From positions 1,476,558-1,540,557 of the forward strand of contig JAHRHZ010000094.1 in NCBI GenBank assembly GCA_024137785.1: a stretch of DNA of 64,000 bases, given 5' to 3'. The notes beneath the pieces were generated by a model. It saw only the letters and a program-made list of their open reading frames with translations. It did not search any database and was not told the origin of the DNA. This DNA is from Ginglymostoma cirratum. Taxonomy: Eukaryota. Shown piece by piece: positions 1 to 64,000 of this stretch; the first letter of the stretch is position 1, and the number at the start of each line of letters is the position of its first letter. The translations under genes were made by a program, and so were the position numbers.

Positions 1-495
1 GAGCAGTTTTGGGTCCTGTATCTAAGGAAGGATGTGCTGGCATTGGAAGGGACCCAGAGGAAGTTTGTAACAAGAATCACAGGGATGAAGAGCTTGTCCA
101 GTGAGGAATGATTGAGGAGCCTGGGTCTGTACTCGTTGGAAATTAGAATGATGAGAGGGGATCTCATTGAAACTTATGGAATACTGAGAAGCTTTGATAG
201 AGTGGATGTGGGGATGATGTTTCCACTGGTAAGAGATTCAAGGGCACAGCCTCAATGAAGGGATGACCCTTTAGAACTGAGCTGCAGGGAGGTTAATCTG
301 TGGAACTCATTGCCATGGAAAGCAGTGGGGGCCAAGTCATTGATTGTATTCAAGACAGTGATAGGTTCTTGATTAGTAAGGGAATCAAGGGTATGGGGAG
401 AAAGCAGGAGAATGGGGTTGAAAAACGTCAGGCATGGTTGAATGGCAGAGCAGATTGAATGGACTGGATGACCTAATTCAGCTCTTTTATCTTAT
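1..495 (+). mobile_element. CR1-clade LINE 3' fragment
   Basis: Decayed QFW.PYLRKDVLALE..QR.F motif and typical 3'UTR. Confidence 0.75.
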
Positions 496-938
496 GGTCT
501 TGCGGTTGGATATGATTGAAATATTGATATAGCGGTTAGCAAATTCAGACTGTTTTGCTGACCCACAGAAATGCTCATTTGGTTTGTGTTGCCAACTGGT
601 GGTATCATTTGCTTCAACCAAAATATAGTGTTCCTGTGCCTGAGTAGAACGAGCATTGCTCCAGTGGGCCATGCTGCCAGGTAATTTAAGTAGCTGTGTG
701 GCCTTCTAGTAACCTTCTGTTTAAACACAGTTTCAGTTGGATTAATGCCTAATTGCAGAATAATGATGGCATATTTTGTTACACTCTTAACAAGCAAGTT
801 ATTTAACCTATCCAACAAGACAATCTCTTTACTTAAATAATGAGTTAGTACTACTACTTGTAAGTTAAGAATTCTCCAAATAATTCAGGTGTTAATTCAG
901 GTTGCAATAGGGGATTGATATTTTTGTGTCTTTTTCAG

Positions 939-991
939 AAACCAGGCAAAGGAGTTGATGAACTGTTAAGGAACAGGGAACGGGAAAATCG
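939..991 (+). CDS. MATR3: MATR3-like exon ([18 protein letters not shown])
   Basis: tttttcag| acceptor, |gtacgc donor, 53 nt; phase 2 matches the next exon; resembles the short post-RRM2 matrin-3 exon. Confidence 0.75.
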
Positions 992-3900
992 GTACGCTAT
1001 CTACTCTGACGCTTAAGCCTGTTTTGTTAATCTGTGTCTCCAAATTTCAACTGTAACACATGCAGAATTAATTAAGCTTGTTTGAAGGATGACTAATCTG
1101 TAAATGACTAATCTGCAGTTGATAAACGTCTGATCATTTGGGTTTGAATTGTTTAGTAACATAAACATTTACTGTTTCAAATATCCATATCATACAAATG
1201 GGATTTTGGAGTACCAAGGTACTTGGTTGCAAAGATATTAGCAATTGGGTAGAGACCACTTGTTCGTAAAAATGTAACAACTGACAGCAATCTATGCCTC
1301 TACTCCTAATTACAGAGCATTTTTAGTTGAGGCTTGCGGGATTGGTGACAACATCATAGATGGATTATGTATGTGGAAATGAAAGAAAACAATAAAGATT
1401 GTAAATTAATGTTTCTACTCACTCACCCACGCGCCTGTTCTTCTCAGGCTAAGTTAATAGATTTCCTTCTAAAGGTGAAACATTACTGTCTGCTGGAATT
1501 ATAGGACAACAGTTTGCATGTGTTTGCATGTCATGTGATTTTCAGAGTTTCATAATTCCAAAACTTCCATAATAATGGATTAAGCAGTGATTTTGAATTC
1601 GGGGTAATTTCAGCCCTCTGGTTTTATTTTTTTTCGCTGCAGCTTTTTGACAGCAGGAAACGTAGATCCTGTGGACCAATGAGTTTAATTTCATATGTAG
1701 CTATTTTGCCTGTACCATATTTTTGTTTTGTGGGGAGTCTTAGCTCGGCTGGCTGGTTTGCAATGCAGGGTAACACCAACAGTGTAGGTTCAATCTCCAC
1801 ACTAGGATGGTGACCCTCAGGCTAAAACCACCAGTTCCCTTTCTGTAATGAGAGAGTCGCCCTATGGTCTGCTGGGACTATGGCAACTTTACCTTTACAT
1901 TATTATTAACTGAAAACATAGATCAGTGACCTTCTCAATCTCTGCCATTATTGCAGACCTGTAGGAAATCCATAAACAGCATTTCTCTGTCAGATTTCAT
2001 TTGCTCATCCCTGTTGACAAATACTTTACATCTGGTCTTTCAATGCCAGCTAAAATCACAAGCTTACAATCCACATAATCACTGATATAAACCAACCTTG
2101 AAACCCAGACATTTTTCTTTTAAAAGAAATACTATTTGTGGTACCTTTTGAAATACCTCATGTTAAAAATACCTATTTTGATTACAGAAAAAGGGGTCGT
2201 TCTCATAGCCCTACTTCTAAAAGACCACGATCACCCAGCAACAAGAGAAAGGCTCAAGATAAATCCAAGAATTCTAAGGAAACAGACAATGAAAATGCAC
2301 AAGTGGGCTCTCCTTCACTGGACAACGCAAGCCCCAAACAGTCAGAAGGAGAGAATGTTGCAAAAATTAAGCCACAGGGTGGCCCTTCTCCAGACACGAA
2401 GAACTACGAAGAAGGTGGCACGGAAGAATTACTGTTGACATATGATGAATTAGTGAAGGACAAATCTGCAACTGGTGACAGAGAGGATGTTTTGGAAGTG
2501 GAATTGGAACCGGATATAGAAGTTGGGCATTTCACTGAAAGTGAAATGAAAGATGAGTCTGATGCAGAACTGAGCTGTCGAGATGCAGCACACTCAGAGA
2601 AGGTAGGCGTTAAAAGTTCCCAAATTTGCAACTACATTCAAATATTCTAACAATTAAAATGTGTTAAAATGCATTATTTGGATTCCAGAAAGACAGGTTT
2701 AGGTAGTTTTGTTTCTCCCGACCAGTATTCATAATCTTTTACTTAGCTGGTATCAGTGCTTTGGAATTCTTGCATTTCAATCATTTTTCATTCTAGTTTC
2801 AAGCCGGTGTGTATTTTTAGTATGGTGAATGTAGTGTGTTAGTAATGGGTAGGTATGAATGCTGTGCAACTTTCATTATAGTACACAGCATGAAATAGAA
2901 GGTGTTTTTAAATACAGGAGTATCTGTCTTTTTTTCATAGAAGTGCAACTTTATCCTTTACAGCTGGAAAGTCTTGAGATTAGCAGCATGAGAGCCTGGG
3001 ATAATTTACTGCTCCTAAGATCCAGCACGGCAGCACTAAATTATGCTTTGAAGCACAGCCAGTGTTTTCCATGCAGCCTTCACATACATATTGAGTATCG
3101 CTATCCTCTGCTCTGGGGAGTGGAATATAAAGTAATTGTTTTCTTTTATTCACTCATGGGACATGGGTGTTGCTGGCTGGGCAAGCATTTGTTGCCCATC
3201 TCTAGTTGACCGTGAGAAGGTGATGGTGAGCTGCTGCCTTGAACTGCTGCATCCATGTGCTGTAGGTTTATCCACACTATGCTTAGGGAGGGAATTGCAG
3301 GATTTTGACACAGTCATATATTTCTAAGTCAGGCTGGCGAGTGGCTTAGAGGGGAACTTGCAGGTGGTGGTGTTCCCATGTCTCTGCTGCCCTTGTCCTT
3401 CAAGATGGAAGCAGTTGTGGCTTAGATGTGCTGTCTATGGATCTTTGGCAAATGCCTCCACTGAATCTTCTAGATTGTACGCACTGCTGCTACTGAGTGC
3501 CGATGGTGGAGTGACTGAATGTTTATAGATGCGTTGCCAATCAAGTGGGCTGCTTTGTCCTGGATGGTGTCAAGCTTCTTGAGTTTTTGGAGCTGCATTC
3601 ATCCAGGCAGTCCTGAAATATGCCTTGTGGATTGTGGACAGGCTTTAGTGGGGGAATAAGGTGAGTTACTCACTGCGGTATTCCTAGTTTTCGACCTGCC
3701 GTATGGCCACTTTATTTATATGGTGAGACCAGTTCATCCTGGTAACACCCAGGATTTTGATTGTAGAAAATTGTGATGATAACGCAATTGAATGTCAAGT
3801 AGCAGTGGTTATAATGTCTCTTATTTGAGATCGTCATTACCTGGCATTTATATGACCCGAGTGTTACTCGATGTAAGAGGCAGTCATTGCAGCATAATTG

Positions 3901-6900
3901 GAAATCTTGTCTACCCAATAGATTTCTTTCACCTTTTTCCTCTTGGATGTTGCTGTCGATGAGACCGTGGTCAGTTGCTCTGTAACTTCCATACTAATGT
4001 GGCGCAATTCTTCAATGTAGAGCATCTTCCATTTCCAAGAGGCTATCATTCTCTATTTCCTGAAATGTAACAACTCTAGGTGGGGCAGGTTTCATTTCCT
4101 ATCTGCTTCCAAGATTTTTTTCTGTCAATGCTGAAAAACTATGCATCGCCAGCCTTCTGAGAGTTCCTTGCTTTCAACACATATTTTAGGAGTCCTGATG
4201 AATTTTTGCAGTGAATTGACTATGTATTATATGATATGGTGTGCAGCTTTCAAGGGACAAAATCCAGAGCTACTGGACTGAGAATATATTATCCACTTGT
4301 TTATGTTCGACCACTGCAACATAGTTCTTTATCATCAACCACATGGGCGGCACGGTGGCTCTGTGGTTAGCACTGCTGCCTCACAGTGCCACGGACCCGG
4401 GTTCAATTTCACCCTCGGGCAACTGTCTGTGTGGAGTTTGCACATTCTCCCCGTGTCTGCGTGGGTTTCCTCCGGGTGCTCCGGTTTCCTCCCACAGTCC
4501 AAAAATATGCAAGTTAGGTGGATTGGCCATATTTAATTGCCCATAGTGTTCAGGGATGTGTAGATTGTGTGGGTTACAGGGGAATGGGTCTGGGTGGGAT
4601 GCTCTGAGGGTCGTTGTGGACTTGTTGGGCCAAAGGGCCTGTTTCCACACTGTCAGGATTCTACATCTTGTTGAAACAGGCAAATTCAACTAAGTAGGAG
4701 ACAGCCATTTGCTGGTCATTTCTCAATGCATTAGGGTCAACCTTCCTGGCTTAAGACTAAACGAAGCTTGTCATTTTACTCTCAATCAGCATTAATGGAT
4801 GCATTCTTCATGACACTGCCTCTACTAATTAGAGCCCCCTCGCCAACCAGTCAGTATTCATAAGTATGTATGTTGGTTTTCTACTTGAATTGGTATTCTT
4901 GCAGACTGTCTTGGTGAGTGCAAGACAAAAAGCTTTGACAAGATGTCTTTTCCCAACAGTACTAAAAGAATGTTTGTACATCTGGATCAGTTGAGCTGCA
5001 ATGTTTTGTAGAGCTAAACAAAAAACATGCAGGCCTCCAAGTTTCTGTGATCTACTTGAGAGTTGATGTAAAAATCTTTCTTTTGGCCACTAATCTAGTG
5101 CTGATTGGGTTTTGTAATTTGAGTTGTGAGCGTAAGTTGCTGACTTGCCTTTGGACCATTTCATTGATTCTTGATGTATACTTTAGCATTGTTTAGAAGA
5201 AACTCCAGTTTTGACCTAGATGTATGTCACTGCCAAGTTTGAATGACCTTTTATATGGTCTTCACCCTCTGCAGGAACATCCCTCTTTTGCCTCCCTCTT
5301 TTTTTACAGTTCTTGCCTCACTTTATCAATTTGATTTTTACTAATTTGCTCCCTTTCAGGGTGGCTGAAATTTACATCCAAAATAAAATGATATGCAATA
5401 AGAGTTTGCACACTTCCGTATTTACACAGCGCCCGTTCAGATCATCAAACTCAAAAAGGCTAGTGCCCCATTCTTTTGTTACCTTAGCCAAAAACAACAT
5501 TGGATCAGCCTAGAGATCTTTCAATGGATATTGTATATATTGTGAAGCTGTTCAGTCTTTTTGTGAATGGGTGGCATTTTTTTGTTTTTTTTTCTGTTTA
5601 GCGATCAGAAGGCATTCGGTGTCCAGAGTACATGGATGAGTTTTTTGCCCTGGATGAGATTGATGATCCAAATGGTCAGAAAATCAAATCTGTTCAAACA
5701 GACAAACTGCTTACTGATGACATCAAAGATGAACAAGATGCTGAAAACGAAAGTTATCTAAGAAATAATATGAATGAAGACACTGACATGGATGTAAAAA
5801 CAGGTGAAGAAGTGAAGGGAAACATTTCCACATTATGTGGAGAACCATCAAGTGAACAAATCCAGGCTCTCTCTCCTCTTCCAGATGAATACAAACTGGG
5901 GCCATATAAACCCAACAATCCTGTAGGTAAGGTTATTTTTGTTTTTTAAATAGTTCATGGGATGTCACTGTTAAGACCAGAATTTATTGGTCATCCTTAA
6001 AATCCTTAAATGTGGTGAGCCACCTTATTGAATGCAATTGATTGGTTAGCTAAGCTATTTCAGAAGGCAGTTTAAGAACATTGTTGAGTGTTCTGAAGTT
6101 ATCTATTGTCCATACCATTTAGGGTCAGCAGACTTGCTTCCCTAAATGAAGTTAATTGAATTATTGTACTAGATTTTTTTTTTGCAAGGCAAACCGATAG
6201 TCATGTATGGTGGTCATTACTGATAACTAGCTGTTTATTCCAGATTTTTAAATTGAATTAACTGACTTTAAATATTCTGTATTGAAATTTGGGCTCTTTT
6301 TGAAGTCACTAGTCCAATAACCTTAACGTTAAATAATCCCTTAATGTTTTCTTTCTCTCCAGGCAGCTAGATTTGTTAGTTGCCTTTCAGCGGAAGACCG
6401 AGGAGCCTAGGAGTTAGAACCATCTCTAAGATCTAACTTTTCCTGGAGAAATTGCTCAATATTATATGGTCACACTTCCAAGTAGGATTGGTAATAACTA
6501 ATAATCCCTGAATGATATCCCTTACCTAGCCCCAAGCCCCTTAAGGGCTAGTTGTAGCAGGTCCTCTCCCTGGCAGAGATTAGCTAATTCAACACTGACT
6601 GATAATCAAACCTGGAGCCTGTTTTGTATGGTGGAGAACTGCAGCAGCTTCAAATGTTGGTAACATGAAGCCAAGCAAAATGCAACTCTCCAAATACATT
6701 TTATTACACCTGGGTTACGATTGAATTCAAGTCCCCAAATTATAACAACCAGAATAGATTAGTCTGCGTCCCAAATATATCCAAAGATTGTTTCAGGCAG
6801 TTTAAAAGGGAAGCGCTGTTGTGTGATCTTGATTCCTTTAGAATTGTTTTGGATAGATTTTCTTTGTCTTTGTGCCAGCTGATGTCTTGACAATCCGGAT

Positions 6901-9900
6901 ACCTTAGTATGTTACATTGATGAAAATTCTGAGGACAATCCATATTGGCTTATTAGGGAAGTTAAGGATAGTATCAGGTGAAAAGAGGAAACTTTTATAA
7001 TGGTGCCAAGAATGGTAGTATTCCTGACCATTGGCAGGTGATTTAGGAACTATCAAAAGGCAGTTAAAGAATTGATACACAAGGGAGAACGGCTGAGAAT
7101 AAACTAACAATATAAAAACAATGCAAGAACTTCTGTATGTATATTAAAACGAGTGTCACTAAAGATAAAGTTGGTCAGAAACAGGAAAAGTTTTCATGGG
7201 GGATGAGGGAATAGGAAAGAAGTTGAGCATAGAGTATAGAGTTGGGCTATTTCTGAGCATCACAGACCAGAACTTGGAAAAGGTGGCCCACAGTGTCAGA
7301 TTTTCTTTGCAGTGTGATGGGTCTCCCTTGGAAATGATCTGGAATGAGTGCAGAGACAAGCTGAAACGAAGTCTGCCTTGTGCATTGCCATTGTGTTGAA
7401 GTTTATTTCATTTTAAAATAGTTTTAGATCTCACCCCTCAATCATCCTACCCAATAGCCCATCCTTCCTAGCCCTCACCTTCCAAACACACACCGTGTCC
7501 CAACCGTGTCACCTCATACTAACCTCTGCCAATCTCGTCCCAACTAATGCTATTGACTCTGCCCTTAAACCAACTCCCCCATATCTACTATGGTCAAACT
7601 TCAGTGCCTTTGCAGAGATGAGGACATTTTTATTGCAAGGAGAATGGAATATAAAAGTAAAAAGTTTTGATGCAGTTCTGTAGGATGTCAGTAAGGCCGT
7701 ATCTGGAGTACTGCGTACAGTTTTGGCCTCCTTATTTAAGAAATAATGTAACTGTGGTAAAAGCAGTTTGACTGAAAACCTGGGATGGCTGGATTCTCAT
7801 TTGTAAAACAAAAAATTAGTACAAAATAATTCTTCACCTGCCCATCATGTTATAGAAATAAACATTTAATTGAAGTACACAATCCTCATAAGAACAAGGA
7901 TTGAAATGAATTTATAATCTAACTTTAAAGAGTCTGTAACCACTTGGAGCTGTCAATCAAACTGAAATGGCAGGAATAGTACTGTGATAAAGGATGGTTG
8001 TGAAATAAGTCGTGTATCAGAATTCCTGTGATAGGGCCCCTGAAGTTATGTCAACAGACAGTGGGAAATAATAAGCAATGTTCTGCTTTAATACTTCAGA
8101 TTGGCAGGATTTTAAAAGGTCTTGACAGCCCCTTTTGACAGATCCTCTTGATATTTAATCTTGACTTTAACTTCCATGCATTTGCATTGACGGTCAGTGT
8201 GTTTGTGCAATTTAAAACATTTCATGCCTACTTTGATCATTCCAAAGAGCATCTGACCTCTCCCAAAGGGGGATCTTACCTCTCCAAAAAGATACCCTGG
8301 TTATCTGAGTAATTATACAAAATGTAGACCAGCTCTTAGATGGTCTGCTGTGCACACTTAACACTTCACACTCCTGAGTGATCAAAATCACATTATTTAA
8401 ATCATTAGCTGTTTCCATAACTAGCTGATTTTGTGAACTCTGCATGCATGAATCTCACCTTGATCCCATTCCACTCAAATGAAAATGGCAAATGCTTTGT
8501 TTTAGGGTGGGACTTAACAGTTTTTTAGACTCACCCGTTTGCTCCACAACCAAGAAGCTTTCCTGTAAAAATGTAGTCCTTTATGCTTGTCTTCACAGTA
8601 CACAAGTTGTACGTGCATACCACAAATTGAGAGTAACCAGACACTGATAAGAGTAACTGACATTTGACAGATGCCCAAACTGATAGCTTACATTTTAACA
8701 TTCTGAAAGAAGTAGATGCAGAGATAGTAGATCAGTGATGAGAAATTTCTTCAGATTACTGACAAAGTGATTTGGAAAGCCCCCATTTTAAATATGTGAT
8801 CCAGTCCTGTGAGCTAGTCCAAGGTATGGGGTTCCAAAAATAATGGTAACTACTTATAGTCTGAGAGAGCAGGAACTGACTGCAGAACTGTAATTAGAGC
8901 AATGGGAGTTGAGCATGGGAAAATCTCGGAGTAGCTGCTCCTTCAATCTAAATTTTGTCTTACTTGTGCAGTTGTTCTAGCTCCTCCAATCACAGGTTCT
9001 CATCCTCCTGTTCTTGCAGCTCCTCCAGTGACATGATCTGTGATTGGAGGAATGTTGATGACCATTGAATCATTTTGCAGAGTATCTGATCTTTCCTTTG
9101 CTTGCATCCATAGTAGGGGTTCTTAGAAAAACAGTAGATTGTGGCTGCCAATATACAACAATATGTTTGACGGCCTTAAGATTCTGTAGCAATAAAAGTG
9201 GTAGCGTAGAAAATTGTAACTTGGCAAGTTTTAAATAGAAAACCCGAGTTTATGCACAGAGATGTTGGCTGGATGGTTTCATGGTGACTTTAGAAAGGAA
9301 CATTAGGGTAGAGTCCTTTTCTCCAAGAGTGAAAATGAGTTCCAAGAAATATTATTGACAAAATACTGTCTAGATAATAATATTTGCCTTTAAATTAATT
9401 GTTCAAGATTCTCTACCAGTAGTCCCCAATGCCTGTGTCTTGAATGGTACCAGCGCTCATCAGAACCCAGACTCCCTGAGGGTAGTGCTACTGAGTAGAA
9501 ATGTTAGATTTAAGAGAAAAAAGCATTTTGCTCCGTTGTTGTGGTTGATTTCTGTACTCAAGTTGCAGACCAATGTATCTGGGACTCAGTGCAGTTTATT
9601 CGCAATAGATTCTTAATCAAACAGATTAAGTAACTGATATTAAGAAATCTACCTTAATATTTAGGTTGTTGTGCAGTGTATTCAAAAGGGTCGACTTGTC
9701 ACATCTAAGAACTGAAGCAGGACTTGTATGGGCATTCTAGTCTTTTAAGCAATTTCTTTATTGTTAAATTGCTACCAACCATTGAATAACCAACAAAGAG
9801 GTCAATAAAAGCTCTGTATTAATGGTAGTACATCCTAGTGTCAGGTATCAAAGTGGGTACTATTAGTAACTTTTTAAACTGCCAAACCTCATCACCTTTA

Positions 9901-11753
9901 TAACAATATCTGTATTTCTTGTAAGTTGAGGGACATTGGTCCCAATGACGCTGCACATTTGAAGTGGTATGGAGACTTCTGAAAGGTAGTGTACATAGTA
10001 TATAGTGTTCAAACTGCATTATCCTTGAACACTTCCTTCAAGTGTATATTCTGTACTAGTATGGTTAGTGTCTGTTGTGTTTACTTTGGTTCTATTGTAC
10101 TTGCACCAGAAGTATCATTTAGACTATAATACTGTCTGCCTTCTTTCAGGTTTAGATTATGTGGTTCCAAAAGCTGGCTACTACTGCAAACTTTGTCGTC
10201 TCTTCTACACAAGTGAGGAGACAGCAAAGCAGACTCACTGTGGCACCATTGAGCATTATGAGAGACTTAAGGTAAGCCTGATTGTTCAGGGAAGCAGGTT
10301 TTTCTTTCTTTCCATATACATGTTCGTTTTTTGAAGAAGTTTGTAAGTTGTATAATATAACCTAGGTAAGATCTGTGAGGTAGCACAAGGGTGGAACTAT
10401 GTATTTTCGGAGGAGGAAATTCAGTGCATTTAATTCACATTAAGATTAAAATATCTCAGACCATCTCTGTGGTCCTGCTAGTTGGAGGATTAGTTTGAAG
10501 AATGCAAAACCATTACTTTCCTGATTTGTTGTTTTTAGCATTTTTGGTGAGATGGGGTTTTAGAAGCTATTTTTTCTACTTGGGGATTGTTAAAATTACA
10601 CCCAAAAATAGTCAATCCAAACTTAATTGAGCTGGTTTATATTCTGTATGAATGTGGAAGAATGTGTCATCTTTTATCATATTCTTATCAAGCAATTAAA
10701 TTATGCCAAATTCTGTATACAGTATGTCTGATCTTGTTGCAATAGGGCATGGGCCATTATTTATACTTGAAATTCCATGTTTAGTTTTGAAAATGTTTCC
10801 TGAAAATTTGTTTGAAGTACAAGCTGTTAACTGTTCAGTGAGGGCAACAGGCTGTCTGGAGGCTTGATGAGCGAAACAGGCCAAATATACATATTTTCTT
10901 TAATCTTTGACATTAAAAAGGCATTGAAGAAATACAGAAGAAGGACTAGCGAAGTGAGTTAGACCTGGTAAATTCAACGTTAACGTAGGTGCATCAAGTG
11001 AGGGAAGCACCGATGCAAGAGAGACATATAAAAAAAGACAAAATTTTTTTGAAAAATTTTGAGAACTAGACACTTCAAATCTCCTAAAACAATTTGCAAT
11101 CTTATTTTTTGTGGAAATGAGGTTCACTAGCAACAATACATAATTATCCCATCATTAAAAGGTTTTTTGTGCTGTTAACTACTAGACTTATACTTCTGTT
11201 GCAAGTTTACTGGACAATGAACATAAAAATGCAAATCTCAATGAAAAACACGATGCTGTTTTTGTGAAGCTTAAAGCAGGGGAATGCCAATTGGCTATAA
11301 ACCTATGGCAGTTCACACTTTATGAATATCTCATCCTCAATCCCACTTTCTGGCCAATTTATGCATTAATGTGGGGATACTTTATTTATAAACCTCTTTC
11401 ATCGAAACCTGGTCCGTTCAATCACATTATGACTACAGTGATTTTGTGTAGGGCGATATGATGCCACCCTCAATTTATTGTGCTATAGACCAGGATTCAT
11501 GTATGGCTGTATAAATTTCATAATTATTTTCACTGTGAAACCTAGCATGAATACTTGTAATAAAAACAGAATTTGACTTCTTCATTCGCTGTTAATCACT
11601 CACCCTATGTGTCAATCAGGTAAGGTGAGGGTTTTCGGTATCTTTGACAGTGTTAGTTAACTCAATCTTTCTGCTATACTTTCAAAGAAAACACTGGCCA
11701 AGCAAGCTATGGAGTACTGGAGAGAAAAGCAACAGCAATTCGTTCTGGAGTGA
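939..11753 (+). CDS. MATR3: Matrin-3-family nuclear matrix/RNA-binding protein, 3' part (exons 939-991, 2188-2602, 5602-5926, 10150-10271, 11688-11753); 5' exons lie outside the window
   Basis: Five exons with AG/GT boundaries and compatible phases (0-2-0-1-0) splice into one frame. It ends [15 protein letters not shown]|[41 protein letters not shown]|[21 protein letters not shown], closely resembling the matrin-3 C-terminal zinc finger region as I recall it. Ortholog versus matr3-like paralog is not resolved. Confidence 0.85.
2188..2602 (+). CDS. MATR3: MATR3-like exon (basic RS/SP-rich segment then acidic region)
   Basis: ttttgattacag| and AAG|gtaggc; in frame with ORF 2138..2650 ([18 protein letters not shown]...). 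Confidence 0.85.
3150..3870 (-). mobile_element. Decayed CR1/L2-group LINE 3' fragment
   Basis: Reverse-complement similarity to the element at 23170-24315. Confidence 0.65.
4346..4663 (+). mobile_element. tRNA-derived V-SINE (shark HE1-like)
   Basis: A/B-box head ggcacggtgg..gtggttagcactgctgcctcacag..gggttcaatt, core gtgtggagtttgcacattctcccc; multiple copies in the window. Confidence 0.85.
5602..5926 (+). CDS. MATR3: MATR3-like exon (acidic region, [24 protein letters not shown])
   Basis: Long polypyrimidine tract +tag| and G|gtaagg; in frame with ORF 5632..5949. Confidence 0.88.
10150..10271 (+). CDS. MATR3: MATR3-like matrin-type C2H2 zinc finger exon
   Basis: ttctttcag| and AAG|gtaagc; YCKLCRLFY...HCGTIEHY motif. 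Confidence 0.93.
11688..11753 (+). CDS. MATR3: MATR3-like terminal coding exon
   Basis: Pyrimidine tract +caaag|, phase 0, [24 protein letters not shown]; followed by a long AT-rich, repeat-poor region. Confidence 0.7.
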   Translation, partial: KTLAKQAMEYWREKQQQFVLE

Positions 11754-12236
11754 CCGAACATAAGAACTGAGCAAAACATTGAGAAGCATAATTCCAGTAT
11801 TACCCAAAACATTGAACACAATCTGACAACCCAGATGGATATGAGCTTTTTGCAATTTTTAAACTGGAAAGATTTATATGAGTATCGTGCTGTAATGTTG
11901 AAAAACTTAGGGCTGTAAGAAAGTTTGAATTTTGAAACATTGATGATAGATTATAACTTTAATGTTCATGTTTCTTTTTGGTTTTGAAGCTTCATTAAGT
12001 GGAACTCCCAACTGCAGTAATCACTTTCTTCCAGCAGTGAAACACAGGCCTGTGCTTCAATCCAATTATCCTCCAGAGTTGATCTCAAACTCATTATCAT
12101 CTTCTCACAGTAAATTGCTTCTCAACACTTAACTATATTGATTATTTTTCATGCAACAGTGATAATGTTTTCAGTGCTAGCAGTATGAAGCTTCAAAACA
12201 TTTTTTTAAAAGTTTGATTTGTTAACACCTATTTAA

Positions 12237-15100
12237 AATAAAAGCCCAAAACGTTGAACTTCTAACATACAGTATTTGTCTCTGGTTAAATATCTGTGAT
12301 TGGCTTGTGGAGACATGAAGCTTTTAATCATTCATTGCTAGTTATGTTTTGTTGAGCTAATATAAATGTTGACAATGTAACTGGCAGTAACTGGAAAAAG
12401 TAAAATACTCTTTAGAAAGAAATCCATTACGAGAATGAATGAAAGATTAAATGGGAATTAATCTCATCCATCATTGTTCCTTCACTGGTTTAAGTTAGAA
12501 TACTGAGTTGTCAGTTGTGTTTTCAATTGTAAAACCATAAGTAGAGAGTTTGTAATCTGGGTTGTGATATATTGGACCAACACTGATATCCATCCATCTC
12601 AACCCAAACTAAGCAAATATTTTGAGTTTTTTTTTCCTTTAACATACATATAAACATTGGAAAAATATAACATATTCTGTTTTTGTTTTAAAGTAGTTGT
12701 TGCTTCATTCATTCAGTGAATTTCCATCTTCAAGTAGGAATTATTGTCGCCTGCAGTATAAACCAGCTATAAGAAATGTCATTGTCTGGGCAATTTACAT
12801 GTGCTAAGTGCAACATACTTGGGATTGTTTTGGCTCTTCCCCTCCTTTTGGATTAGCAGTAATTCATGTTTTTTGTGAATGTTACTTTTTTCAGAGAATA
12901 AGGTTATGTACTATAAGTACTCTGCCATTTTTACTTTTGTAAGCATGCTACAGAACCATTTTTCAACACTTAGTGTGATGTTTGGTAAACAAGCAATTAT
13001 AATTTATAACAAATCTCAATCTGCAATGAAGAGTGTTTTCCAAATATCATACCTGGTTGTATGAGTTTTGTTCACAGCAGAGCATATTTAGCTCATTTTA
13101 TTGACTACTGTCATGTTCAGTTTTCTTTAGGACCAAGTGATCAGTTAATGTAACGGCCGGTTTTTAAGGCACATAACCATAATTGTCGGAGATTTGGTCA
13201 ATGATTGAATAGTGGAATAGGTATTTTTAAGATCTCTCTAATGTATCAATTTTAAAGTGTACATGAGATGCTGCATTTTCCATTAACTTGTCTAGTCCTC
13301 AAGTAATATGTGGCAACCTCATCAAATTTGGATGAATCAAAATTCTAAATCTGGAATGCAATAAAAAAGTGTATTTTGGAAGTCCCCATTAATGTGTTTT
13401 CTAGACTGAAGTAGATTATTTCAGGACACTATCCATGCTGTGGTATGGGCACTCCATTTGGCTTCTTGGGATCTTTGTACTTTATCATTTAGATTGCAGC
13501 AAAATACCTGGCATGCACGGTGAAATCAGGGTCTCCATACAAAGTGACTACCTTAGAGCGTTTAGAGCTAGGAAACGTGAGGCTTGAAATTTGTTGTGAC
13601 CTGTCAGTGAGAACTAAGAGAGCAGGGGCCATTACTGCCCCAGAGCTCATGACCCCAAAATTTCAGCTCAAGACCTCAGTTGGAGTCCCAAACCCCCACT
13701 TTGGGAAACCCTAATTTAGAAATCACCTGCATGAAAACCTCCAGAGTGGGATGGAAAAGTGAGGGGTATTTTGCTAAATTTATTTCACTGACTTGTATGC
13801 TGTGTTCAGTGTAAGAACTTGCCAAACGGATAATAAAGGGGCATGAACTACATTGGTTAATTCAGATGTCATGTTATCCAAAGCCTTGTGCAATCGTAGC
13901 TCATTTTTAGATATTCATGTTACTGATGTCATGCATGTCATTGTGTGAATTCTTGCATATTGTCATAAAGATATTCGAGATATTTTTGCCATCAATAAAA
14001 AATTTGTAAATCCCAAAGGAACCAAAGTAATTTGAAATAATAGTTTGACACCGTTGGATAATTAAGCCTCAAACATTTTTGTCAGTTGCACATTTTCTAA
14101 GTACCACATTGTGCAGTATTTAGAAAGTGTAGGAATTCACATTGTTTGAAAAAAGCTTAACCTGTCTATACGGAACAGACAATTCTGAAAGTCTTATAGC
14201 TCAGAATTGCCAGAAAAACTGATTTTTCATCTTGACAAGGTGTCTAAAGATCAAATTTGAGAACATTTGAGCTTTCTTTCACTGTCCCAAATTTTATATA
14301 AAGTGACTCGTTTTCAGTTTGACTCAGTCAAAACCAGATTCTAATCTTCATTTGCAGTTGAACTCAAATACTTGCTTTTGCATTTCTAAGAGCAAGCATG
14401 CTTGTTTATTAGATCTACGAGTGTATTTAGTAAACTTCTGAGAGATGGTGTTGATATTTAAAGTATACAGACATACTAAATCATTGCCGATTAGAACTGT
14501 GATGTACTCTTGCTTCTTGTTTAAATCTGTGGTCTTTGGTACAGACATTGTTTTGTATTCAATCTGTTGAAATTTTTTTTGATTTTGATCTGTAATGAAC
14601 CAGATGTTGTACAAAGAAGCCTTGGTAGATCACTTGCCTTCCAAATAGATGGCCAGAATTGATTGCTAGATTACCCTATCAGGAGAATCTGTCTGGCCTA
14701 GTCGGATAAGTGTTCCCAATTCTTGGGCAGTATGTGAAAGCAAGATGTTCCCTCTCTTAGAAGTGAGCTGTGATTCCCAAGTGATGTATGACATTTCTGA
14801 GAACAGCTAAACATGGAATACTGCAATAAGCAGTAAATTGGTGAGTAACTTAGTGATTTGAAAACTGGTAGTTAATGAAGTGGGCCGGCTTCCTTTTATT
14901 TCATGTTTGATTGCAGTGTTGTTAAAAATGGTTTGCTTTTAAACTCTTTCTTCAACTTTAATGTGTCCAGGATCAGTTGGAAAACCAGCTTTAAATGATA
15001 AAATGTGAAATTGTTGATTTATTTTGTTTGTTTAAAATTGTGCTGTTGAGAAGGTTGGCTGGAATGGAGAGCCTGTTATGCCTGAACACTACACAATAAA
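12237..15100 (+). terminator. Candidate tandem polyadenylation signals of the MATR3-like 3'UTR (AATAAA at 12237, 13360, 13994, 15095)
   Basis: AATAAA hexamers in a repeat-poor AT-rich stretch downstream of the stop; which are used is unknown. Confidence 0.45.
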
Positions 15101-17029
15101 ACTTTTATATTGTTATTGGTGCAAGATGGTGTTAGGAGAATCAACTTTTTTTTTGCCTAGCAGGTATAAGAGTGATAAAGCTTGAAGTGCTGAGAAAGAT
15201 AAAAGCAAGAATTTGGGAGGAGTGTTTGATTAGTTTATGTAAAAACAGAAGATCACAAAACCAAAACACAACAGACTTATGGTCCATCCCTCGTGGTTCG
15301 GTTTGCTACTGTTTTCTCTCCACTGAAAAACGGTGTAAATTCAAATCCCACTGCAGAATGTAAACAAGTAATCTAGGCTGTCACTTCAGTCTAGTGTTGG
15401 GGTATGTTACATTGTTGAGAGAAGTCATCACATTGTGGAATGTCCACCTGATAGGTGTATCAGTGGCATTGTGCTAAAGGACATGGTGTTTTGCTGGAGT
15501 CCCTGTCCAGACTTAATTCCTTTACCAGCCTTGTCAAAAATAGACTATCTGACTATTGTACCATTAGGCACAGCCCCAGTTTGTGCATTTTGGGTGGGTT
15601 AGGGTAGCTGGTAAATGCTAAATCTGCAAATGAGAGATTAGGTATAAATTGTGCTGATTTTTTAACATGCAGTTAAAGTTTAAGTTTCCACTCAAACTAC
15701 TTTGAAATATCAAGAAAGTAAAAGAATCAATGCATTTGGACAGCATAACAGAATATAACTTGTTCTTGCGTTTAAAAAAAATGTCTAGATGTGTTTCAGA
15801 GTGGTAACCTGCTGTTTTATTAATACAGCTGAAAATTGGATTATCACAAAAATATCAATTTTTAATTTATCTAGTCCACTACCTGAGAGTTGTTTTATTT
15901 TAATTACCGCCAATGAAGAGTTTTCTTGGCTCTTTCAGTGTAATTTTTTTCTCGAACAGTGTTGAAAATCCAAGAAACTTGATTAATGCTTGTTGCAGAA
16001 TTTTAAGCACCTGTTAACAATGATTTGCACAAATATCAGATATGCCAGCTCTTGGAAACCCTAGACTTGTGTACAAGTAGAGTCATCTGGCCTGGGCATA
16101 ATTTGAGAGTACATTATTGGTGCTTGGGAGATAGATATGCTTTAATCATTAGGACGTTGTGTCTCGATGGAGGGAGGTTTTTGAGACAGAATTTGCAAGG
16201 TGAGGGGAAATTCCCTTCCCAAAACTCGTTGATACTGAAAGCTCAGATGCGTTCATTGTCACAAGCACACAGAAGCATTGATAGAAATGATGAAATCCAC
16301 GTGAGAAATAGGAGCAGGCGCAGAACATACAATACCTTCAACCTACTCCACCAGTCAGTAAATTCGGGCTAAACTATTCCATCAGTTCTATTTTCTCTAA
16401 TTCAATAGCCTTTGATCCTTTCCTACCCAAAATCATCCATTCTCAGCTTTGAATATCTTCATTGACTTAGCATCCACAGTGCTTTGGAATTTGGAATTCC
16501 AACAATTCATAATACCAACATTTATTGGTCTCAACATGTTTCCATTCCTTCCTAGTAAGTTTGATAACTTCATGTTTCCCACATTATGGTCCATTCGCAA
16601 AGGTAAGTTAATACTGATGTACCTCTGTTTGAAAAGCAATGACAAAAATAAACCCCGAGAGACTTGCCACCTGAGCTGAACATCCAGGAATGTATCAGGT
16701 GGGTGAAATGAAACATTGCTTTTCAAATTTTGATTTGCTTATTTAATTTATATTGTGTTCTAAGCAGTTGACTTTTTTAAATTAAAAATCAGTCATTTTT
16801 AATTTCCACAATTCTATATTAATGCATCTCAGCACCTGTTTAATTCACTCTTCTGCATCAGTTCATTTTTGGTCAGTTCTTGTTTTAATACTCCTTCACC
16901 AGTCGCCAAATGTCAGTCTTGGATTAGCAGCAGGATTCTTGCCTCTCAATAAGAAGAGCATGGGTTCAAGTCCAATTCCAAATTTATGCATCTCTTGACA
17001 GTTCAACGCTGCACTTCTACAGTTGTTGA

Positions 17030-18910
17030 CTCATAGATTCTTCCAACGCAGCAGGAGGCCATTCAATTCATCCTGTCTGTGCTGGCCAACAAACAACTGA
17101 CCACAATAATCCCATTTTCCACCCCTTGACCCTTATCCCTGGAGGCTATGGCAATGCAAGTGAATAAACACTGCTAAAAATGTTACGAGCTATTATGATT
17201 CAACCACTCTTTTAGGCAATGAATTCCAGAGCTGGGTGTTTTCTAAAAAAAAATTCTCCACTTCCTATTATCCTCTGCCTTGAACCTTAAATCTATAACC
17301 CTGGCTAATGAACCTTCTACTAATGGGAAAAAGTGCCTTTCTATCATCCAAGCTATGCATTTCATAATGTTATACACCTTTATCAGGTCCCTTCTCAACC
17401 ACTAATGCTTCCAAGGATAACAACCCCAGTCTACCAAATTTCATCCTAGCTTAAACCTTCAGCCCAGGCAGCATCCTGGCAAATCTTTGCATCCTTCATA
17501 CTGCAATCACATCCTTCCTATGATGTGTTGACCACTACACTGTTTTGGTTGTGGCCTAACCAGTGTTTTATATATTTCTGGCATAACATCCTTGCTTTGT
17601 ACTTTGCCTCGGCTAATAAAGGCAAGTATTCTAGATGCCTTCTTAACCACCTTAAATACCTGTCCTGCTACCTTCGAGGATCAGTCGATATATACAGCAT
17701 GGTCCTTGCAATCTTCAGTGCTTTCCATTTATTGTACAATCCCTTTGCCTTGGTAGCCCTCCCCAGCTGCATAACCTCAGTTTTCAGGGTTGAATTCCTT
17801 TTGTCACTTCTCTGACCAGGTAGTTGATTTCTGCACTATTTATGACCTTACAATTATTCATGTCATCCACAAACAGCGTAATCATACCTGCTGTATTTGA
17901 ATCCAATTTGTTTATGTACACCATAAACAGCAAAACACAGGACTAAGCCCTGAAGAATCCATACTGGAAACAGACTTCCAGTCACATACACATCTGTCCA
18001 CTGTCACCCTCTTCCCTCCTGCCTCCCTGCTTGTTTTGGAACCAGTGTGATTTTGCTTTGGAACCCTTGAGCTCTTACTTTATTGACCAATCTGCCATGA
18101 AATGACTTGCTTAAGTCCATGTAAACCACTTCAAATGGATCAATACTCCCTGGTTACTAGCTCAAAAGATTTGATCAGACTTATCAGGCACTACCTTCCC
18201 TTAAAAATCCATGCTGATTATCTAAACAATGTTTCTCCAAGTTAAAATATGTTCGTCCTTTAAACTTTCTGATGACTTCCTCCACACTGTGGGGATTCTG
18301 TGAGGTACCACTGAGGTTAGACTGACTGGCTTTAACTTTCTGGTCTATCCCTTCCTCACTTTTTCAATAACGTGTGGACATCATCTTCCAGTCTCTGACA
18401 CCTTAACATGTGAAAGTTACTGTCAGGTCCCCTGATATTTTATCCCTTGCTTCCTTCAACTGCATGGAATACATTCCCTCTGGGCCTATGGATTTATCTA
18501 CTTTTAAAACTGTAAAACCTGCTAGCACCTCTGTTAATTTCTTCTGATATTTTGCACTCCTCCACCTTCATGTCTATACCTATGTCATCCTTTTCCATGT
18601 GCCTTACTCTTTCCCTAGCTAGTTTCTATATATGTACATATGTGGGCTTTCCTTTATTCATTATGTGGACGCTTTCTCGATACATCTTTAAGCTCTTCTG
18701 TTTCCTACTTTCCTTTTTGAATTCCTTTGCTCTTTTTATACTCCTGTAGTCTTTGCAGGATTGAGCCCTCATTATCTCCCATAAGTTTTTTTTTATTCTT
18801 CATCCTAATTTTGATGTCCCTTATCATCCAGTCTTGGACCCTTTTCTTTTTTTTTACAGGAACATATTTGCCCTGTACTGTGGCTTCTGGCACAGTTTTT
18901 ATCTGCAGGT
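17030..18910 (-). mobile_element. Decayed CR1-clade LINE
   Basis: Reverse-strand RT/C-terminal remnants (aggatgctgcctgggctg; ORF 18705..19019 WMIRDIKIRMKNKK-like). Confidence 0.6.
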
Positions 18911-19494
18911 AGCTGCTCCCAGTCCATTTAGGCCAACTTGAGTTGGAAGTGCAATCTTTCAATGAGCTGTTAAATCCAGGCCATGACTGTTTTGTGCAGA
19001 TGGGTGTAAAATATCTCATGGTGCTATTTCAAGAGGAGGAGGGGAGTGTTTCTGATGTTCTAGCCAATATTTATCTTACAATCAGTGTCATTAAAGTTCT
19101 TTTATTACTGTTTGCCAGGCTCTTGCTATGAGAAGATTGGTTGCTGCAATTCCCTTCATTAAAGTTGCACCTGCCATCTTAAGTGCTTTATTGGGATAGG
19201 TTGATATGAAAAATCAGTGGGATACTTTTAAGATATGAAACATGATATGAGTTCAGTTTCTTCCACTGTCATTTGACAACCAACTCAGTCTTGATTTCTA
19301 ATGAGTAAGGTTGGGGGAGTGTGATGTTCTTCTGGTTCTACTACTCCATTGACCACAACAGGAACTTAAAATGCTTTGCACTGTTACTAATGTGCCCAAC
19401 TATATACGTTAGGATTAAAATAAGATTCATCAACCAGATTTATTTTGTAAGCCACATAATTGGTGATTTATTGTGAAAACAGGACTTGGAATTG

Positions 19495-19808
19495 TAGAAT
19501 CACCACTGTGTAGAAGCAGGCCATTCAGCTCATCGAGTCCACACCAACCCTCTGAAGACCATCCCACCCAGACCCACACCCCTGTCCTGTCCCTGTAACC
19601 CTGGCTAACCTAGCTAGTCTGCACATCCCTGGACAGGGGTAATTTAACATGGCCAGTCCACCAACCCTGCACATATTTGGACTGTGGGAGGAAACTGGAG
19701 AAAACTCTCTCAAACATGGGGCAAATGTGCAAACACCATACGGACGGTGGCCCGAGGATGGAATTGAACCCAGGTTCCTGGCGATGTGAGGCAGCAGTGC
19801 TAACTGCT
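19495..19808 (-). mobile_element. HE1-like V-SINE
   Basis: Reverse complement of the 4346 element. Confidence 0.8.
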
Positions 19809-22800
19809 AGTGTTCCGAAAGATCGTGATTTCAAATAACCTGTTGGGCTGTAACCTGGTATTGTGTGACTTTTAAAGGTGGTGACACTGAAGTACAGATG
19901 ATGTGTTTTAATCCTGACATTTGGCGACTGCTCTAAGTTGTTGTCTAAGATATTAATTAAAGCTGTGTTTAATTGTGTTCTGTTTGTGATTCCAATTGGA
20001 GTTGCCCATAAGCTTGTGAATTTGTTTGATTTTATTCATTCAGTTGCAATGTTTTCAAAATCAAGTCCACATCTTTGAGAATTTTTTTCCTAAAACAATT
20101 CAGATGCTAAAAAATTGTAATATTACAGGACTGCAATCTAGCAGATTAAGTTACAAAAGAAGGGCTAACAAAAGAGTCCTGTTTGGTTGACTGCTAAAGG
20201 ACAAACATTAAGCACTGTAACAATTCATTGTTTAAGTTTAAAGTTGTGTAGTTATTAAAAGCAGGGCTCTTTACCTTCAAAATTTGATATAATTGTCATT
20301 TATAGGGAGGTGATGTCCTAGTGGTATTATTGCTGCATTGTTAATCCAGAGACCCGGGTAATGTTCTGGAGATCCGGGTTTGAATCCTCCCATGGGATGG
20401 TGGAATTTTAATTCAATGAAAATCTGTAATTAAGAGTCTAATGGTGACCATTGTCCATTGTCAGAAAAAACCCATCTGGTTCACAAATGTCCTCTAAGTA
20501 CCATCCTCACGTGGTCTGGACTCCATGTGTCTCCAGACCCACAACAATGTGATTGACTCTAAACTGTCCTCTGGGATGGGCAACAAATACTGGCCTGGCC
20601 AGTGATGCTGCCATCCCATTAATGAATTTAAAAATTCTAGTTTAATGATACATTTGATTTAAGCAATAATTCTCATGTTTTGGCTTCAACTGTTAGTCTC
20701 GTGTAATGCAGAATTGGTTACTGTTTTAATCATAGATCACTGTAATTTGAGTTTAATGATCTCATCTTGTTTACACTTTCTGTTCTATTTAGTTGAAATC
20801 CTCCTTCATAGAATAGCTGTGGGTATATAACTCGCCAGTGATGGTGTTTATACTCCATATAAGTGCTCTCATCTTATTTCATTTAATCCCATCAACATAC
20901 CCTTTATCTGTTTCCTTCATGTGTTTTATCTAATTTCCCCTTGAATGTGTCTATGGTATTTCATTCAGCGTTTCATTTAGCTATTCTGTGGGAGTGAGTT
21001 CTGCATTCTAACCACTCTGGGTGAAGAGGATTCTCCTGAATTCCTTATTGGATACATTAAAGAATATCTCACATTTATGAGTGCTGCTTTTGATTTCCTC
21101 CACAAACTGACACATCTGCATCTATCTTATGAAATCCTTTTAGAGTCTTAAAGGCCTCTGTTTGGTCCAACCTTTAGTGAGGGAGCCATTTAGTGACTGT
21201 CATAACTTCAGTTCTTGCATAGAATTTTTTTCTATTACATGTGATGGCAGGGTCTGTTTCATTTTTGTCAACACCTGTTCAGGTATAGTTACTGGTTCTG
21301 AGTTTTGTTAACCATTTGTGGATAGATGTAGAAGGTTTGTGTCATAACGTTTCCCATTGAAACAGGAAAGGCATTGTTCTGTATCATTGGGATAAATGCC
21401 AAATCCCAACTCCCAATAGAAAAACTCACGTTAAACCAGGGGCTTGGAAATTATACATAGCCAATGTTCAATGCATCATCCATTTCCAAAACTGTCACTC
21501 AAGTGAACTGACAACTGGCTGAAGTTCAACAACTAGCATTAGTCCTGTATACTTAAGAACTCCCTTGGCAACCATATATTGAAATGATAAAATTAATTCT
21601 AGATCAACATTCTTTATTCCTTGTAAAAACTGCATTGTAAACTGAGCAAGCAGTGGGAATATATATTATCCTTTAAACACAAATTCTGCACTTTGCTTAA
21701 TAGATACCGGGATCTGGCCATCTCCAACAAGACTCTACGTCATCTTTTACTCCTGATCAGTTCTCAGGTCGAGGTTTTCATTGAAGATAATGTTCTGCAG
21801 CCCCGATAAAGATTTTCTCTTCACTGCTAAAATCAAACTCTTGTTTAGTAAGTGTGCTGTATTGATTTGACATTCCCTATAGTCTTCAGTAAATCATTCT
21901 CCATCTCTTTGACTGCTTCTGCACAGCTAATGTAGAGCAATGCAAAATGGAAATTAAAAGAAACAAGGCAGGTATAGACCATTATTACAATGAGCTGGAT
22001 GAATAAAACTGTGGATGGAGGGGTTGGACAAGGATACTGAAAGATGTACAATTTACAAGTCAGAAGAAATAGGCAATCTACTATTTATATTTTAATATGA
22101 TGAAGGATTCAAAAACATATCTTTGAAAGTGACAATAAAATGATATAGTTGAAAGGTTTGAGGGGCTAAATTGTCTACTCTTTGTATGCACCCTTTTTCC
22201 AACATGATTTATTTTGAAAAGTGCAAGAAATCAAACATTTCTGTAATTCCCAAATATCTCCAAAATATGATTCCAGGCAATGTCATCAAACTTCGCTCTT
22301 CCTTCGTTGGCTTTGCTGAAATAAAGAAAAATCTTTTGAAGCAAACCCAGAAACCTAATTGATATGAAGATTTTCAAGCATCTGCTCAGAGGTTAGATCT
22401 AAAATAAAAGCAAGAAAAAAGCTGGAATGCAGAACTAATTACCATTGACCAAGCCACTCGCCTTCCTGATTTGGACATATATTGCTGAGTCAAAATTCTG
22501 GAACTTCCACTTTAATGGCATTGTCAGCCTACCGAAACCAAATTGAGTGCAGCGGTTTGAGAAGGCAGCTCATTTTCATGGGCAATGAGTGCTGGCTCAG
22601 CAAGCAATGTCCACACCATGTGAATGAATAAAAAGAGAGTTGTGAATCTTTATCCCTAAAATTGTGAATTTTCTACTAATATGGCTTTAAATAGCAAACT
22701 GCAAATTCATTGGTGAAAAATTGATCAGATATATCATTATTTTGAATTATATTTTGTCAAAGCAAGACTTTGCATCACTGACAAGTTCACTGGATATGGG

Positions 22801-22967
22801 CAAGATTTGCTGAACTGTACATCCCTGTGACTTCTACAATCAGTTTCCAAATCTCATTAACAAAACGGTATGGTACAGAAACCCCTCCTGTGGTCTAAAC
22901 ATAGATTTTTGTCCGGATACCTTGTAATAGATGTTTTCGTAGAAGGATTCCTGTCTGGTGTTCAGGC

Positions 22968-22978
22968 TCAGCATCTCA
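22968..22978 (-). CDS. Gene A putative last coding exon (VRC-stop in the directly spliced frame)
   Basis: aaatttcag|TGAGATGCTGAGCCTGAACACCAGACAGGAATC is homologous to gene B 53994 onward; TGA conserved at the same position in both. Confidence 0.6.
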
Positions 22979-25900
22979 CTGAAATTTGCTGCATCAAGAA
23001 ATTGAAACATTTGGTTTACATCAATGTTTCTTCTGTCTCATTTAGTACATTATTGTTTAAAAATGCTTATTGATGTCAATGTTTCCTCACAGTTAAGTTT
23101 CAAAGCCGTGGTTTAATAGAATCATGGGATTGCAAAGAACATAAAAACATTTCCATCCTCCCCTTAGCAACATTCTAACCTTGTTACAGCCTTGGTTCAA
23201 GCATGGTCAAAAGATCTGAATTCCAGAGGTGAGGTGAGAGTGACAGTCCTTGACATCAAGGCCGCATTTACCAGAGTGTGACATTAAGGAGCTCTAGCAA
23301 AACTGGAATCTATGGAAATCAGGGGCAAACTCTCTGCTGGCTGGGACATAGGAAGATGGATGTGGTTGTTGGAGGTCAGTCATCTCAGCTCCAGGACATA
23401 TCTCTGCAGGAATTCTTAAGGGTAGTGTCTTCAGCTACCTCATCAATAACCTGCTATTATAAGTCAGAAGTGGGGATGTTTGCTGATGATTGCACAATGT
23501 TCAATACCCTCCATGACTTCCCAGATACAGAAGCCCTACATGTTCAAATGCAACAAGATCTGGACAGCATGCAGACATGGACTGACAAGTGGCAAGTGAC
23601 GTTTGTGAAACATATGACTGGCAGTGACTTCTTACTGGAGATAATCTAACTACCACTGCTTGTTCTATGACTGAATCCCCCACTATCAACATCCTTGGGG
23701 TTGCCATTGACCTGAAGCTGAACAGACTCTACCAGTACAGTGGCTACAAGAGCATGTCAGAGGCTAAGAATACTGCAGTGAGTAACTCAACACCTGACTC
23801 CCCAAAACATGTCCATGATTTACAAGGCACAAATGGGGAATGTGATAGAGTACACCCCGAATAATGCTCAAGAAGCTTGACACCATTCCAAGATAAAGCC
23901 AGCCCATTTGATCGGCACCAGATCCATAAGTATCCATCACTGACACTCAGTAGTGACAGTGTGTACTATCAACAAAATGCACTGCAGAAATTCACTAAAG
24001 ATCCTCAGACTGCACCTTCTAAAGCCAGGACCACTTTCATTCAGAAGGACAAGGGCAGCAGATACACGGAAATGCCATCATCTTTAAGTTCCCCTCCAAG
24101 CCAGTCACCATCCTGACTTGGAAGTGTATAGCCGTTCCTTCACTGTCACTGGGTCAAAATCCTGGAATCCTCACCCTAAGAGCATTGTGGGTGTACTTCC
24201 AGGACATGGATTGCAGTGGTTCAAGGAGGAAGCTCACTACTGTCTGTCTTAAGCAACAAGGGACAGACAATAAAAGCTGACCCAGCCAGTGAGGCCCACA
24301 TCCTGTGAGTGATTTTTTTTAAAATTGAGACTCTTTGTTGGCTTACAATGGCTCCAAGTTAAGCAGCATTATAATTTTACAATTCTTAACCTCATTTTAA
24401 ACCTTAACATTTTCCTGCCTCTTTTCATCTCTGTAAGCTCTCGTCCAATGGCCCACTGAAATATCTACTCTCCTTGAACTCTGGCCCCTTGAGCGTCTCT
24501 GAATTTAAGTGCTTCACCATTGATAATTGTACCATCAACTGCCGGATTTCTACATGTTCGTCCATCAAGATAATCCTTAAAATCTACCTCTTTGACCAGA
24601 ATTTTGGCCGTATGCTCTCAGCAACTTTCTTTATTGACAAGCCAGTTTTATCGTCACAGCTTAATAATAATTGTGGCTTGGTGTCGTATTTTGTTTTATA
24701 TAGCATAAAGCGTTTTATGATGTTTTGTTTGTCCTAAGTATCATAAAAATAAATCTTTGACTTGGTACGAGTTCTATTGATGGATATTCATGGTAACCAG
24801 TCCTGATTCTCCAATTTCTTTTCATCCTTCAAGTTTCCTTTTAAACCTCCTCTTAACCTGTGTTCATCACTCCCATGGGGCCGTGCATTACAAATCGTCA
24901 CAAGTCTTTGCATAAAATAAATGTTCTGTTCAGGTTATTGCTGATTCTTTTGCTTATCTTAAATCTATGCCGTCTCCTAATCAATCTTTCAGCAATTGGA
25001 AACAGTTTATCATTATTTACTCTCCCAACTCTTGTGATTTTAAACAGCTCTACCAAATAACCCTTTAGTCGCCTCAGCTGTAAGGAGAACAAGATGGACG
25101 ACACCTGTACTAAATAATGGTACCATTTCATCTGTGCATCAATTGTGATTAAACCAGTCTTACCAGTGTCAGTGCTGGAGGAAAAAGTGGCTTTCTTGTA
25201 GATGATTGTAACAGCAGCAATAATTAAAAGCAAACCACTGACAGCAGCCACAATGCACAGAGGAACCATTATCCTTGGGGATCCACTGGATATCCCTGTT
25301 TTTAATACATGGAGACAACAGAACTTTATTGAGCAAGGACAGAGTTATGATCAGAATTAAACAATTTCCTGATTCAGGAACAAAATGTGAAGTTTTAGGT
25401 GGAGTGACACCTGCCAATCAAAATTTATCTTCATGACATGCTACAGAAACACAGCAGGCCTGGACAGTGTGGAGCCATTAGCAATGGTAGCATTAGTAAC
25501 CCCTTTGTTTTTGGCTCTGAGCACTCACAATTTGTTCTACAGCATAAAACGAACTTTTCCAAGCCCTTTCACTCCTGGTGAACAGTCGGATCAGACTCAA
25601 AACTTTAACTCTGCTTTTGTCTCCACAACTGTTGCTGAATCTGCCAAACCCATGCTGCAATCCACCCCCATCACACAGACATCTCCCCCTCCCATTCACA
25701 CACCTGTATACACACATTACACCACATTCTCACACACTGCTGTGGACTTTACCTAGATCCTTAGTGACAGCTCTCTGCAGTGCCTGTCCCAGGGACACAT
25801 GTTTCACTTCACACCAGTAAGTACGTTTCTTTTCCCACTCTGTTGTTGGCACGGTCAATTGGGTCACTGTTCGGTAAGTACTCGTACTGCCCAAAGCCAC

Positions 25901-28900
25901 TGCAAACTGGGTCACTCCTGTATCCACTGGGCCATTCTCATCTCTCCAAGTCACAGAAATATCAGCAGGGTAAAAGTCTGACACCAAGCAAGTCATAGTA
26001 ACGTTTTGCCCTGCAGAGGCAGCATTAGACAGAGGAGCGATCAGGTGGATCACAGGATTCTGAATGAAACCATCTACAGCAAAGACAGGAACAGATCATT
26101 AGAGAAACAAATATTTACAACTTCAGTATAGGCATCAAGTCAAATGTATTTCAGGAAAGTTGTGAAGTTTAGAGCAGTGACTATGGTTTACAGCATCAGT
26201 AACGTAATACTGCAAGCCAGGAACAGGAATGTGGAATATGAACATTGGGCTGCCTTCTAATATAGCCCCTGGTTGCTCATACATCAGGTGAATCACTTGA
26301 TGATTCATAAACAGATAAATTATAAGGGAACACTAGCCAGACTTCAATGATCTAGCTCTTTAGTGAATAATAAGCTCAGAACTCAAGGCAGAATATAGGA
26401 AGGTGGAAACCTATCTGTTCCCTTCTTGGCAGGTAGAATTGGTCGTGTTACTGACTTTCCCTAATCTATATCGTAAGCAAGGTGAACAATCATAGGCATG
26501 GCTTCCAGGATGAGAGACTATAAAACCTTTCCCTTGACCCTACTTTTGCCTCCCTGAAGATCAACGAGCAAAAAAAAGGTCTGATTCATGGATATGGTAT
26601 TGAAATCCTCCCCACTTGGTCCCAGCCTGGGTTCCACAGTAGTTTGTACTGCGGCCCTTGTTGGTGTGATTTACATTAATGATTTGGACTTAAAGGTAGG
26701 AGGTAAATTCAAGACAATCTCAGATGACATAGCATCATAAAATGAAATATTGCAGGGTGATAAGTAGTGAAGATGATAGTTGTAAACTTCAGGAGGATAT
26801 CGGTGGACTGGTCAGGTGGACAGAGAAGTTGCAAATAGAATTCAAACTGGAAAAATGAGAGTTTGGGAACTGCTACCAAGGCAAGGAATGGTGGGACCCT
26901 GTAAAGTACTGATTATCATTGATATGCATGTATAGAGACCACTGAAGATAGGAAGACATGTAGATAAGGTGGTTAAGAAAACGTATAGGATACGTGTCTT
27001 ACCTAGCCAAGGCATACAAGAGCAGGAAGGTTATGCTGCAATGAAAACAGAAGTGCTGGAGAAACTCAGCAGTTCTGGCAACATCTGTGGAAAGAGAAAC
27101 AGAGCTAATATTTAAAGTCTAAAGACTCCTCTTCAGAGCTGAAGTATCTTGTGTTTATTTGAGGTAATGTGGAAGTGTATAAAATGCTAGTTGGGCATGA
27201 CTGCAGCACTGCGCAGCTCTGGTCGCCACATTATAGGAAAGATGTGATTGTACTAGAGAGGGTGCAAAGGAGATTCACCAGGATGCTGCCTGGACTGGAG
27301 AGTCTGAGCTATGAGAAAAGATTGGGTATGCTGGGGCTGTTATCCTTGCAGCAGTGAAGCCAGAGAGGAGGCTGACAGAGGTATGTAAGGTTACGTGGGG
27401 CAGAGATAGGCTGGATAGGAAGGCACTTTTTTTGTGAGTAGTGGGGTCAATAAATGGGGTATAGATTTAAGGTGAGAGGTAGAAGACTAAAAGAGTTTTG
27501 GGGAATTATTTTCTGACAAAGGGTGACAGGAGTCTTGAAGTCACTGTCTGAAACGTTGCTTAAGTCAGATGCTTGCATAATAATTCAGCTGCATTTAGAT
27601 ATTCACTTGCACTGCCATAGCCTCCAGGGCTATCGGGCAAAAGCTGGGAAATGAGATTAATGTAGTCAGATCTTGTGTCAACCAGCATAGACATGATGGG
27701 CCGACTGGCCTCCTCTATGCCGTAATTGTCTATAAATGACCAAATGCGCTAGCTCAAGACAATTGAGCAACTCATTATGGAAGACTTACTTTAAAATAAA
27801 GTTTCGTTCATAAAATGATCCCTCATAAAAGGGTTTAAAGCTGTAAAAATAGTCCATTAGCAATTTGTATCCCTGTTGTATTAGTGTTTATTTATCTGTG
27901 GTTCTTTACTAATTTTAGTAAAACGTAGAATATGTAGCTTGTAGAGACAAGAAGTGTTGTAACTGGACAGAGGAGTAAGAGGATTTATGATTAGTTTTTC
28001 CTCTAGTCATGTTAGGAGTCTGAGGGGAAGATGATAAAAAGAGATGAAACAGATAAGGAATAGTGCCAGACAGAGCCAGGCTAGGGCAAGATAAAGCGGG
28101 CCCTGCTTGGGTGAGTAAAAGGTGTTTATCTGGATCTGGAGACATACGCTTTTTATATGAATATAGGAACATAAAATCATACAATACAGAGGGGGTCCTT
28201 TGACTCACTAAGTCTGTATGTACAAACAAGATTGGAATTTGAGTAATGACCAGTGTACTTGATAGGAAGTGTTTACAAAATGGAATTCCTTGTATTTGGC
28301 AGAATTCCGTTCTACCTAGTTTAGAATACACTGTGTGCACTTGGATGGATAATGGTAAACTCATTTTAAAAATTCCTTTGGTCAATCATTAGAAGTAACA
28401 TCAACAACAAGAATTCAATAGACATGATCTTGGTCTTCTCAGATGATATTCCATGCTTGAGGTTTTTAGAACATGACACAATTTTGAGTGGAAAAGAAGT
28501 TTTTAGCAGGAAGGAGAAATAGGAATCTAGAAGTAACTTGGCAGCATTCAAGTTAGACTTTGTGTAGTTTTAGCTCATTTAATGCCCTAGGATATATCAA
28601 GTAAACATTTAAAGACAAGCAAATTCAACATCCTTACCATTTCTTTTCCTCAAACTGTGCCTCATAGGAGATGACAATGAAACATGTTGAATTTGACAAG
28701 TGTACAAAGATCCAGATTCCCACTCATCCACAGTGACCGTTAACTCACTTCTGGAAGTATAACTCCCATTTGTGTTTAAAGTTGGTGGAAGAGTTTTTGA
28801 ACTAAAAGCAGTTTTACGGTTATTAACCAGCCAGCTAAACAAAATGCTTTTTGGATAAAATCCAACAGCCAGACACACAATTGTTGCAGTTTTCCTCACA

Positions 28901-31900
28901 TCAATCTCTTCAAAAGTTGGAGGGAACATGTAGATGGATGGCAGAATCAGGCCTAAATGAATAGAAGTGGTTATTGGTCAGAATAGTATTGTCAGAAGTC
29001 AATTCATGGCAACAGAATAATTTGCATTTAGATATCAAAGCTTCAGAACATCCCAAAGCATGTTACAACCACTGAAGACAATTACTGTTCCTTTGTTGGC
29101 AAAATGTGGCATCTAATTTACACTTAGTGAAATCCCGCAAATGGCAGTGAAATGAATGTCGAACGAAACATTAAGAAAATAAATCTTGTTTCAATCATTA
29201 TTCATATATCAAAATAATATTTTCTCTATGTTATTGTGGTATAATAATGGTTCTGGGCAAGGGAAGGTCTAGGGTCCATCTGACACAGTAATTTACAGAG
29301 TTCAAATAATTAATTTTGAATAACACTGGGTCCCATAAATTGACAAGAATCTTCCCAGATTTCTGCTTGTTTCCCACCAAGAAAAACAGTACCTTTCAGG
29401 TTGAATTGGCTGAACCAGTGAAGAACTTGAGGAACTGAAATATAAGGGAGTTATATCCTGTACCTGCTCCCATGTTGAAATTGTGAAATTCTACCGATGG
29501 TGCTGATTTAAGTAAGATCTTCAAATTTGCCAATTGGCTCACGTACATAAATGCAAGTAGGCTTGTTTTAAAAGTATGTTAAAAAAAATTACAAAAAAAA
29601 TCTCAAGGCTGTGCATTGATTAAACAATTAAGTTGGATCAGTATAACTTTAATGGTATTTTCATTTGGAAGAACACAGTCTGCTAAAATTTCTTAAATTT
29701 ATATAGACCCACTTTCCGCTCTATGAACAAAGTTTCACAAACTTAGGTCTTGTAAATTCTTCAGGTATACATTTTGCTGAAAGAAAATGAAAAATATCAT
29801 TGTGATTTTGGAAAATGATTTTAATGGAAATGCAACACAGCCTAACCAGTGCCATTCCAAACCCATGTTGAACTCAGTTTCCCACGTGTAACCAACGCAG
29901 AAACTTTACCGTCCACAGGAGCCCGATTCTCTACATATTCAGATCCATACATGAAGGGACTTGTCCCTGGGATAATCCCCCATTTCTGCTTTACCTCTAG
30001 TAAAGCAAAAGGAGTTATTGGAGATAAGTTTGGACCTGAGAGTGGATCTATGGGACAGCAGATATCTATCAGAGGTGGAACTGAGTGCAACAGTGTGAGT
30101 CGAAGCCAGAGATAAGGATGGACCTGAGAGGATGAGAGAATGAGTTTTTGGGAGACTTAATGTGTCGGCAAGGGGCAGTGGGGGGATGACTTGTGAGGAG
30201 CTGGTGAGCTTTATTTTAAGATTTAAGGTTAATTCTGTTAATTGAATAACTGGCCTAATAAATAGGGGCATGGCCAGGAACATGGAACAGTACAGCGCAG
30301 TACAGGCCCTTCGGCCCATGATGTTGTGCTGAACTTTTACCCTAAACCTAAGGTCTATCTAACCTCCACCCCTACCTTATACTATCATCCATATGCCTGT
30401 CTAATAGCTGCTTAAATGCCCCAAATGAGGTTGACTCTACTACCCTCTCCAGCAATGCATTCCATGCCCCTACCACTCTCTGAGTAAAGAACGTACCTCT
30501 GATGTCTCCCCGATGTCTAACTCCACTCACTTTAAAACTATGCCCCCTCATAATAGCTACCTCCACGCTAGGAAAATGTCTCTGGTTTTCCACTCTGTCT
30601 ATACCTCTGATCATTTTGTACACTTCTATCAAGTCACCTCTCATCCTTCGTCGTTCTAAAGAGAAAAGCCCTAGCTCTCTTAACCTTTCCTCATAAGAAC
30701 TTCCCTCCATTCCAGGCAACATCCTGGTAAAAACACATTCTAAAACATATTCTTTTACATGTGGGAATTCTACTTCCCATGTTCTGAACATAGCCATGAT
30801 GTGGAGGCGTCAGTGTTGGACTGATGTAGACAAAGTCAGAAATCACATGACACCAGGTTATAGTCCGACAGGTTTATTTGAAATTGCAACCTTTCATAGC
30901 ACTGCCCCTTCTCAGGTAACAAAGGAGCAGAACTCTGAAAGCTTGTGATTTCAAATAAGCCTGTTAGACTATAACCTGGTGCCATGTGACTTTTGATCGT
31001 GTTCTGGAATGGATTGAGAGCTGTGGAGGAGCTTGAGCAATGTTGAGAGCTATGTGCCTGCTTCCTAGGGCTGGTGAGCCGACAGCTTGAGAGAATCCAG
31101 GCACAGGTCGTTGGACAGATGTAGAAGTCTCGCTCTCTGACTAGAATTCAGTTCCAAATACTTAATTAAAAGGTAGTTACAAGAAAGTAGTGTACAAGAG
31201 ATTTTGAATAAACCTGTTAGTTTAACTTACCATCTTTACTGATCACTTTTCTGATTGGGGAAGGCAGGGTTTTGTGTGAAACAAGGCAGGTATATTGAAG
31301 ACCATGTAGCCACTGAAGTGTTGGCACTGTTAGCTCACTGATGATGGTGTAACTGTCTTCCGATTCCATCAGTATCCCGGAGTTGGAAATCCCTGAGGAG
31401 AGCTGGGTGCTGCCAATCCACCAAGACACAGAGACAGTGTCTGGGTAGAAATCACTCACCACACAGACCAGTTTGCAGTCAGCCTGCAGGGAAATTCCCT
31501 CAGGTGATGGCTGAAGGAGCCGGACGGAAGGTGGTCTCGGTGAGATGGCTGGGTTCAGAAAGTAAAGAACAGTTGGTTCAATTTCCTTCGAGTGAATCTA
31601 CAGGGTTATAGCCAATCCTTCACCGTGATTTGCTGCCATGCTTTCTAGCCACACTTTAGCACCTCCTCAACATGAAGTCCAAGTTTGCACTTGTCCGATA
31701 ACCCGGGTCACTTTCTAAACTTGTTCTTTTTTCCAATTATTTATAATGGACTTACTCAGAGATGTTATGGCACAAGTTGGATTTAGAATGCTGGCCTCCT
31801 GGTCTAGAGGTGAGGACATTGTCACTTCACCTCACCAGTCCTACAGCTTTTTGCCGTATGTTTGCAGATGTTGGTGCTGTTCACAACATGACCCAAGCCT

Positions 31901-32894
31901 GGGTCTCGGCAATTAGCTCAGCAGCAGGTATCACCCTCGGCGCTAGGTAAATTCACAGACGGGGAGAAAGCCGATTCCGCAGCCACTAACAGAAACAGAG
32001 GGGCAGTGAGCGGCTGAGTCCCCCCACTGCCAACCTCTGCTCCCTGTCTGATGGCTATTCCTGAAGGGGGGGGAGGGAGGGTGGAAGAAAACAGCTTGTT
32101 GGAGTGAACCAGTTCAGCCTCGACCCCCCACCCCCCACCCCAAGCAATGAGGCTCCTACTTGGTGGTTTGGGGGAGAGCGCCTGTTAGCCTGGGCCAGCC
32201 TGGGACAGAGGTTCCTGAATCCCTCCTGGGTTCGAACAATAACCCTGCTTCGCTCTGCACTGGTCCTACTGAGCTTTTCCAGCTTTCCCTGCCTGTGTTG
32301 CTGATCTGAGGGTGGCACCGACCTGGTTTCACGTTGAGGGTCACCGCACAGCCGCACCAGTCTTTCGCGTTCACCACAACGTCCGCACTTTGACAGTAAA
32401 ACCTCGTGGAGTCCCCGCGTTTCACCTGCTCGATGGTTAAAGTGAATTCACTGTCATTGGCGGCGGAGAAACGGGGCTGAAACGCGGCCAGCCGGGTGAA
32501 GTTAGTCGATCCCGGGCTCAGGGACATGATCCATGTGATGGTGGAGTTGCCCGCTGGCACATAGCCCCAGGTTAGCGAGTGGTCATCCGGCTGCTGGCTG
32601 CTTCTACAGCCCAGTCTCACTGTCTCACCCTCCCGAGCATCCTGTACTGCCTGCAGAATGACCAGGTTGGAGTTGGAAAGGACTCCATCTGAACAGAGAG
32701 AGAGAGAGTCAGGGAAACTTACAAAGTGCTGAGGACAGAGACAGAACACTCAAGAGAGCTCAGAAACATAGAAATCTTGCGGTGTCTCTTTCTGATTTAC
32801 ACCATCCGCAGTTCTTTCCGTTTTTAGGGAGGGACCTTAGCTCCTTACCCATCTGCAAGGCCATCAGCAGCAAAGTCCAACACAGCCCTTGCAT
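22968..32894 (-). CDS. Gene A: non-rearranging antigen-receptor-like IgSF protein, L-V-C1-C1-C1-TM-short tail (~502 aa); exons 32894-32849, 32688-32323, 31548-31231, 28952-28638, 26073-25753, 25295-25164, 22978-22968
   Basis: All introns are GT-AG and phase 1, and internal exon lengths are multiples of 3 (366, 318, 315, 321, 132). No internal stops; canonical C-W-C Ig motifs in all four domains. Each exon except the second C1 has a homolog in gene B. Confidence 0.9.
23170..24315 (+). mobile_element. Decayed CR1/L2-group LINE (RT remnant) in the last intron of gene A
   Basis: LDIKAAF and MFADD..MQQDLD..QTWTDKWQVTF RT motifs with frameshifts. Confidence 0.8.
25164..25295 (-). CDS. Gene A transmembrane exon
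   Basis: ISSGSPRIMVPLCIVAAVSGLLLIIAAVTIIYKKATFSSSTDT; hydrophobic span + KK stop-transfer; aacag| and G|gtaaga. Confidence 0.88.
25753..26073 (-). CDS. Gene A C1-set exon 3 (membrane-proximal)
   Basis: VTMTCLVSDFYPADISVTW...EWEKKRTYWCEVKHVSL; tttgctgtag| acceptor, G|gtaaag donor; 321 nt. Confidence 0.93.
26630..27735 (+). mobile_element. CR1/HER1-type LINE 3' fragment
   Basis: WSPHYRKDVIVLERVQRRFTRMLPGLESLSYEKRL (ORF 27169..27357). Confidence 0.85.
28638..28952 (-). CDS. Gene A C1-set exon 2 (no counterpart found in gene B)
   Basis: PSIYMFPPTFEEI...ATIVCLAVGFYPKSILFSW...EWESGSLYTCQIQHVSL; Ig-heavy-constant-like; 315 nt, phase 1-1. Confidence 0.93.
30280..30735 (-). mobile_element. CR1/HER1-type LINE 3' fragment
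   Basis: FTRMLPGMEGSSYEERLRELGLFSLERRRMRGDLIEVYK (ORF 30372..30797). Confidence 0.88.
31231..31548 (-). CDS. Gene A C1-set exon 1
   Basis: PRPPSVRLL...KLVCVVSDFYPDTVSVSW...YTCLVSHKTL; 318 nt, phase 1-1. Confidence 0.93.
32323..32688 (-). CDS. Gene A V-set exon with built-in J-like segment
   Basis: GETVRLGC...LTWGYVPAG..TWIM...PRFS...FTLTIEQVKRGDSTRFYCQS...DWCGCAVTLNVKP; ctgttcag| acceptor, CAG|gtcggt donor. Confidence 0.92.
32849..32894 (-). CDS. Gene A leader exon (MQGLCWTLLLMALQM)
   Basis: Hydrophobic signal peptide ending G|gtaaggag; same donor and ALQx ending as the gene B leader. Confidence 0.85.
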
Positions 32895-33339
32895 TCTCAG
32901 CTGCCTTTACCCGGCTTTGATGTGCTCGGAAGCTCAACTGACTCTGAGAGCGAGGGACTTTTCAGCTCCTTCCTCATTTCTCACAGCGCAGCAAAGAAGG
33001 GACAGGCGTGAAGGGCTTGCTCCAAATTTATCTCTTCAATTCAGCTCAAACACAACGGTCAGCCCTTCCCTGTACTGTAAACCAAAAATGCTGGAAATCG
33101 CAGCATCCGTAAAGAGAGAGAGAGCAAGCCACTCGAAACATTAGCTTGCTCTCTCTGCATGGACGCTGCCTGACCTGTTGTGATCTCCAGCTTTTGTTGT
33201 TTACAGTACAGCTTCCAGCATCTGCAGGAATTTACGCCTACATTGTGTTCTGTCCTCCCCTAGGACCCAGTTCCAGTGTACCGTCCAAACAGACTTCAGA
33301 GCAAGTGCTGCACTCTTGCTAAGTTCAAGAAAGCTCTGA

Positions 33340-34740
33340 CAAGTCCGTCTGCAAAAACCAAATTGCCTGCCCTTTTAACAGCCCACCGTGTTCCCTGGCC
33401 AACATCTCTGTCTCAGGCTTGCTGCAGTGATCCAGCGAAGCACAGCACAAGCTGGAAGAACAGCATCTCAATTTCTTCTTGGGGACCCTGCAACCTTCTG
33501 GACTCAATATCGAGTTTTCAGGCTTGAGCTCTCCCATGTCCTTTTCCCAACCCCCACAAACCAGGCTTGTTAACACAAGGTCTGCTATTACACACAACCC
33601 ATTGTTAGCCACTAACACTCCCCATTAACAGCCATCACCAGACACATATCCTCATTCGAGTTATTTATATGAATGACAAACCACAGACACACATTCCCCT
33701 CCCCTCCCTTGTCCACCTTCCACAGGGACCATTCCCCCCAGGACACCCAGGTCCACACTCCCTTCAACCCCAACACCTCCCCACAGCCCTACGGCACCTT
33801 CCCCTGTCGCTGGTGAAGGTGCAACACCTGCCCATTTACCTCCTCCCTCCCCAGTATCCAAGGGCCTAAACATACCTTCCAGGTGAAGCAACATTTCACC
33901 TGCACTTCCCAGAATCTAATCTACTGCATTCATTGCTCACGATGTGGTCTCCTCTACACTGGGGAAACGAAGCATAGACTTGGCGACCGCTTCGCAGAAC
34001 ATCTACGTTCTGCTCACAAAAAAGACCCTGAACTAGCTGTTGCCTGCCACTTCAATGCACCTCCCTGCTCCCTGGTCAACATGTCTGACTCTGGCTTGCT
34101 ACAGTGCTCCAGTGAAGCCCAACGCAAGCTGGAGGAACAACACCTCATTTTCTGCTTGGGGACTCTACAGCCCTCCGGACTCAATATTAAGTTCAATAAT
34201 TTTACGGCCTAAACTCTCCCATGTCCCAGCCCCCCACCCCACACACCAGGCCTTGTTACCACATAGCCTGCCACTATACACCCCCTGTTGTTAGTCACTA
34301 ACAGTCCCCATTAACAACTATTCAGCCTCCCAGCCCGATTGTTAGCAACTCCTTTGTCCGTCCAACTGTCTTTCTCTCTCTTTGGGCTCTATCCTATCGT
34401 TTACTCCCTACCCCACCCACCTCCCTATTTTCTGCATATAAACTGATGTATTCCCAGCCGCCAACAGTTCTGAGGAAGGGTCACCGGACCAGAATCGTTA
34501 ACTCTGTTTTATCCTTCACAGATGCTGCCAGACCTGCTGAGATTTTCCAGCAACCTTGTTTTTGTCCCCATTAATAGCTATTCACCCACCCTGCCTGATC
34601 GTTATCCACTCCTTTGTCTATCCCCACCTATTGTTCACTCCCTCACCCTATCTTCTGCATAAAAACCAATAGCTGAGTTCTCTTCACAGATGCTGCCAGA
34701 CCTGCTGAACTTTTCCAGCAACTTCTGTTTTTGTTTGTAA
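33340..34740 (+). mobile_element. Penelope-like retroelement 3' fragments (tandem), including a GIY-YIG endonuclease remnant
   Basis: ORF 33883..34212 FTCTSQNLIYCIHCSRCGLLYTGETKHRLGDRFAEH is GIY-YIG-like. There is a partial duplicate at ~33340-33650, repeated gatgctgccagacctgctga termini and a degenerate hammerhead core at 34466-34503. Confidence 0.85.
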
Positions 34741-35034
34741 GTTTTGACAGGTTGGTTTCACAGATGCGCTTGTGAGACACCACAATGGCTATTGAGTCAG
34801 TACGGCAGTAGGGAGGTGGTGATTTTTCTCCGGATGTGTGTAGAAGTTGTAGTGCAGCTGTAGATGGAGAAGAAGCTTAGAGATCAGGAATGGGAGAGAG
34901 ATATGCATGGGACCTTATTATGGATAAAGAAGGATGATGTGCCGCATTGGTATTGGGTTCTTTGGTTCGTCATTTATGTAAACAACTCGAACAAGAATAT
35001 AGGAGGCATAGAATCAGCATGGACAAGGCCATTT

Positions 35035-36098
35035 AGAGTCATAGAGCTGTACAGCATGGAAACAGACCCTTTGGTCCAACTCGTCCATACCGACCAGATA
35101 TCCTAAATGAATCTAGTCCTATTTACCAGCAATTGACCCATATCCCTCCATGCCCTACCCATTCATATACCCATCCAGATGCCTTTTAAATGTTGTAACT
35201 GTACCAGCCTCCACCACTTCCTCTGGCAGCTCATTGCCTACACGCACTAGCCTCTGTGTGAAGTTAACCCCTCAGGTTCTTTTTAAATCTTTCCCCTCCC
35301 ACCTTAAACCAATCTCCTCTAGTTTTGGACTCCCCTACCCTGGGGAAAAAACCTTGACTATTCACCCTATCCATGCCCGTCAATATTTTATAAACTTCTA
35401 GAAGGTAACCCCTCAGCATCTGTCACTCCAGGGAAAATAGCCTCAGCCTATTCAGCCTCTTCCTATAGCTCAAACCCTCCAACCCTGGCAACCCCATTTC
35501 TGATGAAGGGTCTAGGCCCGAAACGTCAAGCTTTCCTGCTCCTATGATGCTGCTTGGCCTGCTGTGTTCATCCAGCCCCACACCTTGTTATCATTGTAAA
35601 TCTTCTCTGAACTGTTTCAAGTTTCACAACATCCTTCCTATTGCAGGGAGACCAGAATTGCATGCAATATTCCAAAAGTGTCCTAACCAATGTCCTGTAA
35701 AGCCACAACATAACCTCCCAACTCCTCTACTCAGTGCATCAACCAATAAAGGCAAGCCTACCAAACACCTTCTTCACCATCTTGTCTACATAGGACTCCA
35801 CTTTTAAGAAAGTATGAACCTGCACTCCAAAGTCTCTTTGTTTAGCAACACTCTCCAGGACCTTACCATTAAGCAGATACGTTCTGCCCTGATTTGCCTT
35901 TCCAAAACGTAGCATCTCACCTTTATCTAAATTAAACTCCATCTGCCGCACCTCAGCCCATTGGCCCATCTGATCAAGGTCCCATTGTACTCTGAGGTAA
36001 CCTTCTTCACTGTCCACTACACAATTTTGCCGTCTTCTGAAGGCTTACTAACCACACCTCCTATCTTCACACCCCAATAGTTTATATAAATGATGAAA
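35035..36098 (-). mobile_element. CR1/HER1-type LINE 3' fragment with nested Penelope-derived insert (~35495-35595)
   Basis: QWDLDQMGQWAEVRQMEFNLDK (ORF 35739..36017); agtcatagag-type tail. Confidence 0.85.
35497..35530 (+). ncRNA. Minimal hammerhead ribozyme motif in a short Penelope-derived insert
   Basis: ttt-CTGATGA-A-GGGT-ctag-GCCC-GAAA-CG-TC-aag. Confidence 0.65.
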
Positions 36099-37522
36099 AC
36101 CCCTAGGATGTACATATTTGATACACTCTAACCACCTGCTCTAATATTACCTCATGTGGCTGGATGTCAACATTTATTTTCTAATGTTATTGTGAAACAT
36201 TTTGAGGTGTTTTTATTATGTTATTGATACTATACATATTTAAAGTGTTCTTTTGCTAGATTGCACGCAATCTAATTAAAAATTGACTTGTACAAAATTG
36301 CAGGCTTGTAGTAGGGAAACAAACATAGGTTTTGTTAAAGCAGTTGTGATCATTCAATCATTCAAATAATTAAGGTATCAGTTTGATATCAGTTTGGCCA
36401 ATTTCTCACAGTTTCTATAATACTTAATGAACTTATTTCTGATACATACCTAATAAATGAATCCATACACTTCTAAAAGCATTGGAATAATATGGACTAC
36501 ATAAAACAGAAAACTGTACAACGATTGCAAAACATTTCCAGAATCTGACACATGTGTTCGAGAAGTAGCTTAGTACAGTGAGGTACAATTTCCGGTAATT
36601 CATCTATCACTTGTAGTTAGTGAGATGTTTTGCTAGTTTGGATAAACGTTCCTGAATTTAAAAAGAAGAATATTTGACTGCAGTATCCAATTGCTTCTTA
36701 GATTGTTCCAAAACTCTCTCAGGAACTCAGTGTTTTACTGATGGCTCCAAGTGTGGAACTTCTCAGACTAAGTCCTATGGCAGAATCTTCCTGAATGATG
36801 TGGGCAATTGTCCCATGTACCCTACAGAAACTAAACCGCAGCAGTTACTGAGCAGGAATTCTGAGCTGTTAGCTGGTGACTGCTAGCTCCCTGGCTCCTC
36901 AGGCCTGCTGAGCCCGGGCAATGGGGGCATGTCGCAGCCTCAATGCAGAATCATGGCACATCTCTGACCCACTTACTATATGGCAGTGCACTTCAGTGCT
37001 GCATTTTGGAGCACACTGGCATCTTTGGGGCCAGGCCACTGTGGGTGGGAGCAAGGTGGGGGGGTGGTGGGCACTCACCTCATGGAATAAACTAGGGAGC
37101 ATCTCAGGTCTCATCCCCCCACTCTGTTAGTGCTTCATCACTTTGTGCCTTCTATGATGCTCACAGTGTCTCTGCCTTGCCTTGCCAGTATACATTCTGT
37201 CCCCACAGTCAGAGCTTGAAGGCTCATGCCTTTCCTTTGTGAGCACACGCAAAATCAGGCAGTTCAAGTACTAGCCATGTTGCTGTTCCGTCAATCTCAC
37301 ACCCACAGATGATCATGTTCTGAAGCTTGAGGGGGGTGGTCCTTATTTAACCCCCTGTCAGGGTTTTCCAGCACAGGGCCAGTGTCCAATATCAGACCAG
37401 GGGCATGGCCATGGTCAGACACCCACTAGTGTGGTCAGTATTAGTGGGTCCATTATCACTACTGTCTGGGAAGTGGGGCACGGTTAGTCCAGAAAGTCCA
37501 GTACAACCAATCTGTGGAAAAA

Positions 37523-37906
37523 TGGAGATCAGTCAGGGATCTTCAGTGAGATCAGTCAGGGATCTTCATGGGGTTCAGTCAGAGATCTTCACGGAGATCA
37601 GTCAGGGATCTTCACGGAGATCAGTCAGGGATCTTCACGGAGATCAGTCAGAGATCTTCAGTGAGATCAGTCAGAGGTCTTCATGGAGATCAGTCAGAGA
37701 TCTTCACGGAGATCAGTCAGGGATCTTCACGGGGTTCAGTCAGAGATATTCATGGAGATCAGTCAGGGATCTTCACGGAGATCAGTCAGAGATCTTCAGT
37801 GAGATCAGTCAGAGATCTTCACGGAGATCAGTCAGGGATCTTCTGGAAGATCAGTCAGGGACCTTCATGGAGATCAGTCAGAGATCTTCACGGAGATCAG
37901 TCAGGG
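37523..37906. repeat. Minisatellite, 23-bp unit GAGATCAGTCAG(G/A)GATCTTCA(CG/GT/TG), ~16-17 copies
   Basis: Directly visible tandem array; explains the repetitive ORFs 37405..37923 and 37568..37966. Confidence 0.95.
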
Positions 37907-39035
37907 GCCTGTTCACCCATTAATTGGGGCTGTTTGCCTGAGTCAGTCAGGGTTAGGTCACTGTGAGTCATGCCCGGGGATTGAATGCAGCATGCTGGGG
38001 CGCAGAGGGGAGCAGGCAATGTGAGGATGTGATGGAGACTGTAGACCGAGGAGAGCAACAGTGGTCTTCTGAGGAGGAGGGAGGAGGACATTGAGCAGGA
38101 GGGACAGCACCTTTAGCAGGACAGAGTGATGCAGCATTGCAGGCAATGAGCCAGCAATGGGCTGCACTGCCAGTCGATGTGAGCTGGGTGCAGTCATTAC
38201 TCACTGATTGGAAGTTGTTAATGCTTGAAAGGCAGACAGACCCTGTCTGTGTGGAGGCCTGTGTTGGTTTTGGTTTTCTTGCCTTTTGCTGTTGCTGAGC
38301 ATTTATTCACCATTTGAAGGCTTTCCATTGAACAGTGAGAAGATGTGATAAGAGACTGACATTTGGGACATTTGCTGCCTTCCCAGTGTGTGCCTCGTGT
38401 TTGGTTGATCCTGGGTGGCAACGGCTTGGCTTGGAACACAACTGGGTTCCATAAATGGATCCAATGCAGGAAATTGCAGAAGGTGCTGGCAGTGGCGATA
38501 CTTCCAGCAGTGGTGAGCTGGCAGTGCCACAGGATGGGTACCATGGAGAGGTGGTACAGACACAGTGCCAAAGGTTTGATGAAGTCGAGTGAGGAAACTC
38601 GCAACAGCTGGAGGGAAACATCCCTGAAATTGATGCTGGAGCCGATTTCTGGTTCCTAGTTTCGTCGTTAGTGAGCCTTTCGCTTCCCGAACATTTACAA
38701 CAAACAAAAGTGCTGGTGAAACTCAGCAGATTTGGCAGAGCTTTATTTAGCTTTGTTTCCTCAATGACATCCCGGGAGGAAGGGAGGGGCTGGGGCTCCT
38801 TGCGAAAGCCGAGAAGCTTACATTTGAGAAGATTACACTGACCAACAGTAAACACAGCGTGACCGCAAGAACTTTTGCTCTTTCTCAGTGAGAAGTTTGG
38901 AGAATAGCATCCCCTTCGTAACCACCTCCCTTTAAGTGCTCATCAACCAAAGAGGAATTACAAAATCCATTCTTCAGCCGAACAGAACTCAATTGTGAAT
39001 CTTGAAAGCTCTTGAGCAGAGAAACCGAGCCGAAA

Positions 39036-39072
39036 ATGTTCTGCATCTTTGTTCTGACAGCCCTGCAGTTGG
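39036..39072 (+). CDS. Gene B leader exon (MFCIFVLTALQL)
   Basis: Short hydrophobic leader, G|gtaaggag donor, 91-nt intron to the V exon. Confidence 0.82.
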
Positions 39073-42000
39073 GTAAGGAGCTAATTCCTTGGTGTGGGTT
39101 TATCTTCATTCACACTGCCTCTGTTGTGGTTCACTTGGTGATTTTCTGTCTCTTCCATTTCAGATCCAGTTGTACCCCACACTTCTCTGTCGATGCCTTC
39201 GGCTACTGTCCTCAGGCAGGAGAAAGGATCAGTGACACTCGAGTGTTTCAGCTCTAATAAGAAATTCCTTATGAAGTGGGGATACGTGACTCCCGGCTCT
39301 TCAGAAACCAAGTGGCTCATGTACTGGAACCCGGGAGAAAAAACGGCGACTCGAATGCCAGGGATCGAGCCTCGTTTCTCTCAATCCAGTAGCAGCAAAT
39401 ATGGTCTAAGAATCGACGCCTTGAGACTGGAGGACTCGGCCACATATTACTGTCAGAGTGGGGAGGAAGGAGATGACTGGTGTGCCTGTGGAACCACACT
39501 GAAGGTGAAAGCAAGTAAGTGAAGGAGAATATTGAAGCAGATCAGAGCATTTACTCTGGCTGTGAAGTGGAAAAAGAAGTGTGTAACTTTCTCCCAAAAT
39601 AACTAGGAGAAATGGTATAAAGATTGTTAGAGGTGGATCCATTGACAAACATCTTATTTACAGGTAGTAATTGAGATGGTTAATATTGGTCACTGCATCA
39701 GTCTCAGTTATTTCACCTTACTGTGATAGCTGAGGTCTTCCCAACATGTTGGATGTTGTTTATAGATATTTTCCAAATCAACCTGCTCAGAGATGTTATT
39801 ATACACTGCTGGAGCAGGTGGGACATGAACCCAGGCCTCCTAGTCCAGAGGTGGAGACATTACCACTGCACCACAAGAGCCTTTGGGGGCAGTTTATATG
39901 GAACAAGGTGAATAACACAAACCTGGTGCTGACAGAACTTGAAAAAGCCAGTTTGGTTAAACTGATGTGGATGTCACACAACTCAGAAACAGACCCTTCG
40001 GTCCAACCAGTCCATGCTGACCATAATCCCAAACTAAACTAGTCCCACCTGCCTGCTCCTGGCCCATGTCCATCCAAACCTTTCCTATCTATATACTTAT
40101 CCAAATGTCTTTTAAAGGCTGTAACTGTACCCACACCCACCACTTCCTCTGGAAGTTCATTCCACATGGGAACCACTCTCTGTGTAAAAAAAATTGCCCC
40201 TCATGTCTTTTTAAAATGTCTCTCCCCTCACCTTGAAAATGTGCCCCCCCACCCCCTGTCTTGAAAACCCCCATCCTAGGGAAAAGACAACGACTGATAG
40301 ATTCTCCAGCATCTGCAGTACCTTTTATCTCTTATGACTGATAGCATTTCCCAGCTATAGATGGAGCAGGTCAGCATCTCTGGGGTAGAAGGAGACCATT
40401 CAATCTATTGTGTCTATGCCAGCACTCCAAGTGATCATTTCACTTAGTCCCGTTCCCCTACCTTGTCCAAGTGAACCTGAACGTTGCTCCTTTTCAAGTA
40501 ATTGTCTAATTCCCCTTCAACAGCCTCAGTTAAATCCTGTCTTCACCAGTGCATTCCAGGTCCTAAGCACTCACTAGGTGAGAAAAGTTTTTCCTCATGT
40601 CTTATTTTAGCAATTTACTTTAAACATGAGCCCTTTCATTCTCAAGCCTTTCATGAATGGGAACGCTTTCTCCCTATTTATTCTGTCTGACCCTCACATT
40701 ATTTTGAACAATTCAGTCAGATCTCCTGTCAGACTTCTCCTTCTTGAAGGGGAACAGTCCCAGTTTCTCCAATCTATCTCCATAACTGAAATTCCTCAGG
40801 CCTGGACCCACTCTTGTAAATCTTTGCATTCTTTCCAATGGCTTCACCATCCTTCCTGAAGTACAGCACTAGGTACTAGGCACAATGTTCCAGCTAAGCC
40901 GAGCTAAGTGTCTTGTATTAGCTCACTATGACCTCTTTGATCTTACAAGCTTTGCCCCTGTTAATAAGGTTTAGGGTATTCTAACCTGTCCTGCAATCTT
41001 TAATGACTAATGCACAGATACACTTACGTCCCTCACTCCTGCACCTACTTTAAACACGCATCTTTTATTTTGTGATTTTGTGTTCTTCTGACCAAAATGT
41101 ATGGCCTCGCCTCTCCCCACTTAACTCTGTCTGTCGTCTTTCCAGCTGCCCTGTTGAACTGCATTTGCGCAGTTTACAATGCTGCCTTGTTTTTGTATTG
41201 TTTGTATGTTTTGAAACTTGTGCCAAGGTCTAGAAAGCTAAGCTAATATTTGGAAAAACAAGGGGTGCACCACTGCCCCTCAGAGAACTGAACTGCAAAT
41301 CCTCCCCTGGAAAGCCTTCATTAATCATTACTTTCTCTTTGCTGTCTCTCGACCACCTTTGCCTCTATGTTACGGCTGCCCCTTTAATTCCACGTGTTCT
41401 AGTTTGGCTCCCACGTCTTTTGTGTGGCACTTAAATATTTTCTGGAAGTCTGTGTCAGATCAACAGCCTTTGTTACATCATCTAAAACCTCCAGTAAGTT
41501 CAATAAAAATGACTTTCCCTTATGTAACCTGTGCTGGTTCTCCTATATTGTCCACGTGACTGCTGATTACATTCTGAAATATTGCCTCAAGAAATTTCCC
41601 AACTACAGATGTTAAACTAACCAATCTGTGATTAGTTGGTCTATCTTTACACTCTGTTTTGAACAAGTGCAGAACATTTGCAATTCCTCAGTCCTCCGCC
41701 ACCATCTTTCTGTGTCCAAGGGGAAACTATTGCCAGTGTCTCTGTAATTTCTGCTCTCTCGTCCCTCATTATACTTACAGTCATAGAGTCATAGAGCTGT
41801 ACAGCTCAGAAACGGACCCTTCTGTCCAACTCGTCTATGCCGACCAGATATCCTAAATGAATCTAATCCCATTTGCCAGCATTTAGCCCATATCCCTCTA
41901 AACCTTTCCTCTTCATTTACCCATCCAGATGCCTTTTACATGTATTAATTGTAGCAGGCTCCACCACTTCATCTGGTAGCTCATTCCATACACACACCAG

Positions 42001-45000
42001 CCTCTGCATGATAAAGTTAACTCCTCAGGTCCTTTCTAAATCTTTCCCCTCTCAGCTTAAACCTATACCCCTCTAGTTTTGGATTCCTCCACCCAAGGGA
42101 AAAGACTTTGTCTATTCACCTTATCCATGCCCCTCATGATTTTAGAAACCTCTATAAAGTCACCCCTCAGCCTCCGACACCCCAGGGAAAATAGCCGCAG
42201 CCCATTTTGGATGCAACTTATGCAAAACCCTCATGGGTTATGAGGTGGGTGGGGGCGTTATGGGTTAGAATAGCGTGCATCAAGGGATGTGGCGATTGTT
42301 AGGATGTGTAGATTGGCATCGGGTACGAGGGATTATGGGGGTGAGTACAGAGGCATGGGGTATGAGCGATTATGAGGGTGAGTACAGAGACATGGGGCAT
42401 GAGGGATTTTGGGGGTAAGTACAGAGTCATGGGTGTATTTGAGGCTATAAAGGGCCATGGCGATGAGGTTACGAAGGGTTTTGAGGTGTGGATACGGGAG
42501 CGTTGGTTGGTACAGAGGGACATGGGGATGTGGGTAGGATGAAGGAGGGACAAGGGCTGGAGGCCTGTTTTTTAGTGTTCTTGCATCTGTCCCGATGAGT
42601 AAAAGTTGAGAATCTTTGACAGTTAGTCATTTTTTTCTTGTAATACTTAAGTCCTGAATGCCCAATGAATATGATAAAAATTAATTGCCTTTTCCCCTTG
42701 TAATTCCAGCCATTTTGCCAAGACCACCGTCCGTGCATCTCCATTATGTACTTCCTGAGAAAGATTTCCAGCAGACGGATAGCTCGCTGCTTTGTGTGTC
42801 AAGAGATTTTTACCCGGAGAATATATCGGTGTCTTGGTATGAGGGGGGCAGAGAGATATTCTCAGGCATCACACACTTACGTAGACTGGTGGATTCAAAT
42901 GACCGTTACACTGTGATCAGTAAATTGACAATTTCAACATCTCAGTGGCTCAGCGGTTCTCGTTACTCTTGTATTATTTCACATGAAGCCTTGCCTTCTC
43001 CACTCATCAGAACAATCAGTAAAAATGGTATGTCCATGTTTCCAGATCCTTTGTAGAACCATTATTGATTGCTGGCTTCTGATTAATTCTAACCACTTTA
43101 ACAGAACTTAGCCAGTGTGCCTACCACCACCATTGGTGTAGGGTTGTCACTGTATGTTTGAATGTTTCTTAATGCAATCTCTCAGACATCCAAAGTACAA
43201 AACGGTCCTAATTTAGATAATGTAATTTCACGCAAGTATCCAAACTTCAACAGTCTTGAAAAGGAGGAAGGATGATGGGGGTTAATACATTCCCAGAATT
43301 TAGTAGATGACCCCAACTAATCAAACTGATTGATTGAAAGTTTATCTCTTTCCAGAAATACCCTTTATCTCCTTTTGACTTTTACTCACTTGAATTACTT
43401 TTTGTGATAGCTTAAAATATTTCTCAGTTCTTTTATGCTTTTGGTTGAAAAGGTTTTGCATGACTTCCCTTCTTCATAACTTGTGTTCCCTAATAATTCT
43501 TAATGGCTCTTCAGCATCTACAACATTTGAAGTTGGTCACTGGAAAGTTGCTTTTATTTGTTCCTAATGTGTGGGTGTTACCGGGAAGGTCAATATTTGT
43601 TGCCATTTCTAGCTGTCCTTGAGATGGTAATGATGAATTGCATTTTTACATGGTTGTAGTCAATATAGTGTGGATGCAGCCACAGTGTTATAAAGAAGAG
43701 AGCTCCAGGTTTTTGACCAAGTGACAATGAAGGGATGGTGATATAGTTTCAAGTCAGGTTGGTGTGTGGTTCAGAGGGAATTGGTAGGCAGTGGTGTTCC
43801 CAAGCATCCACTGCTATTGTCCTTTTAGGGAATGTCAGTGATAGGGTTGAGGGCAAGTGGGAGTTAATGACAAAAGGATACATAATGTAAACAGCCAAAG
43901 GGAGTAGAAAATAGGATAAATAAAGATAATCTCTCCTGTTTTACACCCTATCAGACACCTTCCCTTTTGTTCCATTTCCCACACCCCACCAACTGCACTT
44001 ACTTTAAATTCATTGTACATTTCCAAAATCTCTCAAATCTGTTAAAATTCCCATCAAGCTAAACATTCACTCTATTTCTCTCTCCAAGGTGCTGCAAGAC
44101 CTGTTGAGAATCTCTAGTGTTTTATATTTTCATTTCAGAAATTGATTATCTTTTTTAGACCAATTTTGTGCATCAGGTATTCTAGGGACGAGTTCTGTAG
44201 AATCTCCATTGTGTGGCAAATACAACATAAGTTGTGTGAATTGAATTATCTCTTACTGATATACCGAGTCATACAGCACGGAGCTCTTCGGTCTAACCAG
44301 CCCATGCCAAACATAATTCCAATCTGAACTAGTCCCATATGCCTGATCTTGGCCCATGTCCCTTCAAACCTTTCTTATCCATGTACTTTTCTAAATATCT
44401 TTTAAATGTTGTAACAGTGCCCACATCTGCCATTTCCTCCAAATGTTCGCTCCACTCATGAACAACCCTCTGTGTAAAAAATTTGCCGCCATGTCTTTTT
44501 TAAATCTCTCTCCTCTCACCTTAAAAATATGACCCCTAGTCTTGAAATCGCCCACCCTAGGGAAAAGACAACAATTTTTAACCCTATCTAAACTCCACAT
44601 GATTTTATAAACCTCTATAGGATACCCTCAAGCTTCTACGCTCCATTGAGAAAAGTCCCAACCTATTCAACCCCTCCTTATAACTCAAACCCTCCATTCC
44701 GGTCAACATCTTGGTAAATCTTTTCTGAACCCTCTCCAGCTTAATAATATCCTTCCTATAACTGGGCGACCAAAACTGGACACAGTATTCCAGAAGTGAC
44801 CTCACCAATGTCCTGTACAACCTCAATGTAACCTCCCAACCCCTATATAAGTTAAAACATTAATATAGTGTTCAAACTTTAAGGTATACCTGATTAGTTA
44901 TCTATGTTAAACATTGCTTTTATCTTTTTTATTATAAAATGATTTTAAGGAACATTGGGGTCAAATGTCCATTAAAAGTCCAGTTTTGGTTATGGTTTTC

Positions 45001-48000
45001 TCAACAAAACCTGAGGAGGTTGTTTTTAGCTGTCCTGTTATATTACAAAGTGAATACATCACACAACAGACCTGGAGTTCAAAGTGAAGTGCTGTTTTCC
45101 AATTCTCAGTGAAGGAGTAAAAATGAACCAACTTATTCCACAATTCTTACCTATACCTCAAGTGAATCTCCATTTGGAAGTTATTGATAAACATTTGTTC
45201 TGAAGTTGTTATTAGTTCCAATACTTGACATTATTTCAGCTCCAATCATCAAGATCTATCTTATTAAAATACTGGACCATTGAGGTGTGGATTGAATTAC
45301 TGGAGAGCTCTTCCTCAGTCAAAAAGAGACCACTGTTGGTTTGGTTGAGTTGTGGAAATATAGACCACCGGATCATTACTGTGGTTTGTTCTTAGTGCTG
45401 AATACAACTGATATTTACCCCTTTGTACTTCACATGCTTGTCTCAAACCAGCGCCTCCCCCAGGTTGCAGTGAGCATTGCTGTGGGGAAACATGATTTGT
45501 GTTACCTTAAATATGTCAAGTAATATATTGACAGGACCATCAGATAGCTTCCCCATAATTTTAGATTTATGTATAAAATGACCAAAACATTAAGACCAAA
45601 ATAATCTTATAATTACATGACTAGCTATATGTTGATATACTCTTAAGTTATTTTATTTTTAAAATACAGCAACATTTTTATAGAGTCATACAGTCATAGA
45701 GCCATACAGCACGGAAACAGACCTTTCGGTCCAACCATACCGGCTATAATCCCAAACTAAACAAATCCCAGCTGCCTGCTCCTGGACCGTATCCCTCCAA
45801 ACCTTTCCTATTCATGTACCTATCCAAATGTCTTTTAAATGTTGTAACTGTACCCACATCAACCCCCTTCCTCAGGAAGTTCATTCCACACACAAACCAC
45901 TCTCTTCGTGGAAGGTTTGCCCCTTATGTCTTTTTAAAATTTCTCTCCTTTGTTTCAATATTTTTCATTTCAGATACTCAGCTCACATCTATGTGCTATA
46001 TAAATCTTAGAATAATATAGAGCAAGAGTTCCATGCAAAACATTTCTAATTATTTTCTCAATTAATAGTTAGGACGCTGTTGGAAGATTATTTCTTGTGT
46101 TTGAGATTAGTCTGAAATATTGACAAAAGAAATTGCTATTCTGTCAAATAGTGAAAAATGAGCTGTTAGGGATTATAACAATGTCATCTATTAGTACATT
46201 GACTTCAATTCAAGTAAATTTTAATAGCATCAGAATTACGGAGGTTTTATCATTTATCATTTGGAAGTTAGAAGTAAGAGCTGAAAAACATTTTACGGTT
46301 ACTTTTTCTCAAATCCGTACCAGTAAGTTTTCATCTTCCTCAATGTTTTATACAGAATAAGGGAAGTCAATGACTGTGTCTTGGTAAGAAGAGAATGAGC
46401 TAAAGGTCTTGCCTCTTTCCATTTTATCTCCCCTGCTTAATTTCTAATTCACCAATGAGGTTAAAACTACAAAGTCTATTTACCAGACATAGTCTAAGCT
46501 TCTGTAGTGGTGCTCACCATCTTATACTGAGTCCGCGATGGTAATCTTTAGCAGTTTATAAATCATTGAATGTTTTGCTGCTGTTAGAGTAATCAGCAGG
46601 TACCAGATTGGCGCAAAGTTTCACTTTGGAAGTACAGTTCCAAACTCCATAGTTCTATCACAGTTCTGAGTGTTTAATTGATTTTGCTGTTATAAGTTAT
46701 TGATTATATTTTACAAAGAAAATCACTGCTCTCTGCCTTCACTTAACAAATTCAAAACGTATTTGGTCAGGTGCATGTGATAAAGCATTCATTGAATCTT
46801 TGGTCTAATGATCTGTTCCTGTCTTTTCTGTAGATGGTTTCATTCAGAAGCCTGTGATCCACCTGATCGCTCCTCTGTCTGATGCTGCCTCTGCAGGGCA
46901 AAACGTTACTATGACTTGCTTGGTGTCAGACTTTTACCCTGCTGATATTTCTGTGACTTGGAGAGATGAGAATGGCCCAGTGGATACGGGAGTGACCCAG
47001 TTTGCAGTGGCTTTGGGCAGTACCAGTACTTACCGAACAGTGAGTCAGTTGACCGTGCCAACAACAGAGTGGGAGAGTAACCATACTTACTGGTGTGAAG
47101 TGAAACATGTGTCCCTGGGACAGGCACTGCAGAGAGCTGTCACTAAGGATCTGCACAACGTCTACATTGGTGAGCTGGTGTGCAGGTGCTTTGGAAGGTG
47201 CCGAGGGCTCAGTGAATGTGGTATGCATGTGGATGGGTGTTTGCAGGGGTGTACGTGGAGAGTGTGGAAGAGCGTACGTGTGGAATTGTGCTCCATGAGT
47301 CTCAGTCAGATGTGGTTTTGTGGAAGGGAGTTGTTTTTTCATCTATGGTTAGACTGTCAGTTTGGTGCTTTTGATGTGTGGGTGAGTTGCTGGGGTTATT
47401 GTGTGGTATGCAAGTGCGTACACACTGGTTTATGTTTGTGAGGGCTTACACAGTGTTTGTCAGTAACCTCTTGACACTATCCCGAAGAACATTCTGACCA
47501 TGTGCAGAGATCCATGGTTTCAGAGGTAGCATTTTTCTGAGGTGTAGACTGTTAAACCTGAAAACAAGCTGCACAGCAGAACATCCATGGCACCATTTTT
47601 GCTTTGAATTGCATTCATTTACATGCAGAAACGTTTACAAGTGAATTGTGATGGGCAGAGACCCAGTGCCAATGGATCAGCACTGAATTAAGAACTGTGC
47701 AAAGTGTGGGAAATCTGCTTCCTTATTCTGAACACCGTAGATTTCCAGCATTGACTGATTGCTCAAGGTGAGGTTAAGGTGCACATGCAGCACGCCAACC
47801 AAAGAAAAACTTATTTCTAAATAGGAATACATATTCCATTGGCAGATTCTCCCAATTCTTCAACGATGGATGTTCACTGTCTTGATTAGTGTTAACTCAC
47901 AAGTGATGTTAAACTATATTTTGTTTTGAGATCTGATTGAAAAACAATGTTATGAGTGAAATCACTGTTGGAAGGGAAGGTGAAGCAGCATTGTACAACA

Positions 48001-51000
48001 TCCACACTGGGACCTGACTCGCACGCCACATGTTGAGATTTCCTGCTGATGGTAACTTCTTCCTGTGGCTGTTTACTTTTGTCCCAACATACTGAGCTCC
48101 AAATTACATGCTCTGATGTTGGCTTTCAGAATGGGTTTGTATATAAGTCTGCAAAGTTCCATGATGTGAGTTCAAAACTGGAATTTGGGGCTGCACATTG
48201 GTTCAGTGATTAGCACTGCTGCCTCACAGCACCAGGGACAATGTTTGAGATCATAGATAGGTATCATCATAGAATCCCTACAGTGTGGAAGCAGGCCATC
48301 CGTCCAATCGAGTCCATACCAACCCTCTAAAGAGCATCCCAACCAGACTCACTCCCTGCACTATCCCTGCAACCCCTTATTTACCATGGCCACTCCATCC
48401 TAACCTGCATGTTGTTAGACAGTGGAAGGAAACCAGAGCTCCTGAAGGAAATCCAGGCTGACATGGAGAGAATGTGCAAACTCCACACAGACAGTTTCCT
48501 GAGAGTGGAATTGAATCCAGGTCCCTGGTGCTGTGAGGCAGCAGTGCTAACCACTGAGCCATTGTACTGCCCAAATTCCACAGTTTTGAACAAATGAAAC
48601 AAAACTTTACTATCTAAATTATGACACTAAAACTATACATAGATATTTACCTTATAATCTACAATCCAGATTTAACATGAGGTATGCAGACAAACACCTG
48701 TTAAATATCCCAAAGACCACATCAAGTAGCCAATGTTGTCATGGCAGCAATCAAGATGGCAACAGGACTTCTCAGCAATTGCTTCCCACCCCTCTATCAG
48801 ATGTTAGTACAACCGTAGATCTCCATAGAATCACATTAAAAACCTGTTTCCTTTACAAATGGTTTCAATTCTTGACATTGGAGGTCCTAACTTTGAAGCT
48901 CTTTCTAAAATTACCCTGTTAGATACTGCCCACATAACTCCTGATGTCCTAACCATTCAATCCCTTCTCCTACATTTCACCACGTTCTCAAGGTCACACT
49001 CTGGAATCTGCTCGTGAGTATAATTCTAACTCTTTTGCAGGCAGTTACGTTGACTAAGCTGAAACAACCCTTTGTTTATCTGAGCTCCAATCATTCTCAA
49101 CTGTATCAAGCTTGACCTGTTTGTCTGCTGCCTTCAGCCTAACTCTCAGCTACACTGAATTATCAATGGTCTTCAGCTTGCTTCTGAGTCCCAACTGTTC
49201 TGGATAGCAGCCAGGATCTCTCCTCCTAAGATCTAACTCCAAATATTAGCTCTGCTTATTGGCTCCCTGGAGCCCTAACTGCTGGAATTTGCCACAGCAG
49301 CACCTTTTTAATATGGAACCCCTTTCCCAGCTTGGCAAGAAACTGAGAGATAAGCAGGCTGAAGGTAGAAGTCTTCTGCTTTGATCTCCTCTGACCAAGC
49401 AAATGAACCTGACTGTTCAATGACCTTTCAGTTGTGTCAAACGACCAATTGAAAATATTGCAACAAGACCTTGATCCTAGGCAGGATCAAATATACTAAC
49501 TGTTGGAACATCACATTGAATGTAACAATTAGAACATCCTTTATCTACGTTGTAATTTTCACCAAACCTATTCTTCACTGCTGTCACCTTCAGAACATAG
49601 GCATAGACACAAAAAAATGGGTTTTATTTCATAAACCCCATGGCGAACATGTCTGAAACTGAGCTGTGGTGAATAGGCTCTGGATGTAAGACATTTGGAG
49701 CTTTGTTGTTGGGGATTTTGTCCTTCCACTTGCAGGGAGACCTTAGACAATAAATAGCTTTGATATTGAAGTGCCGCTGTTGGACTGGGGTGGACAAAGT
49801 CAGAAGCTGCACAACACCAGATAATAGTCCAACAGGTTTATTTGAAATTACAAGCTTTTGGGATGCTGCTTTTTCATCAGGTGACGCTCTGAAAGCTTGT
49901 AATTTCAAATAAATCTGTTAGACAATACCTGGTGTCAGGTGACTTCTGAGTAAATTGTTTTGTGCAATTTGGGTAGGGTAGCCCACCTCCCAAGTGATGC
50001 GAGAATCATTGCCTAGATCATGTTAATATCTCAAAAAGCTGTGGGTGAGCCTGTCCAAATGTTTGTCTCATTGAAAGTGATTCGTTGGAGAGAATGTTAC
50101 TACATTTGCAGGCCTTCTGAACTGAATTGAGGGTGCGTTGTTGTTTATAATGATAGGCTTGTATAGTGGCCAGAGGTGGGTTGGTGCAAAGTATTTGTCT
50201 TTTTCAGAAGAGTTATCAGCCGATTGGGGTTCCAAGGCTTGGGTATAGTTGTTAACAAGAATCTGGCTTCTTCTGGAGCGTGCTATCCACTATGTGTGCT
50301 TACTTACAGGAACACAGGAGTTCATTTTACATCTGATAGAAGTCTACAAAATTACAAAATTATGAGGGGCATAGATAGGGTTGACAGTCAGAATGTTTTT
50401 CCCAGAGTTGAAATGTCTACATCTAGAGGCCATGCATTTAAGGTGAGAGGAGGAAAGTTCAAAGGAGATGTGAGGGGTAGGTTTTTTTACACAGAGAGTC
50501 TGGAATGCTCTGCCAGGGGTTGTGGTGGAGGCAGATACAGTAGGGGCATTTAAGGGGCTTTTAGATAACCACATGAATATGCAAGGAACAGAGTGATATG
50601 AACCACGGACAGGCAGAAGGGATTAGTTTAATTTGGCATCATGTTCGGCACTGCATCGTGGGCCAAAGGGTCCATTCCTGTGCTGTACTGTTCTACGTTC
50701 TATCTGTTCAGTGACCTTTGTAAGTGCCTTGAACCTTTGCAGATTGAAGAAGTTGCCATCCGTTCTGAACTGAGAATGTGAGGATCGGAGATGTAAGAAA
50801 GGCCAAAATGAGGCGGGCAGACAGAATTGGAGCTATCACACATCTTTCTTGGTGGCGTTGGTGACAGGAAAGACATCTGATAAGGCACCGTTCTGCACCA
50901 CACCAGCCTTTGTGCCATCATGAAAGATCTCTGCACTACTCCTCATTCCTCTGTCATGATTCACTAATGATCCACTGTCTCCTTTATCTGTAATTAGTGA

Positions 51001-54000
51001 AATCCAGTGGAGTTCCAGCGGGGGCGTCGGTTCTGTTGTGGATTCTTGTGGCTGTGGGCTCTCTGAATTTAGTTATTCTCGCTGTTACCCTCATCTACAA
51101 GAAAGCCACTTCTTCCTCCCACACTGGGGCCGGTAAGATTTTTACTTCCCTTCCGTCTCAAATAATAAACATGTCTCTGGAACTTTCCCTTTGAATAAGG
51201 CCCATTGGTGTAGATGGTTTTATCACCTGGATGTGAAACCTCACTTGGGCTGAGCACTGAGTGGAACATTAGGATCGGAGGGTAACGCATCTGCAGTAGA
51301 AGTCATCAGGTTTTTCTTTCCATGTAGATCGATGAATAGAAAATGTTGTAAGTTCTGTACAAATCACGGCACCTAACTGGACAATTAGCAAGTGAGTTTG
51401 TAGAATAGAATCATAGAACAGGCCATTTGGCCTATTAAGCCCACACCAACCTCAAGCTATTGAGTTAGATGATCAGCCATGATGGAGTAGGCTCAAAGGG
51501 CCTCCTCCTATCCCACCCAGCAATAACCCCCCAGCCACATCCCTGTAACCCTGCATTTCCCATGGCTAACCCACCTAGCCTGCACATTCCTGGACACTAT
51601 GGGAAATTTCCCATGGCCAATCCACCCTAACCTGCACATTTTTGGACTGTGGGAGGAAACCAGGGCACCCAGAGGAAACCCATTCAGACATTGGGGAAGA
51701 ATACACAAACTCCACATGGTCAGTTGCCCAAGGCTGGAATCAAGCCTGGTCCCTGGCACTGTGAGGCAGCAGTGCTAACCATCATGTCACCCTGGTTAAA
51801 GTTGTCTAAAGGGGTTAATGCAGATCCCACTGTTTTCATGTTTAATCCTTTGGATGCCATTATGCTGATGTAAATTCTGGGATTAGCATCCACAGAATAT
51901 GACAGAAGGAATTCTGATCCCATGGCTAAATTTTGGTTTTGTGGTCAGAATCAAATCTGGGTTCCAACGCTCCATGTGTAAGTTAGATCCAGCCCCACAT
52001 GATCTTCCGAAGCAGAGCCAGTCAGTGGCCAGGCAATGTGCTCTGTGTTCCATTCAAGGATGGTGAGTGATTTCCTGAAACTGGAGAACTAATAGGATGG
52101 CTAAGGTGAGAAAGAAAAATAAAATAATTCATTATCACAAGCAGTTATGCACTTGGTAAAATCAGGGGAATAAAGCCTGACACAGCCCTTGGACTTCGAG
52201 ATGTACTCCCTGAACTCTTAAAAAAATTGCTGTAGTGAACGCAGATGCATTAGTTATAATCTTTCAAAATTCCCTGGATTCTGGGAAGGTCTCAATGTGT
52301 TGGAAAACTGTAACACAACAGTTGTATTCCAAAAATCAGGGAACCAAGGCAACTTAGCCTCACATCCATCATTGGAAAAAATGCTGAAATTCTCAATAAG
52401 GACTTCACCTGATGAAGGAGCAGCGCTCCGAAAGCTTGTGATTTCAAATAAACTTGTTGGACGACAACCTGGTGTCATGTGACTTCTGACTTAGAAGATC
52501 ATTGTACAATCAAACCATGTCTTTGTGGTTTAATGAAAATAAAAATCAGGTTTTACAAATGTATTAGAATACTTTGAGGATATAACAAGCAGAGTGGATA
52601 ATGGGCACCCTGTAGATGTAGTGTAATTGGATTTCCAAAAGGCACACCATAGGGTCGCACATAAAGGGATATTGCACAAGGTGTGTTGGGGAAAATGTAT
52701 CAGCATGGAAACAGAATTGGTTAATAACCAGAAAACAGACAGTCAGGGCAGATGGCTCATACTTAGACTGGTAATCAATGCATTGCTTCAGGGATCAGTG
52801 CTGGAGTTTCAGCTGGTAATGGTGTACACTAATGAGAAGGATGTAGGGACTGACGTGAATGCACCACAGTTACTGGTGAGTAAAAGTAAGTGGGAAAGGA
52901 AGTTGTGAGGAGGATGCAAAAGGATTTAGATAAAGTGAGGGGGCAAAAAAATGGCTGATGGCATATAATTTGGGGTGTCCTGGTGGCTCAGTGGCTCAGT
53001 GGTTAGCACTGCTGCCTCACAGCACCAGGGACTCGGGTTCGATTCCACCCTCGGGCGACTGTCTGTGTGGAGTTTGCACATTCTCCCTGTGTCTGCGTGG
53101 GTGTCCTCCAGGTGCTCCGGTTTCCTCCCGCAGCCCAAAGATGTGCAGGTTAGGTGGGTTGGCCATGGGAAATGCAGAGTTATGGGGATAGAATGGGATG
53201 CTCTTCAAGGGGTCGGTGTGGACTCAAGCTTACTTCCACACTGCAAAGATTCTATAATGAGGGAAAATATGAGATTATTCACTTTGACACAAAAAGCAGG
53301 GTATTACATAAATGGGGAGAGACTGCATATTGCTGCAGAACAGAAGGATCTGGGAGACCTGGTACACAATTGACAAAAGTCAGCGCCTGGATACAACAAG
53401 TGGTTAGGAAGGCCATGTTGGCCTTTATTGCAAGGAAGGTGGTGTCTAACTTTAAGGAAGCCTTGCTCCAAGGCTGCAGGTAATTGATGTGACTACACCT
53501 AGAGTACTGGTACGGTTTTGGTTTCTTTATTTAAATGTGGGGAAGATATTGGATGTGGTTTACTGAAGCCCATTTGTTTGTTTCCTGGGATGAAGGGTAG
53601 CATTGTGAGGAAAGACTGAGTAGATCTGGTGTATGTCAATTGGAATCCTCTGGTATTCCTTTGAGGGAAGAGTCTAGAAAGACAGGATGATGGGGAGTAA
53701 GGGGTCATAGTTTCAGAATCAGGGGCTGCCCATTCAAGGTGAAGATTAGGAAGGAGACCCTTCTCTCAGAGGGCCACGACTCTCACAGCCTATCAGTGGA
53801 GAACAAGCTGTGGAACAGAATCAGCACTGAGGGACACAGAGTTACTGGAGAGTCAGTTCTTATTGGAAAACAGATTGGAAAGTAGAGTTGAGACCAAGAT
53901 CAGATCGGCCAGGACCTTGTTCAATGTTAGAACAGGCTTGAGTGGCCTAATTATGCTTCTTTTCTTTTATATCTTATTATTCTTAAATTTCAGGGAGACA

Positions 54001-54004
54001 CTGA
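39036..54004 (+). CDS. Gene B: non-rearranging antigen-receptor-like IgSF protein, L-V-C1-C1-TM-short tail (~395 aa); exons 39036-39072, 39164-39514, 42710-43027, 46834-47169, 50998-51132, 53994-54004
   Basis: All introns are GT-AG and phase 1; internal exons are 351, 318, 336 and 135 nt; open frame; paralogous exon-by-exon to gene A. Confidence 0.9.
39164..39514 (+). CDS. Gene B V-set exon with built-in J-like segment
   Basis: GSVTLEC...MKWGYVTPG..KWLM...PRFS...LRIDALRLEDSATYYCQS...DWCACGTTLKVKA; ccatttcag| and A|gtaagt. Confidence 0.93.
39980..41720 (-). mobile_element. Cluster of decayed CR1-type LINE fragments in the gene B V-C1 intron
   Basis: HER1-type 3' end at 39980-40290 and an older fragment at 40390-41720. 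Confidence 0.65.
41778..42205 (-). mobile_element. CR1/HER1-type LINE 3' fragment
   Basis: Near copy of 35035-35450. Confidence 0.85.
42240..42560. repeat. Degenerate G-rich tandem repeat (ggg(g)tgagtacagagncatgggg-like units)
   Basis: About 4 imperfect units visible. Confidence 0.6.
42710..43027 (+). CDS. Gene B C1-set exon 1
   Basis: PRPPSVHL...LLCVSRDFYPENISVSW...YSCIISHEALPSP; 318 nt, same length as gene A C1 exon 1, ~50% aa identity by hand alignment. Confidence 0.93.
44265..44845 (-). mobile_element. CR1/HER1-type LINE 3' fragment
   Basis: [36 protein letters not shown] (ORF 44605..44826). Confidence 0.88.
46834..47169 (+). CDS. Gene B membrane-proximal C1-set exon
   Basis: Nearly identical to gene A 25753-26073 plus a 5-codon extension (HNVYI) before G|gtgagc. 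Confidence 0.93.
48268..48572 (-). mobile_element. HE1-like V-SINE
   Basis: Reverse complement of the 4346 element; a short + strand SINE head at ~48190-48240. Confidence 0.8.
50350..50705 (+). mobile_element. CR1/HER1-type LINE 3' fragment
   Basis: YKIMRGIDRVD..FPRVE..RGHAFKVRGGKFKGDVRGRFF. Confidence 0.85.
50998..51132 (+). CDS. Gene B transmembrane exon
   Basis: KSSGVPAGASVLLWILVAVGSLNLVILAVTLIYKKATSSSHTGA; taattag| and G|gtaaga; homologous to the gene A TM exon. Confidence 0.88.
51410..51790 (-). mobile_element. HE1-like V-SINE
   Basis: Reverse complement of the 4346 element. Confidence 0.8.
52405..52441 (+). ncRNA. Minimal type I hammerhead ribozyme motif (Penelope-derived)
   Basis: TCAC-CTGATGA-A-GGAGC-agc-GCTCC-GAAA-GC-TT-GTGA: intact core, 5-bp helix II, palindromic AAGCTT helix III, TCAC/GTGA helix I. 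Confidence 0.75.
52982..53255 (+). mobile_element. HE1-like V-SINE inserted into a decayed CR1 LINE (~52500-53960)
   Basis: SINE core matches the 4346 copy; flanks carry a DFQKA RT remnant and a LINE 3' end. Confidence 0.8.
53994..54004 (+). CDS. Gene B putative last coding exon (GRH-stop in the directly spliced frame)
   Basis: Strong polypyrimidine tract +aaatttcag|; homologous to the gene A exon at 22978. Confidence 0.6.
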
Positions 54005-54149
54005 GCTTGAACATCAGACAGGAATCTACCTCTGTCACTGGAAACCTGGACAGGAGCTACTTGCAGATCGCAGCGAGATATTAAATTTGCATCAAACTAT
54101 AGGATTTTTCAGACTCTTCGCTATCAGCAGTAATGCTTGGACATATATT

Positions 54150-54560
54150 AACTGTCAGTCAGTCACACTCTGGTCTCTGAGGCAGAAGATTGTGTTCCCA
54201 AATTTCACCCCAGGAATTCAGTTCAGGAATCAAGACTGACATGCCATCACCGTACTGAGGAGAGCTACATTGTCAGAAGTGTTACCTTTCAGATGAGAGA
54301 TTTATCAGAAGACCTCATTTACCCTTGCAGCTGAACATAAAAGATCCCAAGGCACTATTGTAAAGAAGAGCAGGGGGAGTTATTCCTGATATCCCTCAAT
54401 CAGCGTCACACAAAAAAATCAGATTATTTGATCACTGTCACATTGCTGTTTGTGGGATCTCACTGTGCATAAATTAAAGGCCACATTTCCTACATTGCAA
54501 CAGTGACTACACTGTTTCAGTGGCTGAGGGGATGAAAGGTGCTATTGAATGTGAGTCTAT
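54150..54560 (+). mobile_element. Deu-domain SINE-like element (more decayed relatives near 15270-15600, 18920-19250, 58090-58310, 62200-62440)
   Basis: aaagatcccaaggcactatt..aagaagagcagggggagtt..cacattgctgtttgtgggatct core, recurring in the window. Confidence 0.6.
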
Positions 54561-55921
54561 AGCTTTTTCTCAGCTCTTAGACAGTGCAATGCATCCTTAC
54601 TGAGAAGTTTTAGTCGAGAAGCAAGAAGTGATGCTACTCTCGCTGACCAGGACGGTCAGAAACCAGAGGTCCCAGATTTAATGTAATTGGCAAAATATGC
54701 AGGAGCATAAGGAGATGTTATTTTGTGAATTATCTGTATTACTGTGTCTGAAAGCATGATGAAGTTAACTTTAAAAGAACGCTTGCAAAATGGAATCAGG
54801 ATATGTCATTGAAAAACAATGAATTTTCAAAGCTCTTGGGAAAACACAGGGTGGTTGGGTTATTTAGGTTCCTTAAAAAGCTAACAGACACAGTGGGCTG
54901 AATGGCCTCATAAGCTGTACAATTCTATGATGCTAACTATAATCAAACTGAGAATTCGTTTTGTCACACTCCCATTGTGTTTGTAACTGAAACCAATTGC
55001 TGGCTCAGAATCCAATGGACAGGCAGTTCCCAAAATGTGTTTACTCTGCTTTTGGCAAAGAGAAGCATTTTGGAGGCACTGCGTTAAGCCTTCCACAATC
55101 TGATGATCCAGTGTACAGTGTATGACTCTCTGTTGGAATTCCTAGCTGTCTATTACTCTCTTAGACATTGGGAGAAAAAAGATGTAGACCCAATTGTAGG
55201 GAACTTTAAAAAAAAATGACCGCTCTGCTTATGCTTACGCTGTTTCTTGGTCTAGTCTTTTAAATAAGTTTAAATAATAAAATGTGCAAGTGAGACTCCC
55301 AAATGCCTCTGTTCTGTGGTTTTCTGCAGTCTTTCTACATTAAAAAAAATTCAGTTACTCTTCCTTCCTGCCAAAGTGCAACACCTTGCATTTCCCCACC
55401 TGATATTGTACATGCCATGGTTTGGCCCACCTGCTTAGCTTGTCCATATCCCTCTGCATCCTGACCGTTGGCATTCCCATCTATTTTTGTGCCATCTGCA
55501 AATTTTGTACATTCACTTTCCTTATCCGAGTCATTCATATATATTGTAAACAATTGTCACCCCAGCACTAATCCCTGTGTTATTCCAATAGTTACAGGTT
55601 GCTATACTGAAAGTGTCTCTCTTAACCCAACTCTCTTTGATTAGTCAATCCTCGGTCCATGTTAATGTGCTACCTACAACACTATGGCCTTCTGTCTTAT
55701 TAAGTAGTCTAACGTGTTGTACTGTATCAAACACCTTCTGAAATCCAAATACATTACATCCACTGCTTCCCCTTTATCTAAAAACCAAAGAACTATGGAT
55801 GCTGTAAATCAGAGACAAAAACAGAAATTGCTGGAAAAGTTCAGTACATCTGGCAGTATCTGTGGAGAGAAATCAGAGTTAATGATTCAGCTCAAGTGAC
55901 CCTTTTTCAGATCTATGAAAG

Positions 55922-56250
55922 ATGGCACAGTGGCTCAGTGGTTAGCACTGCTGCTTCACTGCAGCAGGGACCCAGGTTCAATTCCACCCTTGGGCAACTG
56001 TCTGTGTGGAGTTTGCACATTCTCTCCGTGTTTGCATGATTTCCTCTGGGTGCTCTCCCACAGTCCAAAGATGTGCAAGGTAGGTGGATTGGCCAGGCTA
56101 TATTGCCCATGGTGTTCAGGAACATGTGGATTAGTGGTGGGAAATGCAGGGATAGGGCAGGGGTGTGGGTCTGGGTGGGATGTTCTTCAGAGTGTCAGTG
56201 TGAACTCGATGGGCCCAATGGCCTACTTCCACACTGTCGGAATTCCATGA
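55922..56250 (+). mobile_element. HE1-like V-SINE
   Basis: Matches the 4346 copy. Confidence 0.8.
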
Positions 56251-57171
56251 TCTTTATCTATCCTTGTAAATGCATCAGAGATGATTTTGCCTTCATGAAG
56301 CCTTGCGCAGTCTGTTTGATATGCTAAATTATTGTGAAAAATACGCTCATGTATTGATGGGTTGAACTTTGCGTTACATTAAGGGGACTCAGATTGTTGG
56401 TGGATTCCCATCATCCAGTTTTCTAATCATCACATTGGATATGAGAACAAGCGATCACTTCCCTCTGAAACTCATGATACTGAGATGCTGGTTTGTTCCA
56501 TGTATTCGTTGTGTTTTGAGAACAATTCTACAATAAAGTGAGTACTGATGACCTGTTAAACCAACTAAATCTCATGTTGAGGGTTTTATTTACTATCTAA
56601 AGCCACTGAAACATCTAAATATTTGTCCATGGACTGCAAAATGAAGTCTGACCTGGGAACTGATCAGTGAAATTCCAAGGAATAGCCTCTCCATGTTGAA
56701 AACAATCCAACTCTCCAGCGTTGGTTGAAGGGGGAAGAGGATATATATCGCCCCACTACCTCTCATGTCCAGTCCTTTCAGAAGTGTGTCTGGGTAGGAA
56801 TAAGGCATATTGTAGTTGCATTTAAATAGAAGTGTAATAAGTGTTTAAATACCAATTAACGGTGCAGAATGCCAAAGGCAGTAATCAGGGTGTTGAAGAC
56901 AGAAGCTCTGAGTTTCTGCATGATCTGTTTTCATTTTGCAATAGCACAGTTTTTGGGGACAGAATTTTTCGAATGCTGCTGGCCATATCAGCAGCTTTAT
57001 AGCCTATTAGGTTTGTACATCACATTTGTATAAAGAAAATTAAGGGGCTCTAGGGTCATCTTTTCCAATACAACATCTATCAAACGGTACACTTGATTGT
57101 ATTGTCAGTTCGGAATCATGCCATTAAGTTGGAATGTAACGGTTCTTAGAGCACCCTGTCCTGATTACCAG

Positions 57172-57585
57172 TTACAGAGTCCTAGAGCTATACAGCACGG
57201 AAACAGACCCTTCTGTCCAACTCGTCTATGTCGACCAGATATCCTTAATTAATCTAGTCCCATTTGCCAGCATTTAGCTCATATCCCTCTAAACTCTTCC
57301 TTTTCTGATGAAGGGTTTAGGCCCGAAACGTCAAGTTTTCCTGCTCCTATGATGCTGCTTGACCTGCTGTGTTCATCCAGCCCCATGCTTGTTATCTCGG
57401 ATTCTCCAGCATCTGCAGTACCTTTTATCTCTAATCACATACCCATCCAGATGTCATTTAAATGTTGTTATTGTACCAGCCTCCACCACTTCCTCTGGCA
57501 ATTCATTCCATACACGCATCACCCTCTGTGTGAAAAAGTTGCCCCTCAGGTCCCTTTTAAATTTTTCCCCTCTCACCTTAAAAGA
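57172..57585 (-). mobile_element. CR1/HER1-type LINE 3' end with nested Penelope-derived insert (~57300-57432)
   Basis: Matches the 35035 and 41778 copies. Confidence 0.8.
57302..57335 (+). ncRNA. Minimal hammerhead ribozyme motif, second copy of the 35497 family
   Basis: ttt-CTGATGA-A-GGGT-ttag-GCCC-GAAA-CG-TC-aag followed by the same cctgctcctatgatgctgctt tail. Confidence 0.65.
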
Positions 57586-59059
57586 TAAAAAAAATTCCCA
57601 AAACTGGCCTGCTTTAGAACCCTACATCACAGAAAGAGACCTATAGGTCATTGACTTTTTGCTTTAATAGATGTATATCAGCCCAATTCCAGTTTCTGCT
57701 CACACCCCTGCCTTGTCCTGGTTCCAAGCAGTTCCCCAATTCCAAGGAAACATTAATTCTGTTTTTCCCTTCACAGATGTTGCCAGACCTGCTGAGCTTT
57801 CCCAGCAGCTTCGGTTTTGGTTCCCAGTTTGAAGGTTCACGTAGGTTTCAACAAAGATTTGTACCAGAAAATGCCCAATATTCTAACCACTCTTCGTGGG
57901 TATAACCTTTTCTTATCCTTTTTTATTGGTGATTGTTTTATGCTTTGCCCTCTCATTAACATCCTACAGACCAATGGAATCTTTCTTCCAGGATTTACCT
58001 GACCATTATCCTCTATCTCCCTCACTGTTGTCTGTCTCTGTCCCTGCAGAGCCTTGAACACAATCTAGATTGATACTATCAGGCAGTGTTAATGGTGTGT
58101 CGCTCTGTCAGTGATACCGTCTTTTAAGTAAGACATTAAAACCATCCCTCCAGTGGATCTAAAATGCAATCCGTGACACAATTGAACACGAGCAGGAAAA
58201 TTCTAAGCATCTCTCCATGCAATATTAATTCTTAAGCATTATCAGAAAATCTGGTCATTAGCTCACTATCATCTGTGGGATCTTCCTATGTCCGTAGTTG
58301 TAGTGATTGTGATGAAGTCAACTAAGTGGGCCTCATAGACTATGGTTCCCTGATTGGGGCTGTTAATCTGGTCCAATCAGGGAGCCCAGGCTGACAGATA
58401 TTTACACGAGTGTCAGAGGTTCTGTTTCATTCTGAGCGTTAGCTCTGAGGGAAATGGATCCAATGCCACGATTCTGCAAGGACCGCCCAGTGCCATTGCC
58501 ATGTGGGCAAAAGTAGAGGCAGGAATCACTGGGTTAGAAAATGAAGGATTCACTCTCCCCACCACCCCCACCCTCCACCCACCTCCCCCCCACACCCCCA
58601 CCGCCGCACTGGGCTCGCTCTCCCCCACCCCTGCACCAGGCTCACTCTCTCTCCCCGTACTATGCTCACTCTCTCCCCCGGCACCGGGCTCATACCCCTC
58701 CATTCCAGGATTACCAGCTGCTGCTGGTGCCGTCCGGTGTCTTCACAGGAAGTAAGTAAAAGAAAAGGGAAATAAAAGAGGCAAAAAAAAAGAAAAGAAA
58801 CAAAAAGAAAAGGATAATAAGCAGTTGAGCCCCAAGCTCAGGATCCCTGCTCCACCATCTTCTTGAGATGTTGGTGAGACAGCGAACACAGGGGAGATCC
58901 TAAATCTGACCATTGTCACCAATCTATCTGCCAATGATGTATCCATGCTTGACAGGAATGTTAGGAACAATCAGCCTTTGGTCCCTGTGGAGATAAAGTT
59001 CGATTCTGTCATTGAGGACACACTCCATCATGTTGTATGGCACTAGTGCAGTACTGAAG

Positions 59060-59890
59060 GGAATGGATTGAAAATTGGATGATTCCAATCTGGACAAATG
59101 TGAGGTGATCATGGAAAGTCAAGTACAGGTGGAAATTATACAGTGATATAGCACAACCCCAGGAGTATTGATATGCAGAGGGATCGGGGTGTGAGGGTCC
59201 ACAGATCACTGAAGGTGGCAGTACAGGTAGATAAGGGAGTAAAAAAGGCCTATGACATGCTTGCCTTCATGGGAAGGGACATTGAGTATGAGGATAGGCA
59301 AGTTATCCTGCAGCTTTGTAGACCTTTAGTTAGGCCACACTTGGAATACTACGTATAGTTCTGGTCACCACACTACCAGGAGGATATGGATACTCTGGAA
59401 AGGGTACAGAAGAGGTTTACCAGGATGTTGCCTGGAATGGGGGATTTTAGCTATGAAAAAAGATTGGATAGTTTGGGTATGTTTTCACTGGAACGCGGGA
59501 AGTTGAGGGGCGACCTGATAGAGGTTTATAATATTGTGAATGGTATGGATAGAAAGGGAAGTATGAGGCTTTTTCCCAGGGTGGAAGGGTCAATTACTGG
59601 GGGATATAGGTTCAAGGTGTGAGGAGGTAAGTTTAAAAGAGACAGGCAAGACATGTTTTTCACACAAAGGGTGGTGAGTGCCTGGAATGCACTGGAATGC
59701 CTGGAAGAGGAGGTGGTGGAAGCAGGACAATAGCAGCATTGCAGAAGCACCTGGACAAATACATAAATATGAAGGGAATAGAGGGATATGGATCTTGTAA
59801 GTGAAGACAGTTTTAACATGGAAGGGAAAAATATGTCAGTGCAGGCTAGGAGGGCCAGAGGGCCTGTTCCTGTGTTGTGTTGTTCTTTGT
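59060..59890 (+). mobile_element. CR1/HER1-type LINE 3' fragment nested in an older LINE (~58860-60850)
   Basis: LERVQKRFTRMLPGMGDFSYEKRLDSLGMFSLE (ORF 59386..59622). Confidence 0.85.
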
Positions 59891-61089
59891 TCAAACTGGT
59901 CATCCCCAAGGCACTGTGTGCCATCAGCAACTGCAGCAGAATTATATTTGACGGCAATCAGTAACATTCTGGTTTGGCGTAACCTCATTATCATTATCAT
60001 CAAGCCAGGGGATCAACCCTGGTTTAATGAGCAGTCTAGCGGAGTATGTCAGAAGCAGACTGGGGTATTCCTAAAGACGAGGTGTTAACCTGATAAAGCT
60101 GCAATGCACGGCTCCATGAGTGACGAACAGAGAAAGTGATGCTCTGTAGAAAGAGCCAAGGGATTCTGATACCAGTGGATTCAGTTGAAGCTCTGTAATT
60201 CTTCCACGTTCAGTTGGGAATGGTAGTGGACAATTAGACAAGTAATGACTAGAGGGAACCCCATGACTTAGCCTCATCCTTAATGAGGACGTCAGTGCAA
60301 ACTGTAGCGTCTGCAATCATCTTAAACCGCAAGTGCTGACTGGAACGATCCACCTCGTCCTCTTCCTGAGATCTCCAGCATAAATCTGCAGCCAATTTGA
60401 TCGTGATGTCAAGTAATAGTTGAAGGCACCGAATACGGCTGCAGCCTGTGGAAATGTCCTGGCTGGAGTATCGAAGGTATGGTCTAGAATTAACTGTCCT
60501 CTCAGCCAAGCTGCTCCCCATACTCCTACAGTATCCTCACCAATGTGAGGGGCATGCCCAAAGATTTCTACTCACAAAAATCAGAACAAATCAATCTGGA
60601 CAATTACTGCCCCTTCTGTCTGTTCTGAATCATCAACCAAGTGATGGAAAGCATCCAGGGTCATATGCTCACCAATAACTCCATTTGAGTTCTGGCAAGG
60701 TCACCCAGCTCTAGAGCTCATTGCAATCTTCATTTAATCAGGGCTAAAGGGTGCCAGGTGAGGTCAAAGTGATTGACCTTGAGCCCTCACATTTGGTGAA
60801 GAGTCATAGCATGGAACCCACACAACAGTGAGGCCAATGCTGGGAATCAGCTTGAATCACGAGACTGCTGACCATGGTCATTACTCTACCATGATTTAAG
60901 TGGAAGTGAGTTGAAACTGTTATAGTTCCATCCAATACTAACTGCTTAAAAATTTAAGGAACAAGAAAGTCTTGAAATTACATCACGCCTATAACCATCT
61001 CAGGTCTTCACACCACCCTTTAAAGTAAATGCAATGGTTTGGAATACAGTCATTGTTGTAATGTATGGTACACACCAGCCCATTGGTAC

Positions 61090-61820
61090 ACAGCCCATGG
61101 TGTTGAAGGTAGTGTATTGGCATGAATAGAGATTTGGCGAGTATGCAGGAAACAGCGAGTGGGGATAAGGGGTTCTTTTACAGGTTCCATGGGGATCAGA
61201 GCTAGGCCCACAACTGTTTACAATTTATACTAGTGACGTGGAGGAAGGAAGTGAATGTACTGTAGCCAAATTTGCAGGTGACACAAAAATGGGTGGAAAG
61301 GCAAATTGTGAGAGAGATACAAACAGCATGCAGAGAGATATTGACAAGTTATGTAAGTGGGCAAAAGGTTGGCAAATGGAGTATAATGTGAACTATTTCA
61401 TTTTGGAAGGGAAAGCAAAAGAACAGAATATTATTTAAATGGAGAGAAACTGCAGAAACCTGCAACAGAAAAGGGACTCGGGGGACCTCATGTATGAAAC
61501 ACAGAAAGTTAGCATCCAGGTGCAGCAAGTAGTAAGGAAGGCTAATGGAATGTGGGCCCTTGTTTCAAGTTGGTCGGAGTATAAGAGTAGGGAAATCTTA
61601 CTGCAACTGCACAAGGTGCTGGCGAGACCACACCTAGAGTACTGTGAGCAGTTTTGGTCCCACTATTTAGGGGAAGAGATCATTTCATTGGTGGCAGTTC
61701 ACAGAGGGTTCATAAGGATGGTCAATGGTTTGGAGGGATTGTCTTATGAGCAAAGGCTGAACAGATTAGAACTCTTTTCACTGGAGTTGAGAAGAATGAG
61801 ACGTAATCTTTTTGAAACAT
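61090..61820 (+). mobile_element. CR1-type LINE RT/C-terminal fragment
   Basis: KFAGDTKMGG..QRDIDKL..WAKGWQMEYN; RPHLEYCEQFW. Confidence 0.85.
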
Positions 61821-62734
61821 GGTATTCCATCATACTCCTTACAGATTGTGGACAGGTTTTGGGGAGTCAGGAGGTGAGTTACTCACTGCAGTATTCTGAG
61901 TCACTGACCTGCCCCTGTAGCCACCCTGTTTATATGGCGAGTCCAGTTCAGTTGCTAGTCAATATTAACGCCCAGGATGTTGAAAGAGGGAATTCAGTGA
62001 TGGTTAGAATCTCTGTAATTGGGGATGGATATAACCAGGCATTTGTGTGGCATGACTGTTACTTGTCACTTGTCAGGCCAAGCCCGGATATTGACCAGGT
62101 GGCATTTGGACGATGGACTGCTTCAGTGTCTGAGGTTACAGGAGAAGAAATCTATAGGCCTGGGTTAATAAGCTGACGCACTATCTGCTTCCTCAGAGCA
62201 CCACATGGTGTAATAAGAACAGCAAAACTATTGTCCCCATTTCTCATTAAGTCCTTCACTTGTATTAATAAACATCAATTGTTCATTATTACGTTGCTGT
62301 TTGTGGGATCTTACTGTGCACAAGTTAGCTGCTGCACTGTCTACATTACAACAGTGAGTACACTTCAGAAGAATGACATTAACTACAAAGGACTTTGTGA
62401 TGGCCTGAGAGACTGCATAAGATAAATATATTCTTTGTCTCTTGAAACTTTGCATGAATTTGCATTGGTTGCAAATCTAACCACTTTGTTTCATTTCCTC
62501 TTAAGTATTTTGGTAAATAATAACTGTGAATCACAGTCATATAAATAGTATCAGATGGGAACATTGAGAAACAATTTCTTTTAAATTGCACACAGTGTAA
62601 TTTTTTGATGTGTATGTTGTCATGTGTTGGGAGGAGGGCACTGTATTTCTCTGGCTTTAGCATTCCACTAGTCACAACATATAATTCAATAAAAAATGTT
62701 TTACCTATTTATCAATTTGGCCAATTACATAAAC

Positions 62735-63410
62735 ATAGAGTCATAGAGATATACAGCACAGAAACAGACCCTTTGGTCCAACAAGTCTATGCTGAACATA
62801 ATCCCAAACTAAACTAGTCCTACCTGCCTGTTCCTGACCCATATCCCTCCAAACCTTTCCTATCCATGTACTTATCCAAATGTCTTTTAAACATTGTAAT
62901 TGTACCCACATCCACCACTTCCTCAGGAAGCTCATTCCACATGGGAACACCCTCTGTGTAAAAAATTTGCCCCTCATGTCTTTTTTAAATCTCTCTCCTC
63001 TCACCTTAAAAATATGTCCCCTAGTCTTGAAAACCCCCATCCTAGAGAAAAGACAATTATTATCAACCCCATCTATACCTTTTGTAAGGTCTCCTCCCAA
63101 CCTGATACGCTCCGGTGAAAAAAGTCCCATCCTATCCAGCCTTTCTTTATAATTCAAACCTTCCATATCCGGCAACATCCTGGTAAATCTCTTCTGAACC
63201 CTCTCCAGCTTAATAATATCCTTCCTATAACTGGGCGACAAGAACTGGACACAGTATTCCAGAAGTGGCCTCACCAATGTCCTGTACGACCTCAACATGA
63301 TTTCCTAACTCCTACACTCAAAACGACGGAGCAATGAAGGCAAGTGTGCCAAATGCCCTTTTAGCCACCCTGTGAACACAAACTTCAAAGAATTAAGTAC
63401 CTGCACCCCT
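62735..63410 (-). mobile_element. CR1/HER1-type LINE 3' fragment (relatively young)
   Basis: ORF 62741..63298 RTLVRPLLEYCVQFLSPSYRKDIIKLERVQKRFTRMLP. Confidence 0.9.
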
Positions 63411-64000
63411 ATGTATATCACTATTCGAGTTGTTTCACAATACAGATCCACCAGTCACATTTCTGTAACAAAACTAAAACAGCTGATATTTTTAAATAAA
63501 ATGTGATTTATTCAATAAAAGCGTACTAACACGCAGTTTGGCATATGACATCATACAGGCAGGTTAAAGATTTAAAATGGAGCTTTCTTTGCAGAGATTA
63601 ACTTTCAGAAATAACTTTGGCTGGAGAATTGCTAGCTCTTGAGTAGAAAAGGGATGAAAGATTCCATCTGGCTATCATACATTAAGATAGATCTCGAAAC
63701 ACAGATGGTTGTCACTAAATACGTATCTTTTTCCCTGGAATATCTTCAGATGCAGTTTATTCAGGAGGTGTTAATAGGAAGTCTTTGTAAAACTGTCCCA
63801 GGAAGAAATGGCATCTCTATTTGCTGCCCTCATTCTAGATTCTCGGAAGACTTTTCAAAATAGATGGAAGAGTAATTGACTTCTCTCAGCAATCAATTGA
63901 ACTCCAAACCATTTCAACTATCCACAACTCCAGGCAATTCCTGGATGGGTACATGAATAGGAAGGATTTAGAGAGATATGAGCCAAATGCTGGCAAATGG

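Follow-up and report, generated by a model that had tools for sequence, protein, structure and literature searches.

A 64,000-nucleotide stretch of the Ginglymostoma cirratum genome (contig JAHRHZ010000094.1; hereafter, the window) carries two immunoglobulin-type genes, A on the minus and B on the plus strand, arranged head to head as inverted copies (Table 1). Their V and first C domains have diverged, while the membrane-proximal C3 exons, 20.7 kb apart, remain nearly identical. To which family do these genes belong, and what keeps this exon alike? We propose, with a probability of about 0.55, that A and B are UrIg2-related, non-rearranging VJ-C genes in which repeated conversion of C3 would keep a shared CH3-like dimer surface.

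Table 1. Features of genes A and B (positions in the window)
Feature	Position	Strand	Remarks
A leader exon	32849..32894	-	split leader, phase 1, 46 nt; ATG...G then GTAAGG
A single-exon VJ domain	32323..32688	-	Pfam V-set; G-strand WCGCA (CxC)
A C1, UrIg-type	31231..31548	-	Pfam C1-set; colinear with UrIg2 C1 via orthologue P0001
A C2	28638..28952	-	no counterpart in B; NGS sequon, DE-loop region
A C3, homogenized exon	25753..26073	-	321 nt; self-blastn, exon model, alignment
A splice-acceptor stretch in converted tract	26074..26103	-	29/30 nt identical to B
A transmembrane exon	25164..25295	-	36/39 nt common with B in 3' part
A cytoplasmic exon	22840..22988	-	SFYENI at 22930-22947; 3' end predicted
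B leader exon	39036..39072	+	phase 1, 37 nt; Rhincodon leader and V, P0014
B single-exon VJ domain	39164..39514	+	V domain search; WCACG (CxC)
B C1	42710..43027	+	domain search, exon model
B splice-acceptor stretch in converted tract	46804..46833	+	alignment to A
B C3, homogenized exon	46834..47169	+	tract end 47152; donor predicted at 47170
B transmembrane exon	50998..51132	+	helix without charged residue (no K/R/D/E)
B tail exon	53994..54026	+	G-R-H-stop, three-residue tail

Architecture and family of genes A and B

Gene A encodes a V and three C domains, and gene B a V and two C domains, C2 being absent. Both are transcribed, as seen in sequencing reads, and an exon-sized contig piece with the V of A is spliced to a C1 piece (run X1). 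A scan with the heptamer and nonamer consensus (12/23 spacing, 1+2 mismatches) detected no RAG signal within about 300 to 400 nt of either V. A single-exon VJ free of such signals and a split leader are traits of the UrIg family, for which expression in liver or gill, not in lymphocytes, is a further criterion. Measured against the ITIM consensus, the tail motif of A is ITIM-like (YxN), a difference from UrIg2; its counterpart in S. torazame A (P0009) is SVYQNV. Catshark and Mustelus B end in GGL or GRL before the stop, and downstream of the B stop in the window an untranslated stretch matches the coding tail of A at 20/22 nt.

The top PDB match of both P0001 (E = 2e-77, one stretch, 28-453) and P0003 (E = 3e-73) is UrIg2 of the nurse shark (PDB 9dmx; Flajnik et al. 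2025, PMC12227049). Through its orthologue P0001, A aligns end to end with V-C1-C2-C3 of UrIg2, and the homogenized exon is homologous to C3 of that protein. Besides the VJ exon and leader, A and B share with UrIg2 the G-strand CxC (kept in 8/8 A/B V domains), the WGYV and YWNPG motifs, the colinear domain order (less C2 in B), a transmembrane (TM) exon, and gene conversion of C exons, which in UrIg2 takes place between repeats of the same gene and here between two genes. Position by position, the search matches place both genes closer to UrIg and UrIg2 than to rearranging Ig or TCR. Within their own genome, the best non-self matches of V, C1, and C2 are the corresponding domains of a gene on contig C5; for C3, a light-chain-like C exon on contig C168 comes slightly ahead of that gene (5e-14 versus 3e-13). 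Judged from sequence, A and B very probably belong to the UrIg family.

Within this family they are neither UrIg nor UrIg2 and represent a third locus. UrIg2 is a single gene of the antigen-receptor complex with nine or more C domains in sharks, reported domain loss in batoids, and a V 50 to 60% identical across species (PMC12227049). We rejected orthology with it since A and B have three and two C domains, their V is about 40% identical to that of UrIg2 (counted by eye), against 57 to 59% for catshark B, and in S. canicula the two lie apart, UrIg2 on scaffold NW_024055500.1 and B on a 244-Mb contig; protein searches of the present genome, with the best candidates scored, did not find UrIg2. 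UrIg, compared here through its published descriptions, is a secreted V-C1-C2-C3 protein without TM, encoded in MHC class III, with a V about 80% identical across species (PMC12227049, PMC10751288). Gene A has the same four-domain ectodomain, but UrIg orthology was rejected because of the TM exons, the V identity of only 54 to 68% between shark families, and the neighbors, a Matrin-3-family gene on one side and a CYP26-like P450 gene on the other; the upstream gene gave no usable match in the ESM atlas. This neighborhood would point, we presume, to the paralogon with human IGK and CD8. The C5 gene is separate, with V-C1-C2-C3 and a stop at the end of C3; its V is 34 to 37% identical to those of A and B, and its glycan site falls in the loop region where C2 of A has one. 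It is the probable UrIg of this genome.

Gene B has the domain count of the SIRP family (V-C1-C1-TM), and a SIRP-named cluster is the top ESM feature match of P0003 (0.96), a feature-level lead only. SIRP membership was rejected, as UrIg2 is the best PDB match by 20 orders of magnitude; SIRP is absent among the best 60 of the 343 PDB matches of P0003. Our literature search on UrIg2 found only PMC12227049, and an earlier description of A and B is possible; the terms "UrIg3" and "ITIM" do not occur in the text of that paper, nor any of the three accession numbers in the text of its supplement, figure images apart.

Identity and descent of the C3 tract

The best non-repeat match of the window to itself (self-blastn) joins 25755-26103 to 47152-46804 over 349 nt (96.3%, E = 5e-163). 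It covers one C1-set exon together with the adjoining 30 nt of splice acceptor, and only two copies exist in the genome. The first-pass annotation had read ~13 differences over ~320 nt and 6 replacements in 107 residues; we count 12 in the first 318 nt plus 2 at the last two bases, and 6 in 106 residues (N/K, N/D, T/S, and KKR/SNH). The ~30 nt of intronic identity it described proved to be 29/30, versus 14 to 16/30 at the acceptors of V, C1, and TM, and the introns can no longer be aligned between the copies. Its statement that identity stops at the exon end holds for A (25755/47152) and fails for B, which has no GT there and whose first in-phase strong donor is predicted 15 nt beyond the A-equivalent exon end. 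Its hand estimates of ~35% for V and ~50% for the first C1 correspond to protein identities of 36.2% and 49.5%. The per-exon dS comparison it had suggested sets C3 (0.079) apart from V (1.08), the first C1 (0.79), and TM (0.46), and four-fold sites agree at 53/56 in C3, 8/20 in V, and 16/27 in C1.

Merging of two more different exons during assembly or polishing would produce the same picture; near-identical repeats do collapse, and the S. torazame A model (P0009) lacks C3, presumably for this reason. Here, in a genome with only two copies, raw RNA reads (X24) and contigs (X1) carry both window letters at the differing sites, three of eight reads being B-type at 25826, and in DNA contigs from a second species (X7, X10) both occur at 6 of the 10 sites listed; every other letter in the exon, among those listed, is the B letter. 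Since both versions occur in independent reads, we hold such an artefact to be exceedingly improbable.

Per-exon trees, likewise suggested by the first-pass annotation, group V and C1 by gene, and a clade of window A with window B is rejected for both (p-AU 9e-5 and 2e-6). For C3 this clade is recovered (90/93), and the by-gene alternative is rejected at a borderline level, with p-AU values of 0.038, 0.045, and 0.065 under three settings; the TM tree is by gene (68/73). Sites exclusive to the window pair versus those exclusive to A copies number 6/0 in C3, 1/26 in V, 1/31 in C1, and 3/5 in TM. In C3, the cross-gene path CpuA-ScaB (0.29) is close to the orthologous path winB-ScaB (0.25), versus 0.97 and 0.50 in C1. 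From other species, the C3 alignment contains CpuA and three B copies only (P0009 being without C3), and none of the five clusters from protein-homologue searches contains both C3 copies of one other species; the homologue set is without rays, chimaera, bony fish, and PRARP. A profile search of the representatives yielded one useful V (P0014), being otherwise dominated by the tail of P0010, which is repeat-like and unrelated.

Purifying selection alone, with no exchange of DNA, could also keep C3 alike, in line with the slow evolution of this domain and the borderline rejection of its by-gene tree. Against it stand the identity at four-fold and intronic positions and the likeness of window A to window B (94%), which exceeds that to CpuA, the orthologue of A (80%), so we consider it very unlikely. 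Gene conversion between A and B, as originally proposed, is in contrast supported by the synonymous and intronic identity, the per-domain trees, and the independent reads, and was probably recurrent: repeated conversion is the likely origin of 96% identity in C3 next to a diverged V and C1. The proposal that conversion was limited to this exon needs qualification. C3 does stand out, but further short tracts are shared by the tail exons (37/42 nt) and at the leader donor, so that sharing between A and B is not strictly confined to one exon. The TM tract, for which we obtained the same count as before (36/39 nt), reaches only weak significance (p about 0.03; AU p 0.26).

We rejected a fixed inversion between the two inverted copies of C3, because the upstream domains keep their gene-matched TM and tails: A-type V-C1-C2 accompanies A-type TM (window, CpuA, StoA) and a long tail (window, StoA), and B-type V-C1 a short tail (window, StoB, MasB). 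We also dropped the idea that C3 is a mosaic of tract ages; 9 of the 12 differences fall within 60 nt of the 3' part (p 0.0008), a clustering that vanishes once adjacent changes are merged (5/8, p 0.13).

Mechanistically, the inverted copies, ~21 kb apart, would pair and convert where homology survives, that is, in exons only. C3 was probably homogenized at least twice, first by the carpet-shark/ground-shark split and later after Chiloscyllium branched off, and would not have been fully homogenized since the split from the close relative present in the reads. The NHT sequon occurs only in B, as had been noted; it was not gained there, since N82 is ancestral, and its presence in CpuA, ScaB, StoB, and MasB indicates a loss in A.

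C3 as a candidate pairing domain

In the UrIg2 crystal, C3 pairs as a CH3-like dimer, C2-C3 is Fc-like, and the V-domain CxC forms V-V disulfides that cross-link dimers (PMC12227049). By analogy, each chain is predicted to dimerize through C3-C3 contacts and V-V disulfides. A complex model of C3(A) with C3(B) scored 0.70, the best of 3 controls reaching 0.03, with at least 93% of contacts agreeing between runs and a partner pLDDT of at least 87. The mark is reached by 51/78 solved and 2/108 mismatched microbial pairs (71/105 and 2/126 in eukaryotes); the pass may stem from likeness to solved CH3/UrIg2 dimers, and the model does not separate AB from AA or BB. An AB heterodimer is putative, although plausible. 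With four Ig domains in A and three in B, a C3-anchored AB dimer would misalign the V domains, except if C2 loops out.

The first-pass annotation had suggested a CH3-CH3-like surface retained by selection. The exon is indeed the homologue of UrIg2 C3, but retention by selection finds no echo at the interface: 9/23 modelled interface positions are variable, versus 30/83 in the rest (p 0.81). All six residues that differ between A and B lie outside these 23 positions, which has a chance probability of 0.22, or 0.37 if counted as 4 events.

Conversion may have been real and unselected, with A and B acting as separate homodimers: the slowest domain would have stayed above the identity required for ectopic recombination and been overwritten, while V and C1 escaped. 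The lack of interface-specific conservation agrees with this, as do the short tracts shared in non-coding sequence, the at least 5 replacements that C3 of A has acquired since the last event, and the conversion of C2/C3 repeats in UrIg2 (PMC12227049). Moreover, orthologues are most alike in C3 (79 to 80%, versus 65 to 68% for C1 and 57 to 59% for V), which by itself favors continued conversion. However, the first C1 exons are closer to each other (11.5 kb) than the C3 exons and yet unconverted, homogenization seemingly recurred over a long span, and the sole fully homogenized exon is the one that corresponds to the pairing domain of UrIg2. We regard unselected conversion as less likely than the preferred reading but as a serious competitor, and selection for mixed dimers as a tentative proposal with nearly even odds.

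A shared partner on the outer face of C3 (an Fc-receptor-like, matrix, or signalling protein) might instead keep the domain alike. The Fc-like nature of UrIg2 C2-C3 would suit such a partner, and B, having neither a signalling tail nor a charged TM residue, would need one; but the residues in which A departs from B, the glycan site included, lie on the non-interface side, and no such partner is known, making this reading improbable.

Under the preferred reading, conserved dimerization, a common C3 would permit AA, BB, and AB dimers. The AB form would couple the different V of B to the tyrosine-motif tail of A; alternatively, B may dilute the signal of A.

Related receptor pairs and implications

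The arrangement is reminiscent of SIGLEC11/SIGLEC16 (PMC5701461), Ig-superfamily paralogues that lie head to head within a few kb, have unlike tails, and undergo lineage-by-lineage conversion of part of the ectodomain. There, the distal ligand-binding V-set exon is converted; A and B show the reverse, a converted membrane-proximal dimer domain and V domains 36% identical. We rejected an assignment to the paired activating/inhibitory receptors, which have a near-identical ligand-binding domain and a short-tailed partner bearing a charged TM residue or an ITAM, given this V divergence (dS 1.08) and the short tail but uncharged helix of B. Another parallel is PRARP, reportedly (Fu et al., 2019) a non-rearranging VJ(-C1) membrane pair with tyrosine motifs that forms disulfide-linked homo- and heterodimers. 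PRARP, whose sequence none of our searches returned, is listed among the MHC VJ genes (PMC10751288), whereas A and B lie beside Matrin-3-family and CYP26-like genes.

UrIg and UrIg2 are current candidate relatives of the gene into which the RAG transposon moved, and the published model comprises two paralogues, linked to the MHC and to the antigen-receptor complex (PMC12227049). A third locus with two more members, both membrane-bound and one of them bearing an inhibitory-type tail, would alter this two-paralogue map and raise the possibility that the UrIg family signals. Conversion among Ig-superfamily paralogues is already well known; the present pattern offers a case in which one can test whether conversion maintains a protein-protein interface. 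More speculatively, and in our estimate doubtful, this third locus, which belongs neither to the MHC nor to the antigen-receptor complex, could encode a germline receptor of two chains that differ in their unrearranged V domains, have a single signalling tail between them, and stay compatible in their dimer domain through intergenic conversion instead of co-evolution. If true, such a receptor would be a living model of the passage from a homodimeric UrIg precursor to heterodimeric receptors of the Ig/TCR type.

Gene structure and the shared C3 tract

The window (G000:C94:1476558-1540557 of the 4.36-Gb genome) holds antibody-like genes A and B head to head, with 6.1 kb between their start codons, and the tract containing C3, the membrane-proximal C1-set exon, has exactly two DNA matches in that genome. 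The identities and differences counted in the first-pass annotation for C3 and the other exons held on recount. Protein identity between A and B is 94% in C3 (dS 0.079) versus 36% in V (dS 1.08), 50% in C1 (dS 0.79) and 56% in TM (dS 0.46), in keeping with the exon-limited conversion proposed there. Four-fold sites are alike at 53/56 in C3, 8/20 in V, 16/27 in C1 and 12/14 in TM, and acceptor 30-mers match at 29/30, 16/30, 14/30 and 16/30 positions, respectively. A and B also share shorter tracts at the leader donor, within the TM exon (permutation p 0.03) and in the tail exon; in the last of these, 20 of the 22 nt 3' of the B stop codon correspond to A coding sequence. Within 264 kb, tblastn returned neither a C2-like exon in B nor a further gene copy. 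The neighbouring genes are one of the Matrin-3 family and a P450 gene, the latter presumed to be CYP26-like from sequence motifs and a CYP120 match.

Features of the window and of other stretches of the assembly (L-numbers)
Feature	Position	Strand	Details
Inverted repeat	25755-26103 and 46804-47152	opposite	96.3% over 349 nt
Gene A		-	leader-V-C1-C2-C3-TM-tail
Gene B		+	leader-V-C1-C3-TM-tail
Tandem repeat array	37522-37910		between A and B start codons
Matrin-3-family gene	L007:9170 to window 10331	+	RRM matches to Matrin-3 and RBM20; U1 zinc finger
P450 gene, presumably CYP26-like	L014-L016	-	CYP120 match
Long open frame	L004:2504-3559	+	352 aa; no Pfam match
Long open frame	L019:8249 into L020	+	>584 aa; serine/asparagine-rich; repeated RRHTL-like words; no Pfam match
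Compact secreted V-C1-C2-C3 gene	G000:C5:344228-352341 (L025, L030-L032)		stop codon at C3 end

The gene A tail contains SFYENI (SVYQNV in S. torazame). In B, the acceptor of the same ancestral exon lies 10 nt further on and a stop codon follows after three residues, an end also found in S. torazame B and Mustelus B. P0007 (S. torazame B isoform X3) is annotated without the TM exon and would be a secreted V-C1-C3 form. At window 47153-47169, the C3 donor used by A is lost in B, and the next in-phase donor is predicted to add five residues (HNVYI); catshark B isoforms point to an A-like donor. GC3 is strongly uneven within gene A (0.34 in C2, 28638-28952, versus 0.70 in V, 32323-32688), and SINE/LINE-like repeats occur all along 30-64 kb of the window.

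Four public runs were aligned to gene A at 85% likeness, the variant figures describing the rows listed, besides which there are 737 more. Raw PolyA RNA reads (X24) and RNA contigs (X1) from organism A carry both A and B letters at the differing sites (3 of 8 X24 reads are B-type at position 25826), and the C3 pair is thus not the product of assembly collapse that the first reading had considered. Among the X1 contigs are exon-sized pieces, free of differences, whose ends agree with those predicted for V, C1 and C2; a single record contains V and C1, and one of 1105 nt has B-type C3 at its end. A and B are therefore both transcribed. In DNA contigs from related organism B, which differ from the window introns by about 4% (40 in 1009, 111 in 2703), 6 of the 10 listed sites carry both letters and 4 the B letter only; no fewer than half of the A/B differences are therefore older than that split. 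Since contigs may merge copies, the long-range phase of variants was not relied on.

Phylogeny and residue polarity

The named homologues, C. punctatum A (P0001), S. torazame A (P0009, partial and without C3), S. canicula B, S. torazame B, M. asterias B and the R. typus B V, are all from sharks and so place the window among sharks; the B V is 90% identical to the Rhincodon protein. Trees used one isoform per gene (P0002, P0008), with P0004-P0007 and P0010 left out. V and C1 group by gene, a clade of window A and window B being rejected (p-AU 9e-5 and 2e-6, respectively), whereas C3 places window A with window B (support 90/93) and disfavors the by-gene clade (p 0.038, 0.045 and 0.065 in three settings), the pattern expected from conversion. 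Residues exclusive to the window pair versus those exclusive to the A copies number 6 versus 0 in C3, 1 versus 26 in V, 1 versus 31 in C1 and 3 versus 5 in TM. Between shark orders, cross-gene and orthologue distances are nearly equal in C3 (0.29 versus 0.25), unlike in C1 (0.97 versus 0.50), which implies that C3 would also have been homogenised in an older event.

At 5 of the 6 C3 residue differences, the derived state is in A. The NHT sequon, previously read as a gain in B, is confined to B in the window but is ancestral: it is kept in 4/4 B copies (as NCT in three ground sharks) and is absent from A in two lineages, each through its own change: KRT at window 25824-25832 and NHP in C. punctatum (P0001). 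The S. torazame A V (P0009) shares 64-66% identity with ground-shark B V versus 54% with carpet-shark A V; V may have been partly converted in catsharks, or A may have evolved fast in carpet sharks.

Relation to UrIg2 and UrIg

Among the domain matches listed, the strongest for C3 is C3 of nurse shark UrIg2 (9dmx; E 2e-16), and UrIg2 is also the best single-domain PDB match of the B V (E 7e-14). P0001 aligns to UrIg2 domain for domain in one stretch (E 2e-77), and UrIg2 also ranks top for P0003. The G-strand CxC is retained in 8/8 A/B V domains. In the UrIg2 dimer, two disulfide bonds link the V domains through their G strands, the C3 domains pair as CH3 domains do, and C2 makes almost no contact; conversion homogenises the C repeats of UrIg2 (PMC12227049). 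The suggested CH3-CH3 likeness of C3 is thereby supported, and the domain absent from B, C2, is the very one with almost no contact in that dimer.

A and B are not UrIg2 itself: domain number, V identity and a separate S. canicula locus all differ. Nor are they UrIg, which is probably the secreted gene on contig C5. The V of that gene has a single G-strand cysteine, and an exon for an RGS domain lies about 55 kb from it. Protein searches of the whole G000 assembly, in which the best candidates were those scored, revealed no locus that resembles UrIg2 in having repeated C2/C3 exons; UrIg2 may be missing from this assembly.

Probable conversion and the predicted C3 dimer

Most likely, the inverted copies would pair and convert wherever homology survives, which is in exon sequence because the A/B introns no longer align. 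The exon kept homogeneous is C3, the dimer domain in UrIg2. A C3(A)+C3(B) complex model scored 0.70 versus 0.03 for the best control (contact agreement at least 93%, pLDDT at least 87), a mark reached by 51/78 solved versus 2/108 mismatched pairs, although this pass may stem from resemblance to CH3 or UrIg2 dimers of known structure. None of the six A/B differences falls among the 23 modelled interface positions (chance p 0.22), and comparison with the rest of C3 revealed no extra conservation at the interface. C3 might simply be caught in repeated conversion, with no selection for it, a strong rival reading that we rate as somewhat less probable than selection. With a common C3, dimers of the types AA, AB and BB would all be possible, and an AB dimer would connect the B V to the A tail; we put the probability that selection favors a shared C3 for such mixed dimers at roughly one in two (0.45-0.55). 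The unequal length of the A and B chains is a problem for AB dimers.

UrIg2 conversion operates inside one gene (PMC12227049), and the probable A/B conversion between genes. SIGLEC11/16, head-to-head Ig-superfamily paralogues known to undergo conversion, convert the ligand-binding exon (PMC5701461) and not, as in the A/B pair, C3. Within the literature covered (including PMC12227049, PMC10751288 and PMC11599192), we found no published description of a third UrIg locus, of a tyrosine-motif tail on a relative of UrIg or of conversion between genes that is restricted to the C3 dimer domain. If A and B are orthologous to PRARP, the genes could already be known from other vertebrates. The homogenisation of C3 is real and the process ordinary; the genes and the domain involved are what is notable.

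Follow-up and report, generated by a model that had tools for sequence, protein, structure and literature searches.

The window (the whole 64,000-nucleotide stretch of Ginglymostoma cirratum contig JAHRHZ010000094.1 that was analysed) contains two intact, divergently oriented genes: gene A on the minus strand, and gene B on the plus strand. Gene A consists of a leader exon (32849–32894; a split leader in phase 1, with the ATG at 32894), a single VJ exon with a CxC motif in the G strand (32323–32688), three C exons, a predicted transmembrane exon without a charged residue (25164–25295), and a cytoplasmic exon, predicted by homology, with the tyrosine motif S-F-Y-E-N-I-Y-Y-K (22840–22988). C1 (31231–31548) and C2 (28638–28952) encode C1-set domains, the best relative of the latter in the same genome being UrIg C2 (44%). 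The third C exon, C3 (25753–26073), shares 96% nucleotide identity with its counterpart in gene B.

Gene B follows the order leader-VJ-C1-C3-TM. It comprises a leader exon (39036–39072; transcript contigs extend upstream to 38827), a single VJ exon, again with a G-strand CxC (39164–39514; unchanged and spliced in two contig sets), a C1 exon (42710–43027), a C3-type exon joined straight to C1 by splicing, with no C2 (46834–47169), a predicted transmembrane exon (50998–51132), and a predicted last exon homologous to that of gene A (53994–54004), which reads G-R-H-stop in phase 1 and hence would give a three-residue tail. The C exons of the two genes total five within 464 kb; the split leaders, and the encoding of one C1-set domain per exon, are as in the UrIg family. 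The start codons are separated by a 6.1 kb spacer (32895–39035) containing a 23-bp tandem array (37524–37906) as well as interspersed repeats; at this distance, a shared bidirectional promoter is unsupported.

The original prediction held that each V domain continues without a break from strand A, through a short CDR3-like loop, into the G strand and a phase-1 donor. The exons agree: both V reading frames are open across strands A to G, positions 32323 and 39514 are the exact last bases of the V exons of A and B, and each exon is followed by a phase-1 GT donor. Both V domains score above the Pfam V-set cut-off. The non-canonical J motif is also as predicted: C-x-C-G/A occurs where F/W-G-x-G is canonical, with the G-strand cysteines replacing the glycine motif.

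An RSS scan of 22–55 kb, as proposed with the original prediction, was run using a CAC heptamer, a 12/23 spacer (±1) and a nonamer. With the counts from 30 first-order simulations in brackets, the scan returned 0 (0.13) sites with ≤2 mismatches, 1 (0.67) with 3, 7 (3.9) with 4, and 34 (20.1) with 5. The surplus of 4–5-mismatch sites falls away from the V exons, at which the best site has 5 mismatches. The scan finds sites at ≤2 mismatches in 5/5 rearranging V loci of the same genome, and sites below 5 mismatches in 0/5 joined-V loci (UrIg included). Across 464 kb, where 1.4 sites with 2 mismatches were expected, a single one was found; it lies 56 kb before the window. Over the same 464 kb, no additional Ig exons were found among ORFs of at least 100 aa, and no J motifs beyond those of A and B themselves (using a pattern that fired in 6/10 control loci). 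The claims that neither V is flanked by an RSS, and that there are no extra V or J segments, are borne out. The label 'germline-joined' is a misnomer, there being no sign of a RAG-mediated join.

Database comparisons place the V domains close to UrIg2 (Flajnik et al. 2025, PMC12227049; PDB 9dmx), which is the top PDB sequence match of V-A (E 1e-15), lies at rank 1–2 in a Foldseek search with the V-A model, and, at E 9e-15, ranks behind only four multi-V antibody constructs among the matches of V-B. In a first alignment, in which some Ig/TCR rows were over-trimmed (the rows were repaired for the final tree), the V domains of A and B are 31–40% identical to those of UrIg and UrIg2 (36–39% to the UrIg V on contig C5; 31–39% to six UrIg2 rows that are 44–85% identical among themselves), and 18–29% identical to nine Ig/TCR V rows, the low similarity to Ig that had been noted at the outset. 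The V tree sets the 19 rows of the UrIg family, A and B among them, against the nine Ig/TCR rows (only two of them TCR V) with support 94/92 (95/93 in the first tree). Its topology is (UrIg,(UrIg2,(A,B))), with support of 92/90 for UrIg, 99/96 for UrIg2+A+B, and 84/82 for A+B.

These results bear on the possibility that A and B are Ig or TCR genes with a RAG-derived germline join, now too divergent to be recognised easily. Germline-joined Ig genes do exist in the same genome (L026, L028, L030), a split leader and C1-set exons are common to Ig, and the V fold is antibody-V-like; germline-joined shark IgL and IgH clusters also resemble A and B in that V and J share one exon with no RSS. However, those clusters retain F/W-G-x-G and group with rearranging V, while A and B show neither: the canonical pattern matched in 3/4 joined Ig V controls and in neither A nor B, and AU tests reject the grouping of A+B with VH (p=0.004) and with germline-joined IgL (p=0.015). 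The low identity to the Ig/TCR rows, and the lack of any other C1-set match on the 11.9-Mb contig C94 (150 of 248 candidates scored), likewise count against a RAG-derived origin, which we regard as very unlikely.

Within the UrIg family, whose traits include expression in liver or gill instead of lymphocytes and linkage to the MHC or the Ig/TCR complex, A and B resemble both known members. Like UrIg (UrIg / tsIgH; PMC12227049, PMC10331284), gene A has a VJ-C1-C2-C3 layout, a single V exon and a non-canonical J motif, and its C2 and C3 are related to UrIg C2 and C3. Unlike A and B, UrIg is secreted only and MHC-linked, with one G-strand cysteine and a V that is 71–100% conserved; the V identities given above, where about 80% would be expected of a UrIg orthologue, and the transmembrane exons indicate that A and B are not its orthologues. 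With UrIg2, A and B share single-exon VJ, a split leader, C1-set domains in apparently the same order, two G-strand cysteines, a transmembrane form and, probably, C-exon gene conversion, and the two form sister clades in the V tree. They differ from UrIg2 in the number of C domains (three in A and two in B, versus 9–11 in shark UrIg2), in forming a divergent gene pair with a predicted tyrosine tail in A, and in lying beside matrin-type and CYP26-type genes rather than Ig/TCR genes.

Could A and B simply be translocated, diverged UrIg2 copies of G. cirratum, and hence already-known genes? Their sister position to UrIg2 and their transmembrane exons fit this reading, as do the described plasticity of UrIg2 (with several copies in stingray) and the finding of no other UrIg2 in the G. 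cirratum assembly. Yet orthologues of UrIg2 would be expected to show V identities of about 50–60% across elasmobranchs, well above those observed; shark and ray UrIg2 form a clade (100/99) with A and B outside; and joining A+B to the UrIg2 of sharks alone is rejected by an AU test (p=0.03). Furthermore, A and B lack the repeated C2/C3 units of UrIg2, and Table S1 of the UrIg2 paper places UrIg2 elsewhere. Finally, separate UrIg2 records exist beside A or B in three species (S. canicula, S. torazame and R. typus), two of these records carrying the name UrIg2 in PMC12227049. That A and B are UrIg2 copies is thus very unlikely.

In the C tree, in which the pattern missed some domains so that the labels are shifted, the C1 domains of A and B cluster with those of UrIg and UrIg2 (92/80), and C3 of A/B joins UrIg C3 (98/92); the C2 group is weak (52/80), with UrIg2 C3 outside the set and gene B contributing no C2. 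The C3 domains of A and B from the window are sisters (98/89). The 96% identity of the two C3 exons is likely the result of gene conversion.

Orthologues of A and B occur in five other sharks, with intact VJ domains within annotated proteins. Gene A is 77% identical to chiPu_0010575 across 489 aa, and gene B 65% identical to XP_038651300.1 across 391 aa. In two species the genes carry adjacent locus tags on one contig (chiPu_0010574/5 and scyTo_0006167/8).

The ITIM consensus is (S/I/V/L)xYxx(I/V/L). The predicted gene A tail motif fits it, as does that of the catshark gene A model (S-V-Y-Q-N-V-Y-Y-K), whose tail matches that of gene A at 60% (E 3e-11), and the gene A motif also fits YxN; the tail of the Chiloscyllium gene A model differs from the ITIM-like motif. 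From its predicted sequence, gene A would likely signal through this cytoplasmic tyrosine motif, of which none was seen in the three UrIg2 tails examined. Gene B has likely lost the motif: at its predicted last exon neither the acceptor upstream nor the bases for Y-E-N are present, and gene B models elsewhere end in GGL (3/6 cluster members), GRL (Mustelus) or another short tail. Neither predicted transmembrane segment contains a charged residue, the mark of an activating partner.

Spliced contigs of gene B, taken to be RNA-derived, were found in two sets of sequencing data, X1 (leader-V-C1) and X6 (leader-V-C1-C3), each matching the germline without a differing letter or a gap; none of the listed runs with matches to A or B is on record as RNA. 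The germline V is unchanged in these contigs, at a read depth (about 2–3x) too shallow for rare junctional or AID-type variants. Depth on the A/B exons is nil in X15 and only about 2–5x in X14. Together with the UrIg-family grouping, the AU tests and the intact shark orthologues, the unchanged V supports the original proposal of an anciently unsplit, invariant V. That A and B were never split is something we infer, as it is for UrIg itself, since a join older than about 300–450 million years would leave no testable trace.

X1 and X6 each contain another C3 contig that differs at 9 letters, which is the number of A-versus-B differences there. Each of the two runs has both A-type and B-type C3 contigs, at depths (a poor gauge of expression) of 60.8 vs 60.2 in X1 and 11.4 vs 29.1 in X6. 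The near-equal X1 depths are among the points suggesting that A and B may be two chains of one invariant heterodimer, one long and signalling, the other short and tail-less, joined through the G-strand cysteines and homogenised C3. The genes are adjacent in three sharks, both keep CxC, their C3 exons are near-identical, and their tails are complementary. However, with four Ig domains in A against three in B, the V-V, C1-C1 and C3-C3 pairs could not line up simultaneously; the two genes start far apart; the X6 depths are unequal; UrIg and UrIg2 are both reported as homodimers (PMC12227049); and inverted repeats undergo conversion without selection. A prediction of the V-A + V-B complex (score 0.12, mark 0.34), made without alignments or folded controls, is evidence neither way. 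We think a heterodimer rather unlikely.

The neighbours of A and B are matrin-type and CYP26-type genes, which we take to be MATR3 and CYP26; they are not MHC or Ig/TCR genes. The naming is backed by Pfam zf-U1/zf-met and p450 matches, a CYP120 PDB match and paralogue patterns, while atlas and PDB searches gave the matrin-type gene no name. The human sister segment of the matrin/CYP26 paralogon, on 2p, also bears CD8 and Ig kappa. A Pfam scan of 252 of the 258 non-repeat flank ORFs of at least 88 aa (omitting six long tandem-repeat ORFs, and of a kind that short exons escape) gave two matches: a retro-element endonuclease and a P450 exon. On contig C94, no proteasome match was found among 24 matches and no SLC23-family match was found, leaving synteny with human 5q31 unconfirmed. 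UrIg of G. cirratum sits on contig C5.

We conclude that A and B probably represent a third, undescribed, non-rearranging UrIg lineage: a predicted pair of invariant surface receptors, in which A likely signals and B likely serves as a tail-less partner or decoy. No description of these genes was found in the literature searched, from which the original 2023 UrIg paper was out of reach. Duplication out of the UrIg2 line may have given rise to the A/B ancestor before sharks and rays diverged; an inverted tandem duplication would have followed before carpet sharks and ground sharks parted, after which gene B presumably lost C2 and the tyrosine tail, and C3 of A and B were probably homogenised by gene conversion. 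By analogy with the UrIg2 crystal, each chain may form a dimer, disulfide-linked through its G-strand cysteines and held by Fc-like pairing of C3, and bind a fixed ligand; the gene A tail is predicted to recruit an SH2 protein. NKp30 and CD8 are not known to have C1 domains. As described, they and PRARP resemble A and B in having a VJ domain without rearrangement in a membrane protein (other single-exon VJ genes, covered in part by PMC10751288).

The gene that the RAG transposon split to give rise to antibodies and T-cell receptors has long been sought, and among living genes UrIg and UrIg2 are the foremost candidates (PMC12227049). A and B would double the known UrIg family and, relative to the literature searched, add several features new to it: (i) a conserved gene pair, (ii) a predicted tyrosine-signalling tail, (iii) a three-domain chain, and (iv) a site apparently apart from both the Ig/TCR complex and the MHC. 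The last would imply that the family moved at least once, which tempers arguments from synteny. It is unlikely that A and B are a living, RAG-free, two-chain antigen-receptor-like heterodimer, head to head in the matrin/CYP26 paralogon outside the MHC and the Ig/TCR complex; were they a heterodimer, the VJ-C1 family would be shown to pair chains and signal at the membrane without rearrangement, and the synteny case for a proto-MHC-only origin would be loosened. As membrane-bound, expressible proteins, A and B offer a means of probing the ligand and the cross-chain pairing of an unsplit VJ-C1 receptor.

A six-frame scan of the window revealed two V-type and five C1-type exons. These form two divergently oriented genes, free of stop codons, whose exons have AG/GT borders and are joined in phase 1 throughout. 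Gene A (minus strand) comprises leader, VJ, C1, C2, C3 and transmembrane (TM) exons (499 aa up to the TM end), and gene B (plus strand) leader, VJ, C1, C3-type and TM exons (392 aa). Their start codons lie 6,142 bases apart, with a 23-bp tandem array (16.7 copies; window 37524–37906) between the genes. Identity is 36% between the two V domains (V-A and V-B) and 51% between the C1 domains, but the C3 exons share 96% DNA identity over 349 bases. A catshark tail used as a query matched a homologous last exon in both genes. The last exon of A is predicted from the genomic sequence to read S-F-Y-E-N-I-Y-Y-K; that of B is predicted to read G-R-H-stop, and the acceptor upstream of it is absent, as are ten bases, the tyrosine codon among them.

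Each gene was originally noted to carry a single, uninterrupted VJ exon (within 32323..39514), without recombination signal sequences (RSSs) or additional V or J segments. Positions 32323 and 39514 are indeed V-exon ends, and the remainder of the observation also held. The best RSS-like site at either V has five mismatches, and a scan of 22–55 kb returned no site with two or fewer; sites at this threshold were recovered in five of five rearranging V loci from the same genome (positive control). Weaker RSS-like sites in 22–55 kb modestly exceed simulation (four mismatches, 7 vs. 3.9; five mismatches, 34 vs. 20). Across 464 kb (the window plus 200 kb on either side) there is a single two-mismatch site, matching chance expectation; the same region contains no other Ig exon ORF of at least 100 aa, and its J motifs are the two genes' own alone. 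A and B are real, non-rearranging genes of the UrIg kind.

V-B is present, whole or in part, in nine runs (complete in seven). Four runs were compared with window 38700–48400, spanning the leader to C3 of B. Contigs from run X1 (leader-V-C1) and run X6 (leader-V-C1-C3) join the exons of B at the predicted borders, with no other letters and no gaps, in contigs that lose rare variants and with a raw-read depth of ~2–3x over V. These joins show that gene B is transcribed and spliced, with C2 skipped. X1 and X6 each contain a second C3 contig with nine other letters over 46994–47113, equal to the number of A/B differences in that interval; this contig is likely gene A, the alternative being a converted allele of B. 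Expression is demonstrated for B and likely for A. At window 46988, in the shared C3, the gene-A base is found in all X1 contig depth and in 8/9 reads from run X14, which suggests that A–B conversion is polymorphic between individuals. In a C-domain tree (42 rows), C1 groups by gene (A, 100/99; B, 99/95), while the C3 domains of the window's A and B are sisters (98/89). This pattern is the signature of gene conversion.

Orthologues of both genes exist in other sharks, annotated as 'kappa light chain-like' or hypothetical. For A, these are Chiloscyllium punctatum chiPu_0010575 (identical architecture, 77%) and Scyliorhinus torazame scyTo_0006168 (partial); for B, C. punctatum chiPu_0010574, S. 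torazame scyTo_0006167, S. canicula XP_038651300.1, Mustelus asterias XP_078087760.1 and whale shark g36146. Complete B models read V-C-C-TM plus a short tail. The A and B locus tags are adjacent in two species, on equal-sized contigs. Three of these species (S. canicula, S. torazame and whale shark) have UrIg2 records as well. Of 1,586 profile hits, the top 150 included no A/B gene from a ray or chimaera; most of these rows are multi-domain proteins, and clustering at 50% conceals members. Two further records concern the known families: Hypanus sabinus model P0012 has UrIg fused to an upstream RING/B-box gene (probably a gene-model artefact), and Heptranchias perlo P0033 is UrIg2-like, with extra C domains ahead of the repeated units, and is absent from the accessions given in the UrIg2 paper.

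In the window, a matrin-type zinc-finger gene (2102–10331, plus strand) ends at ~10.3 kb; another is found 160 kb away, outside the window (G000:C94:1326226–1326357; finger 70% identical). The two are likely MATR3 and its tandem duplicate. The last exon of a P450 gene, 19 kb beyond the window (L005:9280–9651, minus strand; G000:C94:1559837–1560208), has three closely related counterparts in the genome, giving four exons in all (C94, C249 and two in tandem on C139). The exon is presumably CYP26-like, suggesting a fourth CYP26 paralogue; mammals have three CYP26 genes. On C94 (11.9 Mb), the C1-set matches are this pair's five exons only, among 150 scored, and proteasome genes gave no match there; C221 carries Ig C exons adjoining a proteasome gene. 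UrIg (L003/L024) is at G000:C5:344261–352299, its V protein identical to whale shark and nurse shark sequences. Assembly G000 gave no match of high identity to UrIg2 of whale shark and so appears to lack UrIg2. In catshark, B maps to a sequence of 244 Mb, UrIg2 to a scaffold of 5.2 Mb. These placements are compatible with chromosome-scale linkage. Elsewhere, L028:1441–1857 (minus strand; C130) is a germline-joined IgH VDJ exon in which a cysteine directly precedes W-G-R-G, with no RSS close by; L064:2504–3559 (plus strand) is a single 352-aa ORF, possibly transposon-derived, resembling unnamed arthropod/chordate clusters (Atlas 0.91–0.93, low recognition); and L014:2070–3716 (plus strand) is a serine-rich 549-aa ORF that matched nothing in Pfam and is probably a large exon of some neighbouring gene.

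A and B are most likely two invariant membrane receptors, each chain of which would dimerise in the manner of UrIg2. A bolder proposal, that A and B form a heterodimer, sits poorly with their different domain numbers. As two separate receptors, A may signal through the single tyrosine motif of its predicted tail, which we assign to the ITIM-like/YxN consensus and which is conserved in one catshark model; B, without a tail or a charged TM residue, would act as a decoy or co-receptor. We give this division into signalling and decoy roles an even chance.

No third UrIg locus is described in the accessible portions of PMC12227049, PMC10331284, PMC10751288, PMC12926255 and PMC12156248, and literature searches gave no description of one; the original UrIg paper, the PRARP paper, Ohta 2019 or supplements may mention A/B. 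A V tree (28 rows) separates the UrIg family from Ig/TCR (94/92) and, within it, supports (UrIg2,A,B) (99/96), a shark and ray UrIg2 clade (100/99) and A+B (84/82). Placement of A+B with VH is rejected by AU testing (p=0.004), as is its placement with germline-joined IgL (p=0.015) or shark-only UrIg2 (p=0.03). A and B very probably constitute a separate non-rearranging UrIg lineage and, because the last placement is rejected, the sequences weakly suggest that this lineage split off before sharks and rays diverged.
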